From the NCBI GenBank assembly GCA_903857795.1, contig CAIOGM010000128.1, positions 4,857-68,856 on the forward strand: a stretch of DNA of 64,000 nucleotides, written 5' to 3'. The translations under genes were made by a program, and so were the position numbers. Under the pieces are notes generated by a model. It saw only the letters and a program-made list of their open reading frames with translations. It was not told the origin of the DNA and searched no databases. Shown piece by piece: positions 1-64,000 of this stretch (the first letter of the stretch is position 1; each line of letters starts with the position of its first letter). The stretch comes from an uncultured Geobacter sp. GTDB lineage: Bacteria; Desulfobacterota; Desulfuromonadia; Geobacterales; CAIOGM01.

Positions 1-653
1 AACTGATTCAGTTCCGGCAAGGTGTCCAGGTTGCGGCTCTTGAACTCGGCGATCTTCGCATCGGTACCGGCTAACAGCGCCTGAAGAGACTTCATCTCCT
101 CCTCGATGAACCGATTGGTTCCCCGGATCTGCTGTTCACGCACCTTGAGATTCTCATCCAGGTAGAGAGAAGCCAGCACGTTGGTTACCTTCTGGACCAT
201 GGCGGGGTCTCGCCCCTGGTAGGAAAGTGAAAAAGCGATGGTTGCGTTAATTTGCCGACCGGTCCTGTTGTCCATGACCTCGGCGATAACAGTCTCGAAG
301 ATAATGTCCTTGCGCATCTTATCTATGAGCTGCTCGGTGGTCCACTTCTCCGCAAGCTCGGGATAAAGCTTTAATTTATTAATTATTTCGAGGAGCTTGG
401 TGGTGCTCATGATCCGCTGGGTGATGGTCTGGAGCCGCTGTTCGGCATAACTTGTCACGGTGGGCATCACCAGTTCGCGGGGAATGGATTGATCCTCGAT
501 GAGTATCCGGGAACTCGATTTATAACTCCGGGGAAGCATAAGACCGATGAGCGCCGCGGACAGAAATATCCCGACTAACGGGAGGATAAGACTCAGCCTT
601 CTTCTGCGCAGAATCGCCGCGATATCACGACCGTTTCTGATGACAATCTTCAA
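1..653 (-). CDS. polysaccharide chain-length determinant (Wzz/GumC-like, PEP-CTERM-locus type), N-terminal ~217 aa; 3' end lies beyond window start
   Basis: Not in the ORF track because it is truncated. Manual minus-strand translation from TTG at 653 (GGAGG about 8 nt upstream) gives LKIVIRNGRDIAAILRRRRLSLILPLVGIFLSAALIGLMLPRSYKSSSRILIEDQSIP...SYQGRDPAMVQKVTNVLASLYLDENLKVREQQ. This is an N-terminal TM helix followed by a Wzz-like region and a coiled coil. It starts 21 nt downstream of the preceding gene in the EPS operon. Confidence 0.6.
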   Translation of the reverse strand, partial: MKIVIRNGRDIAAILRRRRLSLILPLVGIFLSAALIGLMLPRSYKSSSRILIEDQSIPRELVMPTVTSYAEQRLQTITQRIMSTTKLLEIINKLKLYPELAEKWTTEQLIDKMRKDIIFETVIAEVMDNRTGRQINATIAFSLSYQGRDPAMVQKVTNVLASLYLDENLKVREQQIRGTNRFIEEEMKSLQALLAGTDAKIAEFKSRNLDTLPELNQ

Positions 654-673
654 AATGAAACCTCCGATTTCGG

Positions 674-1951
674 CTAATCAAACAGATTTCGCTTCCAGGT
701 CAATCCCACATACACCATGTTCTGATAGACGTCGGAACTTGGAGCGCCGTAGAAAGTCCGGGTATATGTGTAGCTGACCCCAGCGGTAAGATCCGGGGTC
801 GCGGTATAGCTGACTCCAGGAGAAATGCTGACAATGTCCTCATTGGCGCCCTGAATAGCGGGATTGATCTGCCCGGTGGTTCGTTTCGTGTACCCCGCCG
901 TGAGGGATGTGGACAAAACTTCCGAATACCGGTGGCTCGCCGTCAAATAGACCGCCGTAGTATTGGTTACTGCCGTGCTCCCTGACCCCGGCTCCAGATC
1001 GTGTTTGACGATCAGATCGGCCGATGATCGGTCAGTGTGATAGTTGAGGGCCAGATGAGCGACGAAACCAAGGCCGTCCTTGACTGACGCCGGGCTGAAA
1101 CCGGCGTTTTGGGAAAAAAGTGTGTAGTTCGAGTGGGTATAGCGTCCGCCCGCATCCGCAGACACCCGCCACCGTTCGGAAAAATTATGATTCGCCCCGA
1201 CAGTCAGGTAATAATTGTCCGCCAGGGACTGTTGAGCGGCGGAGTCAAAACTGTATCGAGCCAAACCCGCGGTCAGTGTCGCCTGACTGAGCGAACCATT
1301 TTCAAGTTCATAGGTAAGTCCGATGTTAAAGGCATTGGTGGTATTGGTGCTGACCGTCGGAGGGGAATAATCATAACGGGAATAGTCGTACTGAATGCTG
1401 GAGCCAAGCCGTTCCGAAATAAGCCACCCTCCGGAACCGCCATAAGCCTGTTGGGATAACCGCGCCGGACTGATGAGCACCCCGTTAACCGCCAGAGGGC
1501 GCTCGGGGCTCGGCTGGTCAAGGTAGCTCGCCCTCCCGGATACCCGCGTGGTGGGGCTGGTAAGGAAAGAAAAAGAACCGTTATAGTTCTGGTTTACCGC
1601 ACCGAGATAGCCCTCCTTCCTGACGAAATTGGCCAGACACTCCACCAGGGCGGTCGCCGACGCCTCCAGGCGTTCGGTTTTGACCCCCAACTCGATACCG
1701 GGAATAACCGTTGTCATCGCCGCCCCCTCCATCCGGGGAACATAACGGTAATTGTCGGTGAACTGCTGCCTGAAGGAAAAGGTTGGGACTACCCTCACCT
1801 CTTCGGCTCCGGAACGGGCCGGTGCAGAGGCAAGAAGAGCCACCACCCCTAACATGACAAGCGTCGGGCGAAAGGTCCGCGCAGAGAAAGCAGAGCTCGC
1901 CCATGATCCGGCTCGCACCGCACGGTCACGGGACAACAACCACATCCCCAC
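674..1951 (-). CDS. predicted outer-membrane beta-barrel protein of PEP-CTERM/EPS loci (uncharacterised family)
   Basis: The 425-aa ORF has a signal-like segment (RTFRPTLVMLGVVALLASAPARSGA). The body is rich in alternating Y/T/S/G strands, and the C-terminus is VYVGLTWKRNLFD. It lies between the Wza-like and Wzz-like genes. The exact start is uncertain because the ORF start overlaps the upstream gene by 26 nt. Confidence 0.5.
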   Translation of the reverse strand: MGMWLLSRDRAVRAGSWASSAFSARTFRPTLVMLGVVALLASAPARSGAEEVRVVPTFSFRQQFTDNYRYVPRMEGAAMTTVIPGIELGVKTERLEASATALVECLANFVRKEGYLGAVNQNYNGSFSFLTSPTTRVSGRASYLDQPSPERPLAVNGVLISPARLSQQAYGGSGGWLISERLGSSIQYDYSRYDYSPPTVSTNTTNAFNIGLTYELENGSLSQATLTAGLARYSFDSAAQQSLADNYYLTVGANHNFSERWRVSADAGGRYTHSNYTLFSQNAGFSPASVKDGLGFVAHLALNYHTDRSSADLIVKHDLEPGSGSTAVTNTTAVYLTASHRYSEVLSTSLTAGYTKRTTGQINPAIQGANEDIVSISPGVSYTATPDLTAGVSYTYTRTFYGAPSSDVYQNMVYVGLTWKRNLFD

Positions 1952-2894
1952 GCTTCAGCAGGATATTCTGGCCAGGATTCTCCCCTTCAATCACCTCTGA
2001 ATAACGAAAAGGAAAGGATCTGGTCTCTCCGCCTTCGGTGCGCATCACGGTGATCCGGTCCTTCCTGGCGAAAGGATTCAGCCCTCCGGCGCTGGAAAGG
2101 GCCTGCAGCACGGTCAGATTGCCGTTAAGAATTTGCCTTCCCGGGCCATTGACCCGACCAATCACGTAAATCTGCATACTGTTGATCTGCTTGACCTCCA
2201 CTGACAGCACGAGCTCAGTTACAAACCGGCTAAGTCGCTGTTCCATGTCGGCGCGGAATCCGGCGACCGTCTTGCCCGCGGCCCGCATATCACCGGCCAG
2301 GGGGAACGAAATAGTCCCGTCAGGGAGGACAGTCACACTCCTGGTGAGTGCTTCATCTTTCCAAACCGCTATGTCAAGTACGTCGCCGGCGCCGATGACG
2401 TAAGCTTCTCCCGGAACTGATTCCGCGGCGCCCGGGGGAGATGACTGCGGAGCCGCCGGAACGGAAGCCTGCACATCCATCGCCGACGAAGACGATTTGC
2501 CCGCTGTCGCCGAAGCGGGACCCTGGGCGGTTATCATGAGCCCCTGATCCGGAGCAACCTGCAACATGGCTAGAATCTGGTACTGCGGCGGCGGCGGAAC
2601 GAAATCCGAGGAAACCGGAGCCGCATCGGGGATGGCCCGCGGAACCGGCGCCGCGGCGGGCTTGAGATCGTTCCACATTTCCCACTTCTTATCAGGCTTG
2701 CTCTCCTGCACTTTTGAATCGTGGGGTTCCGGAACGGTCGGCGCCGGCGTCGCCCCCGACTCCGGCGCAACCAGAGCGCCCTGCGGGTCGTTCCACAATC
2801 CCCAAGGAGAAGCCGCTTCCACCGGAAAGACGCGCCCGGCGGAAACAATCACCACAGCGGCCACCAGGGCCACTCTTATAGCTCTAAATTTCAT
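1926..2894 (-). CDS. polysaccharide export protein, Wza/EpsA-like (Poly_export + SLBB)
   Basis: It has a signal peptide (MKFRAIRVALVAAVVIVSAG), a Pro-rich linker, and then YVIGAGDVLDIAVWKDEALTRSVTVLPDGTISFPLAGDMRAAGKT...IYVIGRVNGPGRQIL...LLKRGDVVVVP, which is typical of the Wza periplasmic domains. Confidence 0.8.
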   Translation of the reverse strand: MKFRAIRVALVAAVVIVSAGRVFPVEAASPWGLWNDPQGALVAPESGATPAPTVPEPHDSKVQESKPDKKWEMWNDLKPAAAPVPRAIPDAAPVSSDFVPPPPQYQILAMLQVAPDQGLMITAQGPASATAGKSSSSAMDVQASVPAAPQSSPPGAAESVPGEAYVIGAGDVLDIAVWKDEALTRSVTVLPDGTISFPLAGDMRAAGKTVAGFRADMEQRLSRFVTELVLSVEVKQINSMQIYVIGRVNGPGRQILNGNLTVLQALSSAGGLNPFARKDRITVMRTEGGETRSFPFRYSEVIEGENPGQNILLKRGDVVVVP

Positions 2895-2999
2895 ATCCGT
2901 CGTCTCACTCCTGATTCGCAGCTTTCATGAAATAACTTGATCTTCTACCATTTCAGAATCACAGCGGGATGGAGAACTTGTTGCTGTTATGTGAATTTG

Positions 3000-5393
3000 T
3001 CAACTTATGAGAGCCGACAGTGTTTTTTGCGCCTCATCCCGCCCAGGAAACCCTCCCTTGCCGACCAGTGATTTTTTTAGAGCCACTCGCGCCGGTTCCG
3101 TCTGTCCGGATCGGGAAAGCGCCATCCCCAGATGATAGTTGAGGAGCGCACTGTCGGGCGCCTTGATCTGGGCTTTTTTCAGCAGGTTCAGCGCCATTGC
3201 CGTGTCCCCCTTGCGGAAGAGAACCCACCCGAGGGTATCCAGCACTGCCGGATCTCCAGGACGCAGCGCCAGCGCCCGTTGCGCCGCAACCAGCGCCTTG
3301 TTGAGATTTTCGGGGGTCGCCAGATATTCGGACAGGACAAACGCCAGATCATTAGCCGCAGCCCAGAGGTCGGGCTGTCGCGCCAAGGCCTGCTGATATA
3401 GCTCCGCCGTTCGCGAGAAATTTTTTGACAACAGATTCAACTCCGCCAGATACATATATAAAGAAACAGTGTCAGGATTAGCCTTCAGCGCCTGTTCCAG
3501 CCGGGCCATGGCCAGCTCTTTTTTACCCTGAATTACCAGTATCTTGGCCAGCTCCTGTGCAAACTCCGGACTCTCCGGCCGAACCGCCACAGCCTTCTCC
3601 AGGGCTTCCTGAGCGGCGCCATATTCCTTGCGGGCGATGCGTACCTGGCTGAGGATGAACCAGGCGCCGGCGTCGCGGGGATTAGAGAGTAGCCGTTGTT
3701 CGGCAAGGGCGCTCGCCGCAGGGTAGTTTTTGGCGGAGATATAGAGCCTCGCCAATGAGCCTGCCGCCACATCCGACGCCGGATCGATGACCACGACCTT
3801 TTCCAGTTCCGCAATGACCCTCGCCGGTTTGTGCTCGGCGTTATAGAGGTCGGCAAGCTTCAGGTAGGCCGACTTTGAGGTTGGCGCCATCCGCTTTGCC
3901 GCCTCAAATTCTCCCTCCGCCCGCCGCGGGTCGCCGGTCGCCAGGTAATAGTCACCCAGGGCGAGCCGCGCCTCGACCGTTTCCGGCGCCAATTCAACCC
4001 CCTTGCGCATCAGTTCCAACGCTTTTGCCCTGTCGTTTTGCGCCAGATACAGTTCCGCCAGAGCCCGCCGCACCTCAAGAGTGTCCGGGTCCGCTTTCAG
4101 GGCGCTCTGCAGAACATCCGCAGCCAGATTTTGCTCACCATTCTGGATATGGGCCTGCGCCAGCATGATGACACCTTGAGCAAACCGCGGTTTGTCGGTG
4201 ACCACTGTCCGAAATTCGGAGATAGCGGTTATGAAGTCGCCCTTGGCGAGGGCCAGCCTCCCTTTAAGGAGATGGGCCTCGGTATTTTTGGGGCTTTCTT
4301 TCAATACCTCTTCGGTATAGTCAGAGGCGACATCCTTCCGGTTCCGGCTGAGAGCCAGTTCCGCAAGTGCGATCCGCAGCTTCACGGCGTCAGCTCCTTT
4401 CTTCGCCCCCGCCAGGGACTCCTTCAGGACCTTCTCGGCCCTGTCATAACTGCCCGATACCCGATACATGTCGCCCAGCGCCAGTGATAGTCGTACGTCC
4501 TTGAGGCCCTTGGCGCGAGCTTCCGTGAAGAGTTGTTCCGCCAGGTCATTTCGACCGCGACGGATATAGAAATCAGCCACCAGCAGGCGCGCCTCAACAT
4601 CCCGGTCGTCTGCAATTAACCCGGTGACGACTTCCTTGGCCTGCAGCTCCTTGCCGTTCTCCCACAAGAGCCCCGCCAGATAGATCCGATGATCCCTGAC
4701 TGTCGGTTCGGCCTCCATGGCCTTGCGGGCAAGCGCCGCCGCGTCATCTTTTCTTCCGCTAGTTGCGCAGATATCGGCCAGAGTACGCAGCAACGGGGTT
4801 GACGCGGGATTGACGCCGACTCCTTCCCTGATCACATCCTCGACATTACGGATATCACCCCGATTCCGGTAGGCCAACGCCAGCAGCTGGTAACTCTCGG
4901 GACTCTTGATCGTCTTCCCGACAATCTCATTCAAGAGGGCAATGGCGCGGTCTGTCTCCTTCAACTTTATCAGTGCGGCCCCCTTCAGCACCAGAGCCTC
5001 CGCATTGGCCGGCTCATGTTTGAGGATAACCTCCACCTCTTCCAGCGTCTTATCCGGCGCCTGGAGACCCAGATAGATCCTGCCAAGCTGATAACGGGCC
5101 TTGAAATTGCCGGGCGCCAACCGGACGGCGGTCAGCTGATCTTCATACGCTCCCTTGACATTTCCCCGCTTATCCTCGATCAGTCCGAGCATGTAATAGG
5201 CGTCGGCGAACTTTGGATCGATCTGGATGGCATTTCTGAATTCCAGGTACGCCTTGTCCCGCCGCTCCTGTTCGTAGAGTTTTACCCCCTTGGCGTAGAA
5301 CTTCGCTTTCTTCTGTTCGGGGCTGCCGCAGCCGACCAACAGGAAAAAAACCAGCAACGCCCCTCCCCTACTCATGATGCAACGTGTGTTCAT
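3000..5393 (-). CDS. prsT: TPR-repeat lipoprotein, PEP-CTERM system type (PrsT-like)
   Basis: 797 aa with a lipobox (LLVFFLLVGC|GS), followed by TPR repeats over the whole length (many A..Y..LG...G....A motifs). The size and locus context match the PEP-CTERM-associated TPR lipoprotein. Confidence 0.65.
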   Translation of the reverse strand: MNTRCIMSRGGALLVFFLLVGCGSPEQKKAKFYAKGVKLYEQERRDKAYLEFRNAIQIDPKFADAYYMLGLIEDKRGNVKGAYEDQLTAVRLAPGNFKARYQLGRIYLGLQAPDKTLEEVEVILKHEPANAEALVLKGAALIKLKETDRAIALLNEIVGKTIKSPESYQLLALAYRNRGDIRNVEDVIREGVGVNPASTPLLRTLADICATSGRKDDAAALARKAMEAEPTVRDHRIYLAGLLWENGKELQAKEVVTGLIADDRDVEARLLVADFYIRRGRNDLAEQLFTEARAKGLKDVRLSLALGDMYRVSGSYDRAEKVLKESLAGAKKGADAVKLRIALAELALSRNRKDVASDYTEEVLKESPKNTEAHLLKGRLALAKGDFITAISEFRTVVTDKPRFAQGVIMLAQAHIQNGEQNLAADVLQSALKADPDTLEVRRALAELYLAQNDRAKALELMRKGVELAPETVEARLALGDYYLATGDPRRAEGEFEAAKRMAPTSKSAYLKLADLYNAEHKPARVIAELEKVVVIDPASDVAAGSLARLYISAKNYPAASALAEQRLLSNPRDAGAWFILSQVRIARKEYGAAQEALEKAVAVRPESPEFAQELAKILVIQGKKELAMARLEQALKANPDTVSLYMYLAELNLLSKNFSRTAELYQQALARQPDLWAAANDLAFVLSEYLATPENLNKALVAAQRALALRPGDPAVLDTLGWVLFRKGDTAMALNLLKKAQIKAPDSALLNYHLGMALSRSGQTEPARVALKKSLVGKGGFPGRDEAQKTLSALIS

Positions 5394-5417
5394 GCTGTCT
5401 CCTTCATAATTTAGAGC

Positions 5418-7061
5418 TCAAATCCACCCGGTACCCCGGCCGCCGAAGATCAGCAGCAGCAGCAGCGTGGCGTAGCAGACCACGTCATAGTTACCCCGCA
5501 ATTCGGCCAACAGTACTTCCAGACTGAAATAGAGGATGACGATCTTGGCGGTGACGAGCGCCATCATCCGATCGCCGCTATCCGCGGTAAAGACATATGG
5601 AACCACTATGACCGTGAGGATAATGAGAAAATCAAGGGGTGTGCTCCTGAAGCCACCCTCACGTCGCGACAGCCGGGAAATTATGAACGTAAACAGTGCC
5701 GTGGAGTAGAAGAGCGCGTCATAGCAGCGCTTCAGAGCGCCCGTCATCCAGGAGACACTGCTGGTCTCACCCAGGTACACCGCCAGAGGGATAATAATGT
5801 AGAGTGCAATCCGGATCAGTTCCACCAGGGGCGTCTTACGGATCAGAGACCCGGCCAGGATGAACCCGGTCAGCGCCAGAGCGGCAACTCCCACCGGTTG
5901 CGGAATGAGCGCCGGGGTCACCCCCGCGGAAACGAGGAGCGCGACCACCAGCACCAGAAAGCCGGGCAGTGCATATTCCATGATAATCCCCTGCCGGCGC
6001 AGCTTCCGGAACGGGTCCTCGATCAATTTATCGATCAGGGACGGCCTGACAACCTGCCATCCCGTCCGCTGTGCGCAAGACATGATAACCAGCAACAGCG
6101 CTGAAAACAGCAGATATCCGCCCAGCAGCAGCCAGTCCGAACTGTGCCGGTAACGGTATGCCGCCATCACCATCAGGGTCTGCACCACATACATGAACAG
6201 GACCGATTCGGGGTGACGGAATCCCAGCGCCAGGAGGTTATGATGCAGGTGATTCTTGTCGGGAGAAAATGGGGATCTCCCCTGTATAATCCGGGTGGTC
6301 ATGACGCTGAGAGTGTCCAGAACCGGAAATCCGATTAACACCAGCGGGAGCATCGGACTCAAGTGGGAGACTCCCTGGGTAAGCGCCAGAGAAAAGGTAA
6401 TAGCCGTAAAACCGAGCAGTTGGCTTCCCGTATCCCCCATGAAGATCGATGCCGGAAAGGTGTTATACCGGAGAAATCCGAAGATCGCCCCGATGAACGC
6501 CAGCGTCACCAGGCCGGTTTCCGGGTCGCTCGCCTCATACGCCAGTACCCCCAGACAGCCGAAAATAAGCAGCGAGATTCCGCCGGCCAGACCATCGAGT
6601 CCATCGGCCAGATTGATGGCGTTGGTGACTCCCACGACAGCGATCAGGGTGAGCGGGACAGAGACCAGAGCCGGCAGGGCCATGCCTGCGGGCAGAAGCG
6701 CACCGAGGGAGCGGATCTCGCACTCTCCCCCAAAGATCACTATCACTGCGGCGATGACCTGTCCCGCCATCTTGACCGGTGGCGGCAATCCGACAAGGTC
6801 GTCGATGATTCCAAACAGAACGATGACCGCGGCCCCGGCCAGATACGCCCGAACCGGGGAGGAAGACGCATTCCAGATCAGCAGCGGCGTGAGTACGCCG
6901 ATGGCCATCGCCACTCCACCGACCCGCGGGATAGGCCGGGAATGGACCTTCCTCGCATCGGGCATGTCCAGTGCGTCGTAGCGCACGGCAAGGAAATTGA
7001 ACAGTGGGATCAGGCTCGTCGTAATCAGCATCGAGAACACGAGCACGCCAAGCAGGATCAT
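5418..7061 (-). CDS. glycosyltransferase family 4 (WecA/MraY-like polyprenyl-phosphate sugar-1-phosphate transferase) with ~200-aa extra C-terminal membrane domain
   Basis: The true start is taken as Met112 of the 658-aa ORF (MILLGVLVFSML...). That ATG overlaps the exosortase stop as ATGA. Motifs: DMPDARKVHSRPIPRVGG, IIDDLVGL, NAINLADGLDGLAGG, FMGDTGSQ. Residues ~345-548 form additional TM helices of unknown function. Confidence 0.75.
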   Translation of the reverse strand: MILLGVLVFSMLITTSLIPLFNFLAVRYDALDMPDARKVHSRPIPRVGGVAMAIGVLTPLLIWNASSSPVRAYLAGAAVIVLFGIIDDLVGLPPPVKMAGQVIAAVIVIFGGECEIRSLGALLPAGMALPALVSVPLTLIAVVGVTNAINLADGLDGLAGGISLLIFGCLGVLAYEASDPETGLVTLAFIGAIFGFLRYNTFPASIFMGDTGSQLLGFTAITFSLALTQGVSHLSPMLPLVLIGFPVLDTLSVMTTRIIQGRSPFSPDKNHLHHNLLALGFRHPESVLFMYVVQTLMVMAAYRYRHSSDWLLLGGYLLFSALLLVIMSCAQRTGWQVVRPSLIDKLIEDPFRKLRRQGIIMEYALPGFLVLVVALLVSAGVTPALIPQPVGVAALALTGFILAGSLIRKTPLVELIRIALYIIIPLAVYLGETSSVSWMTGALKRCYDALFYSTALFTFIISRLSRREGGFRSTPLDFLIILTVIVVPYVFTADSGDRMMALVTAKIVILYFSLEVLLAELRGNYDVVCYATLLLLLIFGGRGTGWI

Positions 7062-8608
7062 GTGATGTTTTTCCCGGGGATGAAAATTTCGAGCCGCGGC
7101 GAAAGCTCCTTGATGAAGGCCTTGAGCCGGGCGTCGGCCGTCTCGGTGGAGGTGCCTTCCGCCACCGGCGTGATGATCCGGACCAGTGCGCCATCGGATC
7201 TGTGGCTGATCAAAGAGTCCCAAAAGGTATAGAGCTTGAGTTCGTAGAGATTGGTCAAGGTGCGGCCTCTCTGGGGAAACCAGTAGTAGGCGACCTGTTT
7301 CGTCCCGTTCTTTTCCATGAGCACCCGGGCTACCTGTCGGCTTTCGCCTTTCGCCAGGGGCACGACCACAACTCCGGACTCCTTGAAGCTCCAACCGCCG
7401 CCGGGAAGGCAGGTAGCCGGCGAATGAGAGGATTTCCCCTTTTTCTGACTTGCGGAATACGCAATGTACAGATTAATCCATGCCTGATCGTCAGCTTTAA
7501 AATCGGCCAACAGGTAATCGGAGAGAGCCAGCTCTTCCAGGTACTCCCGTTCCAGCGCCTTGCGTGTGCCGGACCACGGACCCAACTGCAGGGGAAATCT
7601 TGAAAACGGAACCTTCCCCGGTATCTTCTCCTTGAATTCAACCCCCCGCGAGAGAAGAAGTGTCAGCCCCAGCAGGGCCACGGCACAGAGGAGTCGAGCG
7701 ATGCGAGATGATCGCGAAACATGGAGTTCCGCCACGGACGTGGCGACCCGGTCCGAGCCGGCGGTGAAGGTTTCCTGTTTCGACAGCTCCGGGTAAAACC
7801 GGTTAATCAGGCGCAACTCCAGAAATAGAGCGGCGCCGCTGAACATGAAGATGAACCAGCCGGAGAAATCATGAAAGAACCCCTCGGCTACCGCCGGCCC
7901 AAAAAACTGATAGAGAATCCCCACGGAAGCGATCCGCAAGCCATTGGTTACAATGGAAAGCGGTACGGCGGACAACACGACAACAACCTTTTTCGCCGGC
8001 GAACAGCGTGACAGATAGGCCAGCAGCAGCGCCAGGATGAGCAGCGGAAAGAGGTAGCGCAAGCCGCTGCAGGCATCGACCACCTGGAGCCGGGTGAAAC
8101 CCACATCTATGACATTGCCTTCCTGATAGACCGACAACCCGTACAGCCGCATGAGCTCAACCCCGAGGGTCGAAGAGATCAGTTTGAGGCGCAGCGTGAG
8201 GGTATTGTAGAGAAAATGGGGTGGAGGAAACATCGCAAGAGCCAGCGCCAACGGGAACCCGATTACCTTTAACCGCGGCCATCCCATCCGGAGCCAGCAG
8301 AGCCCCACGGCCACCAGCCAGGCCGAGAGATACAGGGTATAGAATTCGCCTGCCAACTCTCCCAACCAGTACAGCAGTATCCCTCCCCCCAGCAGACCAT
8401 AGCCGCCCCATGATGGCCGGATCGGTAGTTCGGAAATTCGCTTCCGCTTCTCCCAGATCAGGTAGAGCACCACCGGGAGGACGAAATAGCCATAGCCGAA
8501 ATCCTCGCGTATCCAATCACGGGTGACGAGCCACGTAGCGGGTGCGGCGTAGAGAGCGGCATACAATGCGCCGAGGACGCCCCACAAGAGTATAGAGATT
8601 CTGTCCAT
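7058..8608 (-). CDS. xrtA: exosortase A-type transpeptidase fused to C-terminal EpsI-family domain
   Basis: Exosortase catalytic motifs are present: VVDACSGLRY (Cys), NGLRIASV (Arg), FHDFSGW (His). After one more TM helix comes an EpsI-like domain with HSPATCLPGGGW. The locus also encodes a PEP-CTERM substrate and a PrsT-like protein. Confidence 0.8.
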   Translation of the reverse strand: MDRISILLWGVLGALYAALYAAPATWLVTRDWIREDFGYGYFVLPVVLYLIWEKRKRISELPIRPSWGGYGLLGGGILLYWLGELAGEFYTLYLSAWLVAVGLCWLRMGWPRLKVIGFPLALALAMFPPPHFLYNTLTLRLKLISSTLGVELMRLYGLSVYQEGNVIDVGFTRLQVVDACSGLRYLFPLLILALLLAYLSRCSPAKKVVVVLSAVPLSIVTNGLRIASVGILYQFFGPAVAEGFFHDFSGWFIFMFSGAALFLELRLINRFYPELSKQETFTAGSDRVATSVAELHVSRSSRIARLLCAVALLGLTLLLSRGVEFKEKIPGKVPFSRFPLQLGPWSGTRKALEREYLEELALSDYLLADFKADDQAWINLYIAYSASQKKGKSSHSPATCLPGGGWSFKESGVVVVPLAKGESRQVARVLMEKNGTKQVAYYWFPQRGRTLTNLYELKLYTFWDSLISHRSDGALVRIITPVAEGTSTETADARLKAFIKELSPRLEIFIPGKNIT

Positions 8609-8756
8609 GTCGGCGAGTCCGTCTGCTTTTAGTCAAAGGCCTGACGCGACATCGCGAAGTCGCGAAGCCGCACGGGAGTTAGGGAGGCTAAATGCCATGG
8701 ATTCAACCACGGAATATATGAGTTCAATGTGGGGATCTGGTTGAAGCTGTGTAAAA

Positions 8757-9569
8757 TTACGTGCGTAACGAAGAATTTCCGCTCTCCGGGTGGCCAACGG
8801 CGGCATGGCGCCCAAATCGTATGCGGAGAAACTCGGCAATAACCATTCCGATGAATATGGGCATGGACTTTACCGTCCGTTCCCAGAGGCGGTTCGGTTC
8901 GTGATAAAACCGGTGAAGCCATTCGAAGCCACACCGCCGCCAGAGTAACGGGGCCCGCTTCTTGGTTCCGGCATAGAAATCAAAAACCGCGCCCACCGCG
9001 CCGATGAACCCGACATCCAGATTCTGCACGTTATCGAAGATCCACTGCTCCTGCTTGGGCGCCGTCATCCCCACCCAGAGCAGATCGGGGCGGGCGGCAT
9101 TGATCGCCGCCATCATCTGCCGGTTGTCTTCTGCGGTGAAGACAGGCTTGAACGGGGGGGAATAGACGCCGCAGACGGTTAGGCCGGGGAATTCGCGCTG
9201 CATTCTCGTCCGGATCGCGTCGAGCACCTCAGGTGTGGAACCGAGGAAAAAGAGCCTGAGTCCGCCCGTTACGGCGGCCCGGTTGTGCAGATTCTGAAAA
9301 ATATCCGAACCGGTAACCCGTTCCGTGACGGGAAGTCCGAGATAAAGAGCAGCTTTTACCAAGCCAATGCCATCGGGGATCAGGAACGTCGCACCCTCCA
9401 GCGCCTTCCGGAATCGGGGATTCTTGCGGGCGACGATGAGGGAATGGGGATTGGCGCAGGCCAGATAGCGCCGCTTTTCGCCGGCCCGAATCATGTTCAG
9501 GATTCGAGCGGCGCACTCTGTGCCGCCTTCGGAAATGATGCTGTAGCCAAAGAGCTGTTGAGTCTTCAT
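8757..9569 (-). CDS. WecB/TagA/CpsF family glycosyltransferase (GT26)
   Basis: 270 aa. Motifs CANPHSLIVARKNPRF, LIPDGIGLV, FFLGSTPEVL and LLWVGMTAPKQEQW are typical of GT26. Confidence 0.75.
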   Translation of the reverse strand: MKTQQLFGYSIISEGGTECAARILNMIRAGEKRRYLACANPHSLIVARKNPRFRKALEGATFLIPDGIGLVKAALYLGLPVTERVTGSDIFQNLHNRAAVTGGLRLFFLGSTPEVLDAIRTRMQREFPGLTVCGVYSPPFKPVFTAEDNRQMMAAINAARPDLLWVGMTAPKQEQWIFDNVQNLDVGFIGAVGAVFDFYAGTKKRAPLLWRRCGFEWLHRFYHEPNRLWERTVKSMPIFIGMVIAEFLRIRFGRHAAVGHPESGNSSLRT

Positions 9570-9679
9570 GGCGCCCTCGAAACACGTGGATGGATGCTGC
9601 CGGTCGCCGCTCTTGTCATTCCTTCGACTTGCTCAAGAACCGTACCCTTCGACTTCGCCCGGGGAACGGGGTTGCCCAG

Positions 9680-9710
9680 AAAAGGAGGGAGGGCCATTAC
9701 GGCCCTCCCG
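9680..9710 (-). terminator. rho-independent terminator downstream of the Cys-rich PBP-like gene
   Basis: The minus strand reads GGGAGGGCC-GTAAT-GGCCCTCCC followed by TCCTTTTC. This is a 9-bp GC stem, a 5-nt loop and a U-rich tail, 22 nt after the stop at 9732. Confidence 0.7.
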
Positions 9711-9731
9711 ATTCAGCAATTCAAGCAGGAA

Positions 9732-11153
9732 TTACGGGGTCTGCGGAAGGGCTGCGCCCACGTAGCCCGGGTAGACCAGATCGTTGGTCTTGTTCCAGAC
9801 CATCTCGGAAGCAGTCGCCCAATAGGCAGCCTTGGCGGCAGGAATGTTGGCAGGGTTAGATGAGTAGGTGACGAGCTGGGTGAACAGGGTCGCCGGGGCG
9901 GAAGCAGCCGGGGCGTTGGAAGGGCTCAGGTAAAGATTCTGATTGGCGAAAAAGTCGTAGGCGCCGTTGCGGATCGCGTTACGACGACCGAACATTCCAT
10001 TGTATTTTACCGGTACCACGTTGTTGCTTACGCCGGCCACGCCGGTTGACTGATCGGCGTCGGCATACCCGATGGCGCCCCACGCCTTGCCGTTGTTATA
10101 TGACTTGCAGACGCCGGCGGGAACCGCCCCAGCGCAATCGGCCGCCTGGGTCGCCACGGTGCAGGGAGTCCCTGCCTGAACAGCATTACAGGTAAAGGTG
10201 GCGGCGGTAGTATCGCCGTTGACGCAGTTGATCTCGTCGGCGGAGCCATCGTTGAAGTAGATGAACGGACCGGCTAGGTTTTCCACAGAGGCGAGGCTAT
10301 TGGGGAACGCTCCGGTGAATAAGACCTTGTCGATGGTGGCCTGGGTGCCGGAACCGGCGTGACGCAGACAGGCAACCACAGAGGCGGTGGCATCGCCGGT
10401 CACCGAGTAGGAAGCGCCGAAGTCGGTCCAAGCCAGGGCGTTGCCTCCGAAGATATTCACCGCCATTTCGCGGGTGACGTTGTCGAGTGTCCGGGCGGTG
10501 CAGGAGCCGGCGGCACAGTCAACGGCGGCGGTTGCGGAGGTGCAGAGGTTGCCATCGTGGATGCCGCCGGTACACTTCTGAACCTGGATGGCGGAGTTGG
10601 CGAAGAAACCGAAAGGAACAACGATCGGCTGTGCGGGGGCGGCGAGACCGGTGGTCGGAATGCCGTTGAAGGTCCTGACGGTCGCGGCGCCGCCCATGGG
10701 GCCGAGCAGCGCGCCGGTGGAGTTCTGGGTGAACGCCTGACCACTTACGTCGGAGGCGCCGACGTGGATGGGCTGACAGGAGAGCGCGGCGTTGCCGATG
10801 GTGGTGATCATCAGCCGCTGACCAGGCTGGCCGGGACAATCGCCGACGGCAGAGGCGGCTGCAGCTTTGATCCCGTCATAGGAGGCCTTGGAGGAGTAGC
10901 GGATGTTGATGGTGTTGGCGCCGCCGTCACAACCGGTCCCCTGGGTGATCTCATGCTTGCCGGTACTGTCACGGAGCTGACTCGTGGCGGCGCAGCCGCG
11001 GGTAGAGGTGAGGAAACCGGGAGCAGCGGCGTTCCAGAAGGTGAACTGGGCCGAAGCGCCGTAGACGTTGAAGTCGATGACGGCGGCGTTGGCGGTGGCG
11101 CCCATGGCGGTGAGAGCGGCGCCGAGCACAAGAACTTTACTGACCTTTTTCAT
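9732..11153 (-). CDS. secreted PstS-like (PBP_like_2) substrate-binding-fold protein with cysteine-rich insertions
   Basis: It has a signal peptide (MKKVSKVLVLGAALTAMGATANA). PstS-type landmarks are NVYGASAQFTFW, HVGASDVSG, REMAVNIFGG..W, RHAGSGTQATI and GAIGYAD. The mature protein has 14 Cys, concentrated in two inserts (QKCTGGIHDGNLCTSATAAVDCAAGSCTA and EINCVNGDTTAATFTCNAVQAGTPCTVATQAADCAGAVPAGVCKS). No pstCAB genes are nearby. Confidence 0.55.
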   Translation of the reverse strand: MKKVSKVLVLGAALTAMGATANAAVIDFNVYGASAQFTFWNAAAPGFLTSTRGCAATSQLRDSTGKHEITQGTGCDGGANTINIRYSSKASYDGIKAAAASAVGDCPGQPGQRLMITTIGNAALSCQPIHVGASDVSGQAFTQNSTGALLGPMGGAATVRTFNGIPTTGLAAPAQPIVVPFGFFANSAIQVQKCTGGIHDGNLCTSATAAVDCAAGSCTARTLDNVTREMAVNIFGGNALAWTDFGASYSVTGDATASVVACLRHAGSGTQATIDKVLFTGAFPNSLASVENLAGPFIYFNDGSADEINCVNGDTTAATFTCNAVQAGTPCTVATQAADCAGAVPAGVCKSYNNGKAWGAIGYADADQSTGVAGVSNNVVPVKYNGMFGRRNAIRNGAYDFFANQNLYLSPSNAPAASAPATLFTQLVTYSSNPANIPAAKAAYWATASEMVWNKTNDLVYPGYVGAALPQTP

Positions 11154-11215
11154 TGTAAATCCCCTTTGATCGTTATTGAGTCGTTCCGGTACGAGCCGGG
11201 CCGGAGTGATACGGC

Positions 11216-11244
11216 CCCCTTGCGTGGCTCATCCACGCAAGGGG
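11216..11244 (-). terminator. 12-bp GC-rich hairpin just downstream of the PEP-CTERM gene (no U-tract; attenuator/RNA-stabilising stem or weak terminator)
   Basis: CCCCTTGCGTGG-CTCAT-CCACGCAAGGGG is a perfect 12-bp stem, 15 nt after the stop at 11259. Confidence 0.35.
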
Positions 11245-11258
11245 TGCAGCGGATAGGA

Positions 11259-12047
11259 TTAAACGTTCATTTTACGGCGAACACCGAAGATGCCGAGGAG
11301 ACCCGAACCCATCAGGAAGAAGGCGGGGGGGACCGGAACCGCCGCAGCGTTGCCATTACCAAGGACCGTGGTGCCGTCAGCCATGGTCCGGACGGTGAAG
11401 GAAGGAGCGGCGGCGGTCAAAGCGTTGTTGGCGGCCAAGTTGGCGCCGGCCCAGGTGAAGATATTCTGGTCCAAGTAGCCGGTGGTGGCGAGGGCGGCCA
11501 GGTTCAGGACGCCGCCCGGGTTGGTGGCGGCAGTGACCCATGAGCCATAATCGCCGGCGCCTACGACCGAATTGCCGGCTTTAACGAAGAAGGTATTTCC
11601 TGCGGTTTTGTCGGCAAGAAGCGCCGAGTTGGTGCCGGAAATCACGTTGGCGGCATAGTTGGTTAAGGCTCCGCCCAGAGCACTGTTCGTACCGCTGAAT
11701 TTGCGCGAGCCGGAGGTCATACTCGCGGCGGTGATGTCCGCTGCAATAGCAACCTGATTGGCGCCCGCAGTTGCATCAATGAGATAGTACCCCACATACA
11801 GATTGCCCAGCGAAGCGGCGCCGGTGTTGGCAAGGGTAAAGGCGTCCACGCCGCCCCCGACCACCGTACCGTTAGTGGCGCCGGTGATGGTGGCCCAGGA
11901 GCCGAGGTCGGTGGCGTACTCCTTGGCGCCAACCGAGTCGTACACTACCCGGATGAGGTCGCCTTGCACAAAGGCGGCCATGGCGGTTCCGGCAAAGCTG
12001 ACGGTCATCAGCGCCGCGGCTAAAAGTGCTACCAGTTTCTTTTTCAT
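11259..12047 (-). CDS. PEP-CTERM sorting-domain protein (exosortase substrate), Gly/Ala/Thr-rich
   Basis: It has a signal peptide (MKKKLVALLAAALMTVSFAGTAMA). The C-terminus, VPVPPAFFLMGSGLLGIFGVRRKMNV, is a PEP-like motif (VPxPP variant) plus a hydrophobic helix and a basic tail. This is the classic PEP-CTERM architecture. Confidence 0.8.
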   Translation of the reverse strand: MKKKLVALLAAALMTVSFAGTAMAAFVQGDLIRVVYDSVGAKEYATDLGSWATITGATNGTVVGGGVDAFTLANTGAASLGNLYVGYYLIDATAGANQVAIAADITAASMTSGSRKFSGTNSALGGALTNYAANVISGTNSALLADKTAGNTFFVKAGNSVVGAGDYGSWVTAATNPGGVLNLAALATTGYLDQNIFTWAGANLAANNALTAAAPSFTVRTMADGTTVLGNGNAAAVPVPPAFFLMGSGLLGIFGVRRKMNV

Positions 12048-12155
12048 CTTCTCTCTCCTTATCAGTTCAGGTTAGGTGGTGGCGCTGCGGCGATCCAGGC
12101 TGCAACCAGTTGAATGTGCTCTTTTCCCTTTATTTTTCGACCTCCATTCCGGGCG

Positions 12156-12198
12156 ATAAAAAGCCCGCACAATCGCCTGAGGCGATCACTGCGGGCTT
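12156..12198 (-). terminator. rho-independent terminator after the 44-aa sORF
   Basis: The minus strand reads GCCCGCAGTGATCGCC-TCA-GGCGATTGTGCGGGC followed by TTTTTAT. The stem is 7+6 bp with an internal mismatch loop. Confidence 0.7.
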
Positions 12199-12277
12199 TC
12201 CGGGGCCTGGTAGAACCAGGTCGGTTAGGTCCCTGTGCAATCCGGTTTCGAGCTCTCCGACAGTCGGAGAACCGATG

Positions 12278-12412
12278 CTACTTCTTGAGGACTTCCTCAA
12301 ACTTTTCGACCCTGCTGATGCCACCCTGGCTGAAATTGATCTTGAGGTAGCCGGTGAACTGCCCCTTGATAAGGTCTTTCACCAACTCCATAATCTTTTC
12401 AAATCGCTCCAT
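12278..12412 (-). CDS. unannotated small ORF, 44 aa, unknown function
   Basis: Below the ORF-track size cutoff. ATG at 12412 is preceded by GAGG 8 nt upstream. Product: MERFEKIMELVKDLIKGQFTGYLKINFSQGGISRVEKFEEVLKK. It is followed by its own terminator (12156..12198). Confidence 0.5.
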   Translation of the reverse strand: MERFEKIMELVKDLIKGQFTGYLKINFSQGGISRVEKFEEVLKK

Positions 12413-12501
12413 TGACCGACCTCATGACCCGAGCCTTCTTCGCGCCCAAGCTTCGCATTGCGCCGAAAAACCGGACACTGTGTACCATCAACTGCATCTA
12501 T

Positions 12502-12522
12502 CATGAGTCTACGATACTCATG
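12502..12522. promoter_or_regulatory. perfect 7-N7-7 palindrome CATGAGT-CTACGAT-ACTCATG, candidate operator
   Basis: Read directly from the sequence. It lies 90-110 nt upstream of the sORF start, in a lower-GC intergenic region. Confidence 0.3.
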
Positions 12523-12618
12523 TTGCAGTTATGCGGAGATTGGATAAAAAGTGTGTCAACGGCGAGTCCGGGTTCATTTTTTCTGTAACCATTCTTAAAA
12601 CCATGCGGGTGTGGATTT

Positions 12619-13944
12619 TCAGGACGGCATTCTCTGAAACCGGCAGAGTTCGTCCGGTTGCGGCTCCGGCGACAACGTTACAAACGTGGCGCCAGCCAGC
12701 GCAAAAACATACAACCCGAATTCCGTCACATAATTGAGCGAGTTGTCCGTCGCCAGCGTCACCGCATAGAAGGCAAGTGCGCCAAGCCCGGTGGCGGCAA
12801 ACTGTCTACCCAGTGGATCATCCGCTCTAAAAAACCTCATGACCATCCCTGCGGTGATTTGGCCAAGCGCCCCAAGATAGAGCAAGAGACCTGTTACCCC
12901 CACATCACAGAGAAGCCGCAGGTACTCGGAGTGCAACTTCATCTTCTGTTGCAACCAGGTATCGACCGCTCCAACTCCACCCCCCAGCAAAATATCCTTC
13001 CCGAGAAATTGCGCGGCGGCCTGCTTCCATAACAAGGTGCGCCCGGATGTGTGCACCAGATTATCAAGATTCTTCGGGTCTGTTTTGACAAGCGCCTCCA
13101 GAGTGACGTGGGACGACTTGAACATTCTGGTGCGAAAACTCTCCACCGTAAAGAAGACGGTGACAAATATCACCACAATGAACAGCGGGAACAGAATTTT
13201 CGGTGCCAGGGAACGCGCCATGAGAAAGATAATAATTCCGGTACCGACCACGATACCCAGCATGGATATTCTGACGAAGGCGAGAAAAACGGCCACGACA
13301 AGGACAACATATATGGCCATGAAGATGAATTTACGGTTTGCAAACCAGTATCCAAGAGCGAGCAGCGCACCGCTGCCCAAGAGGAAGGAAAAAGTGGCAG
13401 GACTCATGTAGGGGGCAGTAAACGAGTGGGTGGTCGCCAATTGGTACTCTCTGCCTTCCTGTACATAGAGAGCGCCTCTGGTCAAGGTGTTTACCACGGC
13501 GAGGATCAGAACCGCGAAGCAGCAGAGGAAGATGGCGCGTGTAGCGCTCTTCAGATCTTCTTCACTCCGGAGGATCAGTTGTAGCGCAAAAAAGAACAGA
13601 AACGGCGCCGCAAGCTTCATGAGCATTCGCAAGCCAATAGCCACATCAGTGGCCCATGACAACGTAATCAGGGAGTAGAAGAGAAACAGGGAGACCGCCC
13701 AGAAGCGGACCGACAGCTCCATGACACCCTGAACATAAAAGAGCAGCGCCAGCAACGTCACCGACATCAGGAGGAAGAGGTAGGCCGCCTGGGGGCTCAC
13801 CCCAAGAAAAATCGCCTTGGGCATGAAGAGGGTATAGGGGATGCCGCCGGTGAGAAGTAACCCGAACACAAGATGACGGCGTGAAGAGAGCGCCAGAATG
13901 ATCAGGCCACCGAAGAGGAAAAAAAGTAAGACGGAAGAAATCAC
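12619..13944 (-). CDS. O-antigen ligase/polymerase-like membrane protein (Wzy_C domain; exosortase-locus type)
   Basis: 441 aa with about 10-12 TM helices. It has the loop GRTLLWKQAAAQFLGKDILLGGGVG and HSEYLRLLCDVGVTGLLLY, typical of the Wzy_C/O-antigen ligase family. GTG start. Confidence 0.7.
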   Translation of the reverse strand: MISSVLLFFLFGGLIILALSSRRHLVFGLLLTGGIPYTLFMPKAIFLGVSPQAAYLFLLMSVTLLALLFYVQGVMELSVRFWAVSLFLFYSLITLSWATDVAIGLRMLMKLAAPFLFFFALQLILRSEEDLKSATRAIFLCCFAVLILAVVNTLTRGALYVQEGREYQLATTHSFTAPYMSPATFSFLLGSGALLALGYWFANRKFIFMAIYVVLVVAVFLAFVRISMLGIVVGTGIIIFLMARSLAPKILFPLFIVVIFVTVFFTVESFRTRMFKSSHVTLEALVKTDPKNLDNLVHTSGRTLLWKQAAAQFLGKDILLGGGVGAVDTWLQQKMKLHSEYLRLLCDVGVTGLLLYLGALGQITAGMVMRFFRADDPLGRQFAATGLGALAFYAVTLATDNSLNYVTEFGLYVFALAGATFVTLSPEPQPDELCRFQRMPS

Positions 13945-14083
13945 AAAATAAACCTTTCCGATGAGTATGACCGGCTCTTATTTTTACGAAACTGCAACAA
14001 AACCATAAAACCATCACAACGGTGAAAGTCCATTATGCCTCTACGCGCTTGAACCCATTTCTACAGCACGGGAGAATTATCCG

Positions 14084-14443
14084 ATGAAAAAAGCGGCATT
14101 ACTCTGCTGTCTCATGGCGATCCCCGCCTTTGCATCCGCCGATTCCACGATAACTGAGGAGCAGGACCGGATCATCGTCGAAATAACCGGTTCCCCTTCG
14201 GAAAACCGGGCAATAGATGCGGGCGCTCCAACCGCAGGTTCGTCTTCGGTTCAGGTTCAGGAAGATACTTCGTATGTCAATTCGGGAATCGACCGTCTCC
14301 ACACGGAACAGAACCAAATCCGACAACAGGCATATGAAGGAGAGCCGGTTGAGGATGCACGGCGCAGGAGAATCAGAATGTCGGACATTGCCAACGAAAT
14401 AAAAGAGCTGCAGAAACGTCGACTGTCTCCCGCCCCAGAGTAG
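14084..14443 (+). CDS. small secreted hypothetical protein
   Basis: It has a signal peptide (MKKAALLCCLMAIPAFASA) and an acidic/charged body, with no recognisable domain. It is the only plus-strand gene in the first 55 kb. Confidence 0.5.
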   Translation: MKKAALLCCLMAIPAFASADSTITEEQDRIIVEITGSPSENRAIDAGAPTAGSSSVQVQEDTSYVNSGIDRLHTEQNQIRQQAYEGEPVEDARRRRIRMSDIANEIKELQKRRLSPAPE

Positions 14444-14451
14444 GGACGCGA

Positions 14452-14548
14452 AAAACCATTCAAAATCAGCACACGGATGACACGGATGACACGGATAAAG
14501 GAGGCGCCTTTATCCGTGTCATCCGTGTGAAACGGTTTTGAATTTTTC
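14452..14548. terminator. long bidirectional terminator hairpin containing a 9-nt tandem repeat
   Basis: A 22-bp perfect stem pairs ACACGGATGACACGGATAAAGG (14480-14501) with CCTTTATCCGTGTCATCCGTGT (14507-14528). It is extended by ATTCAAAA/TTTTGAAT and flanked by A5 and T5 runs. The left arm carries 3 copies of ACACGGAT[G/A] and the right arm 2. It lies between convergent genes. Confidence 0.7.
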
Positions 14549-14586
14549 GAGTTTGCTCAGAAAGGGTGAAGAGTGAAGTTGTCAGT

Positions 14587-16527
14587 CTAAAACTTCCCAT
14601 TGAGGTCGATCTGCAAGACATTGACCCCCAGCGGCGGTCCGGTAATTTCATTTGATGAGAGCCATCGCATTTTTAACCAGAAGTTTTTCGCCAACCCAAG
14701 TTCGCCTCCCAGTATCCACCCCTTGGCGTTGGTCCCCCCCAGTGCGAAATCGGTATCGGTAAAGGCGTCCATGACGGCGTCCGCGCCGAGGTATTTGTAG
14801 AACAGAAACGCCCTCCACTCCCCGAACGACTCCAGTTGAGGATGTCCGAACACGGCGCCTACCTGGAAGCCATTAACATCTGCCTCCAAGCTCGGGTCGA
14901 GTGTTTTCGTTTTAGCCTGATTCAGATCGAATCCGAGGTTGCGCACGTAGTCGCCGATAATCACCAGATGGCGGCGCTCCCAAAATCCGAGATCCACCGA
15001 AGCAGTGACATTCAACTCGTGATATGAGGACGCCAGGGCCAGCTGGTAGCCGGTGGTCGGGTCGACATCGAAGTAGGTGTTACCTTTCTGCGTGAAACCG
15101 GGCAAGGTGGAATTAGGCGCGACACTGTTCGGGTTGGAAAAATCCCCCGTGACATTGTCGAAGTAGTAGTAGGCAAGCCCCATTTTGACATTTACTTCCT
15201 TGCGGGGTTGATACTGAACGCCGGCCTGACCGCCGAAGAGCCATTTATCTTTGGTGGTGTAGTCAAACTCCTGGAGGGGGAATACCCCTGCGGTAAAGAA
15301 CCCGCCTACATTTGAAGATAACGGTACGCTGCTCTGCAGTACCATCCCGTCAAAGGTCAGATTAGGTGACCAGACAAGATCGGTGCAGAAGAACGGATTA
15401 GGGATTCGTCCGCCCCACAGGGAGATATCTTTGGCGGGGGTCCACTTCAGATAGGCAAGATCCATGATAGTGCTGTATTTCTTTTCATAATTGCCCATGG
15501 TCTGGTTATTGGTGACCGGATTGTCCAGATTACCGGTCGCCAGTCGGATCATGGCCTCGATTTCATCGGATATCTTGACCGAGACCCCCAGCCTGGCCCT
15601 CATCAGAAAGCGGTTCCTGTCCACGGTGGTGTTGTACAGTATCAATCCGGTGGCGGGACTGTAGGGGATATAATTATTCGCGGAGAAAAAATCGCCCTCA
15701 TACCGGAGGCGGATATCGCCGCTCAGCTTGAAGCGTTTGACCCATTCCGGCAGGGCGTTGGCCTTGGCCTGCTGCTCCATCGCCTCCTTGACCTCATTCT
15801 TGATATCGGTCTGAACATCCTTGTGCACCTGCCGAACGTACCCCTGCTCCCTCTGGTCCAGCGCCGTTTGCACCACGCCCGTCAGATGATTCTGGTGATA
15901 TCGGGCGTCCAGCTGGGTGGCTTCTTCGGGGCTGAGCACGCCTGTGGCGCGCAGCCTGGTAATGGCCAGGCCGATGTCCGCCGGTTCCCCGAGCATCGCC
16001 GGGAAATCAGCGGCCTCATTGCCGGCGGCCAGCCACTGGCGACGTAACTGCTCGATAAGAGCAGCGTCTTCCTCCGGCAGAGCCAGGTGATTCGCTGACA
16101 CTTCGGCCGCGGCCGGTTTCTCTGTTCCCTTTCCGCCACCGGCGGCAAGATTTTGCTGCCGGCGTTGACGCAAGCCGTCGGCCTCGGGAGGCTTGATCAC
16201 TCCCCGCTCTTGCAGGAGATCAACAATGGCGAGAAAATCGTCACCCCCCGTTCCCTTGCCGACTTTTTTGGTCAATGCATCGGCATCATCTTGCCTGATG
16301 ATCTTTTTCTGGACAAGCAGCTCCAATAATGGCCCGACAATCCCCGCGGAGTCAGCGGCGGGCCGAGCATCAGCGCTGCAGGAAACACCGGCAAAGAGCA
16401 GAGTGGCACAGGTGGCAATCAGCGCACCTCGGCAAAACGTCCGCAATCGGTCGGAAACACGAATAATCGCACTGCTCTCGGCTTTTCGACTCACAACTCT
16501 CTTCTGATTCATACGATGACCTTTCAC
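14587..16527 (-). CDS. outer-membrane beta-barrel protein (putative porin family, no plug domain) with ~250-aa N-terminal periplasmic extension
   Basis: 646 aa with a signal segment (ATCATLLFAGVSCSADA). The N-terminal region has three short repeats (KKIIRQDDADAL, RGVIKPPEADGL, TGVLSPEEATQL). The C-terminal ~380 aa has an alternating beta-strand pattern ending in LNGKF. Its start overlaps the tonB-like stop (ATGA). Confidence 0.6.
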   Translation of the reverse strand: MKGHRMNQKRVVSRKAESSAIIRVSDRLRTFCRGALIATCATLLFAGVSCSADARPAADSAGIVGPLLELLVQKKIIRQDDADALTKKVGKGTGGDDFLAIVDLLQERGVIKPPEADGLRQRRQQNLAAGGGKGTEKPAAAEVSANHLALPEEDAALIEQLRRQWLAAGNEAADFPAMLGEPADIGLAITRLRATGVLSPEEATQLDARYHQNHLTGVVQTALDQREQGYVRQVHKDVQTDIKNEVKEAMEQQAKANALPEWVKRFKLSGDIRLRYEGDFFSANNYIPYSPATGLILYNTTVDRNRFLMRARLGVSVKISDEIEAMIRLATGNLDNPVTNNQTMGNYEKKYSTIMDLAYLKWTPAKDISLWGGRIPNPFFCTDLVWSPNLTFDGMVLQSSVPLSSNVGGFFTAGVFPLQEFDYTTKDKWLFGGQAGVQYQPRKEVNVKMGLAYYYFDNVTGDFSNPNSVAPNSTLPGFTQKGNTYFDVDPTTGYQLALASSYHELNVTASVDLGFWERRHLVIIGDYVRNLGFDLNQAKTKTLDPSLEADVNGFQVGAVFGHPQLESFGEWRAFLFYKYLGADAVMDAFTDTDFALGGTNAKGWILGGELGLAKNFWLKMRWLSSNEITGPPLGVNVLQIDLNGKF

Positions 16528-17255
16528 CCTTGTGATGATACCTTGATTGTCATGCCGCTGGGCATCCCTTCGGGCGGCGCTTCTGTCATTCTGATGGCGC
16601 TCACTGTCTCCCTGACAGCCTTGTCCATCCGGTCATTACCGGATGGACCCACAATTCGGTACTCAATGATGGCGCCTTTGGGGTCGAGCGTGATCTTGAC
16701 CAGAGTCTGATATTTCCCCTTGGGAAATCCGCCATCCAGGTCCAGGCGTTTCTTGACCTGCGCTCGAATCTCGTCCTGGATTTTTCTCGTGTACCAGCCG
16801 TATTTTGCCAAAAGCGACAACCTGCCCGCGCTGCCGGCGCCGGTTCCTCCACCTATGAGGGCTCGCCCCCCTTTACCCTTGCCCACTAGGCCGAAACCGT
16901 CGGAACCTGCCCCCCCCTCCCCTTCGACCCCGAGGTCGGCGCCAGCGGGCGTGTTATCCTGAGGAGAGTCTTGTGGAGAGTTCCGGGGCGTTTCGATGAC
17001 TTGCTCCACACTCTGCTTGGGCAGTTCCTTCTGAACTTCCGGCTCCGGCACTTTTTCCTTGACCGGTGGCGGAGGCCTGAGCAGAGCGATGTTGGCGATG
17101 TTATTTTTTCGCCTCGGCCCCACCTCGGTGGTCACGACTTTGATCGCAAACAGGATAATTCCTGATACTACCAGCCCGAGACAGCCGAAGAGCACCCAGT
17201 TGGCGACATTGTCGCCACGCCGCTTTTTCTTTTTTACCACGGGAAAACTCCTCAT
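16524..17255 (-). CDS. TonB/TolA-like energy-transducer protein
   Basis: It has an N-terminal basic segment plus one TM helix (WVLFGCLGLVVSGIILFAI). A Pro/Glu/Lys-rich spacer (RPPPPVKEKVPEPEVQKELPK) and a Gly-rich linker follow. The C-terminal ~90 aa looks like TonB_C (GKYQTLVKITLDPKGAIIEYRIVGPSGNDRMDKAV). The TM helix has no His of the TonB SxxxH motif. Confidence 0.65.
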   Translation of the reverse strand: MRSFPVVKKKKRRGDNVANWVLFGCLGLVVSGIILFAIKVVTTEVGPRRKNNIANIALLRPPPPVKEKVPEPEVQKELPKQSVEQVIETPRNSPQDSPQDNTPAGADLGVEGEGGAGSDGFGLVGKGKGGRALIGGGTGAGSAGRLSLLAKYGWYTRKIQDEIRAQVKKRLDLDGGFPKGKYQTLVKITLDPKGAIIEYRIVGPSGNDRMDKAVRETVSAIRMTEAPPEGMPSGMTIKVSSQG

Positions 17256-17260
17256 TATTG

Positions 17261-17668
17261 CTACTTCACCAGCTTCTGGGTAACCAGACCCAACTGGGTG
17301 ATCTCCAGTTTCTGGAGGAGGTCGAGCACCTCGATGATATTCTTGTAGGTCACCTTTTCATCCCCCCTGACCACCACCGGCAGGTTAGGATCACCGGCTT
17401 TGTACGAACGGAGCTTCGACTCCAGTTCCGTGAGGGAAACAGGGAAACTGTCAAGGAAGATGGTGCCGTCGGCGGTCACCGTGATCGCCCGGGTGCTAGG
17501 CTTGATCTTACTGGCGGTAGAACTGGCCTTCGGCAGATTTACGCTGATCCCCTGCACCGATGCTGTCACCACTATCATGAAGACAACGAGGAGGTTCCAG
17601 GCCAGGTCCAAGAGCGGAACGACATTTATTTCGACAATATCTTCATGATCGTCCGATGGCCCTGTCAT
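17261..17668 (-). CDS. exbD: ExbD/TolR family biopolymer transport protein
   Basis: 135 aa. INVVPLLDLAWNLLVVFMIV carries the conserved TM Asp, followed by a periplasmic ExbD fold (ITVTADGTIFLD...VVVRGDEKVTYKNIIEVLDLL). The start overlaps the exbB-like stop (ATGA). Confidence 0.85.
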   Translation of the reverse strand: MTGPSDDHEDIVEINVVPLLDLAWNLLVVFMIVVTASVQGISVNLPKASSTASKIKPSTRAITVTADGTIFLDSFPVSLTELESKLRSYKAGDPNLPVVVRGDEKVTYKNIIEVLDLLQKLEITQLGLVTQKLVK

Positions 17669-19470
17669 GTGGTTGCCCCATACACGTCTTCGATCTTCAC
17701 CAGCAGTTCATCAATGAAGGTGCGATTGTCCGCACTGACCATTTTCATCCTGACATTCAGGTAGCTGTAAGCGAAAAGCGTCGGGATGGCCACGAAGAGA
17801 CCGAAGAGGGTGCAGGCCAGCGCCGAGGCCACACCGGGCGCTATGGCCGAGAGGTTGGCTTCTCCTGCCTCGGCGAGGGCGGCAAAGGTGTTCATGACCC
17901 CCCAAACGGTCCCCAGCAGGCCCCAGAACGGTCCGCCGGAGATTCCCAGCGTAAGAACGATCATCCAGGCCGACATCCGTTGAGCTTCGCGAACACTAGC
18001 CCGGTCCAGGGCCGAACGATAGATATTGATGACTGATGGTGTCAGCCGGTCGATGACCAGTTCATCTCCTTCCTTGGAGTGCCGGGACAACCACTTGACG
18101 ATTTCGTCGTGACCGGCCATATAGACCCGATACAGCGAAGAGTGCTCGAACGTCCCCTCTTCGGATTCCGTCAGTCCCAGAGGATCATGGTTGTCCTTGA
18201 AGGCCTCGAGGAAGTCCCGGTTGTCCCGCTGAATTTTATTGAGCAGCAAAAACTTCAGGATGAACACAAAGAGCGCCAGTAAGAGCATGAAGGTACACAA
18301 ACCGATGACCAGCCAGCCATCCAGGGTGACAGACTTGGATATCACCTTCATGAGGTGAATGGTGAGGTCTTCACCGCCCCCCTTACCGGCTTCTTCCTGC
18401 ATGAGTCCGGCAAGCTTGGCGTCCTGCCCCTGGCTGCCGGCTTCGAGAGCTATCCAGGTCGACGGTCTGGCCAGTGACGATATTTCCACTTCATCGAGTT
18501 CGCCGGAGTAAAAATGCCCCCCCTTTATCGTCCCGCCGATGGCTATTTCATCGGATGGTGAGGGGAGGGCATCCTTGAGTGGTGCGGATACAGCCTCTTT
18601 GCCGTCGAGATACACCGTAACCTTCTTGCCGGGTTCCGCCGTGACGGCGAGGTGATGCCAACCGGCTGCGGGAACCGGCGCGCCCTTCGTCGTCACTCCC
18701 TTGCCGGCGCCGGTGGCGATGCTGCACCAGGCTCCGGACTTATCAAGACCGATGATCAGCGACTGCTTGCCGTCATCCCACGAAAAGAGCCGCGCGTCTC
18801 CGGGAGTCGCCGCCGGCTTGAGCCAGGCGGAAAAGGTGAATCCCTTGGTAAAGTTGAGCGACGGCGCCCGTTTGACGATTATCCGATCGCTGGCGCCGTT
18901 GAAGAGGACGCCGTTACCGATGACTGCGGGCACCCCGAGCTTGCCGCTGAAATCGGCGGCATGATTGCCGTAGGCGGTGGCGTCACGGGGAGAACCATCC
19001 TTTTCATCGAAGTGGAAGACCAGGGATTGGCCCGTATCATAGGTTCCACCACTGTCACCCGCCGCTTGAACCGAACTGTTGCCGTAATACGCCCAGACAA
19101 AATCCTGACCGGAACCACCAGAGATCTGGGGCGCCCTGACCCAGACCAGAGCGATCTCCTGTTTTGAATCGTACTTCTCGATATGAAATTTGAGTGGAGT
19201 CTTGTCGTCACCGCTCACAAAACGGAGGTCCGACCCATCCTCCTTGGCGTTGGTAAAGGAAAAGTTCGCCGTATGAAGCCGGAGCAGCACCGGGATCTCG
19301 GTGATATTCTCCTTGAGATCCGCGCCTTTGGCGGTAGTGTCGAAGGCGACTTTTTTTCTGAACTGCCACTTGGCGTCCCACCATGCCTCTGCCTGGAGTG
19401 CTCCTCCCAGGAGTGTCGCAAGCAGCACGGCGGCAATGACGCCGTACTTTCCGGTAAACTTTCCTTCCAT
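17665..19470 (-). CDS. MotA/TolQ/ExbB proton-channel protein with N-terminal signal peptide + DUF2341 + LamG-like (concanavalin-type lectin) periplasmic domains
   Basis: 601 aa. After the signal peptide, the N-terminal part reads WWDAKWQFRKKVAFDT...IPVLLRLH...DGSDLRFVSGDDKTPLKFHIEKYD...ALVWVRAP...YYGN, which matches the DUF2341 pattern. Next comes FTFSAWLKP...WHHLAVT...VTVYLDG (LamG-like). The C-terminal 3-TM ExbB core carries GPFWGLLGTVWGVMNTF and IAPGVASALACTLFGLFVAIP. Confidence 0.8.
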   Translation of the reverse strand: MEGKFTGKYGVIAAVLLATLLGGALQAEAWWDAKWQFRKKVAFDTTAKGADLKENITEIPVLLRLHTANFSFTNAKEDGSDLRFVSGDDKTPLKFHIEKYDSKQEIALVWVRAPQISGGSGQDFVWAYYGNSSVQAAGDSGGTYDTGQSLVFHFDEKDGSPRDATAYGNHAADFSGKLGVPAVIGNGVLFNGASDRIIVKRAPSLNFTKGFTFSAWLKPAATPGDARLFSWDDGKQSLIIGLDKSGAWCSIATGAGKGVTTKGAPVPAAGWHHLAVTAEPGKKVTVYLDGKEAVSAPLKDALPSPSDEIAIGGTIKGGHFYSGELDEVEISSLARPSTWIALEAGSQGQDAKLAGLMQEEAGKGGGEDLTIHLMKVISKSVTLDGWLVIGLCTFMLLLALFVFILKFLLLNKIQRDNRDFLEAFKDNHDPLGLTESEEGTFEHSSLYRVYMAGHDEIVKWLSRHSKEGDELVIDRLTPSVINIYRSALDRASVREAQRMSAWMIVLTLGISGGPFWGLLGTVWGVMNTFAALAEAGEANLSAIAPGVASALACTLFGLFVAIPTLFAYSYLNVRMKMVSADNRTFIDELLVKIEDVYGATT

Positions 19471-19501
19471 GTAAATCCCTCCGCGTCCCGATTATAGGTA
19501 G

Positions 19502-22500
19502 TTACCTGCGCTTCTTTTCCAGCGGCCCGTCTTGGGGCTCTGTCTGTTCCGGGGTGTCAAAACTTATTATCTTCACGTCGAGCCAAGAGGCGACGAGGTC
19601 ATCCATAAGCCTCTTTTTGAGAGAAGCTCCCTGCTCGCCGGACGCAGCCATTGTGGTGCTCTGTTCCATGGATTTGGTCGCCTGAGACATTGATCCGGTC
19701 CCGGACAGAGTACCCAGACTCACCCCTGGTCCACCTGCCGACGGTGCGGGACCGCTGGCAGCCGTAAAATTCCCGGCATTGAGGAGAGTCGGAGCATAAT
19801 AGGCGATCTTGTTCCCCGAGATGCCCGCCTCTCCCGCATCTATGAAACCACTGGGGGCAAAGGGATAGATGTTGCCCATCATGGGCGTTTCCGGCGCCAA
19901 GCCCTTGTTGTACCATTTTGCGGCTATCCCGCTCCCCACGGCTGGGGGGGTGAACTGCACAACGAGCGGGCTGTTGGGATCGTTGGGGTTCGAGCGAACG
20001 AGTTTGGGCGGTTGGGCATTGATGGCCGTGCGTGATCCCCGTCCGGCGTTGATTCCCCCCTGGTCGCTCCACATGGTGATATCACCCCCCCGAAAAGTCA
20101 TTACCCGTGACTCATTGACGTTCATATTGCCGACAGACAGCATGTTGATCTGACCACCATTTGCCGTATAGATACCGGTAGATTGCTGCTGAGAGGTCGC
20201 CTTGCTCTTGTCCAGGATGAGAGTACTCTTGCCGACGTTGATCACCCCTCCCGCGAATATATTGATTGCATCGGCACCCGAATTGGTGCTGATCTGGGAA
20301 GAGGTCATGTTGATGGTCCCTGTAGCCTCACCGGTCGTGCTGAACAGCGGCTTTATCAGTTTAGTGCGCGCCGTCTCGATCTGCGTTTTCGCGCCGGCAG
20401 TATCACCGGAGCTGCTCAGGTCACTGGCCTTCTGCCCATAGCCCCGCAGGGTGTCAAAGAACCGCTGCTCCATGGAAACCGCGGCGGGAGCCTGATCAGG
20501 GGTGAGAGCGGTAAAACTGCCGGAATCCTTCAAGGCGCCGAGGGCCACGTTAATATCATCACCAAGCCCGGCGACTATCGTGACATCGCTCCCTTTGGCG
20601 CCGAATCCGAGGTTGTAGAAATTGCCAAAGGTCTGGACCCCTTTGGAACTGCCGAAATCGATACTGTTACCCGCCTGGATGGTCAAACTGCCGGGCCCAC
20701 CCAGCTGAAATCCCGCCTCCAGGGTATCCAACTGTCCGCCCGCCGAACTGAATGAGATATCTCTTCCCGCCTTGATCGACGAGACCTCGTCAGCACGGTT
20801 ATTCTGACCGGAATAGAGGAGGTTACTGATGTCCCGACCGGCGGTAATACCGGAGCTGCGCGCCAGAGCGATCTGGACGTTTTTGATGTCACGGCCCGCT
20901 GTGAGCTGCGCCGTATCGGCGCTCCGCTGCGCCACCAGGGCCGCAGCATGGGTCTGGGCACTGAATTGGTTCGCATTGGGATAGGACGTGCGGGATTGCA
21001 CGCCGTACACCAGGGCAGGATCACCATCCCCCATGACGATGGACCCCTTGAACGGTACCGGTCCGTTGCCGGTCTGCACAAAGCTGGAGCCGTCCAGATC
21101 CCGACCGGCACTCAAAATGAGCGTCCCGGTGGCCGACGGCGCCAGGTAAAAGCTGTTCTCGATAGTGATATCACGAGCCGCCGTCATCACCAACGTGGGG
21201 GGGAGCAGGCGAGTCGACCAGGCAGTCGTGGAGGAGTAGATGCCGGGGTCGGCCTGCCCCGTCAGACTGATATCACCGGTCATCGAGGTGATCCCCACGG
21301 CCGTATCAGCGCCGTACTTGAGGTTCCACGCCTTGTAGGTCAACGCTTTGTCGCCGGCGACAGAAGGATCCGCTATGGTCGCGATCTTGACGTCACCCTG
21401 GGCAATCAGGTCGATCCGGCCGCTGTGTAATGCTTCGAGCACGGTGCCGTTGGCGTTTCCAACACTGCTGGCGCTATGTAAGGTTCCCGAACCGAGCCCG
21501 CTCAGGAAGCGGCCGTTCAAATCACCACCTGAAGAGACCGTCAGATTCCCGCTCCCGAAGACACCGACCTGACCGGAAATGTCACCGCCGCTTTTCAGTG
21601 ACAGATTGCCTCCTCCCATGGTCGCCAGGCCGGCGGTGGCATACTGACCGCTGCCGGTGGCATACGCCGGGGACCAGTAATAATCAGCACCAGCCGTTGT
21701 TCGGCGTTGCGTCACCATGTCCCAGGCATTCTTATCCAGCGAACCGGTCACCGATCCGCCAAGAGTGACGGATATATCCCCGCCGCCGGTAAAATCCCAG
21801 AACTCTTTGGTCCTGGTCGACGACGTTGACGCCTGATTATATTCGCCGGTGGTCCGGATGGCGCCGTTACCGACGCCGGCGAGAAGATTCAGCTCTCCGC
21901 CGATACCAAGCGAAATGGAACCGGTAGCCGACTGTAGCGCCGCCTGGACGCCGGTTGCGCCCTGGAATGAGAGCGAACCTCCCACCTGACCTTCGATGGC
22001 GCCCCGGTATGTCGCCAGCGAATAGCGCATGAACGTCGAAGCATCCAGCATATACCCTGCCGGCTTGCCGGCCGAGATGATCGTGTCGCCTCCCGAGGCA
22101 AACCGGACGTTACCGCTCTCCGTATAAATCGTTTCGTTGACGCCGGTCGTCAACACCCCTTCCTGAGCCGGATGGCTTACGATTTGGGTCACCAGGGGAT
22201 TGGCTGCGGCAAGGTCGCTCCCGGCTACGAAGGTATAATTCCAGGAAGGCTGAGCTGTCGCCGCAACAAGCGTTGTCGCCGGAGTCGGAGCATCAGAGAT
22301 ACTGCTTTTCAGGGCAAGTTTCCCGGCGGCCCGCAGCGTCAGCGAGCCCGATTCGCCGGCATAACGCCAGGAGGTGAGATCCCAGGGAGCAGTGACCGTC
22401 AAATCACCGCTGCTTCGCAGCTCGATTCCCGGCTGAAGATGTACTGACGAGGCGCCGCCCCCCTTCAGGAGCAATCCGGAATCGAGACGTTGAGCCTCGG

Positions 22501-25500
22501 CGCCGGCGAAATTCATGAAATTCTGAGTATCACGTCGCAAAGCAGCAATGGTCGTGGCGGTCACGGAGGTCTGGTCATAGCTCTTATAGGCCTCGGCAAT
22601 GACCTGGCCGGCGCCAACGATGGAGCCGTTCAGGTCGGCATTCATCGCTGTCGCCGAGCGGGGCGCCCGCAGGGTGACAGTCCCGCCTTTTCCCGCGCCG
22701 GCACCGGATACGTTGACGGAGCCGCCCGCGATTGTTAATCGACCGGTGGGATTCCCGGAACTGTCAAAGCTCCCCGCGCCAAGAACCACTTCCCCGCCCA
22801 AAGCGTCGGCGCCCGTTGCGTGTGCGTCCAACTCACCGTAAACGTTCAGGTTCTTTCCTGCATAGAGTTCAACCCGGCCACCCGTTACACCCGATGCATC
22901 AATAGTTCCTCGGATATTCAGGTCGCCACCATCCACCGCCAGGACAACCGACCGCGCTTTTACCGTTTCACCGGCGGCAACAGTCAGGGAACTCGCCGTT
23001 CTCGTCCGGATATCGATCGCCTCGGTAAAGCCACCTCGGACAAGGAGTGTTGAATTAAGGGTGCTGAAGTCGTTGGCGAATCCCGACAGGTCGGTGGTCT
23101 GCAGCGTCAGGGAGCCTCCCTTGCCGCCGCCGTCTGCCGTGCCCGTCAGTTCACCCTTGAGGGTGACGCCGCCGACCGACGCCGACAGATTGATGCTGCC
23201 GGCGTCACCGCCGCCGGCGGCCGAAACATCGATTCGCGCCCCCTGATCGACGTTTACCGCGCCGACCGTTGCAACGAGGAGCACCTTGCCGCCCGGATCA
23301 GTGGGTTTGACGCCATCCTGGCCCGCAGAATATTCGACCCCTCGGGCCAGAATCTCCGCCCCCGACTTGAGGTCTATGGTTCCCTGCGCCGTATATGAGA
23401 CCTGTCCGGCGCTAGACTGCACCGTACCGGTCTGCTCAATGTTCCTGGCGAGAACCTGCAATGAGCCGCCCGGTGTTGCTGAGGAACCAGCCGTCCCGGC
23501 GCTGCGTGAAATAGTGACGGTCCCGGCGGTCCCGGCATCTACGATAAAGCCCGCTGCCCGATACGGGATCGCTGCGTCACTGAAGTAGGTGGTGACCACC
23601 CGGGCCGCGGTGAGACTCAAATCCGCGCCTCCCGTCATGACCCGCCCGGCGCCGGCAAGGGCCAGATCGTTGGTAACCGCAAAATTGACCGTGCCGAAAC
23701 CGTTGAAGATGAGGTCCCCTTTTCTCTCTTTCGGGGGACCGGACACGTCGGCCGCATTGAGTGCGATGGTCGCATCGACGGCGGCCAGATTCAACCTGCC
23801 GGCGGCGCCGGAAGAATCAGGAGCGACCAGGGTCGAAGCCGAACCGCTGTTCATAAGAGTCAGCTTGGTGACTGAAACGTTTACCCCTTGGGCGCCGGGA
23901 TCGAGAACGCCAATCCGGGCCGCGTCCAGGGTCAGGCTGAGAGGAATCTCATTCTGATTCGCATCTTTTTTCAGGGCGAGCGTGACGTCGCCCAAAAACT
24001 TCAAATCGTTGCGGCTTTTCAGTTCAAGCGAGCCGAAGCCGTTTACCGTAGCCCAGAACGTCTCCGTCAGATAGATCCCGGGAGTAGCCGCTTGCACTCC
24101 CGGGTGGGCTGTCAAATAGGCATCCGAGACAAGATTCATGTGATCTCCGGTAATGCCGAGAACGCCATGGTCCACCAGCAGTGGAGTACTCCCCGGCGCG
24201 TCAAGAGAAACCGCATCCAAGCTGATCCGGTCCGAAGCGTGGATCTGAGCGTCTGACTGTATCGTGAGCACCCCTTTAGTCAGAACGCCCGCCGTTCCCC
24301 CTCCTTTGGGGTCGATTGCAGAGATAATGACACCGCTCTCCAGGGTGACTCCGTTGACGGCTGCCAGAGAAACGACCGGGGCGGACAGGGTGCTTCCCTG
24401 TTTGAGGGTCACCGTGGCCGTGGAAGACGCCGCATTGACCGTATCGATTACACCAAGGTCAATTTCGCGGAAGCCCTTACCTGCCAACGCGCCGGAGGCA
24501 AGATATAGTGTTCCTTTCAACTCCTTGAGATCACCATCGAAGGGAGTGTCAAAGGCAAAGGAGGCGGGCAGTGGCGCCGCGTCCGCGGCAACCACGATAG
24601 TTCCGCCACTCAGTGCCACTTTTCCGCCGCCTGATCCCGAAAGCGCTTGGGCGGAAATGGTCCCGTTGAGAATCGTAGTGGTCCCCTTGACCGTGACCGT
24701 TCCCGCCTCACCGGCGACAAATTCCCGGTTCAAGCTGAAGTTTCCTTCCCTGCGGACATCCAGCGCCGACCTCACCGAATAGGTATGCAACTGAGGAGCG
24801 CCCAGGCTGGTTCCGGCAGTGGTGGCAAATCCCGAAACCACGGGATACCCTTCCTTGGTGAGGGTCGTTACTCCGGAAGAGCCGAGAACACCCAGGTCGG
24901 TTACGACCATGGCGCCGGGAAGAAAGGCATACTGTTCCGGAAGAATCGAGTAGGCGCCCGCGGCCACTCCGTTGCCGCTGTTAAGGTACACCGCCGCGCC
25001 GGGTGCGGCGACCGGTGAATCCGGAAGGATGACGAAGCGCCCCTTGACGGTCAACGGGTTAAACGAACCTTCGATTCCGGACTGGAACTTGTAGGAATAG
25101 ACCGAACCGCCGCCCGAAATGTCGATGGTTGCTCCTTCTCTGACCACGATCTCATTGCCGCCGATGGTGACTGACTTACCCGGCGCCGAGGTGACGACGA
25201 CTCCGGTTACGGCGGAATTGCTCTTGTCTGTAACGTTGAGATTCTGGTCGGTATCCACGAAACCATAAGGGATCAGGGCGCTTCCCGCGGTGGTGAGCCG
25301 GCTCCCTTCCGCCAGATACACCCTGCTATTGCTCCCATATACCGGATCGGTGTTGAGATTGATCGCGCCGAGCGGAGCGGCAAGGGTCCCCCGATTCTCG
25401 ATACCACCCTTGGCGTTGAGAGTCAGTGAGCCGCCGGCGGAATAGATCGCTTGTTCGGAACGGACATCGCTCGGCAGGGTGGTGATCTTCCCTTCCGAGG

Positions 25501-28500
25501 TAAATGTAAACGCGGATGGGATGAAATTGAGATCACCGCCTGGATTGTACAGGGGATCGATGTTGCCGGCCTGGGTCTGCATCCCCGGGTAAATCCGGTC
25601 GGCCTTGAGGGTGAGGTCTCCGCCGGTGCTCAAGGAGCCGAGCCAGACATTCGCGCTGCCGTCGGACGGCGTTGCGTAGAATCGGTCGTACAGCCTCATA
25701 TCCCGTTTCAGATCGAAAGTTGTCGAGGAGAAGCCGGACAGCGCAATCTGTCCGGTTACATCAACCCATTCACCCAGGATATTGAACCGGGTCGTTCCGG
25801 ATAGGCCGCTTTTTGCCAGGAGTTGCGTGCTGTTGGCAAGTTGCACCCAGGGGGCCTGGATGCTGACCTGGTAGGCGCCGCCGCCGACAATTTCCGGGGC
25901 GTCAAGAGAGAAGCTTCGCCCGAGAGCCAGATCGAGTGAAGCGGGAAAGAGAATCGACTTCTTGCTGCCGAGCGAAACAGCGTCGAAGCCGTTTTCCGCC
26001 AGAGCCGTCAGATAGGGGGAATCCACGGTAAGCGGGGTCGTCTCGCTGAGACTGGTGAGAGTGAATGCAGCTCCGCGACCTCCGGCAACCGTTGTCTTGC
26101 CGGTAATTAACCCGGCAAGGGACAGTGCGCCGCCATAGGTGAGGCTCACCGAACCGGGTTCGCTCCCCTGATTCAGAGTGACCGGCTTGCCGGTGTCGGT
26201 TACGACCTGAGTCTCGACGGGAGATGCACCGGAAACATCAATCCGGGCGGTGGCCGGGATTATCAGTGCGCCATTACGGGCGATAATTTTGACATCGCCC
26301 GCCGCCATGGGGGTGACCGTTCCGCCACTAGCCGCGGTTGTATCTCTGATATACCCGGCTGCGGAAATCTCCGCCCCGGAGCTCATGGTCACATCGCCGC
26401 CGGCAAGAACGGTAATTTTACCTCCCGGAGCATCGAGTTTCCCGGAAAGGTCAATGGTCCCATGATCGCTAAACTTAACATTAGAGTCGGGCTTGACGGC
26501 GTAGGTCAGCTTGTTGAGGTCGAACTGCCCCTTGGTGAGCAGATTGATCTGCCCGCCGGGTCCGGAACGAAGCGTGGCTTCAGTTCCAACGGATACGCTT
26601 GAAAACTGAGAGGCCATGCCGTCGATACCCTGGAGATTGCCGGTAGCGACAGTAGAAGAACCGGCAAAGGTCACCCCCCCGGCAAGTGTCAGGGAACTCG
26701 ATCCCTGATAATCTGCTGACGTGGGGAGTTCGAGCGGAACTACGGTGTTTCGGGGCTGACCGGCGCCCCCTCCGACGACACCGCCGGAAACAGGAAGCAA
26801 CAACTTGACATTCGAGGTGGTAAGCGTAACGCCGGGGTCCACGTTTACCGAAGAGCGGCCGAAGAGATCAATGGTGGAAAACCCCGATGCGGCGATACCG
26901 TCGGCGCTTGCCACCACTCTGCCGATCCGATCCGGAGGCAGGGGTGAAGAGGCGTCAAAGGTTGCGGCAAGAGTCTGCGGTGCGCTTTGGACCACCACGA
27001 CGTTCCCCGCTTGGAGTACCAACGTCCCCCCGTTCTTACCGGGCAACGATGCCCCGTGCAGATCGCCGTCGATAATGATGGCGTCCCCCTGAAGCGCCAG
27101 CAGACCGGCGTTCCCTCCGGTTACCTTGCCCATGGTATCGACAAGGTAGCCGCCACCCGCATCTATCGAAGAACCGGACCGGACGATGACTCCTTTCCCG
27201 GTGTCGGTGTCATCCGCAATGGTGACGGAGCCGCCGTTGATATGGGCCGAGGGGAGGTATTGCTGAAGAGCGGCGCCCCCACCGACAAGATTGGTCCGTT
27301 GCCCGGCAACGGAGATGCGGCTTCCCTCGGCTATATAGACGAGTGATTCTAGTGGGTTACCTGCAGAGTCGGCAGGAAGCGGCGTCGTGTTGTCGCTGGT
27401 CTTGAGAGTAACGCTTCCGCCCGGAATGCTGATCTCTCCCCGATATTCGATACGCCTGGCTCCGGTTGTCAGCCCGGAACCCGGATTCATCGCAATGTGG
27501 GAGCCGCTTTCAAACGTGGCCACATTATTGGCATAGAGGTTCAAACTTCCCAGCCGGGCTTCATTGAGTATCGAGGACGATACCTCGGTCACCTGGGGAA
27601 TGCCTGCCGCCGGGAGATCATGAACTTGGGGAGTGACAGTTTGTCGCACCGTTATCGTGTCAACTATGGAATTGCTCACAGTGGGGTCATCGGAGGGTTT
27701 AATGCCGAGGGTAAAAGTTCCGGCCACCGGTTCCGCTCTGCCGAGGGTTATCTGCTGCCCCAGGGAGTTTGTCAGTTCAGCGGCGACATTCTGGTAAAAA
27801 CCTCTGCTTACATGACCATCAAGAGCGCCGTACAGATCAACCCGTTTGGCTGACAGTGTGGCGGTTCCGGCGTCAGCCCCTTCGATATAGTTGGAAATAG
27901 TGTTGTTGACCGAAGAAGAGCCGCCGAGATAGAGCCCGGAATAGCTCTTCGTGATACCGTACTTGCTGTTCGTGAAGTTCTGCGTTGAACTGATCAGGTT
28001 GTACGCCATCTGGGCGGGTGCGGTACTTATTGAGTAGCCCCTGTTCCCGGACGCCAGCCAGGTGGCAGTTGCTTCACCGGAACCATACCGGACACCACCG
28101 CCTGAAAAGTTCAGCGTTGACCCCGCACTGGAGACAATATCGCCCGTGGGCACGGAAACCGTGATGGCGCCGCCATTGACGCTGCGTTCACGGGTCGTTA
28201 ATTCTTGAGAAGTGATCGTTCCGGAGATGTCACCGATTGCCGACCCGGTCAAAGGGTTCACGGTCACCGTCTGCCCCAACAGAATGCCATTTTTCTGCTG
28301 CTGTGCGTCTCGCAGCACCACGCTGCTGAGCATGACCGGGGTCATCTGATCGCTAGCCGGTTTGTCCAGCCAGACGCCGCTCACGTCTATGGTGCTTCCT
28401 GCCCCAAGCAGCGCCCGCTCCGAAGCCTTCAAGGTGACCGTTCCGGAAGGAGAGGAAATCAGCCCCTGATGATCGATACGTTTGACTGTGGCGGAGGCGA

Positions 28501-29635
28501 GAGCCGGGTTATCCGACTCCAGACCGCCGATCAGGATCGTTCCCCCGTTGTAGGGAAATGATTCGTGCACTTTTTCGGCGGAAGTATCAGGCGGAGTTTC
28601 GGTTCTGCTGTTCACCCCGGTCTGCACGAGCTCGCTGGCCTTGAGCTCTATCTGGCCGTTAACCTTGACTGCGGTTATAGACCTGATGATTCCCTGCTGC
28701 TGAACCGTTCCCCCGTACATCCCCACCAGGCCGTTATCGGCCTCCAGCAGACCGGCTTCTTGATTGACCGCGAGCCCGGGAGCGCCATTAACCCTGGCGA
28801 CCAGCGCCGTTCTCGTGGAATTGCCCGACGTGTCGGTCGCCAGCACCAGGTCGGTTCCGGCCACCAGACCTATTTGTCCCATGGGCGAACTGATGGAACC
28901 GGCATTTTCGACCTTCGGGGCCAGCAGGAAGACCGAGCCGAGTTCATCGGTTCTTATCGTTCCCAGGTTGGATACTGCCGATGACGAATCAAAGGGAACC
29001 GGAACGCCTTGAGCGTCGGTCTGGTAGCTTTCCCCTTTGAAGGTAAGATTAACCGCCGCGGCGGGATTGAGAAAATCACTGTCCGCCATTTTGAAGTTCA
29101 GGGTGGAGGCGATCAGTGAGTGAACAGCTACCTGTGAACCGGCGCCAAAGAGTATCCCGTTCTGGTTGATCAGGTAAACCTTGCCGTCAGCCTGCAACTT
29201 GCCGTAAATCTGTGATGGATTCAGATCATGTATCCGGTTCAAAGCAATCCAGTCGGGCTGCTTTTGCCATACCGGCTGGCTGGTGGCCGGATCGATGTAC
29301 ACCGAGCCATCAGAATTGCTCTTCATTTTCTGCTGTTTGAAATAGACCCAGGAGTTGGCCCCGATGTTGAAGGACTTCCAGTCAATGACAGTCCGGGGCT
29401 GGTTCTGATCGATCACCAGCGAGCTGGGTGAAGCGGTAATGCTGGAAACGCCCGGAATAACAGCTGATTGCGTCAGAGCCGCCGGGTTCTGGGGGACCGG
29501 CAGGACTTGGGAGACCACCGGAGGCAGGGTGCGATTGGCGGCGACAAAATTGGCGGGAACTCCGGCGGCCCCGACGAACAGCGGATTAACGCTGGTCGCT
29601 AGTATGATCACCATGGCGATCAGTTGTCGTTTCAT
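19502..29635 (-). CDS. giant two-partner-secretion exoprotein (TpsA; filamentous-haemagglutinin family), 3377 aa
   Basis: A signal peptide is followed by a TPS secretion domain (VIDWKSFNIGANSWVYFKQ...LNRIHDLNPSQIYGKLQADGKVYLINQNGILFGAGSQV). Beta-helix-type Gly/Ala/Ser/Thr repeats then run for thousands of residues, including AGRDI-type repeats. The gene starts 54 nt downstream of the tpsB stop (29690). Confidence 0.9.
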   Translation of the reverse strand: MKRQLIAMVIILATSVNPLFVGAAGVPANFVAANRTLPPVVSQVLPVPQNPAALTQSAVIPGVSSITASPSSLVIDQNQPRTVIDWKSFNIGANSWVYFKQQKMKSNSDGSVYIDPATSQPVWQKQPDWIALNRIHDLNPSQIYGKLQADGKVYLINQNGILFGAGSQVAVHSLIASTLNFKMADSDFLNPAAAVNLTFKGESYQTDAQGVPVPFDSSSAVSNLGTIRTDELGSVFLLAPKVENAGSISSPMGQIGLVAGTDLVLATDTSGNSTRTALVARVNGAPGLAVNQEAGLLEADNGLVGMYGGTVQQQGIIRSITAVKVNGQIELKASELVQTGVNSRTETPPDTSAEKVHESFPYNGGTILIGGLESDNPALASATVKRIDHQGLISSPSGTVTLKASERALLGAGSTIDVSGVWLDKPASDQMTPVMLSSVVLRDAQQQKNGILLGQTVTVNPLTGSAIGDISGTITSQELTTRERSVNGGAITVSVPTGDIVSSAGSTLNFSGGGVRYGSGEATATWLASGNRGYSISTAPAQMAYNLISSTQNFTNSKYGITKSYSGLYLGGSSSVNNTISNYIEGADAGTATLSAKRVDLYGALDGHVSRGFYQNVAAELTNSLGQQITLGRAEPVAGTFTLGIKPSDDPTVSNSIVDTITVRQTVTPQVHDLPAAGIPQVTEVSSSILNEARLGSLNLYANNVATFESGSHIAMNPGSGLTTGARRIEYRGEISIPGGSVTLKTSDNTTPLPADSAGNPLESLVYIAEGSRISVAGQRTNLVGGGAALQQYLPSAHINGGSVTIADDTDTGKGVIVRSGSSIDAGGGYLVDTMGKVTGGNAGLLALQGDAIIIDGDLHGASLPGKNGGTLVLQAGNVVVVQSAPQTLAATFDASSPLPPDRIGRVVASADGIAASGFSTIDLFGRSSVNVDPGVTLTTSNVKLLLPVSGGVVGGGAGQPRNTVVPLELPTSADYQGSSSLTLAGGVTFAGSSTVATGNLQGIDGMASQFSSVSVGTEATLRSGPGGQINLLTKGQFDLNKLTYAVKPDSNVKFSDHGTIDLSGKLDAPGGKITVLAGGDVTMSSGAEISAAGYIRDTTAASGGTVTPMAAGDVKIIARNGALIIPATARIDVSGASPVETQVVTDTGKPVTLNQGSEPGSVSLTYGGALSLAGLITGKTTVAGGRGAAFTLTSLSETTPLTVDSPYLTALAENGFDAVSLGSKKSILFPASLDLALGRSFSLDAPEIVGGGAYQVSIQAPWVQLANSTQLLAKSGLSGTTRFNILGEWVDVTGQIALSGFSSTTFDLKRDMRLYDRFYATPSDGSANVWLGSLSTGGDLTLKADRIYPGMQTQAGNIDPLYNPGGDLNFIPSAFTFTSEGKITTLPSDVRSEQAIYSAGGSLTLNAKGGIENRGTLAAPLGAINLNTDPVYGSNSRVYLAEGSRLTTAGSALIPYGFVDTDQNLNVTDKSNSAVTGVVVTSAPGKSVTIGGNEIVVREGATIDISGGGSVYSYKFQSGIEGSFNPLTVKGRFVILPDSPVAAPGAAVYLNSGNGVAAGAYSILPEQYAFLPGAMVVTDLGVLGSSGVTTLTKEGYPVVSGFATTAGTSLGAPQLHTYSVRSALDVRREGNFSLNREFVAGEAGTVTVKGTTTILNGTISAQALSGSGGGKVALSGGTIVVAADAAPLPASFAFDTPFDGDLKELKGTLYLASGALAGKGFREIDLGVIDTVNAASSTATVTLKQGSTLSAPVVSLAAVNGVTLESGVIISAIDPKGGGTAGVLTKGVLTIQSDAQIHASDRISLDAVSLDAPGSTPLLVDHGVLGITGDHMNLVSDAYLTAHPGVQAATPGIYLTETFWATVNGFGSLELKSRNDLKFLGDVTLALKKDANQNEIPLSLTLDAARIGVLDPGAQGVNVSVTKLTLMNSGSASTLVAPDSSGAAGRLNLAAVDATIALNAADVSGPPKERKGDLIFNGFGTVNFAVTNDLALAGAGRVMTGGADLSLTAARVVTTYFSDAAIPYRAAGFIVDAGTAGTVTISRSAGTAGSSATPGGSLQVLARNIEQTGTVQSSAGQVSYTAQGTIDLKSGAEILARGVEYSAGQDGVKPTDPGGKVLLVATVGAVNVDQGARIDVSAAGGGDAGSINLSASVGGVTLKGELTGTADGGGKGGSLTLQTTDLSGFANDFSTLNSTLLVRGGFTEAIDIRTRTASSLTVAAGETVKARSVVLAVDGGDLNIRGTIDASGVTGGRVELYAGKNLNVYGELDAHATGADALGGEVVLGAGSFDSSGNPTGRLTIAGGSVNVSGAGAGKGGTVTLRAPRSATAMNADLNGSIVGAGQVIAEAYKSYDQTSVTATTIAALRRDTQNFMNFAGAEAQRLDSGLLLKGGGASSVHLQPGIELRSSGDLTVTAPWDLTSWRYAGESGSLTLRAAGKLALKSSISDAPTPATTLVAATAQPSWNYTFVAGSDLAAANPLVTQIVSHPAQEGVLTTGVNETIYTESGNVRFASGGDTIISAGKPAGYMLDASTFMRYSLATYRGAIEGQVGGSLSFQGATGVQAALQSATGSISLGIGGELNLLAGVGNGAIRTTGEYNQASTSSTRTKEFWDFTGGGDISVTLGGSVTGSLDKNAWDMVTQRRTTAGADYYWSPAYATGSGQYATAGLATMGGGNLSLKSGGDISGQVGVFGSGNLTVSSGGDLNGRFLSGLGSGTLHSASSVGNANGTVLEALHSGRIDLIAQGDVKIATIADPSVAGDKALTYKAWNLKYGADTAVGITSMTGDISLTGQADPGIYSSTTAWSTRLLPPTLVMTAARDITIENSFYLAPSATGTLILSAGRDLDGSSFVQTGNGPVPFKGSIVMGDGDPALVYGVQSRTSYPNANQFSAQTHAAALVAQRSADTAQLTAGRDIKNVQIALARSSGITAGRDISNLLYSGQNNRADEVSSIKAGRDISFSSAGGQLDTLEAGFQLGGPGSLTIQAGNSIDFGSSKGVQTFGNFYNLGFGAKGSDVTIVAGLGDDINVALGALKDSGSFTALTPDQAPAAVSMEQRFFDTLRGYGQKASDLSSSGDTAGAKTQIETARTKLIKPLFSTTGEATGTINMTSSQISTNSGADAINIFAGGVINVGKSTLILDKSKATSQQQSTGIYTANGGQINMLSVGNMNVNESRVMTFRGGDITMWSDQGGINAGRGSRTAINAQPPKLVRSNPNDPNSPLVVQFTPPAVGSGIAAKWYNKGLAPETPMMGNIYPFAPSGFIDAGEAGISGNKIAYYAPTLLNAGNFTAASGPAPSAGGPGVSLGTLSGTGSMSQATKSMEQSTTMAASGEQGASLKKRLMDDLVASWLDVKIISFDTPEQTEPQDGPLEKKRR

Positions 29636-29689
29636 AGTTCGAATTCCTTTGCCAGGACCGGAAATGACGTTCCCGGCAGGAGCTGATTT

Positions 29690-31390
29690 CTAGAATGAAT
29701 ACTTGACGAAGAAATGGATCCGATTCCTACCGTTGGCCGTGGAACTGGTGCTCTTCAGGGCATGTCCCAGGTCAAGCTCATAGTCTAAAATCCCCCATGC
29801 TCCGCCACGCATCCCAAGGCCTATTCCCTGGAGATCAAACCGGCGCGTCTGCCCGGGAAGCGGGTCTATGACCTCCAACCACGCTCCTTGATAAAAGAGG
29901 TAGGGGGTGCATCGCAGTTTGTCCTTGTAGCGACCGTATTGGAACAGTTCGGGAGAACGCAGTTCCGTACTCACATGAAACGAATTATCGCCCATTATTT
30001 CACTTTCATGGTACCCGCGGACGTTGTCTACCCCGCCTGCCGAGTACTGTTCATTGGAAATAAGCGGTTGGTCGGAAAGTTGTCCGTCGACTTTCGCATA
30101 CCACACCATATCCGCGGGCAGGTTCTGAGTCCGTTCCACACCGAGCGTCGCATAGATGTAGTTGCCATGAGCGTTATAACGCTTGTTCTCGAAATTCGAT
30201 TCGGTGGTTAATCCCCGAAACGAAAGATCAACCGCCCCGCTGAACTGGGTGTAGCCGCCGGTGTCCATAAGGGTAAGCCCATAGGCTAGAGAAAACGGAA
30301 CATAGGTAATTGGGGATGTGGTATTCGAGGAACCTCCCGAAAGGCCGGTCTCATCCTTGAAATCCTTATAATCAAGCCCCAGGCTCAGGTACTGGGTTAC
30401 AGTCGGATACTGCGGGAGCGTCGACTGATATCTCAGGCCAATAACACTGCCGTTGCCGATAGCCTTGAAACCCTCGCCAAAGGCGGTATTGCTCTTGTTA
30501 TAGATGCCGTAGAGGGCCAGACGATCCTGATCCCGACCGGGAATCGGGAGTGAATAGGCTGCGGAAACCGCCTGAACTTCATTGAGATCTTCGGGTGATG
30601 TCTGATACTGGATGCTGATTGCATGCTTTTTTTGCCAGAGGTTGTCGTAGCGGAGAGTTCCGTTGAATCGCAGGTCCGTGGTTCCCGCGGTATAGCGGTT
30701 GTTGAGTTCCGCACTGCCATGAAACGGCAGACGGTCCTCAACCTTCAGTTCCACATCCACAGTCCCCACCTCCCTGCCGGGAATGAGATTCGGCACGACC
30801 TTTATGTCGGGCGAGGAATTGATCAGATTGATGTCATTCTGGACTTTCGGCAGGTGAATGATTTCTCCGGGCGCCAGGGAAGGAAGGTCTGCAAGGATCT
30901 GCTCAGTGGAAAAGTAGTCGTTGCCGCTTACGGTGACTTTGTTGATCGTGCTTTCGATGACCTGAAACTTGACGATGCCGTCTTCGAGGGATTGCTCAGG
31001 AATGCTGACGAATACCGTCGGAAATCCCTTTTCGTGGTAAAATTTCTCCAGTGCGTCACGGGCTTTTTCCACATCGGCCGCCGTCTTGCCGGGTCCGGTA
31101 AATTCATGCAGCGAGATGCGATCCTGTTTGTCCGGAAAGAGCGTGTTCCCTTCCACCATGAATCCGTTGATCTCGAAGGTCGCGCTTTCGTCCGCCGCCG
31201 GTTCTGGCGGATCACCGGCCTGAGTCGGGATTTCCGCCGCTTCACCGCTCTGGGATGGCGGTTCTGCTGCGTCACCGGCCAGAGATTGCAGTTCTGCCGC
31301 CATCGGGTGCTCCGGCCGGATAATTCCCACCGATATCGTTATCAGGAACGCTACTAAAGCTCTGCGCAGTACGCCGGATTGAATAGTCAT
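29690..31390 (-). CDS. ShlB/FhaC/HecB-family TpsB outer-membrane transporter (POTRA + 16-strand barrel)
   Basis: 566 aa. POTRA-like segments are FEINGFMVEGNTLF...KARDALEKFYHEKGFPTVFVSIPEQSLEDGIVKFQVIES and VTVSGNDYFSTEQI. A ShlB-type barrel follows, ending in FFVKYSF. Confidence 0.85.
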   Translation of the reverse strand: MTIQSGVLRRALVAFLITISVGIIRPEHPMAAELQSLAGDAAEPPSQSGEAAEIPTQAGDPPEPAADESATFEINGFMVEGNTLFPDKQDRISLHEFTGPGKTAADVEKARDALEKFYHEKGFPTVFVSIPEQSLEDGIVKFQVIESTINKVTVSGNDYFSTEQILADLPSLAPGEIIHLPKVQNDINLINSSPDIKVVPNLIPGREVGTVDVELKVEDRLPFHGSAELNNRYTAGTTDLRFNGTLRYDNLWQKKHAISIQYQTSPEDLNEVQAVSAAYSLPIPGRDQDRLALYGIYNKSNTAFGEGFKAIGNGSVIGLRYQSTLPQYPTVTQYLSLGLDYKDFKDETGLSGGSSNTTSPITYVPFSLAYGLTLMDTGGYTQFSGAVDLSFRGLTTESNFENKRYNAHGNYIYATLGVERTQNLPADMVWYAKVDGQLSDQPLISNEQYSAGGVDNVRGYHESEIMGDNSFHVSTELRSPELFQYGRYKDKLRCTPYLFYQGAWLEVIDPLPGQTRRFDLQGIGLGMRGGAWGILDYELDLGHALKSTSSTANGRNRIHFFVKYSF

Positions 31391-31445
31391 ATTAACCTTA
31401 ATTTTTTTAATTATCGTTTAATTGCTCGACATATAAAAACACCGG

Positions 31446-32237
31446 TTACAACACACCGATATCACACGTCAGCTCTTCTCCGGCAAACGGCTTCGTAAAA
31501 TCAATTGTGAACGTCCGGTCGGTTACCGAGACGATGCGGCCAAGAAGAGGACCGGTTCGGACAATTGACCCTTCCTGCACTCCGATAACAATCTCATAGG
31601 TGTCTTTCCCTTCCCTGATGACCCCTGTTCCAAAAGGTGTCTCCACTTCGGTCCCCGGAGTAGCCTTGAACCTGATCACAATTCCGGTATCGGTAATCTC
31701 TGTCACAGCGCCGGGAATCGCCGGATCCAGGATAACTGCCGCACCAATTTCGGGGTTTTTCCCGAATCGGCTCGAAAACTCCTCACGAGTCAATTTCATC
31801 TCCCTGGGACGTTGCCGAACTCTGGCCATGGGAAGAAGTCGCGGCTTGCCGTCGGGACCGGGTATTGGATCGGCCGTGATCGAGATCCGTTTTGTTTCCC
31901 CCGGGGACATTCCGACGAGAGACCGGGCAGCCCCGTTCGCCAGTTCAACATCCAGGTCCCCCCGCGACCCCATGTCTCTCACTGCGTTCCCTGCGGTGAG
32001 ATGCAGTGGGCCATTCTCCTTGCGCGGCAGATAGAGACTGGAACGTTCCGACGTTGCAATTGACTCATCCGTGGTCATGAGAACTTTGCCATCGGGCATC
32101 CGGCAAGTGAGTTGCACGGAAACTGCGGAGTCATCCCTGACGACGGCCCGACTCCCCGCTGAACACCCGGACAGGACAGAGAACACGAACAGGACACCGA
32201 GCGCCTTGAATGCGCCATGGCAAATTTCTACTCTCAT
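31446..32237 (-). CDS. FKBP-type (SlyD-like) peptidyl-prolyl isomerase-like lipoprotein
   Basis: I prefer the ATG at 32237 (GAGG 7 nt upstream), which gives MRVEICHGAFKALGVLFVFSVLSGC|S with a lipobox. The track ORF starts at a TTG at 32258. FKBP-like landmarks are VSVQLTCRMPDGKVL, LVGMSPGETKRISI and the C-terminal IDFTKPFAGEELTCDIGVL (compare DxNHPLAGKxLxF in SlyD-type FKBPs). Confidence 0.5.
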   Translation of the reverse strand: MRVEICHGAFKALGVLFVFSVLSGCSAGSRAVVRDDSAVSVQLTCRMPDGKVLMTTDESIATSERSSLYLPRKENGPLHLTAGNAVRDMGSRGDLDVELANGAARSLVGMSPGETKRISITADPIPGPDGKPRLLPMARVRQRPREMKLTREEFSSRFGKNPEIGAAVILDPAIPGAVTEITDTGIVIRFKATPGTEVETPFGTGVIREGKDTYEIVIGVQEGSIVRTGPLLGRIVSVTDRTFTIDFTKPFAGEELTCDIGVL

Positions 32238-32563
32238 TCTTGACCTCGCTTGTATCAATTTGCAACGGCAGGCTATCAGATGATTGTTACGATTCGGCGC
32301 AGATTAGATGGAAGTTTTGAAAATATCCTGATTTCTCATGAATTCGTCAAAAAAGGCGGCAATGGATTCATTGGGAGGATCGATTCGAGCAGTTGCCGCA
32401 CCCGGCACCTCTCCACGGGATATAACCAGACCCGGCATCAGAAAAGGCAGTACCCCATGGCGGCCGCCGGAAAAAAGTATTGGATCAATTTCAGGATTTA
32501 GAACAGTTTGGAGCCTAGAACAGCAAAAAGGACCTACCCAATCGGATAAGTCCTCGTTTTTAC

Positions 32564-32613
32564 TGGAGCGGGAAACAGGATTCGAACCCGCGACCCTTAG
32601 CTTGGGAAGCTGA
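32564..32613 (-). pseudogene. orphan 3' fragment of tRNA-Gly(CCC): anticodon arm, variable loop, T-arm, acceptor 3' strand and CCA; no D-arm or 5' acceptor strand
   Basis: The minus strand reads TCAGC-TTCCCAA-GCTAA GG GTCGCGGGTTCGAATCCTGTTTCCCGCTCCA. The T-loop is TTCGAAT, the acceptor 3' strand TTCCCGC needs a 5' GCGGGAA, and the anticodon is CCC. The 30 nt upstream (AGATAGTTGATATCACCAATATACCCT) has no GCGGGAA and no D-arm. A weak hairpin plus T5 follows downstream. Confidence 0.7.
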
Positions 32614-32659
32614 AGGGTATATTGGTGATATCAACTATCTGGCCTACCCACCAAATGGA

Positions 32660-34489
32660 CTACTCCACGGTAACCGATTTCGCCAGGTTACGGGGCTGGT
32701 CCACGTCGGTCCCCTTGAGGACCGCCACATGATAGGCCAGCAACTGGAGCGGGACGGAGAGAAGGATGGGGGCCAGCTCTTCACTGCAGGGGGAGATATG
32801 AAGGACCACTTCGGCCTTGTTCCGGACCGTCCCGTTCCCTTCGGTACAGACGGCGATGACCCTCCCCCCTCGGGCAATGACCTCCTCCATGTTGGAGACG
32901 ACCTTGTCGTAATGCCGGTCCTTGGGAACCAGGACCACCACCGGCATATTCTCGTCGATGAGGGCGATGGGGCCGTGCTTCATCTCACCGGCCGGATACC
33001 CCTCCGCATGGATGTAGGAGATCTCCTTGAGCTTCAAGGCCCCCTCCAGGGCAATGGGGTAGTTGATCCCCCGGGCCAGGTAGAGGAAGTCGTGGGCATG
33101 CATGTAGTTCCTGGCCACCGCCTCCACGGCGCTGTTCATCTCCAGAGTCTTCTCCAAAAGCCCCGGAATCTGTACCAGGTCGGCGATCATTGCCGCCCCC
33201 TTTACCCGGTCGACGGCGCCGATGGCCCGGCCGAAACGGATGGTGAAGAGGTAGAGGGCCGCCAACTGGGTGACAAAGGCCTTGGTGGAGGCGACCCCGA
33301 TCTCCGGTCCGGCATGGGTATACACCACGCCATGCGACTCCCGGGCGATGGATGAATCAACCACGTTGCAGATGGCCACGTTCTTGGCCCCGAGCTTCTT
33401 CCCCTCCCGCATGGCCGCCAGGGTGTCGGCGGTCTCCCCCGACTGGGAGATAAGAATCATGAGAGTGGTGTCGGTGATGACCGGATTGCGGTAACGGAAC
33501 TCGGAGGCGATGTCCACCTCAACGGGAACCCGACAGTTGGCCTCAATGAGGAATTTCCCCACCAGCCCGGCGTGCCAGGAGGTGCCGCAGGCGATGATGA
33601 CCACCCGGGTAATGGCCTGCAACTCCAGGTCGCTCAGCTTCAGATCTTCCAGGAAGACATCCCCCGCCGTTTCATTGAGCCGACCGGCGATGGTATCCCG
33701 GATGGCCCGGGGCTGTTCGTAGATCTCCTTGAGCATGAAGTGGCGATACCCCCCCTTTTCAGCCATGAGGGGGGACCAGTCGATGTGGCGGCTCTGCTTC
33801 TCCAGGGGCGCCCCGGCAATGGTGGAGAAGGCCACCGAGCCCCGGTGAAATACCGCCATCTCGCCGTCTTCCATGAAGACCATCTCCCTGGTGTGGGAGA
33901 GGATTGCCGGGATATCCGACGCGACGAAATATTCCCCAACACCCAGTCCCACCACCATGGGTGAGCCCTGCTTCGCGGCGATGAGGGTATCCTTGTCGTC
34001 TTCACAGAGGATGCAGACCGCGTAAGCCCCCTTGAGCTCCGCCAGCGCCTCCCGTACCGCCTGCTCGAAGTTGCGGCACTCCCGGTACTTCTCCTCCACC
34101 AGATGGGAGATGACCTCGGTGTCGGTCTCGCTCTTGAAGAGATGCCCCGTGGCGCTGAGGAGCTCTTTCAGCTCCAGGTAGTTCTCAATGATCCCGTTGT
34201 GAACCACGATGATGGAGCCCGCCTTGTGAGGGTGGGCGTTGGTCTCTGAAGGTCTGCCGTGGGTTGCCCAACGGGTATGACCGATCCCCAGAGAGCCGGT
34301 GAGCGGCTGCAGGGTGAGCAGCTTTTCCAGGTTGAAGAGCTTTCCCTCGCTCCTGAGGATCTCGGCGCAGCCCGACTCCACGGTGCAGATACCGGCCGAG
34401 TCATAGCCGCGGTACTCAAGACGCTTGAGTCCGTCAAGGATGATAGGAGGCGCTTCCTGATTACCGATGAAACCGACTATGCCGCACAT
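32660..34489 (-). CDS. glmS: glutamine--fructose-6-phosphate aminotransferase (isomerising)
   Basis: The true start is MCGIVGFIG (N-terminal nucleophile Cys) with GGAGGA 5 nt upstream. The track ORF is extended 12 codons to an upstream GTG. Canonical C-terminus: [13 protein letters not shown]. Confidence 0.95.
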
Positions 34490-34500
34490 GTATCCTCCGG

Positions 34501-34528
34501 GCGCTGGGCGCTGGACACTGGGCACTGG
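34501..34528. repeat. 4 tandem heptanucleotides GCGCTGG GCGCTGG ACACTGG GCACTGG
   Basis: Read directly. It lies in the glmS leader, 12 nt upstream of the glmS ATG. The reverse complement is CCAGTGC CCAGTGT CCAGCGC CCAGCGC, so it is inverted relative to the array at 34800. Confidence 0.85.
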
Positions 34529-34565
34529 GAAGAACCCAGGCCCGTTCCGGGCACCTTCATGCGAG

Positions 34566-34790
34566 TTATTTACCGAGTCGTGTCACAATGAATTTGCCGA
34601 GCATGGCTGAAAGCTCATTGCCGGCAGCCTCTATCTGCTCATATCGTTCGTCAGTTATGAAGCCTACCGCATGGGCAATGTCTGTCTGCGTCAGCAACTC
34701 GCTGAGGGAACCCTTTGAGATACGCAGGTAACGGACAGCTTCAGGATCGGTATCCCGCTCGTACCTCTCAGCAATATTGCCCGGCGCCAA
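34566..34790 (-). pseudogene. 5'-truncated four-helix-bundle protein gene (23S rRNA intervening-sequence protein family)
   Basis: The 74-aa ORF has a TTG start. NIAERYERDTDPEAVRYLRISKGSLSELLTQTDIAHAVGFITDERYEQIEAAGNELSAMLGKFI matches the C-terminal ~60% of the family (NIAEG..R...FL.IA.GS..EL.TQL.IA..LGYI). The N-terminal ~50 aa is absent, and only 23 nt separate it from the glmU stop. Confidence 0.6.
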
Positions 34791-34799
34791 GGTTTCTTA

Positions 34800-34827
34800 C
34801 CAGCGCCTAGCGCCTAGTGCCCAGAGC
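34800..34827. repeat. 4 tandem heptanucleotides CCAGCGC CTAGCGC CTAGTGC CCAGAGC
   Basis: Read directly. It overlaps the last codons and the TAG stop of glmU (…GGC TCT GGG CAC TAG on the minus strand) and is inverted relative to the 34501 array. Confidence 0.85.
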
Positions 34828-36196
34828 CCCTCTTGTTCTTCACCCACCCTTCCTTGTTCACCTGGGGGGTTCGGGAGAGAGCTAGGGAGTCAGGAGGGAT
34901 GTCGGTAGTGACGGTGGTGCCGGCGGCGATGAGGGAGTTTTTCCCCACCGTGACCGGAGCCACGAGCTGCACGTCACTCCCCACGAAGACTCCGTCCTCT
35001 ATGATGGTGACATGTTTCTTCTTGCCGTCGTAGTTGCAGGTGATGGTGCCGCAGCCGATGTTCACATCCTTGCCGATGAAGCAATCCCCCAGGTAGGTGA
35101 GATGGGACGCCTTGGACCCCTCCCCGATGACCGCCTTCTTGGTCTCCACAAAGTTGCCGATCTTGACCTGCTCCTTGAGCACGGTGCCAGGACGGAGGTG
35201 AGCCATGGGGCCCACCGCGACGTCATTGTGAATAACCGACTCCTCCAGCACCGAACCGGCCTTGATCTGCACCCGATCACCCAGACGACAGTTGGTGATG
35301 GTCACCGACGGTGCGATGACGCACCCCTCGCCGATGACCGTACCGCCGCCGATGACGGCATTGGGGAAGATGACCGTATCCCGGCCGATGACGCTCCCCT
35401 GCTCGATATAGGTCGTCGCCGGATCGATGATAGTGACCCCGGAGAGCATGAGCGCTTCGTTGATCCGGCCCCGGAGCACCGCTCCGGCGGCAGCCATCTG
35501 GACCCGGTCGTTCACTCCCATCACCTCGGCGGGGTCGGTAACGGCGCAGCTGTAGCAGGCAAGCCCCGCTTCGTCTGCCAGACCGATGATGTCGGTGAGG
35601 TAGTACTCCTGCTGGACGTTATCATTGCCGATCCTGGTCACCGCCTCCCGGAGAAAGGCTGCCTTGACGCAGTAGATACCGGAGTTGATCTCATCGATCT
35701 CCCGTTCGACCGGGGTGGCGTCCTTCTCCTCGACGATCCGGAGGATCCTGCCGTCACTCCCCTTGATGACCCGGCCGTAGCCGAAGGGGTCGGGGAGTCG
35801 GGCGGTGAGGAGCGTGATGGCGGCGCCGTGCAGGTTGTGGGTCGCCACCAGGGAGCGGAGGGTCTCCCCGGTGATGAGCGGCGTGTCGCCGCAGAGGATC
35901 AGCAGATCGCCGTCACAGCCGGCCAGAAATTCCGCAGCACAGGCCACGGCATGACCGGTTCCGAGCTGCTCTTCCTGGAGGACGATGGAGATCGTCTCGT
36001 CACGGTTGAAATACTCCTGAACCCGCTCTGCCTGGTGCCCCACCACAAGGGCGATGCGGGATGCTCCCACCATCTTGGCCACGGCCACCGGATAGGCGAC
36101 CATCGGTTTCCCCGCCAACGGATGCATCACCTTAACTATTTCGGATTTCATCCTGGTCCCCTTGCCGGCGGCCAGGATCAACGCAGCAATCTCCAT
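34814..36196 (-). CDS. glmU: bifunctional UDP-N-acetylglucosamine pyrophosphorylase / glucosamine-1-phosphate N-acetyltransferase
   Basis: The start is taken at MEIAALILAAGKGTRMKS (Met16 of the track ORF). It has an N-terminal nucleotidyltransferase domain and a C-terminal left-handed beta-helix with hexapeptide repeats. Confidence 0.92.
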   Translation of the reverse strand: MEIAALILAAGKGTRMKSEIVKVMHPLAGKPMVAYPVAVAKMVGASRIALVVGHQAERVQEYFNRDETISIVLQEEQLGTGHAVACAAEFLAGCDGDLLILCGDTPLITGETLRSLVATHNLHGAAITLLTARLPDPFGYGRVIKGSDGRILRIVEEKDATPVEREIDEINSGIYCVKAAFLREAVTRIGNDNVQQEYYLTDIIGLADEAGLACYSCAVTDPAEVMGVNDRVQMAAAGAVLRGRINEALMLSGVTIIDPATTYIEQGSVIGRDTVIFPNAVIGGGTVIGEGCVIAPSVTITNCRLGDRVQIKAGSVLEESVIHNDVAVGPMAHLRPGTVLKEQVKIGNFVETKKAVIGEGSKASHLTYLGDCFIGKDVNIGCGTITCNYDGKKKHVTIIEDGVFVGSDVQLVAPVTVGKNSLIAAGTTVTTDIPPDSLALSRTPQVNKEGWVKNKRGSGH

Positions 36197-36325
36197 ACAG
36201 ACTCCTTCCAGAAACTCATTTTTAACAGAAATTGCCCGCATTAAAACCTACTTTTCATTCGAAGTAAACTGGAAAAGCAGGAGCAGTCGCATTTTTCGGC
36301 CGCACAGCACGACAAGTCACAGTGA

Positions 36326-36381
36326 AACATAGAACGTAGAACATAGAACATAGAACATTGAACCTCGAACATAGAACCCCG
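36326..36381. repeat. 8 tandem heptanucleotides AACATAG AACGTAG AACATAG AACATAG AACATTG AACCTCG AACATAG AACCCCG
   Basis: Read directly. It is intergenic, between the gspN stop (36390) and the glmU start. The minus strand reads CTATGTT-type units. Confidence 0.85.
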
Positions 36382-36389
36382 CCCCCGCC

Positions 36390-37214
36390 TCAAAAGATTG
36401 TCGGCTTGGCCAGGCTCCCCCGCACCGGGATCCGGTAGTGCCCCGGTGAATCCAGGTATTTCAGGAGGAGGAGAAAGACGAACTTCTGCCGTTCCAGGAA
36501 ATCCGCCTTGGGCATCAACTCCAGGGAGAGCTCCAGAGGGGCCGAGGCCGACAGGGGAATCTCCCCGCTCAACCGGGCATAGAGACCGCTCCCTGCAAAG
36601 GTGAGGCTCTCGATCCGACCCCGGCCATCCTTGACCCGGAGCAGCCCCTGGATCGCCTCATCGCTGACAGCGGGGAGCGGCAGTTCTCCGATCTTCAACT
36701 CCGCCAGTTCTCCCCCCTTGATCTCCAGCTTGATGAAACCATTCATCCGGGGGGCGACCCCGGTGAGACGGAGCTCTCCTCGAAGGAGCCCTTTTACCGT
36801 CGCGCCGGTGACGCTCCGGAAGAAGGGGAGCTGCTCAAGGGGGAGTCCGGCAATGTCGACGCTGATCCCACCCGATCTTCCCGCACGCCAGAGAGCGGAG
36901 AGACTCCCGCTGCCGATGGCGGCGTCGGCGGTCAAGGCGACTGTTCCCGTCAGGAGAGGGATGAACGCGGGACGGACGGTCAGCCGGTCCAACGCGAGGA
37001 GCGCCCCCCGGCCGTCGGCGATGGTGACCTCCCGGGCCGAGATCCCCAGGGGGAAGGCCTTGCCGAACCGGCCGGCCGTGAAGCTGTACCCCTCCTGGGC
37101 CAGCCCCCTCTGGACCAGCCCCTCCAGCAACTCCGCCGGAATGAAGAAGATGACCAGGAGCGGAAAGAGCAGCACCAGTGCAACGAGCGTGGCGAGCTTC
37201 TGTCTCGCGGTCAC
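36390..37214 (-). CDS. gspN: type II secretion system protein GspN
   Basis: 274 aa with an N-terminal TM helix (LATLVALVLLFPLLVIFFI) and a GspN-like body. It is the last gene of the gsp operon. Its start overlaps the gspM stop. Confidence 0.7.
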   Translation of the reverse strand: MTARQKLATLVALVLLFPLLVIFFIPAELLEGLVQRGLAQEGYSFTAGRFGKAFPLGISAREVTIADGRGALLALDRLTVRPAFIPLLTGTVALTADAAIGSGSLSALWRAGRSGGISVDIAGLPLEQLPFFRSVTGATVKGLLRGELRLTGVAPRMNGFIKLEIKGGELAELKIGELPLPAVSDEAIQGLLRVKDGRGRIESLTFAGSGLYARLSGEIPLSASAPLELSLELMPKADFLERQKFVFLLLLKYLDSPGHYRIPVRGSLAKPTIF

Positions 37215-37759
37215 CGCTTCTCCGGCGCCAGCGCCTTGATCAGAGCTACGGTGAGGGTGACGTCCAGCTTCGCCGGATCATCGAAGCGGCTCTTCACGAG
37301 AAGTTTTTTCAAGATGACCGGTTTTGCCCCCTTTTCCAGCCGGTGGAGGAGATTGACCAGCTCGTTGGCGGTGAGCCCCTCGATCTTCACCTCAGCCAGC
37401 TCTTCCTGCATCCCTGACCGCTCCTCCCCCTTGAGCGGCCGGATCTGCACCGGCTTTCCCTTGATCGCGGCCTCTTCCGTGACCCGCCCGGGAGAGTCGT
37501 CCCCCTTCACTGCAGCCAGACGGTTGGCCAACCGTTCCGACTCTTTCTTCAGGCTCTGATACCGCTGCTTGAGGAGCATGAGCTCTCGGAGCTCGGCCTC
37601 CCGTGAGACCCGCTTGCGGGAGAGGGTAGTGATGGCGCCGGAGAGCGTTGTCACGGCGATGACCAGGAGCAGGAGCAGGGCGACGCCGATCCCCCAGGAG
37701 AGGCGTGTCCGGCGGTCCATCTCCCGGAAGAGGTCACGGAGCGAGTCGAGCCTGTTCAT
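37211..37759 (-). CDS. gspM: type II secretion system protein GspM
   Basis: 182 aa with a single TM helix, a coiled coil and a C-terminal alpha/beta domain. Position and 4-nt overlaps fit between gspL and gspN. Confidence 0.7.
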   Translation of the reverse strand: MNRLDSLRDLFREMDRRTRLSWGIGVALLLLLVIAVTTLSGAITTLSRKRVSREAELRELMLLKQRYQSLKKESERLANRLAAVKGDDSPGRVTEEAAIKGKPVQIRPLKGEERSGMQEELAEVKIEGLTANELVNLLHRLEKGAKPVILKKLLVKSRFDDPAKLDVTLTVALIKALAPEKR

Positions 37760-39075
37760 CGCGCCTCCTCTTTAAGCGTTCCCCGGAGGGTAAACGTGGC
37801 GCTGCCGTCGGGCTTCGTCCGGATCTCGCTGACCTCGACCCCGGTCAATGCGGCGCCAGCCCGGTTTTTGAACTCGGTGACCGCCTGGGTGGAGCGGGCG
37901 TCTCCCTTGAGCTGCAGCTGGCTCCCTTCGATCTCTGTCTCATAGAAGCCGGTGATGTCGTCCCCCTTGAGCTCTGCCAGCTTCTTCAGCAGGGCCAGGG
38001 CGCCGATTCCGGCGCCGGCGCCGGAAAGCCTCTTGATCTCCGATTTCACCTCGCCCACCTCGTCCACCGCCTTCTTCCGTTTGGGGAAGAGCTCCTTATA
38101 GATCGAGCTGATGGAGCCGTTGAGAGATTCCAGGTCTCTCCTGACGAACGCATACCGGAGCCCCAGGTCGGCGCAGAAGATACCGATGGCAATCACGGCG
38201 AGAACGGTGGAAACCATCAGCTTTTTCCGGCGCCCTCGCGAGCCGGAGAGACAGGCCAGCTCCCCATGGCGAAAGTTGACAAGCTCCCCTTTCCGGGCTG
38301 CCTGGACCACTGCCCAGGCGTTCGCCCCAACCACAGCCGCCGGATAGTCACCTCCGAAGGCGCTCTCCCGTTCCGCAGCCATCGGGAGCGGCAGCCACCC
38401 CTCCTCCCCCCCGGGAAGCGCCACCCCTGCCAGGTCGCCGAGGAGGTAGATCCGCTCCACCGTGATCCCTTCGGTGAGGTCAAGGGCGGCGCAGCTGCGC
38501 CGGATCTCCAGTTCCGGCTCCTGACTCCAGAAGGTCCTGAAGAGGAGCGGCTCGCCATCACGATAGAGCGCCGCGCCGGATGGATCAGCCAGGAGGACGG
38601 TCCCCTTTACATCTCCAGGAGGGAGGAGATGACGCCAGGAGCAGACGGCGACGGTGACCAGCTGCGGCTCCAGGCCGACAGCCCCAAGGAGTTCGATCCG
38701 GCTGGAGAGCTCCCGTTTCCGGCACCAGACCGCAAGCTGGGTACCGTCGCCACGCATCAGACAGTCAAAAACCAGCTCTTCGGTGTCGCAGGCGGTCTCA
38801 CCTTTCAGCTCCAGGGGGAGGATCTCCCTGATCTTACGCCGCTCCTTCAAGGGGAGTGAGAGCTCCCGGCAGGAGAGGAGCGATGGCTCTACCGCCAGGA
38901 TGATGGTGTCGTCCTCCCGGCGCGCAGCAGCAGCCGCTTCCAGAAACGCGGGGAGTTCGGCGACGCTGTCGGCCGACAGTCGTTGGGACTGTTCGCAGAC
39001 GGTGGTCCGACCGCTTACCCTGAACCGGGTAACCACCGACTCGCTCCGCAGGAGTTCGATTACAATAAAGCCCAT
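37756..39075 (-). CDS. gspL: type II secretion system protein GspL (actin-like cytoplasmic domain + TM + periplasmic domain)
   Basis: The start is taken at MGFIVIELL (Met13 of the track ORF). It has a mid-protein TM helix (LMVSTVLAVIAIGIFCADL). Operon position supports the call. Confidence 0.65.
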   Translation of the reverse strand: MGFIVIELLRSESVVTRFRVSGRTTVCEQSQRLSADSVAELPAFLEAAAAARREDDTIILAVEPSLLSCRELSLPLKERRKIREILPLELKGETACDTEELVFDCLMRGDGTQLAVWCRKRELSSRIELLGAVGLEPQLVTVAVCSWRHLLPPGDVKGTVLLADPSGAALYRDGEPLLFRTFWSQEPELEIRRSCAALDLTEGITVERIYLLGDLAGVALPGGEEGWLPLPMAAERESAFGGDYPAAVVGANAWAVVQAARKGELVNFRHGELACLSGSRGRRKKLMVSTVLAVIAIGIFCADLGLRYAFVRRDLESLNGSISSIYKELFPKRKKAVDEVGEVKSEIKRLSGAGAGIGALALLKKLAELKGDDITGFYETEIEGSQLQLKGDARSTQAVTEFKNRAGAALTGVEVSEIRTKPDGSATFTLRGTLKEEAR

Positions 39076-39167
39076 CTCAACCTCAAAGTTCCTAATTCTG
39101 AAAAAATGCAACTCTCGACTCTCCGCGTTTTCGTGAGTTACACGCGGACCGCTCTTCTTGCTTCCCT

Positions 39168-40100
39168 TCAGTACTCCCGCCAGTAGAGGAACTCCGGGCT
39201 CCCCCCGCTCAACCGCAGCACCGCCTCGGTGGTTCGTGCGGTCTCGCCGATCCTTGCCGTGGCCAGGAGCCGGTAGACCGCCCCCTTGGTTGTGATCCGC
39301 GTCTGGAGGCGAGTTCCTATCTGCTCCAACCCCGCAACCTTCACCAGCTCCGATGGCGCCGTGAACGGCTGACTCTTGCGCCGGTCAATGATCCGCTTCA
39401 CCAGGTCATCGGTGAGGGACTCATCCAGACAGAGCAGGAGCTCCGGGGGGGCAGTGTTGATGTTGATCGGCGCGACCAGAGAACCGGGGCTATCGGAGTA
39501 GACCGTCACAAAAGGGCGGAGCGCCTCGAAGATCGAGCTCGTGAACCCCTTGACCAGCCGTAGCTCCTCTCGTGTCTGTAACGGTCCGTTACGGGGAACA
39601 TAGGGGGGCTTCAACCGCTGATACCAGTTCGCCTCGGCGCCACTCCGGTGCGGATCCTCATTCTCGTCGATCCAGTCAGACAGCGGCTCAATCAGCTCCG
39701 TGGGGAGCTTGAGCCGTGTCAACAGTCGGGTCATGACTCCGGCATAGTACGTGCCGGAATACTCCCCGGTGGGGGGGATGACGATATTGAGGTTGAGCTT
39801 GCCGCTCTCCTCCTCAATGACCAGATCCAGCACCCCCCGCTCGTCCTCCATATGAAGCGGCATCACCTTCCAGGAGTCGTTGAGCGAGCTGTAACTCTGG
39901 GCCGCCAGGACCGACTGCAGCAGTTTTGCCCCCCCCCGTATCCCCGAATCGGCCATGAGGAGCGCCTGCTCCCCGTCGCGGTAGCTCCTCCGCAGAGTCG
40001 TCTCCACATAGACTTCGCGGATGAATTCGGTGACCAGGGCCACGAGGAGCGTGGTGACCATGAGGGTGATGATGAGGGCAAAGCCCCGCTGGCTTCTCAT
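39168..40100 (-). CDS. gspK: type II secretion minor pseudopilin GspK
   Basis: The start is taken at MRSQRGFALIITLMVTTLLVALV (Met43 of the track ORF; ATGA overlap with the gspJ stop). The size and GspK-like body fit. Confidence 0.75.
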   Translation of the reverse strand: MRSQRGFALIITLMVTTLLVALVTEFIREVYVETTLRRSYRDGEQALLMADSGIRGGAKLLQSVLAAQSYSSLNDSWKVMPLHMEDERGVLDLVIEEESGKLNLNIVIPPTGEYSGTYYAGVMTRLLTRLKLPTELIEPLSDWIDENEDPHRSGAEANWYQRLKPPYVPRNGPLQTREELRLVKGFTSSIFEALRPFVTVYSDSPGSLVAPININTAPPELLLCLDESLTDDLVKRIIDRRKSQPFTAPSELVKVAGLEQIGTRLQTRITTKGAVYRLLATARIGETARTTEAVLRLSGGSPEFLYWREY

Positions 40101-40729
40101 TGCCGGACTCTCGGCCGGACGAAGGTCCGGTAGGAGATACTCTTGTCCCCATCCTTCACGGTCAGGGTGATTCGCACCGCCTCGGGAAGCCTGGCGTTGA
40201 GGGCCGTGTCCCAGCTTCGGACCCACTTGCCGCTGTCATAGCACTCCACCAGGAACCCCTCCAGCTCCTCCATCTGGGGATAGAATTGGGGGTCGATGTC
40301 GAAGAAGAGCTCCTTTTCCGACCGGGCCAGAAGGAGCTTCCCTTCTTTCTCCCTGGTCTGATAGCGTACCGCCCGCAGGTCTGAGGAGGGGGTATCCCCC
40401 GAACGGGTCATTCCCAGGGTCGTGAAGCTGAGGTTCGAGGCCGGCTTGCCGAACTGATCCCGGTCCTCCACCACGAAAAAGAGCCTCTTGTCGCCGCTCC
40501 GAAAGAGCGCCGAGGAGATTTCCTTTCTCAAGAGCGCCAGAGTCACGGTGGTCTCCCGGAGCGACTCCATCCCGGCCAGCGCCGAGTCCCGCCCACGGAT
40601 GACACTGAAATAACTGCCGTACACCGCCGCGGCAATGATGACCAGGAGCGCCAAGGCCACGAGCAGCTCCAGGAGGGTAAAGCCGCGCCTATCGGTAATG
40701 ATCAAGGGAGAGACTCTTCTGTTTGTCAT
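40097..40729 (-). CDS. gspJ: type II secretion minor pseudopilin GspJ
   Basis: Prepilin-type N-terminus DRRG|FTLLELLVALALLVIIAAAVY. An internal TTG at 40705 would give a shorter 8-aa leader. Confidence 0.75.
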   Translation of the reverse strand: MTNRRVSPLIITDRRGFTLLELLVALALLVIIAAAVYGSYFSVIRGRDSALAGMESLRETTVTLALLRKEISSALFRSGDKRLFFVVEDRDQFGKPASNLSFTTLGMTRSGDTPSSDLRAVRYQTREKEGKLLLARSEKELFFDIDPQFYPQMEELEGFLVECYDSGKWVRSWDTALNARLPEAVRITLTVKDGDKSISYRTFVRPRVRQ

Positions 40730-41027
40730 CCCACTGCACCGTGAGGGTCAACTGCCGAAGTCCCGTAACGGCCGTCGGTTTGAGGGTGAGCTTCCAGGAG
40801 AGATCCGGCCGGTCCGGGGCAAAGGTCCCCTCCTGACCGGTGAGGCTCTCCATGGGGGTCATCTCCAACTCTTCCAGCTTCCCCCTGGCCAGGAGGAGCG
40901 CCACGGTCTCCTCCCGGTCCCGCCCCACCAGAGAAAGATGGTGATTGAAGGCGCCGATGACCGTGAGGAGCGTCCCGGTCATGATCGCCAGGGCGATCAT
41001 GACCTCCAGCAGGGTAAACCCCTTCAC
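40689..41027 (-). CDS. gspI: type II secretion minor pseudopilin GspI
   Basis: MKG|FTLLEVMIALAIMTG, 112 aa. Confidence 0.8.
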   Translation of the reverse strand: MKGFTLLEVMIALAIMTGTLLTVIGAFNHHLSLVGRDREETVALLLARGKLEELEMTPMESLTGQEGTFAPDRPDLSWKLTLKPTAVTGLRQLTLTVQWDDKQKSLSLDHYR

Positions 41028-41566
41028 AGGGCCGCTTCCTGGTACCCTTCCTCGATCCGCACCTTGCCGCTCACCGGGTAGGCGATGACCGTGTATGCGC
41101 CGCCTCGGGACTTGAGATGAACGGTCAGGAGCTCCTGGAGCCCCGCCATGCCGACCCTGACGACCACCTCCCCCTCGTTGACCCGCCCCAGTGAGGTGAG
41201 GACCAGATCTTCCACGGAGACCCCTTCCGCCAGGAGTCGCTCCCGCAGGGCGACGTCGCCGGGCGCCCCCTCCTCACCCGTGGGAGAAACCGTACTCACC
41301 CCGATGTCTCCATCGGGAAAGCGGAATTTCAGGTTGTAATCGGTGCGGGTGGCAATGGCCTGATTCTGGAGATACCGGAGGGCAGACGCCAGGGTACGGG
41401 CTGAACTCTTCAAGGCCGCACCGTCGCCGGGAAAGAGCCGCGGCATGACCAGCAGGGCGGTGATACTTATGATGAGCAGCACCACCGCCATCTCGATGAG
41501 GGTGAAGCCCCCAGGTTCCAGGTTCCGGGTTCCAGGTTCTGGGTTTACCCCGAGCCTCTCTCTCAC
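41024..41566 (-). CDS. gspH: type II secretion minor pseudopilin GspH with unusually long 20-aa leader
   Basis: The GTG start overlaps the gspG stop (GTGA). The leader is MRERLGVNPEPGTRNLEPGG|FTLIEMAVVLLIISI, and residues 8-19 are encoded by the heptad array at 41511..41545. Confidence 0.75.
   Translation of the reverse strand: MRERLGVNPEPGTRNLEPGGFTLIEMAVVLLIISITALLVMPRLFPGDGAALKSSARTLASALRYLQNQAIATRTDYNLKFRFPDGDIGVSTVSPTGEEGAPGDVALRERLLAEGVSVEDLVLTSLGRVNEGEVVVRVGMAGLQELLTVHLKSRGGAYTVIAYPVSGKVRIEEGYQEAAL
41511..41545. repeat. 5 tandem heptanucleotides CCAGGTT CCAGGTT CCGGGTT CCAGGTT CTGGGTT inside the gspH 5' coding region
   Basis: Read directly. The minus strand reads AACCCAG AACCTGG AACCCGG AACCTGG AACCTGG. 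Confidence 0.85.
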
Positions 41567-42006
41567 TTCATATCCCAGCTGCAGATGTCGGCGTTCTTCC
41601 CGTCTCCTCCCTTGACCCCATCGGCGCCCTCGGAGCAGAGTTCATAGTCGCCATGCTCACTGGGAGAAAGGTAGATATAGGGGTTGCCCCAGGGGTCTTT
41701 GGGAATGCTCTTGCTCTCCAGATATCCTTCCCCCTTCCAGTTCTTGGGGATAGTGCCGGAGGTCGGCTTGACCACCAGCGCCTCCAGTCCCTGTTCCGTG
41801 GAGGGGAAGATGCCGCTGTCCAGCTTGTAGAGCTTGAGTCCCGTCTCGATGTTCCTGATCTGCACCTTGACGTCGGCAACCTTGGCGTCATCGGAACGGC
41901 CGATGATCTTCGGCCCTACCAGCACCGCCAACAGACTCAAGATGACGATGACCACCATGATTTCGATGAGGGTAAAGCCGCGGTTGTTCCTGACAGCGTG
42001 GTTCAT
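41563..42006 (-). CDS. gspG: type II secretion major pseudopilin GspG
   Basis: MNHAVRNNRG|FTLIEIMVVIVILSLLAVLVGPKI...DPWGNPYIYLSP. This is the canonical GspG. Confidence 0.92.
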   Translation of the reverse strand: MNHAVRNNRGFTLIEIMVVIVILSLLAVLVGPKIIGRSDDAKVADVKVQIRNIETGLKLYKLDSGIFPSTEQGLEALVVKPTSGTIPKNWKGEGYLESKSIPKDPWGNPYIYLSPSEHGDYELCSEGADGVKGGDGKNADICSWDMK

Positions 42007-42056
42007 GGAATTTCCTCCGAATTGGTTTCAGTCAAAATTGACCACGATAATGTTCC

Positions 42057-43262
42057 TTACTTCACCAGCTGGTTCAACTGGAAGATCGGCAGGAGGACGG
42101 CGAGGACGACGATGCCGACGGCCAATCCCATGCCGAGAACGAGAAACGGTTCCAGGAGCGCCATGGAGCGGGTGATGGCCGTGTCAAACTCCTTCTCGTA
42201 GGCATTCCCCGCCTTGAGGAGCATCTGCTCCAGCTCTCCCCCCTTTTCCCCCACGGCGATCATATGGACCAGCAGCGGCGGGAAGAGGGGACTGCTCTTC
42301 AGGGCGCCGGAGAGGCCGGCCCCTTCGGCCAACCGTTCCCGCACCCCGTGAAGAAATGCCCGGTAGACCCGGTTGACTACCACATCTCCGGTGATCTCTG
42401 TGGCCCGGATGACCGGGACCCCGCTGGTGAGGAGCAACCCCAGAATCCGGGCGAAGCGGGAGAGGACCAGGGTCGTCAGGAGAGTGCCGGCAACGGGGAG
42501 CCGCAGGAAGAGCCGGTCTCGGCCGAAGTGGAACGCCTCGCTCTCCATGAGCTTGCGATAGGCGAAGAGGCCGGAGACGGCGACAATGAGGAGCGCCCAC
42601 CACCCCGAGCGGAGCAGGGCGCTGGTCTTGATGAGGAGCGTGGTGATGAGAGGGAGTTCCGCCTTGCTCTGTTCGAAGATCACCACGATCTTGGGAATAA
42701 CGAAGGCCAGGAGAAAGAGCATGACGCCGACACCGACGATCATCATAAGAATCGGGTAGGCCAGGGCCGTGGTAATCCGGCTCTGCACCGCCTGCTGATC
42801 TTCCAGAAAGTCGGCCAGGCGCTCCAGGATGATCTCCAGCGCCCCCCCCGCCTCGCCGGCCGCCACCATGCTGATATAGCTTTCACCGAAGAGCGCCGGT
42901 TCCGCCCCCATGGCCGCGGCCAGGGTGTTCCCCTGAGCCAGCCGGTCCCTGATTCGGGAGACGACCCGCTTCATCTCCCCATCGGCCTCCTGTTCGTAGA
43001 GGGTGGTCATCGCCTCGTAGAGCGGCACGGCCGCCCCCACCAGGGTCGCCAACCGCCGGGTCATGAGAGAGAGTTCCGCCAGGGGGATCCCGCGCCGGAA
43101 GAGCGCCTTCTTCCCCCCTGCTCCGCTGGAGGGGGTCACCTCCGTGGCATAGAGCCCCCGTTGCCGGAGAAGCTGCAGCGCCTCAGTGGGGCCATCGGCC
43201 TCTATGGCGCCGATGCTCTCCCTGCCGCCGGAGGCGTAGGCCTTATAATGAAAGGTCGGCAT
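42057..43262 (-). CDS. gspF: type II secretion inner-membrane platform protein GspF
   Basis: 401 aa with two T2SSF repeats and 3 TM segments. Confidence 0.9.
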   Translation of the reverse strand: MPTFHYKAYASGGRESIGAIEADGPTEALQLLRQRGLYATEVTPSSGAGGKKALFRRGIPLAELSLMTRRLATLVGAAVPLYEAMTTLYEQEADGEMKRVVSRIRDRLAQGNTLAAAMGAEPALFGESYISMVAAGEAGGALEIILERLADFLEDQQAVQSRITTALAYPILMMIVGVGVMLFLLAFVIPKIVVIFEQSKAELPLITTLLIKTSALLRSGWWALLIVAVSGLFAYRKLMESEAFHFGRDRLFLRLPVAGTLLTTLVLSRFARILGLLLTSGVPVIRATEITGDVVVNRVYRAFLHGVRERLAEGAGLSGALKSSPLFPPLLVHMIAVGEKGGELEQMLLKAGNAYEKEFDTAITRSMALLEPFLVLGMGLAVGIVVLAVLLPIFQLNQLVK

Positions 43263-44805
43263 ACTCTTCCTGGGTCACCCGGAGCACCTCCTCTATGGAG
43301 GTGATCCCCGCCGCCGCCTTAGCCAGGCCGTCATCACGAAGAGTCCGCATCCCTCGGGAGACGGCATACTCCTTGATGACCCCGGCGGGGGTCTGGCGGA
43401 TAATCATGGAACAGAGTTCGCTGTCCACGAGGAGGAGCTCGTAGAGACCGGTCCTTCCCAGCGCCCCCAGGTTGAAGCATTTGTCGCACCCCCTGCTCCG
43501 GTAGAGTCTCGGCGGGAGCACGATCCCGGGGTACTCCCGGTCGGGGGTGTACTCCTCCTTGCAGTGGGGGCAGAGGACCCGGACCAGCCGCTGGGCCAGT
43601 ACCGCGGAGAGGGATGAGGCCACCATGAACGGCTCGATCCCCATGTCGATGAGCCGGCTCACTGCGGTAGCCGAATCGTTGGTATGGAGGGTTGAAAGAA
43701 CCAGGTGACCGGTGAGGGAGGCCTGCATGGCGATCTCGGCGGTCTCCGCATCACGGATCTCCCCCACCATGACGATGTCCGGGTCCTGGCGAAGGATGGA
43801 GCGGAGCCCTGCGGCAAAGGTCAGGTCAATCTTGGCGTTGACCTGGATCTGGCCGACCCCCTTGAGCTGGTACTCGATGGGGTCCTCGATGGTGATGATA
43901 TTTTTTTCCGGAGAGTTGAGATGATTGAGGGCCGCATAGAGGGTGGTGGACTTGCCGCTTCCCGTGGGGCCGGTTACCAGGATGATGCCGCTGGTCCGGG
44001 AGAGGATCCGGTGGGTCGCGGAGACGTCCCGGGGAGAGAGTCCCATGTCCTCCAGGGTGAGAAGCCCCTTGTTCTTGTCCAGGAGCCTTAAGACCACCCG
44101 TTCCCCGAAAAAGGTCGGGATGATGGAGACGCGGATATCAACGTCACGCCCCGCCACGATGACCCTGATCCGGCCGTCCTGGGGGAGCCGCTTCTCGGCG
44201 ATGTTCAAGCCCGACATGATCTTGACCCGGGAGATGAGCGCCTCCTGAATCACCTTGGGGGGGGAGAGCATGGGATAGAGGAGGCCGTCGATCCGGAAAC
44301 GGACCTCTAACTCCCGCTCGTAGGGCTCGATATGGATGTCGCTGGAGCGCTCCTTCACCGCCTGGAAGAGGATGGAGTTGAGGAGCCGGATCACCGGGGC
44401 CTCGTCGGTCAGGTCCAGGAGATCCTTGGGGCCGGAGAAGGCGGTGGCGAGGGTTGAGAGCTCTTCCCCCTCCAGCTCTTCCACCACCTCACGCGCCGAA
44501 CCGGAGTTGCGGGAGTAGAGCCGGTTGATGGCGTCCAGGAGCTCCTGCCGGGGGACCGCCACCACCCGGAGCGGCAGGGTGTAGAGCCCGCGCAGTTCGT
44601 CCAGAGCCGCAAAATTGGCCGGATTGGCCGAGGCCACCAGGAGACAGCCATCCTCATCCCTTAAGGGGAGGAGCAGATTGCCCCGGGCAAAGGTCAGCGG
44701 GAGTCGCGTCAGATAGGCGGCATCCACCTGGCTGTCTTCCACCCGGGGTTGAAACGTGATGCCGAGCCGGAGGGCGACGGTTTCCATGTCAACGGGTAGG
44801 GTCAT
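43243..44805 (-). CDS. gspE: type II secretion ATPase GspE
   Basis: The start is taken at MTLPVDMET (ATGA overlap with the gspD stop). Walker A is GPTGSGKST. A tetra-Cys motif (CPHC...CDKC) is present. Confidence 0.92.
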   Translation of the reverse strand: MTLPVDMETVALRLGITFQPRVEDSQVDAAYLTRLPLTFARGNLLLPLRDEDGCLLVASANPANFAALDELRGLYTLPLRVVAVPRQELLDAINRLYSRNSGSAREVVEELEGEELSTLATAFSGPKDLLDLTDEAPVIRLLNSILFQAVKERSSDIHIEPYERELEVRFRIDGLLYPMLSPPKVIQEALISRVKIMSGLNIAEKRLPQDGRIRVIVAGRDVDIRVSIIPTFFGERVVLRLLDKNKGLLTLEDMGLSPRDVSATHRILSRTSGIILVTGPTGSGKSTTLYAALNHLNSPEKNIITIEDPIEYQLKGVGQIQVNAKIDLTFAAGLRSILRQDPDIVMVGEIRDAETAEIAMQASLTGHLVLSTLHTNDSATAVSRLIDMGIEPFMVASSLSAVLAQRLVRVLCPHCKEEYTPDREYPGIVLPPRLYRSRGCDKCFNLGALGRTGLYELLLVDSELCSMIIRQTPAGVIKEYAVSRGMRTLRDDGLAKAAAGITSIEEVLRVTQEEYADLSL

Positions 44806-46709
44806 GGTGTGCGGTTGATCTCCGCGGGGATGTCCAGCGGTTTCGTATCCTGCATGAACTCGTTGAACCGCTCCCGACGTTTTTCGGTAATTTCGTTCAT
44901 ATCTGCAGCGTCCTTGACCACTTGCGGTGTCAATAGGATTATCAGGTTGGTCTTGTCCACACTGGTGCTCTTGCTCTTGAATAACCAACCCAGGAGCGGA
45001 ATATCTCCCAAGAACGGAATCTTACTTATGCTTTCCGTCTCCTTGCTCCCGATCAGTCCGCCGATGACGATGGTCTCGTTATTCTTGACCACAACGGAGG
45101 TCTTGGCTGAGCGTTTGGTGGTAATAAGGTCGGCGGGGTTGACCGTACTGGTACTGGTCGCGGTCGGCTTGATGGCGGAGATTTCCTGATAGACATCCAT
45201 CTTGATGTAATCCCCCTCGGTGATCTGGGGGGTGATCTTGAGCATGATGCCGGTGTCCTTGCGCTCCACGGACTGGATCGGATTACTGGCTACCGATGAA
45301 GCGCTCTGCTGGAAACTGCTGACAAACGGGACATTTTCTCCGACAAAAATCTCCGCCTCCTTGTTATCGGAAGTGAGGATGTTCGGCGTGGAGAGGATGT
45401 TAAGAACACCGTTGGAAGAGAGAGCGTTGACGGTCCCGATGAGATTGGCGTTCTTGCCCAGCTTGGTCAGGAGCGCGATGATTGCGGCGGTCTGGGGGGT
45501 GCTGCCCGCAAACAGATTGAATGGATCGACAGCGATGGCGCCGGCGCCGCTCTGGGACGTCCCCCCGAGGACTATCGCCAGTTGGCTGCCCATGGCGTCA
45601 GCCTTGGTGAGAGAGATCTCGGCAATGGTCGCCTGGACATAGACCTGGCGACGGCGCTTATCGAGTTTCTGGATGACCGCATGGAGGCTCTGGTAGTCGT
45701 TAGGCGAGGCGGCGATGACCAGGGAGTTGGTCGGCTTATCGGCGATGACGCTGATCTTGCTGCTTTCGAAGGGGGACTGCTGACCGGGAGTCGCTCCCGG
45801 TTGCTGGCTGGCGGTGGCTGCGCCGGCCCCTTTTATGAAGCCGTCGAGCACCTTGACCATCTCTGTGGCGTCGGCGTACTCGAGAAAATAGACATTGATC
45901 TTGCCGCTGGAAGTTGGGGAGGTGATATCGATGAGGGCAACCAGCCGCTTGATATCCTCCTTGTCCTTGTCGCTGCCGAAGAGGACCAGGGCGTTGAGGC
46001 GGCTATCGGGGATGATGATCCCGCCGCCGGTCGCCGCCGGGGTTCCCGTCCCCTTCTGCCCCTTGTCCCGACCGCCGAGCCACTCCCTGACCAGCGTGGC
46101 CACGTTGTCGGCGGGGGCGTTCTTGAGGAAGAGCAGCTCCGCCCCTTCGCGGCGCTGGGGAGTATCGACGAGCGCCAGTATGTCCAAGACCTTCTGGATG
46201 TTGTTGGCGGCGTCCACCACCAGAAGCAGGTTCGACGGCCCGAAGGGGGTGATCTGACCGTCGCGGGCGACCACCGGCTGAAGAAAGGAGACGGCGTCCT
46301 GTGCGGAGATGTTGTTCAGGGAGATGACCCGGGCGATATAGGCGTCATTGACCGGGGAGCGGTCGGTTCCGCTCAAGACCCTGGTTCCCGCCTGCTTGGC
46401 CGAGGCCAGCGGAACGATCTTCAGGACCTTTCCCGAGGGGACGATAGTAAATCCCTTCAGCTCCAGGACCGAGGTAAAGACATTGAACGCCTCGTCCGTG
46501 GTGAGCTTGGCCGGCGAATAGACCGAAATCTTCCCCTTCACCCGGTCGTCCAGGATGAAATTCTTCCCGGTGAGATCGCTGATGAATTTCACCATCGTGG
46601 AGATGTCCACGTCGCTGAAGTTGAGAACCACCCCCCTGCCGGCCCACGCGGGGACAGTAAGGAGCAACAGAAGGAGCGCGGCAACAAAAGTTCTTAAGCA
46701 GTGCTTCAC
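44802..46709 (-). CDS. gspD: type II secretion secretin GspD
   Basis: 635 aa, GTG start, signal peptide, N0-N3 domains and a C-terminal secretin domain (VVVKNNETIVIGGL...IPFLGDIPLLGWLF). Confidence 0.92.
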   Translation of the reverse strand: MKHCLRTFVAALLLLLLTVPAWAGRGVVLNFSDVDISTMVKFISDLTGKNFILDDRVKGKISVYSPAKLTTDEAFNVFTSVLELKGFTIVPSGKVLKIVPLASAKQAGTRVLSGTDRSPVNDAYIARVISLNNISAQDAVSFLQPVVARDGQITPFGPSNLLLVVDAANNIQKVLDILALVDTPQRREGAELLFLKNAPADNVATLVREWLGGRDKGQKGTGTPAATGGGIIIPDSRLNALVLFGSDKDKEDIKRLVALIDITSPTSSGKINVYFLEYADATEMVKVLDGFIKGAGAATASQQPGATPGQQSPFESSKISVIADKPTNSLVIAASPNDYQSLHAVIQKLDKRRRQVYVQATIAEISLTKADAMGSQLAIVLGGTSQSGAGAIAVDPFNLFAGSTPQTAAIIALLTKLGKNANLIGTVNALSSNGVLNILSTPNILTSDNKEAEIFVGENVPFVSSFQQSASSVASNPIQSVERKDTGIMLKITPQITEGDYIKMDVYQEISAIKPTATSTSTVNPADLITTKRSAKTSVVVKNNETIVIGGLIGSKETESISKIPFLGDIPLLGWLFKSKSTSVDKTNLIILLTPQVVKDAADMNEITEKRRERFNEFMQDTKPLDIPAEINRTP

Positions 46710-46791
46710 CGAAGCCTCCGGAAGAAATCAGAATTACAAATTAAAAATTACGACCACTGGCTCTATTTCATGCGGTATTCCAGATCCACGC

Positions 46792-46807
46792 GCCCAGTGT
46801 CCAGCGC
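46792..46807. repeat. short heptad element GCCCAGTGTCCAGCGC (2 units CCAGTGT CCAGCGC)
   Basis: It is the exact reverse complement of 34508..34523 (GCGCTGGACACTGGGC). It lies 5 nt downstream of the gspC stop, in the gspC-gspD spacer. Confidence 0.8.
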
Positions 46808-46812
46808 CGATT

Positions 46813-47676
46813 CTATCGTATGTCGTAATTGAACGTGGTCGGCTGACCGTCGCGGACCATGTCGAGCTTGAGCCGGGTCTGCCCTTTGAGCGCCGCCAGG
46901 GACTGGATCGCTTTTTCGGGGGAATCAATGGCGAAGTCGTTGATCCGGAGCAGCACATCGCCGTTCTTCATCCCCACCATGCCGAAGACCCCCGCAGGCT
47001 TGACCTCGGAGATCCGGAACCCCTCCACTTTCCCCTCCTTCATGCTGGGGAGAAGGCGGGCGTCGGTCATGGCCTGGCCGATGTTGTCCAAGGTGGCGTT
47101 GAGGGCCTTCTGGTCGATGACGAAACTCCCGGCGCCGGTCTGGGCGACAGCCGAACCGGGCATGGTCCCCAGGGCCGCAACAGGAGCGGTTGGCGGCGCG
47201 GAACTGGGCATAAAGAGGGGAGTTCGTTTGCCATGGAGGTCGATCTCCACTCGATCCGACTTCACCGCCAGGAGCGGTCCCGCGTCATAGACCTTTTCTC
47301 CCAACCGGAAGACCCGCTCCTCCTTGGAGCTCGTCTTCTGGACCAGGGCAAAGGACTCCCGAAAGGAGCCGATCGCGGTCCCCAATAACAGCAGATCGGT
47401 GACAGGGGTGGTCGTCGGGGCGCCGGAAGCCGGAGAATCCTTGAGCAGCGGCGACAGTTTCCCCACTGTCGCCTTGCCGAACAGTCCCTTCTCCAGAATC
47501 GGGGCGAAGGTCGCCAACTCCTCCGGCGCAACCGTATCAGGGGAGCTCTGTTTTGCCCCCAACTTAGCCGGAAGGAGGTGGCCGATCCGGTATCCGATGA
47601 TCTGGGCCGTCAAGGATGCAAGAGTGATGACGATGGCGAGGGAAAGAACTATGTTGAGCACTTGATATCTGTTCAC
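46813..47676 (-). CDS. gspC: type II secretion protein GspC (TM + HR region + PDZ domain)
   Basis: GTG start, N-terminal TM helix (VLNIVLSLAIVITLASL), and a C-terminal PDZ domain (GFRISEVKPAGVFGMVGMKNGDVLLRINDFAIDSPEKA). Confidence 0.8.
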   Translation of the reverse strand: MNRYQVLNIVLSLAIVITLASLTAQIIGYRIGHLLPAKLGAKQSSPDTVAPEELATFAPILEKGLFGKATVGKLSPLLKDSPASGAPTTTPVTDLLLLGTAIGSFRESFALVQKTSSKEERVFRLGEKVYDAGPLLAVKSDRVEIDLHGKRTPLFMPSSAPPTAPVAALGTMPGSAVAQTGAGSFVIDQKALNATLDNIGQAMTDARLLPSMKEGKVEGFRISEVKPAGVFGMVGMKNGDVLLRINDFAIDSPEKAIQSLAALKGQTRLKLDMVRDGQPTTFNYDIR

Positions 47677-47842
47677 GTGAAAGGCCTCTTGTGGAATCGG
47701 ATACTACCCGAAATCCGCCTATAACAGCAAGGCTTTTCCCTACGGATCACTTTCGCACAGAGAAGTGGGAGGTCGGCTCAACTGCAGCAGCGCCACAAAT
47801 CCTGCCCAGAAAAGCAGAGTAGAGGGACATTGAATAACGTAG

Positions 47843-48331
47843 TTATTTAGCCGGGATAAAACCCTTGAGGGTGAAACTGTAGCGGGGATGTTGGAAGGAG
47901 TGCGTGGTGGGAAACAGCGAAAAGAGCCATCCTTTAAAGATCTCTTTACCTCCTTCAAAGACCCTGATTCGGGCTGCAGGATTTTTCAGTTCATTGCTCT
48001 CGGAGGTAAGAACTGTTCCCTGCATGGTGAAGTCGGGGAGGAAATTGTCCACCGCGATGGAGATGTCCGAAGCCGGTACAGCAACCTGAGAGCCTACGGC
48101 AACCTCACAGATAAGCTCCTTACCGCTTTTCCTGTCAGAAACAGCCACAACCACCGCCCGCCATTTCCCTTTGGAAACAGGCGGTTCCACTATGGTACTC
48201 TGCGTCTTGATGCTTAAGCCATGAGCTGCTGTTTCGACACTTTTTTCCTCACTGCTGCGGCAAGAGGCCAGCAAGAAAAGCGCGCTTGACATTCCACCGA
48301 CAAAAAGAAGCACATTCCGCATCAGCTGCAT
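47843..48331 (-). CDS. lipoprotein, DUF2155-like
   Basis: It has a lipobox (LFLLASC|RS). The pattern WRAVVVAVSDRKSGKE...KNPAARIRVFEGGKEIFKGWLFSLFPTTHSFQHPRYSF resembles DUF2155. This family call is from memory. Confidence 0.45.
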   Translation of the reverse strand: MQLMRNVLLFVGGMSSALFLLASCRSSEEKSVETAAHGLSIKTQSTIVEPPVSKGKWRAVVVAVSDRKSGKELICEVAVGSQVAVPASDISIAVDNFLPDFTMQGTVLTSESNELKNPAARIRVFEGGKEIFKGWLFSLFPTTHSFQHPRYSFTLKGFIPAK

Positions 48332-48471
48332 CCATTCTCCTGCGGGAACTCTTGCAAAAAATGCCGGGCAGACGTTACCAGGTGACCAGTATCTAAACGG
48401 ACTTTCTCTCTACTATCGTCAATTTATAGCAAAGTGACCACGGCGGTCAAGAAGATAGCTGCAGACAAGAA

Positions 48472-48526
48472 AAGCCTTGCCCTTTCTGCATGGCTAATGT
48501 GCCACACAAAAAAGAAAGCAAGGCTT
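48472..48526 (-). terminator. hairpin downstream of tRNA-Ser (possible terminator)
   Basis: AAGCCTTGC(CC)TTTCT ... AGAAAGCAAGGCTT are ~14-bp arms with a 2-nt bulge and a ~25-nt loop. A U-rich stretch follows on the minus strand. Confidence 0.35.
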
Positions 48527-48554
48527 AACTTATTAATTTTATGCTAAGAATAAA

Positions 48555-48647
48555 TGGCGGAGAGAGAGGGATTCGAACCCTCGATACCGGTTTCCCAGTA
48601 TACTCGCTTAGCAGGCGAGCGCCTTCGGCCGACTCGGCCATCTCTCC
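48555..48647 (-). tRNA. tRNA-Ser (anticodon GCU), 93 nt with long variable arm, CCA encoded
   Basis: The minus strand reads GGAGAGATGGCCGAGTCGGCCGAAGGCGCTCGCCTGCTAAGCGAGTATACTGGGAAACCGGTATCGAGGGTTCGAATCCCTCTCTCTCCGCCA. The acceptor stem pairs GGAGAGA with TCTCTCC, the anticodon loop is CTGCTAA, and the T-loop is TTCGAAT. Confidence 0.95.
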
Positions 48648-48779
48648 GTGTTCATCTTTCCCGCATAGTGTCGCCATTGGAGAGTGGTTCTCGACTCCCC
48701 GGATACCAACGGTTCGGATATATAGCCTGGAGCGCTCCGCATTGTCAAGCGGTATTCGCTCACGGGAGGATAAACTCCC

Positions 48780-50204
48780 CTATTTCCAGTTCTCCGGCGT
48801 CACCAGCCGTACCGTACCGAAGCCGGAAAGCGGCTTGTCGAACTTGGCGTCATCACCGACGACGACCTTGATTAGCCGGTCCGGATGCAGATACTTCCTG
48901 GCCACCCTAAGAACATCTTCACGGTTGACCCGGGCGATGTTCTCCCGGTACTCTTCCAGATAATTCTTGGGATAACCGTAGTACTCCAGGCGCGCCCGCT
49001 GGTTGACTATCATGTCGCTCTTGGTGAAACCGAAGACAAAGGAGTTGACCATGGACTCCTTGGCCAGGCTCAACTCCTGCTCCGATACCGGCTCACGGGT
49101 CATGCCGGCCATGATATCGAGCATGAGCCCCATGGTCTTGGCGGTGCTCTCTGACTTGGTCTCGGCCTCAGCAATGAAGGGACCGGGGAACCTCCGGCCG
49201 ATTTCGAAGGAGCTGTCCACGTTATAGGTCAACCCCTGTTTGGTTCTGATTTCAGCCATGAGTCGGGAGTTGAAGCCGTTTCCGCCGAGAATAAAATCCA
49301 TGACCCTGATGGCGTAGAGGTCAGGGTTATCCTTGGTGATCCCCATATGCCCCATCCGGATCGCCGACTGATTGACCTCTTTCTTCACGAAGAGCATGGC
49401 GGGGTTAAGCGTCATGTCGGGCTGCGCCACCGCGGGGAAGTCGACGTTCACCTTCTCCCAGCCGCCGAATACCCTGGTCAGCTTCTCAGTCAGCTCCTCC
49501 CGACCGATGTCGCCGGAAACCGCGAGGATGACGTTGTTGGGGTGGTAATATTTTTTGTGAAAACCGATTAGCTCCTCACGAGAGATCGCCTTCACCGTCT
49601 GGGGGGTGGGGTAACGCCCCAGGGGGTGGTCGTGGAAGATCGCTCTCCTCAGCTCCCGATCGGCGATCCCCTTGGGATCATCGTTCTGTCGCCGAAGCGC
49701 CTCCAGGCTCTTCTTGACCGAGAGGTCAAACCGGCCGGGATCGAAGGATGGGCTCATCATCACCCCCCCGAAAAGCTCCAGGGTCCGGTCAAGGTTCCTG
49801 GTGAGGGTGGCCAGAGAGACAGTGGCCAGGTCACCCCCCATGCCGGACTCCACGGAAGAAGCCATGAACTCCAGCTCCGCATCGAGCTGTTCCGGCGTGA
49901 CCCCGGTGACGCCACCGCTCCGGAGGGCTCCTCCGGTGAGCCCGGCCAGGCCGACCTTGTCAGCCGGCTCATAGATGCTGCCGGCGCCGACATACGCGGT
50001 GACGTTGACCAGGGGGAGCTCCCGGTCGGTCATCAGATAGACGACCATCCCGTTCTTGAGCACGAACCGCTCGGCCGCGGGGATCTCGTACCTCATGGGA
50101 GCAAAGGTCATGGTCCGCGGATTCGCAACCATCGCCGGACCTGCGCAGCCGGCCACGGCAAGCAGTAACACTGTCAGGGGAAGCGCAGTGCGCAAGTATC
50201 TCAT
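48780..50204 (-). CDS. M16-family peptidase, non-catalytic (no HxxEH) subunit
   Basis: 474 aa with a lipoprotein-like signal (LLLAVAGC) and the M16 fold pattern, but no zinc motif. Its start overlaps the upstream M16 gene's stop. Confidence 0.75.
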   Translation of the reverse strand: MRYLRTALPLTVLLLAVAGCAGPAMVANPRTMTFAPMRYEIPAAERFVLKNGMVVYLMTDRELPLVNVTAYVGAGSIYEPADKVGLAGLTGGALRSGGVTGVTPEQLDAELEFMASSVESGMGGDLATVSLATLTRNLDRTLELFGGVMMSPSFDPGRFDLSVKKSLEALRRQNDDPKGIADRELRRAIFHDHPLGRYPTPQTVKAISREELIGFHKKYYHPNNVILAVSGDIGREELTEKLTRVFGGWEKVNVDFPAVAQPDMTLNPAMLFVKKEVNQSAIRMGHMGITKDNPDLYAIRVMDFILGGNGFNSRLMAEIRTKQGLTYNVDSSFEIGRRFPGPFIAEAETKSESTAKTMGLMLDIMAGMTREPVSEQELSLAKESMVNSFVFGFTKSDMIVNQRARLEYYGYPKNYLEEYRENIARVNREDVLRVARKYLHPDRLIKVVVGDDAKFDKPLSGFGTVRLVTPENWK

Positions 50205-51691
50205 TTTGTCCCCTCCTTCCGGGTGATGGTCCCCACCGTCCGGTTTTCCCCTGTGAAATATTTCGTCGCCACCCGCATGACATCGGCCGGGGTAACCGTG
50301 GCGAGCTTCTTCCTGTGCTCTATCAGGTAACGCCAGCTCCCGGTGGTCGCCTCGTATTCGGTCAGGTTGCGGGCCAGGCCGCCGTTGGAGCCCATCTGCC
50401 GGACCTCCTCATACTCCATCCGGTTGAGAATCTGCTGCAGCTCCTGCTTGGTCATGGGCTGATTTTTCAGCCTGTCGATCTCGGCGTCAATGGCCTGCTC
50501 CACCTCGGCGGGAGTATGGGGGCTCCGGGTGGTGGCGGCGATAATGAAGAGATCGGGGTAGCGGCTCCCCGGGGCGGAGAAGGTGGAGACCTCGGCGGCG
50601 AGCTGCCGCTCCTGCACGAGACTCTTGTACAGCCGGGAGGTCCGACCGTCGGCCAGGATGGCGTCGATGACATCAAAGACATAATCTTCCGGGTCAGGGT
50701 AGACCGGCTTATGAAAACCGATGATAAGGTGCGGCTCCGAATCGAGCTTCAGGTCGACCCGCTTCTCCCCCGGCTGACGGGGCTCCTCCACCGCCACCGG
50801 CGCTACCGGGGTTCCGGGCGGGACATCGCCAAAGTACCGTTCCGCCAGGGCGATGGTCTTCGCCGGGTCGATGTCTCCCACCACGGCCACGATGGCGTTG
50901 TTGGGGGCATAGTATGTATGGAGGAAATTTTCAGCCTTGGTCCGGGTCAGGTTTTCGATATCGGACATCCAGCCGATGGTCGGCTGACCATAGGGGTGGG
51001 CCACGAAGGCGATGGCCAGGAAATTCTCCCAGAGCTGCCCCTCGGGTTCGCTGTCATAGGTTCGCCGCCGCTCTTCCATCACCACAGAGCGCTCCGTATA
51101 GAACTCCCGGAGCACCGGGTTCTTCATCCGGTCCGACTCGATGGCAGCCCAGAGTTCCAGCTTGTTGGAGGGGAGGCTGATGAGGTAGGTGGTGCCATCC
51201 TTGCTGGTAAAGGCGTTGTAGTTGTTACCGCCGTTCTTGGAGTAGAGTTCGAAGAACTCCTCCTTCACGGAGTAGGCGCCCGCCTCTTTTTCCAGGGCGG
51301 CCAGCTCTTGCTCCAGGCGAGTGACCGTTGCCTTCTCCCCCTTCTCCCGCTTGGCCTTCTCCGCCATCAGCTCCTGGGCGGTGACTTCGATCCTGTCCAG
51401 GAGCGGCTTCTCCTTGGCGTAGTCGGTGGTGCCCAGGGTTTTTGTCCCCTTGAAGAGCATATGCTCCAGGAGATGGGCGAGCCCCCGCTCATCGCTTCGT
51501 TCATCCACGCTTCCCACCCGGTAGCGGATCCAGGCGGAAACCGTGGGGGAGGTATGACGCTCCACCATGAGGAGCTTCATGCCGTTCTTCAGGGTGTGCT
51601 CCTTCACCTTCTCCTCCAGCCCCTGGCCGAAGGCGGAAACCGCCGTCAGGAGAAGGGAGAAGGTCACTGCCAGCCGGACGATGTTGTGCAT
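50201..51691 (-). CDS. M16-family zinc metallopeptidase (insulinase/pitrilysin-like)
   Basis: It has a signal peptide and the inverted zinc motif HLLEH within GLAHLLEHMLFKGT. Confidence 0.85.
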   Translation of the reverse strand: MHNIVRLAVTFSLLLTAVSAFGQGLEEKVKEHTLKNGMKLLMVERHTSPTVSAWIRYRVGSVDERSDERGLAHLLEHMLFKGTKTLGTTDYAKEKPLLDRIEVTAQELMAEKAKREKGEKATVTRLEQELAALEKEAGAYSVKEEFFELYSKNGGNNYNAFTSKDGTTYLISLPSNKLELWAAIESDRMKNPVLREFYTERSVVMEERRRTYDSEPEGQLWENFLAIAFVAHPYGQPTIGWMSDIENLTRTKAENFLHTYYAPNNAIVAVVGDIDPAKTIALAERYFGDVPPGTPVAPVAVEEPRQPGEKRVDLKLDSEPHLIIGFHKPVYPDPEDYVFDVIDAILADGRTSRLYKSLVQERQLAAEVSTFSAPGSRYPDLFIIAATTRSPHTPAEVEQAIDAEIDRLKNQPMTKQELQQILNRMEYEEVRQMGSNGGLARNLTEYEATTGSWRYLIEHRKKLATVTPADVMRVATKYFTGENRTVGTITRKEGTK

Positions 51692-51750
51692 ACGGTTCCC
51701 TCATTTTTAGAGTTGTTGTTGATACTGGCTGCAGGGTTATCCGGTCGCCG

Positions 51751-53139
51751 TCAGTGAAACATGATGGCGGTCTCCCCTTCGGCGTACAGCTGGATGGAGA
51801 TCTTCGCCTTCTGCACCATGACATCGTTGAGCCTCACCGTCTTCACGTTCCCTGTCAGAAAGACATTGTCCGCCAGTGTGATCCGCGCCATGGCCTTGCC
51901 GGCCATCTCCCGCGCCTGCTCCAGCCGCTGGGTCAGATCCATGTTGAGCTTTTCCTGAATGCGGCTCCTGATCATCCCGTGGAGAAACCAGTCGGCCGAG
52001 CGGAGCAGCAGGCTCTTGGTCTGCATATCAAAATCCACATCCTCCACGGAGAAGAGGTTCGTCTTGGGATCAAAGGTCGGCCGGCAGGTGAGATAGAAGG
52101 TCCCGTCCAGGGAGCCGGTGGCCTCCACCTTGATCATCAGCTTGTCGCCGTTGCCGTAGAGATCCAGACTCTTCAGGATGACGCTCTTCCCGTCACTCCC
52201 CAGCTCCTTGTTGAGCAAGAGGGGAGAAGCGATCCCCAGAATATCCTTATAGGAAAGATCGGTATTGAGGGCAATGCGGAATGCCCGATCCGTGTCGGCC
52301 ACCAGCTTCAGACCGGGGAGCGGCACGGGAAGCAACAGCGGAGGTTCAGGCCCCACGACCATCTCGGCATAGGAGCGAAGCCCCATGCTCAGCTGCATCC
52401 GGTTGTTCTGGGCGTAGAAGGGATAGAGCCGCACCTCCCGGGGGGTCAGCTTCAGCCAGGCGCCATACTCCTTGTTCAGAAGGATCGGCTTCTGGGCCGA
52501 GCCCCACGCCTTGGCCGCCTGGAGCTTCAGGGGGAACTGCTCATTGAGTTTTTTGCTGATCAGATCCGAGAGGGTCCGCTGCAGCGGCTGGATGATTCCT
52601 TCGACGATGCTGCGCGGTTTGAGGGAGATCGGGCCGATCCCCACACTCTCGGCCACCAGGTCGTTGAGCCCCAGGTAGTAGACCTGGGCGTTGACCTGCC
52701 ACTCCGGGGTGACCCCGGCCGCCAGCTTGAACTTGAGCTTGTTGGCGATGGCCGGGGTTTCGAACATCCGGTAGCTGAGGGAAAGGGAGATCGGAACGGT
52801 GAGATAGACGAAATTATCGGCGAAGCTCACCAAAATCGGACCGTTTCTGAGGACGACTGCAGTGACCCCCGCCGTAGCGGTGCTCCCCTTGTACAGCTCC
52901 CTGGGGAGCAGCCGGTTCAGGTTGGCGCTCAGATCCTTGTCAGTCGCCTCCACGGTAAGGTTCAGGGTCGACAACTCCTTCTTCAACTCCGAGCGGCAGG
53001 CTTCGTCCCGGGGGCGCTCGGCGGTCAGGGGGGTGACCTCCGCGGCGGCAACGCCGGAGATCAGGCTCTGGACGATGAACAGCAGCCCGAGCAGCAAGTG
53101 GTTTCTTTTCAACAGCAACACGTGGAGACTCCTTGTCAA
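51751..53139 (-). CDS. DUF4403-like periplasmic/membrane-anchored protein
   Basis: 462 aa with an N-terminal hydrophobic anchor. The length and sequence pattern resemble DUF4403 (from memory). Its start overlaps the MlaD-like stop (ATGA). Confidence 0.45.
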   Translation of the reverse strand: MTRSLHVLLLKRNHLLLGLLFIVQSLISGVAAAEVTPLTAERPRDEACRSELKKELSTLNLTVEATDKDLSANLNRLLPRELYKGSTATAGVTAVVLRNGPILVSFADNFVYLTVPISLSLSYRMFETPAIANKLKFKLAAGVTPEWQVNAQVYYLGLNDLVAESVGIGPISLKPRSIVEGIIQPLQRTLSDLISKKLNEQFPLKLQAAKAWGSAQKPILLNKEYGAWLKLTPREVRLYPFYAQNNRMQLSMGLRSYAEMVVGPEPPLLLPVPLPGLKLVADTDRAFRIALNTDLSYKDILGIASPLLLNKELGSDGKSVILKSLDLYGNGDKLMIKVEATGSLDGTFYLTCRPTFDPKTNLFSVEDVDFDMQTKSLLLRSADWFLHGMIRSRIQEKLNMDLTQRLEQAREMAGKAMARITLADNVFLTGNVKTVRLNDVMVQKAKISIQLYAEGETAIMFH

Positions 53140-54218
53140 AATAGCGAAAACTTCACATACCTGCCCGGGTTCATCTTGATGTCATTGACCAGGAGGTCCA
53201 CCGAATTCACCATGCCGTTCATCTTGTCGTACAGCTCCCTCTCCCCTATCAGCTTTCCGGCGGTCCCCTCACCCCGGTTGATCCGGGCGGCCACCTCCTC
53301 CAGAGACTTGAGAGAGTTGTCGGCGCGAGTCAGGAGATCGGTCCCCTTGTCATAGAGCTTCCGATCATTGATGAGCAGGCCGATGGTCCCCTCTGGGGAT
53401 GAGATCTTCCGGTTGAGCGCGCGCACATCCTCGGCAGCCTGGACGCTCTTGTCGGCCAGGAGCACCAGTTTGTCGTAGAGCTGCCGGTCGTGAATAAACC
53501 GGTTCATGGTCCCATCCGACTCACTGATCTCCTGAAGCGTTCGATCGGCCCGTTCCAGGATGGAAATCAACCGGTCATAAGGCTCACTGCTCCCGATCAG
53601 CTTGCCGATAGTCCCCTTGCCCCCATTGATGTCGCTGACGACCCTCCCCAACTGGCGAGAGAGGAGCGCCAGGTTGTCATAGAGCTTCGGGTCCCTGGTG
53701 AGCCGGCCCAGACTCCCCTCTCCCTGATTGATCCGGCCGACGATCCCGTTGAGCATCTCGAACGATGAGTCCGCCTTCTTCATGACATCTTCAAAGCGGA
53801 CGGTCTGCACCCCCACGAGCCGGTGAAGCGGTTTGAGAGAATACGACGCACTGGGCGTGACGTCCACATACTTCTCCCCCATGAGCCCCCGGGTCTTGAT
53901 GGTGACCACCGAATCGGCACCGATCTTCTTCAGAGACTCTTCGTCCACTTCCAGGACGATCTCCACCTCATTACTCTTCTCCGGTTTCTCGAAACCGACG
54001 CCGGTCACAACCCCCACATCAATCCCCGCCAGCCAGACCGGCGCCCCAACCTTCAGACCGGCCACATCGTTCATGATGACCGAAAGTGTGCCGGTGGCGC
54101 TGAAGAGCTTGCTCTTCTGCCCCATCAGGATGATGCCTCCGGCAAGGAAGAGGAGGGCGCAGACGATGAAGATCCCCACCCTGACCTGAGCCCACGTTAT
54201 GTTGTCGCTTCGCTGCAT
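53136..54218 (-). CDS. MlaD/MCE-domain protein with repeated C-terminal helical motifs
   Basis: N-terminal TM helix plus an MCE domain (LSVIMNDVAGLKVGAPVWLAGIDVGVVTGV). About five GxxGxLIxDxxLYD repeats follow. Confidence 0.8.
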   Translation of the reverse strand: MQRSDNITWAQVRVGIFIVCALLFLAGGIILMGQKSKLFSATGTLSVIMNDVAGLKVGAPVWLAGIDVGVVTGVGFEKPEKSNEVEIVLEVDEESLKKIGADSVVTIKTRGLMGEKYVDVTPSASYSLKPLHRLVGVQTVRFEDVMKKADSSFEMLNGIVGRINQGEGSLGRLTRDPKLYDNLALLSRQLGRVVSDINGGKGTIGKLIGSSEPYDRLISILERADRTLQEISESDGTMNRFIHDRQLYDKLVLLADKSVQAAEDVRALNRKISSPEGTIGLLINDRKLYDKGTDLLTRADNSLKSLEEVAARINRGEGTAGKLIGERELYDKMNGMVNSVDLLVNDIKMNPGRYVKFSLF

Positions 54219-54289
54219 CTAGACTCCTTCCGGGACCGAATGGAAGCACGGCCCACCCTTTTCACTCCTCGCGCCTTTCCCCTCACGCT

Positions 54290-55060
54290 TCAAAGCTCCC
54301 CTCCCGGCTTCCGGTTCACCGTGAAGAGCGATTCGTCTGTTGGCGTGAGAAACTCCCGGATGGCGGGGAGCGCCGAGCCAAGCATCTCCTCCCGGCTCCC
54401 CTCGAAGACCATCCTCGCCTTGTGGATGAAAGAGAACCGCTCCGAAACGTTGAAGGCCGTCTCCAGGTCATGGGTCACCAAGAGGGCGGTCTTCCCTTCC
54501 TCCTGGAGCCGCCGGATGACGTTACAGATATTGTAGACCCCGATGGGGTCCAGCCCTGTGGTCGGCTCGTCGAACAAAATATACTCCGGCTCCGAGGCCA
54601 GGGCCCGGGCAATGGCGGCCCGTTTCTTCATCCCCCCGGAGAGCTGGGCCGGATAACGGTCGATGGTATCCTCCAGCCCCACAAAGGAGAGTTTTTCCCG
54701 GACCACCCGCTCCACCTGAGACTCGGGCCGCCCCTCTTCCAGCAACCGGTACCCGACGTTCTCCCCCACGGTCATGGAGTCGAAGAGCGCCCCCCCTTGG
54801 AAGACGATGGCGAGCCGGCTCCGGACCCTGATCAACTCGCTCTCCGAGAGTCCGGCGATCAGCTCTCCGTCGATGCTCACCGTCCCTGAATCCGGCCGCA
54901 GGAGCCCCAGCATCAGCTTGAGGATGGTGGTCTTACCGACCCCCGACGCACCGAGGATGGTCCGGTTGACCCCCTTGGCGCAGAAGAGGTCCACCCCCTG
55001 AAGGATAGTGCGGCCGTCAACAGAGTAGGTCAGATTGTGGAGACGTATCCCCTGTTCCAT
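54290..55060 (-). CDS. ABC transporter ATP-binding protein (MlaF-like)
   Basis: Walker A is GASGVGKTT, the signature is LSGGMKKR, and Walker B is ILFDEPT. Confidence 0.85.
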   Translation of the reverse strand: MEQGIRLHNLTYSVDGRTILQGVDLFCAKGVNRTILGASGVGKTTILKLMLGLLRPDSGTVSIDGELIAGLSESELIRVRSRLAIVFQGGALFDSMTVGENVGYRLLEEGRPESQVERVVREKLSFVGLEDTIDRYPAQLSGGMKKRAAIARALASEPEYILFDEPTTGLDPIGVYNICNVIRRLQEEGKTALLVTHDLETAFNVSERFSFIHKARMVFEGSREEMLGSALPAIREFLTPTDESLFTVNRKPGGEL

Positions 55061-55368
55061 GGATTACCCAGCCCAAAAATGTGCTCAGAGCTCTACACCA
55101 ACTTCACCCGCCCCCGGCGGAGGAGGGAAACGGGGGTGATCTCTGCCGCATCATACGTGGAATGGCTCTCAATGGCAACAATGAGGAGTCGCGGCTTTCC
55201 AATTCCTGACGCGGCTCAGGGAACGGAGCAGTCATGATGAATCGAGTAGGGTGCGGTTGAACCCGCGCCCTCTCATGAGGTTCTTGATCTGAGTCAAGGA
55301 GCCGCAACCGGGGAGTGGTATGATGACGGACGATAAACTACTCTTCATCCCAGGCTTTCGGCGGCCCC

Positions 55369-55935
55369 ATGAAACAACGCATTACCCTCCTCATCGGGAG
55401 ACATCTCCCGCGAATATATTCCTCTGCCCGGCTGCTGCGACGCTGTAGGGCCCCACTTTGCGGGCCTCGGCCCCCCATGTCGCTCCGTTATGCCGTCTGG
55501 AGTCTCATCAGCTCCACGCTGGGAATCCTGGCTATCGGCGAGATGACCACCCTGTTCGGCCACCCCCTGCTGATCGGCTCCTTCGGCGCCTCGGCGGTGC
55601 TCCTCTTCGGCGCTACGGAGTCGCCCCTGGCCCAGCCGCGCAACCTGGTAGGCGGCCACCTTCTCTCCGCCGGGGTCGCCGTAATCGTTGTCGCGCTCTT
55701 TGGCTCCTCCCCCTTCACCATGGCCCTCGGGGTGGGTCTCGCCATCTTCGTGATGAACCTGACCCACACGACCCACCCGCCGGGAGGCGCCACGGCCCTG
55801 ATCGGCATACAGGGAGCGGTCGGTCCGGGGTTCATCCTGCTGCCGGTACTGGCTGGCGCCCTGATCCTCCTGGTTACGGCGCTCTTCACCAATAATGTTG
55901 TGTATCACCGTTCCTACCCCAAACAGTGGCTTTAG
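55369..55935 (+). CDS. HPP-family membrane protein
   Basis: Motifs: LIGSFGASAVLLFG, RNLVGGHLLSA, THTTHPPGGATALIG. The real start may be an internal Met (MSLRY...). Confidence 0.75.
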   Translation: MKQRITLLIGRHLPRIYSSARLLRRCRAPLCGPRPPMSLRYAVWSLISSTLGILAIGEMTTLFGHPLLIGSFGASAVLLFGATESPLAQPRNLVGGHLLSAGVAVIVVALFGSSPFTMALGVGLAIFVMNLTHTTHPPGGATALIGIQGAVGPGFILLPVLAGALILLVTALFTNNVVYHRSYPKQWL

Positions 55936-56648
55936 TGCCCCGAAAAGGTCATCCCGTGCGCCCCATCATCGCCCCAAAAGTCCCGACAGCGCTCCTGCTC
56001 CTGCTCATGCTCCCTGCTCCGGCCCTGGCCATCCCCACCATCACCTGCCACTGTTTCACCGACCGCTCCTTTGACCCTGCCCGTCCTGCCATCGCCGACC
56101 CCTATTTCCTGGCCACGACACAAAACAGCTTCTTTGCCTTCCTGTTTGCCGTGGAGAAGAAGAGCATAGTACTCAAGAAGCAGCGGGGGGTCTCCGCCGA
56201 CGATCTCTGGATCGCCTACTGGGTGGCGTCCCGAATGGGCGGAACGCCGGAGAGTCTGCTCCAGGCACGGCAGGAGAGGGAGACATGGCAGGAGGTTCTG
56301 GCACCCCCCCTGCAGCCAACCTCAAAGGGGGTGGGGGAGCGCTTCCTGACCCTCCTCAACGCCAAGGGGTCAGCATCCCGCCTGGCAGAGGCGGTGGTGG
56401 ATGAGGAGCTCATCCGGTACCGACTCCTGGGAGAAGGCGAGCTGATCGCCCTGCGCAAAGCCGGAGCCTCAAATCAGGAGCTCATCATCTCCTGCCTCAT
56501 CGCCGCGAAGACCAGAGAGCCGGCCCGGCAACCCTATCTCCAGGTAAAAAATGGTTCCAAGACGTGGGGTTTTCTGCTCCAGGGGGCAAAGATCGATATC
56601 AAGGAGCTGCCACGGGAGATTTCCGGCATTCTAAACAGGGGGGCGTAA
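55926..56648 (+). CDS. secreted hypothetical protein with CHC motif
   Basis: It has a signal peptide (…TALLLLLMLPAPALA|IPTITCHCFTDRSF) and no recognisable family. The start is uncertain, with GTG at 55926 or 55956. It overlaps the HPP gene end by 10 nt. Confidence 0.45.
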   Translation: MALVPRKGHPVRPIIAPKVPTALLLLLMLPAPALAIPTITCHCFTDRSFDPARPAIADPYFLATTQNSFFAFLFAVEKKSIVLKKQRGVSADDLWIAYWVASRMGGTPESLLQARQERETWQEVLAPPLQPTSKGVGERFLTLLNAKGSASRLAEAVVDEELIRYRLLGEGELIALRKAGASNQELIISCLIAAKTREPARQPYLQVKNGSKTWGFLLQGAKIDIKELPREISGILNRGA

Positions 56649-56777
56649 ATTAGAAAAAACACACAAATGCTTTTCCCCAAAGAGCTCGCCGCTTTTTCGG
56701 CTGAAAATTTTCCGTAATGCTTGTATAGTCTGCCGGGCTGGCAATGGCGGTATCTTCAAGAGGAAAGAGCTGAAAAT

Positions 56778-58394
56778 ATGAAGCAGGCAATGGTCGTAGT
56801 GCTGATGTTGATGGCGGTCATGTCACGACCGGTTTCCGGTTCCTGTGATGAGCGCGCCATCCCCGATCCTGTGCCGAAAAACAACTGGTCATGCACGGAG
56901 ATATCCGAGCTCGGCGCAGGGCTCCAGTCAGGCGCCCGTCTGCCGGACCAGCCGACGGTGCCGCGCCGGGAGGTGGCTGCGGCGCTCCTGTCGATCCTGG
57001 AAAAGGTTCAGCAGAAGTGCAACGCCGAGGGGCCCGACGCCCTGTCAGCGGAAGAGCGCCAGAGGCTGTCCGCTCTCCATGAGGCACTGAAGGAGGAGCT
57101 GGAAAGTTTCGACGCCTACAAGAACGTACGGGAGACCATCGAAAAGATACTCGGCCCGGCCGAAGAGCCCCCCTACTTCTTCAAGGTCGGGGTCAGCGGG
57201 TTTCTCCGCGGAGAAGGGAGCGGCAATTTCACCTCCACCCTCTCCGGCTCCGGCTACACCCCTGGCGCCGGTGTCGGCAGGCTGCTCTACCGGATCGCCC
57301 CCTACCTGGAGTGGAGCCCCGCCGACTACCTGGAGATGAAGGTGCAGGGGCAAGGGTACGGGTTCACCCTGGGGAGCCCCCGCGACAGTCAGTTTCTCCT
57401 CTACCAGGCATATCTGGAGCTCTCCCCGCTTGACACGAAACAGGTCAGCCTGAGAGTCGGCCGGCAGGAGTTCGTCTACGGAAGCACCTTCATCCTCGGG
57501 GCCAACAGCTTCTACAACGGTCTGACCTTCGATGCGCTCCGACTCAGAATCAAGCCGCTGTCCGAACTCACCCTCGACCTCCTCGGAGGCTATTACGCCG
57601 CGCCCCTGGACAACTCCTTCAAAGATTCCCTCATGGGCGCCTACCTGACCTATCCCCTGCGGGAGGGGAGCGGCATCGAAGCCTACTATTTCCATGATCA
57701 AGGGCCGCAGTACAGTCATTCCGGCGAACAGCTGGATACCTTCGGAGTGCGGGGAACCGTCCGGTTCGGCCCGGCAGCCCTTGAATTCGAGCCGGTGTAC
57801 GAGACAGGCCGGCTCACCAATCCCGCCGGCGGCATGGAGAGTATCGGCGCCTGGGGGGGGCATCTGGATCTGTCGCTGGACGCCACCATCGGCGGATTCA
57901 AGAACAGCTTCATCTGCGGCTACGCCTACGGATCAGGGAGTCAGGATGCCGCCGACGGTCGGTCGCTGCGCAGAGAGTTCAGCAATGCCAACAACAATAC
58001 CTCGCTCATCGGAGACATGGGGCTCATCCACGACCTGGCGGGATACAGCAGCAGCGATGGCGTCCATGCCAGCGGAATGCAGATAGTCACGGCGGGATGG
58101 GGGATAAATCTCCGGAAAGAATTGAACTTCAGCGCCACCGGCCACTACTTCCGGGGGAACTACACCCCTGCCGGAATAAGCCGCGATCTGGGAGTTGAGA
58201 GCGATCTCATCCTGACCTGGAACATCAACGAAGAGACGGCGCTCATCGTCGCCTATGACCGCTTCTTCACCGGGGAATTTTTCAGGGACGTAAGCGGCTC
58301 GACCAAAGACATTGACTATGGTTACATAATGCTCCAGTTCAATCTCTTTGCCGGGATAAAGAAGCCGGTAAAGAGCGGCCGTCCCACCCTCTGA
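56778..58394 (+). CDS. alginate-export-family outer-membrane beta-barrel (porin-like)
   Basis: The start is taken at MKQAMVVVLMLMAVMSRPVSG (GAGGAAAG upstream). An N-terminal helical segment precedes a barrel with LRVGRQEFVYGSTFILGANSFYNGLTFDALRL, which is typical of the Alginate_exp family. Confidence 0.6.
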   Translation: MKQAMVVVLMLMAVMSRPVSGSCDERAIPDPVPKNNWSCTEISELGAGLQSGARLPDQPTVPRREVAAALLSILEKVQQKCNAEGPDALSAEERQRLSALHEALKEELESFDAYKNVRETIEKILGPAEEPPYFFKVGVSGFLRGEGSGNFTSTLSGSGYTPGAGVGRLLYRIAPYLEWSPADYLEMKVQGQGYGFTLGSPRDSQFLLYQAYLELSPLDTKQVSLRVGRQEFVYGSTFILGANSFYNGLTFDALRLRIKPLSELTLDLLGGYYAAPLDNSFKDSLMGAYLTYPLREGSGIEAYYFHDQGPQYSHSGEQLDTFGVRGTVRFGPAALEFEPVYETGRLTNPAGGMESIGAWGGHLDLSLDATIGGFKNSFICGYAYGSGSQDAADGRSLRREFSNANNNTSLIGDMGLIHDLAGYSSSDGVHASGMQIVTAGWGINLRKELNFSATGHYFRGNYTPAGISRDLGVESDLILTWNINEETALIVAYDRFFTGEFFRDVSGSTKDIDYGYIMLQFNLFAGIKKPVKSGRPTL

Positions 58395-58409
58395 CAGAAG
58401 GAGTTCTTT

Positions 58410-59435
58410 ATGCATATGGCTGATGCGCTGTTGTCACCAGCTGTCGGCGGCTGCATGTGGCTGGTATCGGCCGGAACCATCGTGTACTGCTCCAGGAGAG
58501 TACGCCGGGAGCTCGACGAGCGGCGCGTGCCGCTCATGGGAGTTCTCGGCGCGTTCCTTTTTGCCGCCCAGATGATCAACTTCTCCATCCCCGCCACCGG
58601 CTCCAGCGGCCATCTGGGGGGAGGGCTCCTGCTGACGATCCTTCTGGGAGCGGACGCCGCATTTCTCACCATGGCATCGGTGCTGGTCGTGCAGGCGCTC
58701 TTCTTCGCGGACGGCGGTCTTTTGGCCCTGGGGTGCAATCTGTTCAACATGGGGTTCATCCCGGCGTTTATCGTCTATCCGTTCATCTACCGGAAACTGG
58801 AGGGGGACGATCCCAACCGGAAACGGATGGTCGCCGCCACCATCCTCTCCGCCCTGGCCGGATTACAACTGGGACCGTTCGCCGTCGTCCTGGAGACCTG
58901 GCTCTCCGGCATCTCTGCGCTCCCCTTTTCCGCGTTCCTGCTCCTCATGCAGCCGATCCACCTGGCCATCGGGGTCGTGGAGGGGGTAGTGACCATTGCC
59001 CTGCTCCGCTTCGTACACCAGGCCCGGCCTGAGATCCTCGCCCGGCCTCGGGGTGATGCTCCGGGGAACGCCCTGCTCGTCGCGTTCCTGGCCGCGGCAA
59101 TCTTCACGGGGGGAGCTCTTCCCTGGTTCGCCTCCAGGCACCCCGACGGCCTGGAGTGGGCCATTGCCCACGCGACAGGGGAGGAGAAGCTTAAGGATTC
59201 GAAACGGGGAATTCACCAGACCCTGGCCGCGCTGCAGACGAGGACCTCCTTCATGCCGGAGTACGCCTTCAGGAGCCCTCCCAAGCGGGTTTCCGACAAC
59301 CGGCAGTCGGCAGGGCCGGAGGAGAAGAGTGCCGGCACCGGTACCGCAGGGGTCATCGGTGTCCTGCTCACCCTTGGAGCGATTCTCGGGAGCGGAGTCA
59401 TCCTCAAGAAACTGACCCACCCGGCCTTAAGGTGA
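58410..59435 (+). CDS. cbiM: ECF-type Co/Ni transporter substrate component CbiM fused to a PDGLE domain
   Basis: The N-terminus is MHMADALLSP (compare MHIxDG). CbiM TM core: INFSIPATGSSGHLGGG, FFADGG. The C-terminal part has RHPDGLEWAI (PDGLE) and a final TM helix. Metal specificity is not determinable from sequence. Confidence 0.75.
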   Translation: MHMADALLSPAVGGCMWLVSAGTIVYCSRRVRRELDERRVPLMGVLGAFLFAAQMINFSIPATGSSGHLGGGLLLTILLGADAAFLTMASVLVVQALFFADGGLLALGCNLFNMGFIPAFIVYPFIYRKLEGDDPNRKRMVAATILSALAGLQLGPFAVVLETWLSGISALPFSAFLLLMQPIHLAIGVVEGVVTIALLRFVHQARPEILARPRGDAPGNALLVAFLAAAIFTGGALPWFASRHPDGLEWAIAHATGEEKLKDSKRGIHQTLAALQTRTSFMPEYAFRSPPKRVSDNRQSAGPEEKSAGTGTAGVIGVLLTLGAILGSGVILKKLTHPALR

Positions 59436-59498
59436 TTCCGGAGTACAGCCACGTCCCCTCCTTGCAGAGAGTGACCGAGAGCGGCGGAGGACGTTATC

Positions 59499-60311
59499 AT
59501 GGGCTCCATTGACGGGGCGCTCCTGGATTTCAAGCGGATGGAGCGACTGGCAGCCGGGGAGACGGCGCTCCATCGCCTCGACCCGCGGGCCAAGCTGCTG
59601 GCGACGTTTGTCTTCATCGGCATAGTGATCTCCTTCGATAACTATGCGGTGACCGCCCTGACCCCATTTTTCATCTTCCCCGTGGTCATGGCCACCCTCG
59701 GCGGGCTCCCTCCCCGCTACCTCATCAGAAAGATCGCGCTTCTCTCCCCCTTTGCCCTGGTGGTTGGGCTCTTCAACCCGCTCTTCGATCGGGAAGTGCT
59801 CCTCCAGCTGGGGGGGATCGGCATCACCGGCGGCTGGCTCTCCTTCGCCTCCATCGCCCTTCGGGCGCTCCTCACCATCAGTTCCGCGCTCATCCTGGTG
59901 GGGGTTACCGGTTTTACCCCCCTCTGCCGGGCCCTGGAGCAACTGGGGACGCCTCGTCTCTTTGTCGTACAGCTCCTCTTCCTTTATCGCTACCTCTTCA
60001 TACTCACCGATGAGGGGATACGGCTCTCTCGGGCCAGGGGACTTCGCTCCTTCGGCGGCAGGGGGTTGGGGATCGGTTCATTCGCCCCGCTGGTCGGTCA
60101 TCTCCTCCTCCGGACCTGGAGCCGGGCGGAACGGATCCATGGGGCGATGCTGGCGCGGGGGTTCAGCGGAGAGTTCCACCCCAGCCGGGAGTGCCGCTTC
60201 GGCGCAAAGGAGCTGCTCTTCCTGGGCGGCTGGTCGGCCCTCTTCGTCATACTGCGCCTCTACAACCTCCCTCAGCTGCTGGGGACGCTGGTCACCGGGA
60301 TCCAACCATGA
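59499..60311 (+). CDS. cbiQ: ECF transporter transmembrane (T) component CbiQ
   Basis: 270 aa with LDPRAKLL, multiple TM helices, and ARGLRSFGGRG... and MLARGF motifs typical of CbiQ/EcfT. Confidence 0.8.
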   Translation: MGSIDGALLDFKRMERLAAGETALHRLDPRAKLLATFVFIGIVISFDNYAVTALTPFFIFPVVMATLGGLPPRYLIRKIALLSPFALVVGLFNPLFDREVLLQLGGIGITGGWLSFASIALRALLTISSALILVGVTGFTPLCRALEQLGTPRLFVVQLLFLYRYLFILTDEGIRLSRARGLRSFGGRGLGIGSFAPLVGHLLLRTWSRAERIHGAMLARGFSGEFHPSRECRFGAKELLFLGGWSALFVILRLYNLPQLLGTLVTGIQP

Positions 60312-61072
60312 GTCACCATATCGTCGAGGTCAAAAACCTCCGCCACGTCTATCCCGACGGTGGCGCGGCCCTGCAAAATGTCTCCTTCCGGATAACCCAC
60401 GGCGAGTCGGTGGCGATCATCGGGGCCAACGGCGCCGGCAAATCGACCCTGCTCCTCCATCTGAACGGCGCCCTTCTGGCCACAGACGGTGAGGTCCGGA
60501 TCGGTGATCTCCCGCTCACTAAAAAAACGCTTCCCGCTATCCGGCGGACGGTGGGGATGGTCTTCCAGGATCCGGACGATCAGCTCTTCATGCCCACGGT
60601 TCATGATGATGTGGCCTTCGGTCCCTTGAATCTCGGCCTCACCGGACCGGAGGTCGAACAGCGGGTACACGACGCCCTGGAGCGGGTGGGAGTCGAACAT
60701 CTCCGGAACAAGGCCCCCTACAACCTCTCCGGAGGAGAGAAGAAGCGGGTCGCCATCGCCACGGTGCTGGCCATGTCACCCGACATCCTCGTGATGGATG
60801 AACCGACCAGCGGGCTGGACCCCTTTGCCCGGCGTCAGCTCATGGGCCTGCTCAGGGAGTTCCGCCATACCAAGATCTTCACCAGCCATGACCTGGATAT
60901 GGTGCTCGACCTCTGTGAACGGACCATCGTGCTACATGAAGGAGGGATCATGGCCGACGGCCCCACTCTGGAGCTTTTCAGAGACGAAGAACTGCTGAGC
61001 CGCTGCCGGCTGGAAAAACCGCTCTCCCTGCAGGGGTGCCCGGTCTGCGGCTCACCGGCCCGGACATCGTGA
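60308..61072 (+). CDS. cbiO: ECF transporter ATPase CbiO
   Basis: The start MSHHIVEVKNL overlaps the cbiQ stop (ATGA). Walker A is GANGAGKST, the signature is LSGGEKKR, and Walker B is LVMDEPTSGLD. Confidence 0.85.
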   Translation: MSHHIVEVKNLRHVYPDGGAALQNVSFRITHGESVAIIGANGAGKSTLLLHLNGALLATDGEVRIGDLPLTKKTLPAIRRTVGMVFQDPDDQLFMPTVHDDVAFGPLNLGLTGPEVEQRVHDALERVGVEHLRNKAPYNLSGGEKKRVAIATVLAMSPDILVMDEPTSGLDPFARRQLMGLLREFRHTKIFTSHDLDMVLDLCERTIVLHEGGIMADGPTLELFRDEELLSRCRLEKPLSLQGCPVCGSPARTS

Positions 61073-61094
61073 GCCTGCCACGAAGCGGCGCCCC

Positions 61095-62573
61095 ATGAGC
61101 AGCTGGCCGAAACAACCGGTCATCTACGAGATCAACTGCTGGGTCTGGCTCCGGGAGCTGGGGAACAGGTTGGACCACCCTATCACCCTGGCCACCGTTC
61201 CCTGCGAAGAGTGGGAGCTCCTCGCCGGCCTGGGGGTGGATGCGGTCTGGCTCATGGGGATCTGGGAGCGGAGCCCCGCCGGCATCGCCATCGCCGGCAC
61301 GCACCCGGGGCTGCTGGCCGACTTCCGTCGGGCTCTCCCCGGCTTTGTCCCCGCAGACAACGTCGGCTCCCCCTACTGCATCCGCCGCTATCGCGTCGAC
61401 CACCACCTGGGGGGTGACGAGGGGCTCGCCATCACCCGTCGTGAACTGCAGAAACGGGGAATCCGCCTCATCCTCGACTTCGTCCCGAACCATCTGGCAA
61501 CCGACCACCCGTGGGTTACCGACCACCCGGAGTTCTTCATCACGGGAAGCGATAACGACAACCGGGTCGCTCCCGCCTCCTTCAGAGAGGCCGGGGGGAG
61601 GCTCCTCGCCTGCGGCCGCGACCCCTACTTCCCCCCCTGGCCCGATGTGCTCCAGCTCAACGCCTTCGATCCTGGACTCCGGAAGGCAGCCGTGGAGACC
61701 CTCTCCGCCATCGCCGACCGGTGCGACGGGGTCCGCTGCGACATGGCTATGCTTGTCATGAACGATATCTTTGCGAAAACCTGGGGAGAGCGGGTGGGGC
61801 CGCAGCCGGACCGGGAGTACTGGCCCGAGGTGATCGGAGCCCTCCGGAGCAGTCACCCCGGCTTCCTCTTCATGGCCGAGGCGTACTGGGACCGGGAGTG
61901 GGCGCTGCAGCAGCAGGGATTCGACTACTGTTACGACAAGCGGCTCTACGACCGGCTGGCCCACGGCTCCACGGAGGAGCTCCGGCGCAATCTCAGCGCC
62001 GACCTGGCCTATCAGGAGCGTCTCGTCCGGTTCATGGAGAACCACGACGAACCCCGCGCCGCAGCCACATTCTCACGGGAGCAGGCCAAGGCAGTCGCCG
62101 TCATCGTCGCCACCCTGCCGGGGGCAGTTCTTCTCCACGAGGGTCAGCTGGAGGGGCGCCGGATCAGACTCCCGCTCTTCCTTCACCGCCGTCCCGCGGA
62201 GCCTCCGGATCAAGAGCTCCGGGAGTTCCATGTCGCCCTCCTGCGGCTCATCTCACGGGAAGGGGTAAAATCAGGCCGGTGGAGCCTCTGTCACTGTGAG
62301 GGGGGGGATGAAAGCGGACTCTGCAATCTGGTGGCCTGGAGCTGGGAGGAGGGAGAACGGGGCCATCTCGTGGTCGTCAACCTCTCCCCGGAGCGGGCTC
62401 CAGGCTGGATCACGCTCCCGCCAGGAGAGTTAGCCCCGGTGCCACGGCGGCTGAGAGCTCTTCCGGAGGGGGAGATATTACTGACGGTTGGTGAGGAACT
62501 TGGGGAGTCGAAGGTCACGGTGAACCTCCCCCCTTGGGGATTTCAAATCTTTGCTCTTGGATCTCAAAGGTGA
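61095..62573 (+). CDS. alpha-amylase-family (GH13-like) glycoside hydrolase
   Basis: Conserved regions: LILDFVPNH, GVRCDMAMLV, FLFMAEAYW. The 355-aa opposite-strand ORF here is a GC-driven shadow. Confidence 0.7.
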   Translation: MSSWPKQPVIYEINCWVWLRELGNRLDHPITLATVPCEEWELLAGLGVDAVWLMGIWERSPAGIAIAGTHPGLLADFRRALPGFVPADNVGSPYCIRRYRVDHHLGGDEGLAITRRELQKRGIRLILDFVPNHLATDHPWVTDHPEFFITGSDNDNRVAPASFREAGGRLLACGRDPYFPPWPDVLQLNAFDPGLRKAAVETLSAIADRCDGVRCDMAMLVMNDIFAKTWGERVGPQPDREYWPEVIGALRSSHPGFLFMAEAYWDREWALQQQGFDYCYDKRLYDRLAHGSTEELRRNLSADLAYQERLVRFMENHDEPRAAATFSREQAKAVAVIVATLPGAVLLHEGQLEGRRIRLPLFLHRRPAEPPDQELREFHVALLRLISREGVKSGRWSLCHCEGGDESGLCNLVAWSWEEGERGHLVVVNLSPERAPGWITLPPGELAPVPRRLRALPEGEILLTVGEELGESKVTVNLPPWGFQIFALGSQR

Positions 62574-62598
62574 CCACACACAAGCGGGAGATTCCCCG

Positions 62599-62676
62599 TC
62601 ACGTAACTGCTACATCCTTCTGGCCACGACCTCTTACCACCCACCAGAGCAGGGTGTGCGTATCCAGCACGATCAC
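62599..62676 (-). pseudogene. truncated PIN-domain (VapC-like) toxin remnant, 25 codons
   Basis: The GTG overlaps the antitoxin stop (GTGA). It translates to VIVLDTHTLLWWVVRGRGQKDVAVT*. The first 11 aa match the PIN N-terminus (xLDTHxLLWW), then similarity is lost and a stop follows. A full-length PIN toxin would be about 130 aa. Confidence 0.55.
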
Positions 62677-62906
62677 TGCAGCGCCTCCCAGCTCTTCACG
62701 CCAACCGGTCCTGGGGGCTCGTCGTACGTCAGGACACTGTTACGCAGCCCGCGAAAACACTCCTCCGGATCAGCCACATAGGGGACAACCTTGAGTATCG
62801 GGCAGCCATGGTCGGTACTCACCAAATCCTCACCGGTCTGCTCGATCCTGCGGAAATACTCCAGCGAATGGGGTTTGAACTGGGATTTTGATACGGCGTA
62901 CGACAT
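62673..62906 (-). CDS. Phd/YefM-type antitoxin
   Basis: The start is taken at MSYAVSKSQFKPHSLEYFRRIEQTGEDLVSTDHGCPILKVVPY (Met52 of the track ORF). 77 aa, which is the usual size. Confidence 0.6.
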   Translation of the reverse strand: MSYAVSKSQFKPHSLEYFRRIEQTGEDLVSTDHGCPILKVVPYVADPEECFRGLRNSVLTYDEPPGPVGVKSWEALQ

Positions 62907-62938
62907 GGTCGACCTCCTTCCTGGTGTACAACCTCCGG

Positions 62939-63823
62939 TTACGTCCGCTCGAGAAACGCCGAGATCAGCGGAATGACCTCCTCCTTCGCGTCTTCGAGAA
63001 TATAGTGCCCGCACTCCGGGAAGCTGTGAATCTCGGCATCGGGAAAGCGTTGCCGCCACTCTGCAAGAAAGTGCCGGTCGAAGACGAAGTCCAGCTCCCC
63101 CCAGCAGATCAGCATGGGGAGGTTGCGGAACCGGCCGATGCCGTCGCCCACCGCAGTGACCAGCTCATAGCCGCGGTCCCCCGGCCTCAACGGGATATCC
63201 TGTACGAAGCGCAAGGTGGCGATCCGGTTGCGCCATGAATCGTAGGGGAGCTGGTAGAGGGCGCGGAGCTCCCCGTTCATGGGGTTGCGCTTGCACCCCA
63301 CAAACGAGGCGGCTACGCTGAAGGCGTTGAGGCCACGCACCAGCAGCGTTCCGACAAAACTCTCCCGGCAGATGCGCAACCCCAGGGGGAACGGCTTGGC
63401 CCTGGGGAGGTGGAACGCGCCGGTGTTGAGAATCACCAGCCGCCTGATCTGCTGGGGGTGGCGCACGGCATAGGCCATGCCGATCATCCCCCCCCAGTCG
63501 TGCAGCACCAGGGTTATCTTCTCCCGAATCTCCAGCTGTTCCAGCAGCCGTTCCAGGTCGTCCACCCGCCGGGAGAGGGTGTAGTCGTACCGGTCATCCC
63601 CCGGCTTGTCCGAGAGGCCGCAGCCGATATGGTCGGGGACGATGCAGCGATAACGCTCCCGCAGGGAGAGGACGAGGTTGCGGTAGTAGAAGGACCAGGA
63701 GGGGTTGCCGTGGAGCATCACCACCGGCTGGCCGCTCCCCTCGTCCAGGTAGTGATAGCGGAGGCCGTCCAGATCCAGGATCTTGCCGGTAAAGGGGTAG
63801 TGCCGCTTCAGGTCAGATGACAT
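62939..63823 (-). CDS. alpha/beta hydrolase, haloalkane-dehalogenase-like (OleB-like)
   Basis: Motifs: VVMLHGNPSWSFYYRNL, PDHIGCGLSDKP, and the nucleophile elbow LVLHDWGG. It starts directly after the upstream stop (TAGATG). Confidence 0.65.
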   Translation of the reverse strand: MSSDLKRHYPFTGKILDLDGLRYHYLDEGSGQPVVMLHGNPSWSFYYRNLVLSLRERYRCIVPDHIGCGLSDKPGDDRYDYTLSRRVDDLERLLEQLEIREKITLVLHDWGGMIGMAYAVRHPQQIRRLVILNTGAFHLPRAKPFPLGLRICRESFVGTLLVRGLNAFSVAASFVGCKRNPMNGELRALYQLPYDSWRNRIATLRFVQDIPLRPGDRGYELVTAVGDGIGRFRNLPMLICWGELDFVFDRHFLAEWRQRFPDAEIHSFPECGHYILEDAKEEVIPLISAFLERT

Positions 63824-64000
63824 CTACCACTCCACCCCGAGCATCATGCAGTTGAGCCCGCTGCCGATCCCCAGCAGGGCGACCCGGTCACCGGGAAGCA
63901 GGACCTCTCGCTCGTCCGCCAGGGCCATGGTAAGCGGGAGAGAGACGGTCCCCATGTTGCCGAGGAACTCGTAGGTGGAGAAGTCGTTCTCCAGCGGAAT
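63824..64000 (-). CDS. C-terminal 58 aa of a thiolase-fold condensing enzyme (FabH-like; OleA-like tail); 5' part beyond window end
   Basis: Manual translation gives IPLENDFSTYEFLGNMGTVSLPLTMALADEREVLLPGDRVALLGIGSGLNCMMLGVEW*. The GIGSGLNC...W ending resembles OleA-type rather than canonical FabH C-termini (from memory). Confidence 0.5.
   Translation of the reverse strand: MPLENDFSTYEFLGNMGTVSLPLTMALADEREVLLPGDRVALLGIGSGLNCMMLGVEW

Follow-up and report, generated by a model that had tools for sequence, protein, structure and literature searches.

A candidate trans-envelope module of two-partner secretion genes, a Tol/Ton-type motor and a Porin_5 barrel in an uncultured Geobacter

Seven minus-strand genes at 14587..32237 of a 64,000-nucleotide stretch of DNA from an uncultured Geobacter sp. 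(the window) encode a lipoprotein, a two-partner secretion (TPS) pair, a three-gene motor and an outer-membrane porin. They are best explained as a conserved trans-envelope TPS-motor-porin module that operates by the mechanism proposed below, a reading to which we give, as a whole, a probability of about 0.55. It builds on gene content, homology, deep synteny, the missing plug and a conserved motif. That the TPS system has the motor and the porin as functionally dedicated partners is likely in its own right. The preliminary description had proposed a proton-motive-force (PMF) transducer dedicated to TPS; the dedicated link is retained because of the synteny across phyla, the lack of a terminator at 19471-19501 and the lack of a plug, whereas the role of the PMF is something we infer. 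It had also known of no system of this type, but a homologous cluster has been published in Pseudomonas aeruginosa (PMC2729926, PMC4971064, PMC7035377), and the TPS-linked conservation of pdtA/pdtB/exbB2/exbD2/tonB4/PA0696 was noted in 2009 (PMC2729926). Judged by sequence comparison, the present gene cluster is the Desulfuromonadota counterpart of P. aeruginosa pdtA/pdtB-exbB2-exbD2-tonB4-PA0696. The association of TPS and motor is therefore not new, and the motor of the published cluster, called "still uncharacterized" (PMC7035377), is mechanistically unexplained.

Organization of the locus

A re-check of the open reading frames confirmed all seven genes at their coordinates and, together with Pfam, the gaps and domains described earlier, small corrections aside. 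The lipoprotein gene and tpsB are separated by 55 nt, tpsB and tpsA by 54 nt, tpsA and the ExbB fusion gene by 31 nt and exbD and the tonB-like gene by 5 nt, while an ATGA overlap joins the fusion gene to exbD. The junction of the tonB-like gene and the porin gene, described as a further ATGA overlap, is actually GTGA, as the porin reading frame opens with GTG at 16527. Translation of the porin more likely begins at ATG 16512, 7 nt downstream of an AAGG Shine-Dalgarno sequence; a homolog with 95% identity is 641 aa long.

The strong terminator placed at the end of the cluster is borne out by a perfect 22-bp hairpin at 14452..14548 (dG -51.5 kcal/mol, z = -7.3; no strand assigned), which the convergent ORF 14084-14443 shares. 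At the other end, the non-coding region 32238..32555 (minus strand) includes a glmS terminator-like hairpin at 32528-32555; the module's promoter region presumably lies there as well. The spacer between tpsA and the ExbB fusion gene (19471-19501) showed no significant RNA structure (z = +0.84), and the terminator scan called no terminator-like site in it. The earlier statement that there is no internal terminator holds for this spacer, but a weak terminator-like site lies between the lipoprotein gene and tpsB, together with a promoter-like site. The region-wide totals of promoter-like and terminator-like sites are within chance. The tpsB-tpsA-motor genes appear to form one operon here.

The motor and the porin

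Profile-HMM searches returned Pfam domains that match the identities claimed for TpsA, TpsB, the motor genes and the barrel. The stator subunit (17665..19470, minus strand; Pfam DUF2341, Laminin_G_3 and MotA_ExbB) is a fusion that, according to its sequence and AF2 model, consists of a signal peptide, a lectin-like periplasmic head of DUF2341 and LamG, and a membrane domain of the TolQ/ExbB type. Foldseek ranks TolQ from TolQRA structures first and ExbB next for this model, and assigns a jelly-roll, lectin-like fold to the head. The fusion has 1162 matches in the word index and 1321 cluster representatives at E <= 1e-30. The ExbD/TolR-like subunit (17261..17668, minus strand; Pfam ExbD) keeps the transmembrane aspartate, with LLDLAW aligned to FIDVML in E. 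coli ExbD (6tyi). Because of this residue, the recovered TolQ/ExbB fold and the TM2 and TM3 motifs, which are invariant in the fusion family, the motor is considered competent. The third component is a TonB/TolA-like protein (16524..17255, minus strand; Pfam TonB_2 1.3e-12, TonB_C 2.8e-6) with an N-terminal transmembrane helix, a Pro/Lys/Glu-rich linker, a Gly-rich stretch and a TonB_2 C-terminal domain. An alignment of 64 sequences of its family contains no conserved transmembrane histidine, unlike TonB and TolA.

In the Porin_5 outer-membrane protein (14587..16527, minus strand; Pfam Porin_5 1e-131), three N-terminal helical hairpin repeats are joined by a coiled-coil stalk to a barrel of 16 strands; the protein is probably trimeric. 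The repeats align with the N-terminus of the Porin_5 Pfam model and are specific to Porin_5. The best Foldseek match of its AF2 model (pLDDT 79.6) is OmpM1 (8byt, 1e-16), followed by OmpF, OmpC, DcaP and AlgE. The description of this protein as a non-plug barrel is upheld, with no domain of a TonB-dependent transporter (TBDT) in Pfam, no plug in the AF2 model, no TBDT among the top 50 Foldseek matches and no TonB box recognised. The Pfam result, the 16-stranded model and the Foldseek ranking speak against an ordinary plugged TBDT. It was nevertheless too strict to presume that plugged TBDTs are all that Ton-type motors serve: Tol-Pal is one counter-example and the Agl-Glt machinery (PMC11761067) another.

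TpsA, TpsB and the lipoprotein

TpsA (19502..29635, minus strand; 3377 aa; Pfam TPS and DUF3739, NCBIfam adhes_NPXG) is homologous to the TpsA proteins of 70+ loci. Its TPS secretion domain covers aa 66-330 (28646..29440, minus strand) and its DUF3739, the hallmark of this TpsA class, aa 3183-3293 (19757..20089, minus strand), both assigned by Pfam. DUF3739 is also found in the Klebsiella plasmid TpsA and in the TpsAs of loci seeded on Porin_5 or on the lipoprotein. Alignment of TpsA C-termini revealed the strand motif WLDVKIISF at aa 3351-3359 (19559..19585, minus strand), which occurs once in the protein, within the disordered tail, with an acidic tail after it. The general form WLDVKVI(S/D)F is strictly kept in 64 of 69 aligned C-termini, with near-variants in four more, and lies 4-26 residues from the C-terminus; proteobacterial TpsAs carry analogous C-terminal strands. 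It resembles the N-terminal TolA-box of TolB, EVRIVIDSG (checked in the TolB sequence), and is a candidate for a docking strand of the TonB/TolA-box kind, but a strand motif this short can acquire such a likeness by chance.

The lipoprotein (31446..32237, minus strand; lipobox LSGC), encoded by the first gene of the module, is probably a SlyD-like FKBP-type periplasmic chaperone/PPIase. The earlier FKBP-like label agrees with FKBP-like N- and C-terminal strands read from the sequence, with a match to NCBIfam FKBP (E = 2.8e-5, 32 residues only) and with a four-sequence profile that finds the archaeal FKBP 1ix5 (1.6e-5), SlpA and SlyD in the PDB, but these matches are weak and a Pfam search gives no domain. 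In a lipoprotein-seeded search, homologs are encoded directly upstream of tpsB-tpsA(DUF3739) amid unrelated flanks, and homologs also adjoin tpsA or tpsB on the upstream side in loci L043, L063, L068 and L076.

TpsB (29690..31390, minus strand; Pfam POTRA_2 and ShlB) is an Omp85-type transporter that combines two POTRA domains with a ShlB barrel. It matches CdiB (6wim) at E = 5e-10 in an alignment that begins at CdiB residue 42, and the N-termini of its family leave no conserved space that an H1 plug helix could occupy. The missing H1 region would suit a PMF-dependent variant of type Vb secretion, in which the motor drives or gates TpsA through TpsB or Porin_5. The T9SS, which is powered by PMF motors, would be a parallel, as would the TonB-dependent protein secretion of Oar/PopC (PMC6434023), and tpsB-exbB-exbD-tonB-porin forms an invariant block that several tpsA copies can share (PMC2729926). 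However, TPS secretion has been reconstituted in liposomes without an energy source (reviewed in PMC5422565), which speaks against any need for a motor. The equally large FhaB and CdiA are exported without one, an inward-pulling periplasmic rod is hard to square with outward transport, and the lumen of a 16-stranded porin is too narrow to let a folded beta-helix pass. Energised export is therefore regarded as an unlikely role of the motor, slightly more so than the nutrient uptake discussed below.

Synteny across phyla and on plasmids

A neighbourhood survey of 80 genome loci seeded on the ExbB fusion, spanning Geobacterales, Syntrophobacteria, Desulfobacterales and Nitrospirota, found the motor-barrel module and the TPS pair syntenic across phyla, as the preliminary description had expected. 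The TpsA(DUF3739) C-terminus or TpsB is encoded directly upstream of the fusion in 72 of the 73 loci with at least 1.5 kb of upstream DNA. Downstream of the fusion, ExbD (75/75 loci), TonB (67/68) and Porin_5 (52/53) are found, and a Porin_5-seeded search recovers the same module. On these comparisons, the linkage of TPS, motor and porin is not due to chance. The idea of two independent neighbouring systems finds a foothold in an internal TATAAT in the 31-nt spacer. It is nonetheless very unlikely, as the linkage is kept across phyla despite permuted gene order (tpsB beside exbB and tpsA elsewhere in L026, L043, L063, L066, L068, L073 and L076), the fusion and DUF3739 TpsA co-occur on plasmids, and the P. 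aeruginosa genes are co-transcribed (pdtB-exbB2D2-tonB4-PA0696-PA0701 as one unit, PMC4971064) and all co-induced by sigma-VreI (PMC7035377, PMC2729926).

In one locus, L070 of NC10, 10 kb around a motor-porin-PA0697-SurA block contain no TPS gene. This block, and the best structural matches of porin and motor to the outer-membrane-tethering OmpM1 and to TolQ, would fit an indirect TPS link in which motor and stalked porin tie the outer membrane to either the wall or the inner membrane and so reinforce the envelope at the fibre anchor, in the manner of Tol-Pal or OmpM. Alternatively, the motor may energise VreA-type cell-surface signalling in Proteobacteria, where vreA-like STN-domain genes flank the clusters. 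However, an indirect link hardly accounts for the 72/73 adjacency, the cluster has no SLH, OmpA-like, TolB or Pal component, and the motor is retained in the window and the 80 loci although vreAIR homologs were not found in them. Both variants together are rated as improbable.

Among 72,556 plasmids, the full-length fusion was found in 12 records and a DUF3739-type TpsA C-terminus in 16, 11 of which carry the fusion as well. The same block occurs in annotated plasmid contexts of Alpha-, Beta- and Gammaproteobacteria, beside vreAIR-like regulators. On some plasmids, tpsA genes occur with no motor on the replicon in question; these plasmids, the TPS-less L070 and the missing transmembrane histidine were counted against the best explanation.

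Phosphatases, PhoX, a nuclease or a 5'-nucleotidase are encoded near some clusters, and the P. aeruginosa homologs belong to a phosphate-starvation regulon that also includes the Hxc T2SS and the phosphatase LapA (PMC7035377, PMC2729926). The TpsA fibre may capture or process some substrate from outside, a phosphate-containing polymer for instance, and the motor may serve import rather than the fibre, with Porin_5 as an uptake channel that the TonB-like protein gates or energises. Porin_5 has a general porin fold, and hxuCBA is a precedent for TPS combined with TonB-dependent uptake (PMC5422565). Such scavenging is still an unlikely explanation, if the least unlikely of the alternatives: a plug-less 16-stranded diffusion porin on which no TonB box is recognised requires no energy, the 80 deltaproteobacterial and Nitrospirota loci show no associated phosphatase or Pst genes, and the DUF3739 tail motif and the dedicated chaperones are left unexplained. 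Transposon mutants of tonB4 (PA0695) and PA0696 did not change the zebrafish lethality that VreI induces, but neither did tpsA and tpsB mutants (PMC2729926), so this assay is uninformative on the motor.

Proposed mechanism

In the favoured trans-envelope module, all seven genes would act as a single conserved unit; each protein contact below and the direction of the motor's work we infer. TpsB would export the 3377-aa DUF3739-class TpsA fibre, chaperoned in the periplasm by the FKBP-type lipoprotein or, in relatives, by a SurA-like PpiC isomerase instead. The inner membrane would house a Tol/Ton-type proton motor of the DUF2341-LamG-headed TolQ/ExbB-like stator, the ExbD/TolR-like subunit and the TonB/TolA-like rod, and the outer membrane the plug-less, stalked Porin_5. 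This motor would be a dedicated accessory of the DUF3739 TPS class and not a nutrient importer. The C-terminal end of TpsA is assumed to stay in the periplasm, by analogy with the C-termini of FhaB, CdiA and CdrA; it would comprise DUF3739, a disordered linker of about 55 aa, the WLDVKVI(S/D)F strand and the acidic tail. The energised C-domain of the TonB/TolA-like protein could take this strand by beta-augmentation and/or dock on the Porin_5 stalk, which would couple the PMF to holding, tensioning or releasing the fibre. Capture of the strand, taken by itself, is a tentative proposal and rather doubtful.

Comparison with known systems

Comparison of sequences and models suggests that the motor is as Tol-like as it is Ton-like. 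It shares with ExbB-ExbD-TonB the three-gene layout and a TonB_C/TonB_2 domain behind a Pro-rich linker, but has no TBDT, plug or recognised TonB box, a 16-stranded barrel, no transmembrane histidine and a 350-aa periplasmic domain on ExbB. As in Tol-Pal, the stator fold is nearest TolQ and the NCBIfam scores of the motor subunits are higher for TolQ/TolR than for ExbB/ExbD; TolA, moreover, captures TolB by a short strand at the TolB N-terminus, whose character is like that of the TpsA motif. In contrast to Tol-Pal, the cluster lacks TolB, Pal, YbgC and CpoB genes, every NCBIfam equivalog cut-off is missed, phmmer places ExbD nearer E. coli ExbD than TolR, and the stator bears an extra periplasmic head.

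The porin resembles the stalked trimeric porins OmpM (Veillonella) and DcaP (Acinetobacter) in its N-terminal periplasmic helical or coiled-coil extension ahead of a 16-stranded barrel, but has no SLH domain, and its hairpin repeats are its own family's. The FhaB prodomain, CdiA secretion arrest and CdrA-LapG are C-terminal modules for periplasmic retention, and the giant TpsA is similar in that its C-terminal part could stay periplasmic and control display or release. To our knowledge, these systems use proteases, c-di-GMP or receptor binding, and none a PMF motor.

In hxuCBA of Haemophilus influenzae, a TPS pair likewise has a genetic link to an outer-membrane protein energised by Ton (PMC5422565), but HxuC is a classical plugged TBDT on the housekeeping Ton system, whereas the present cluster has its own motor and a plug-less porin. 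The Agl-Glt machinery of Myxococcus combines a TolQR-like PMF motor, TonB-CTD proteins, plug-less porin-like barrels and a surface adhesin in one trans-envelope force-transmitting unit (PMC11761067). It is a precedent for the proposed module, as its motor works on barrels and adhesin by way of the TonB-CTD proteins. Recognised homology to it extends to the motor and TonB-CTD folds; it is a gliding focal-adhesion machine of about 17 parts, cytoplasmic ones included, and its adhesin CglB is a lipoprotein and not a TPS fibre.

The closest system is the PUMA3/sigma-VreI-regulated PA0690-PA0699 of P. aeruginosa, with pdtA, phdA, pdtB, exbB2, exbD2, tonB4, the PA0696 porin, PA0697, PA0698 (YbjN) and PA0699 (PpiC). 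A search of the window for these genes found no vreAIR, PA0697, YbjN or PpiC genes; the FKBP-type lipoprotein stands in place of PpiC, the porin has three N-terminal hairpin repeats instead of one, and the genes form an apparent single operon, whereas pdtA has its own promoter. Both clusters have a dedicated PPIase and share the core of TpsA (TPS and DUF3739), TpsB, DUF2341-LamG-ExbB fusion, ExbD, TonB-like protein and Porin_5, a homology established through plasmid clusters of the same order in Klebsiella, Methylosinus, Cupriavidus and Aquabacterium, with the presumed domain architecture of PA0693 taken from the Klebsiella cluster of identical gene order.

Gene layout and boundaries of the module

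All seven minus-strand open reading frames lie where the preliminary description had placed them. The module opens with the gene of a lipoprotein with an LSGC lipobox (31446-32237), which is followed by tpsB (29690-31390; POTRA_2 and ShlB) and by tpsA (19502-29635), which encodes 3377 aa with an N-terminal TPS domain and a C-terminal DUF3739 domain. Next come a fusion of DUF2341, Laminin_G_3 and MotA_ExbB (17665-19470; MotA_ExbB 3.4e-25), referred to here as the ExbB fusion or stator, exbD (17261-17668; 2.2e-28), a TonB_2/TonB_C gene (16524-17255) and a Porin_5 gene (14587-16527; 1e-131), with the domains assigned by Pfam. The intergenic gaps measure 55, 54 (between tpsB and tpsA), 31 and 5 nt, and the ExbB fusion and exbD overlap in an ATGA. 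The proposed overlap between tonB and the porin gene has to be revised, as the porin more probably begins at the ATG at 16512 than at the GTG at 16527, which overlaps with the stop codon of tonB.

The hairpin closing the module (14452-14548) has a 22-bp perfect stem, a dG of -51.5 kcal/mol and a z-score of -7.3; it is made of three tandem CATCCGTGT units and their complement. The spacer between tpsA and the ExbB fusion contains no terminator-like site, as had been described, and its structure is insignificant (z = +0.84). In this spacer (19471-19501), a perfect TATAAT is located about 20 nt upstream of the ATG of the fusion. It may represent an internal promoter, with no matching -35 element and no call by the promoter scan. 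In-frame TpsA-ExbB fusions in three of the homologous loci fetched for comparison (L022, L032 and L058) were rejected as an artefact of ORF extension, a stop codon being present.

The module is flanked upstream by a T2SS cluster and glmU-glmS, and downstream by an exosortase/PEP-CTERM polysaccharide locus. The T2SS cluster (36390-47676, minus strand) looks complete, with GspC, D, E, F, J, K and an L-like gene, and lies upstream of glmU-glmS. T2SS genes are also found beside the homologous modules of P. aeruginosa (Hxc), a Cupriavidus plasmid (L084), L088 and L071, while most loci are without them. In the window, glmS (32660-34525) is upstream of the lipoprotein gene; in six Geobacterales loci (L002, L013, L016, L019, L025 and L054) it is on the other side, 1-4 kb downstream of the porin gene. 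Between the glmS stop and a hairpin at 32528-32555, the minus-strand stretch GGGTCGCGGGTTCGAATCCTGTTTCCCGCTCCA (about 32570-32602) resembles the 3' half of a tRNA and possibly dates from an old integration. As ARAGORN and Rfam made no call here, the idea of a tRNA or att remnant was rejected. The minus-strand genes at 674-13944 (exosortase EpsH/DUF3485, a PEP-CTERM protein, Wzy_C, WecG, GT4 glycosyltransferases, a large TPR protein and Poly_export) make up an exopolysaccharide/PEP-CTERM locus that borders the module on its downstream side. In locus L090, a divergently encoded 940-aa 5'-nucleotidase (Metallophos and 5_nucleotid_C) with a PEP-CTERM protein (441-3263) adjoins a lipoprotein-tpsB-tpsA module closely related to that of the window.

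Conservation of the gene neighbourhood

For the comparison of neighbourhoods, 14 homologs of the ExbB fusion were aligned and used to scan one genome per GTDB species, which yielded 399 relatives. The best 80 of these 399 loci were taken with 10-kb flanks and searched with the window proteins by tblastn. Within this set, exbD follows the fusion in 75/75 loci, a TonB-like gene comes after the fusion and exbD in 67/68, and a Porin_5 gene is next in 52/53. Directly upstream of the fusion, 72 of the 73 loci with at least 1.5 kb of upstream sequence contain the TpsA C-terminus (65) or TpsB (7). The synteny of the Ton-like module and the TPS pair, as expected in the preliminary description, therefore holds across several phyla, with loci from Geobacterales, Desulfuromonadales, Syntrophobacteraceae, Smithella, Syntrophorhabdales, Desulfobacterales, Desulfarculaceae and Nitrospirota/Thermodesulfovibrionia. 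Among the cultured carriers are Geobacter pickeringii, G. argillaceus and Geomesophilobacter sediminis.

The order is permuted in seven loci, where tpsB abuts the fusion and tpsA is found elsewhere in the locus. Since the linkage survives this rearrangement, a functional coupling can be argued. The full module is present twice in some genomes (L040/L057, L067/L068 and L069/L075), distant Porin_5 seeds recover the same module, and the lipoprotein seed recovers lipoprotein-tpsB-tpsA(DUF3739) in unrelated flanks. The sole exception is L070, from a MAG labelled candidate division NC10 at NCBI, in which the motor, TonB-like, Porin_5, PA0697-like and SurA-like PPIase genes (9860-16384) have no TPS gene within 10 kb. 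The genes upstream in L070 encode carbamoyl-phosphate and glutamate synthase. A coincidental neighbourhood of TPS genes and motor is highly improbable. The preferred reading, with a probability of roughly 80 %, regards the motor as an accessory dedicated to this class of TPS systems.

Counterparts on plasmids and in P. aeruginosa

A tblastn search of the ExbB fusion against 72,556 plasmids returned 12 full-length homologs with 33-41 % identity, hosted by Methylomagnum, Methylosinus, Burkholderia, Cupriavidus, Klebsiella, Variovorax, Ralstonia and Aquabacterium. A recurring block on these plasmids combines regulators (an STN-domain protein, an ECF sigma factor and a FecR-like anti-sigma factor), a core of TpsA, TpsB, fusion, ExbD, TonB and 'putative porin', and a hypothetical protein, a YbjN protein, a PpiC isomerase and a LysR regulator. 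The homology between window and plasmid components was confirmed one by one with tblastn and Pfam. The Klebsiella plasmid encodes a TpsA of 4121 aa with TPS and DUF3739 domains, and Porin_5 is matched over its full length (685 bits). DUF3739-type TpsA C-termini occur in 16 plasmid records, including 11 of the 12 fusion-bearing ones. The remaining records hold 'orphan' tpsA genes with their own sigma/anti-sigma pair, e.g. M. trichosporium pOB3b1, which fits the published picture of several tpsA copies and one tpsB-motor-porin block.

This plasmid gene order is the one published for PA0674-PA0701 of P. aeruginosa, which runs from vreA, vreI and vreR to pdtA, phdA, pdtB, exbB2, exbD2 and tonB4, followed by PA0696, a 'putative outer membrane porin', PA0697, PA0698 (YbjN), PA0699 (PpiC) and PA0701 (LysR) (PMC7035377). 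phdA-pdtB-exbB2D2-tonB4-PA0696-PA0701 constitute a single transcription unit (PMC4971064), and the genes of the cluster are all induced by sigma-VreI and phosphate starvation (PMC7035377, PMC2729926). In several Proteobacteria, PUMA3, the VreAIR/sigma-VreI regulatory system, is accompanied by homologs of the TPS system, ExbBD and PA0696 (PMC2729926). The association between TPS and motor, initially regarded as uncharacterised, had thus already been published for P. aeruginosa. A 2017 review of TPS systems lists PdtA under unknown function, does not include the motor in its text and again describes type V secretion as lacking an energy source (PMC5422565); no later functional study of the P. 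aeruginosa motor cluster was found in the literature searched. The core set of the window appears equivalent to the PdtAB-ExbB2D2-TonB4-PA0696 type, based on the sequences of the Klebsiella and other plasmid clusters.

Of the 80 related loci, 28-32 contain the accessory PA0697-like, YbjN and PpiC/SurA-like genes, with a PA0697-like gene after the porin in 32/80 and a SurA-like PpiC (SurA_N and Rotamase) in 28/80; tblastn detected none of the three in the window. The putative FKBP-type lipoprotein at the head of the window module looks like a non-orthologous swap for PpiC as dedicated periplasmic chaperone. Its FKBP assignment is weak but consistent: the NCBIfam score is 2.8e-5 over the C-terminal 32 residues, Pfam gives no match, a four-sequence profile hits FKBP 1ix5 in the PDB at 1.6e-5 via two short segments as well as SlpA and SlyD, and two homologs are named FKBP-type PPIase by JGI.

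For the regulators vreI and vreR, there was no tblastn match in the window or the 80 loci, although ECF sigma factors are possibly too divergent for this method. CTGTTCT repeats 5' of the lipoprotein gene are spaced 17 nt and not 11 nt in a cursory Pho-box check. Among the 80 loci, T2SS genes were found in L071 only and PhoX/phosphatase genes are essentially absent; therefore, the link to phosphate starvation may be specific to Proteobacteria. The window module is thus a further member of the mechanistically unexplained kind known from P. aeruginosa, but comes from a new phylum and has no recognisable PUMA3 regulators.

The TPS pair and the TpsA tail

The TPS domain of TpsA spans residues 66-330 (PF05860 1.6e-20; TIGR01901 1.4e-18), and TpsB contains POTRA_2, POTRA and ShlB domains (Pfam) and matches CdiB (6wim) at 5e-10. 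In most members of the TpsB family (L026, L043, L063, L066 and L068), the signal peptide and POTRA1 are about 6-15 residues apart, and the window TpsB has about 40 non-conserved Pro/Glu/Ala-rich residues at this position. These distances leave no conserved room in the family for an H1 plug helix of the FhaC/CdiB type. Energised export through such an H1-less TpsB would give the motor a role in transport itself, but this alternative is considered unlikely.

In the TpsAs of this class, the C-terminal order is DUF3739, a Ser/Thr/Gly/Ala-rich linker of about 55 aa, a W-L-D-V-K-V-I-(S/D)-F strand and an acidic tail. This strand is strict in 64 of 69 TpsA sequences, with four near-variants, and lies 4-26 residues from the TpsA end. 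In the window, it has a single occurrence in 3377 aa, at 19559-19585 (aa 3351-3359), within a C-terminal tail that is disordered. The corresponding position in proteobacterial TpsAs is occupied by ISVEILGYGDE or LTVELLSLGDE. The C-domains of TonB and TolA capture short amphipathic strands in disordered tails by beta-augmentation. The TolA box of TolB is EVRIVIDSG, a sequence confirmed at the TolB N-terminus. The likeness of the tail strand to TonB and TolA boxes makes it a candidate docking strand, which is a lead, not a test.

The motor

The transmembrane Asp of ExbD is conserved in the alignment with E. coli ExbD, and the stator shows no variation in its TM2 and TM3 motifs. The model of the stator (pLDDT 73.8) consists of a signal peptide, two periplasmic beta-sandwich domains (DUF2341 and LamG) and a membrane domain whose closest match is TolQ in cryo-EM structures of TolQRA (24-26 % identity, TM 0.80-0.84), with ExbB ranking behind it. 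Both NCBIfam scores are below the equivalog cut-offs (exbB 71.6 versus 206; ExbD 63 versus 123-216), and the TolQ and TolR models outscore ExbB and ExbD, also below their own cut-offs. In phmmer, by contrast, ExbD is nearer to E. coli ExbD. Because of these mixed scores, the motor represents a third branch that is as Tol-like as Ton-like. The TonB-like protein has a TM helix, a Pro/Lys/Glu-rich linker, a Gly-rich stretch and a conserved C-domain; as a single sequence it had no significant match in the PDB.

The fusion family is large, with 1321 cluster representatives at E <= 1e-30; among the 150 best of these, about 100 are full-length fusions. In giant proteins of 2000-7800 aa (P0251-P0257 and others), the DUF2341-LamG unit is repeated in tandem up to 21 times, which suggests a modular binding domain of adhesin type. 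No functional study of DUF3739 or DUF2341 was found in the literature searched.

The barrel

The AF2 model of the Porin_5 protein, built from a 56-sequence alignment, reached a pLDDT of 79.6; residues 64-256 are helical, and about 16 strands lie between 266 and 645. In the helical part, a long helix comes after three hairpin repeats with the pattern LLxxLxxKGxIxxxEAxxL. An assignment of these repeats as SHOCT domains was discarded, as Pfam gave no support and the match is the N-terminus of the Porin_5 model. The closest PDB structures are the stalked OM-tethering porin OmpM1 (1e-16), then OmpF, OmpC, DcaP, Occ-family porins and AlgE, with no TBDT among the top 50 structural matches. Based on the 16-stranded model and these matches, there is no plug, and the barrel was correctly described as a non-plug one; Plug and TonB_dep_Rec domains are likewise absent from the cluster and from any window ORF of at least 600 aa.

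Two further explanations have to be weighed here. An HxuCBA-like nutrient import through the porin would agree with the phosphate-starvation regulon of Pseudomonas and with scattered phosphatase and nuclease neighbours. However, the barrel has no plug and the 80 loci have no phosphatase/nuclease-type neighbours, and this explanation is rather doubtful. Tethering of the Tol-Pal/OmpM kind, on which the OmpM1 match bears, or VreA signalling is quite improbable; no TolB, Pal or YbgC gene was detected in the window cluster with Pfam or NCBIfam.

Proposed mechanism and significance

The conserved module consists of a TPS pair, a putative chaperone, a PMF motor and a plug-less stalked porin. For a motor dedicated to this TPS class, the favoured specific model, which is tentative, is a grip on the tail strand and/or the stalk that couples the PMF to the fibre. 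The TpsA C-terminus would stay periplasmic, the energised TonB/TolA-like C-domain would grip the TpsA strand and/or the porin stalk, and the PMF would thereby be coupled to holding, tensioning or releasing the fibre. It is possible, though less likely than not, that a TPS subclass is mechanically coupled to the PMF by a dedicated Tol/Ton-type motor that grips the periplasmic C-terminal strand of TpsA, directly or via the stalked porin, and pulls, holds or releases the fibre. If so, no earlier type V system would be known to be energy-coupled, and the fibre would amount to a powered or retractable adhesin that can be compared with a bacterial focal adhesion; the PMF-coupled TPS subclass would be conserved from Pseudomonas to Geobacter and Nitrospirota. 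The interpretation in the preliminary description, a candidate PMF-energised giant-exoprotein system, is thus supported in part, with regard to synteny and the missing plug, but not with regard to its novelty, and its premise that Ton motors serve TBDTs only was too strict.

Type V and two-partner secretion are the textbook case of outer-membrane transport without an energy source. A private proton motor and a plug-less porin on one TPS class in several phyla suggest either that the display, tension or release of giant fibres includes a step that depends on energy or that a Tol/Ton-type motor has been put to a new use, and bear on whether any type V system is energy-coupled. The homologous P. 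aeruginosa cluster is a phosphate-starvation virulence locus whose motor has been unexplained since 2009; since transposon mutants exist, the question is directly testable. In Geobacter-type bacteria, the fibre may matter in attachment to minerals, electrodes or partner cells. New relative to the literature searched are the breadth of the synteny beyond Proteobacteria and apparently independent of PUMA3, the porin architecture, and the conserved motif in the TpsA tail, which offers a concrete candidate for docking.

Comparison with known systems

As in type Vb TPS systems, the window has an N-terminal TPS domain on TpsA and a two-POTRA, ShlB-barrel TpsB beside tpsA. In FhaC and CdiB, an N-terminal H1 helix and linker plug the resting barrel, whereas the window TpsB family has no such region. 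The ExbB/ExbD proton-channel subunits and the critical ExbD TM Asp are shared with the Ton system. However, the cluster lacks the cognate plugged 22-stranded TBDT with a TonB box, and the S-H-L-S histidine of the TonB TM helix has no conserved counterpart in the window family (64 members). In the Tol-Pal system, TolQ-TolR-TolA are encoded with TolB, Pal and YbgC/CpoB, and it is TolQ that the stator fold resembles most. The PdtAB-type cluster has accessory PA0697-like, YbjN and PpiC/SurA-like genes, and the window has an FKBP-like lipoprotein instead. Like the stalked trimeric porins of the OmpM/DcaP type, the window barrel is predicted to combine a helical stalk with a 16-stranded barrel. The nearest working analogy is the Agl-Glt system of Myxococcus, in which a TolQR-like motor works on an adhesin and porin-like barrels by way of TonB-CTD proteins (PMC11761067).
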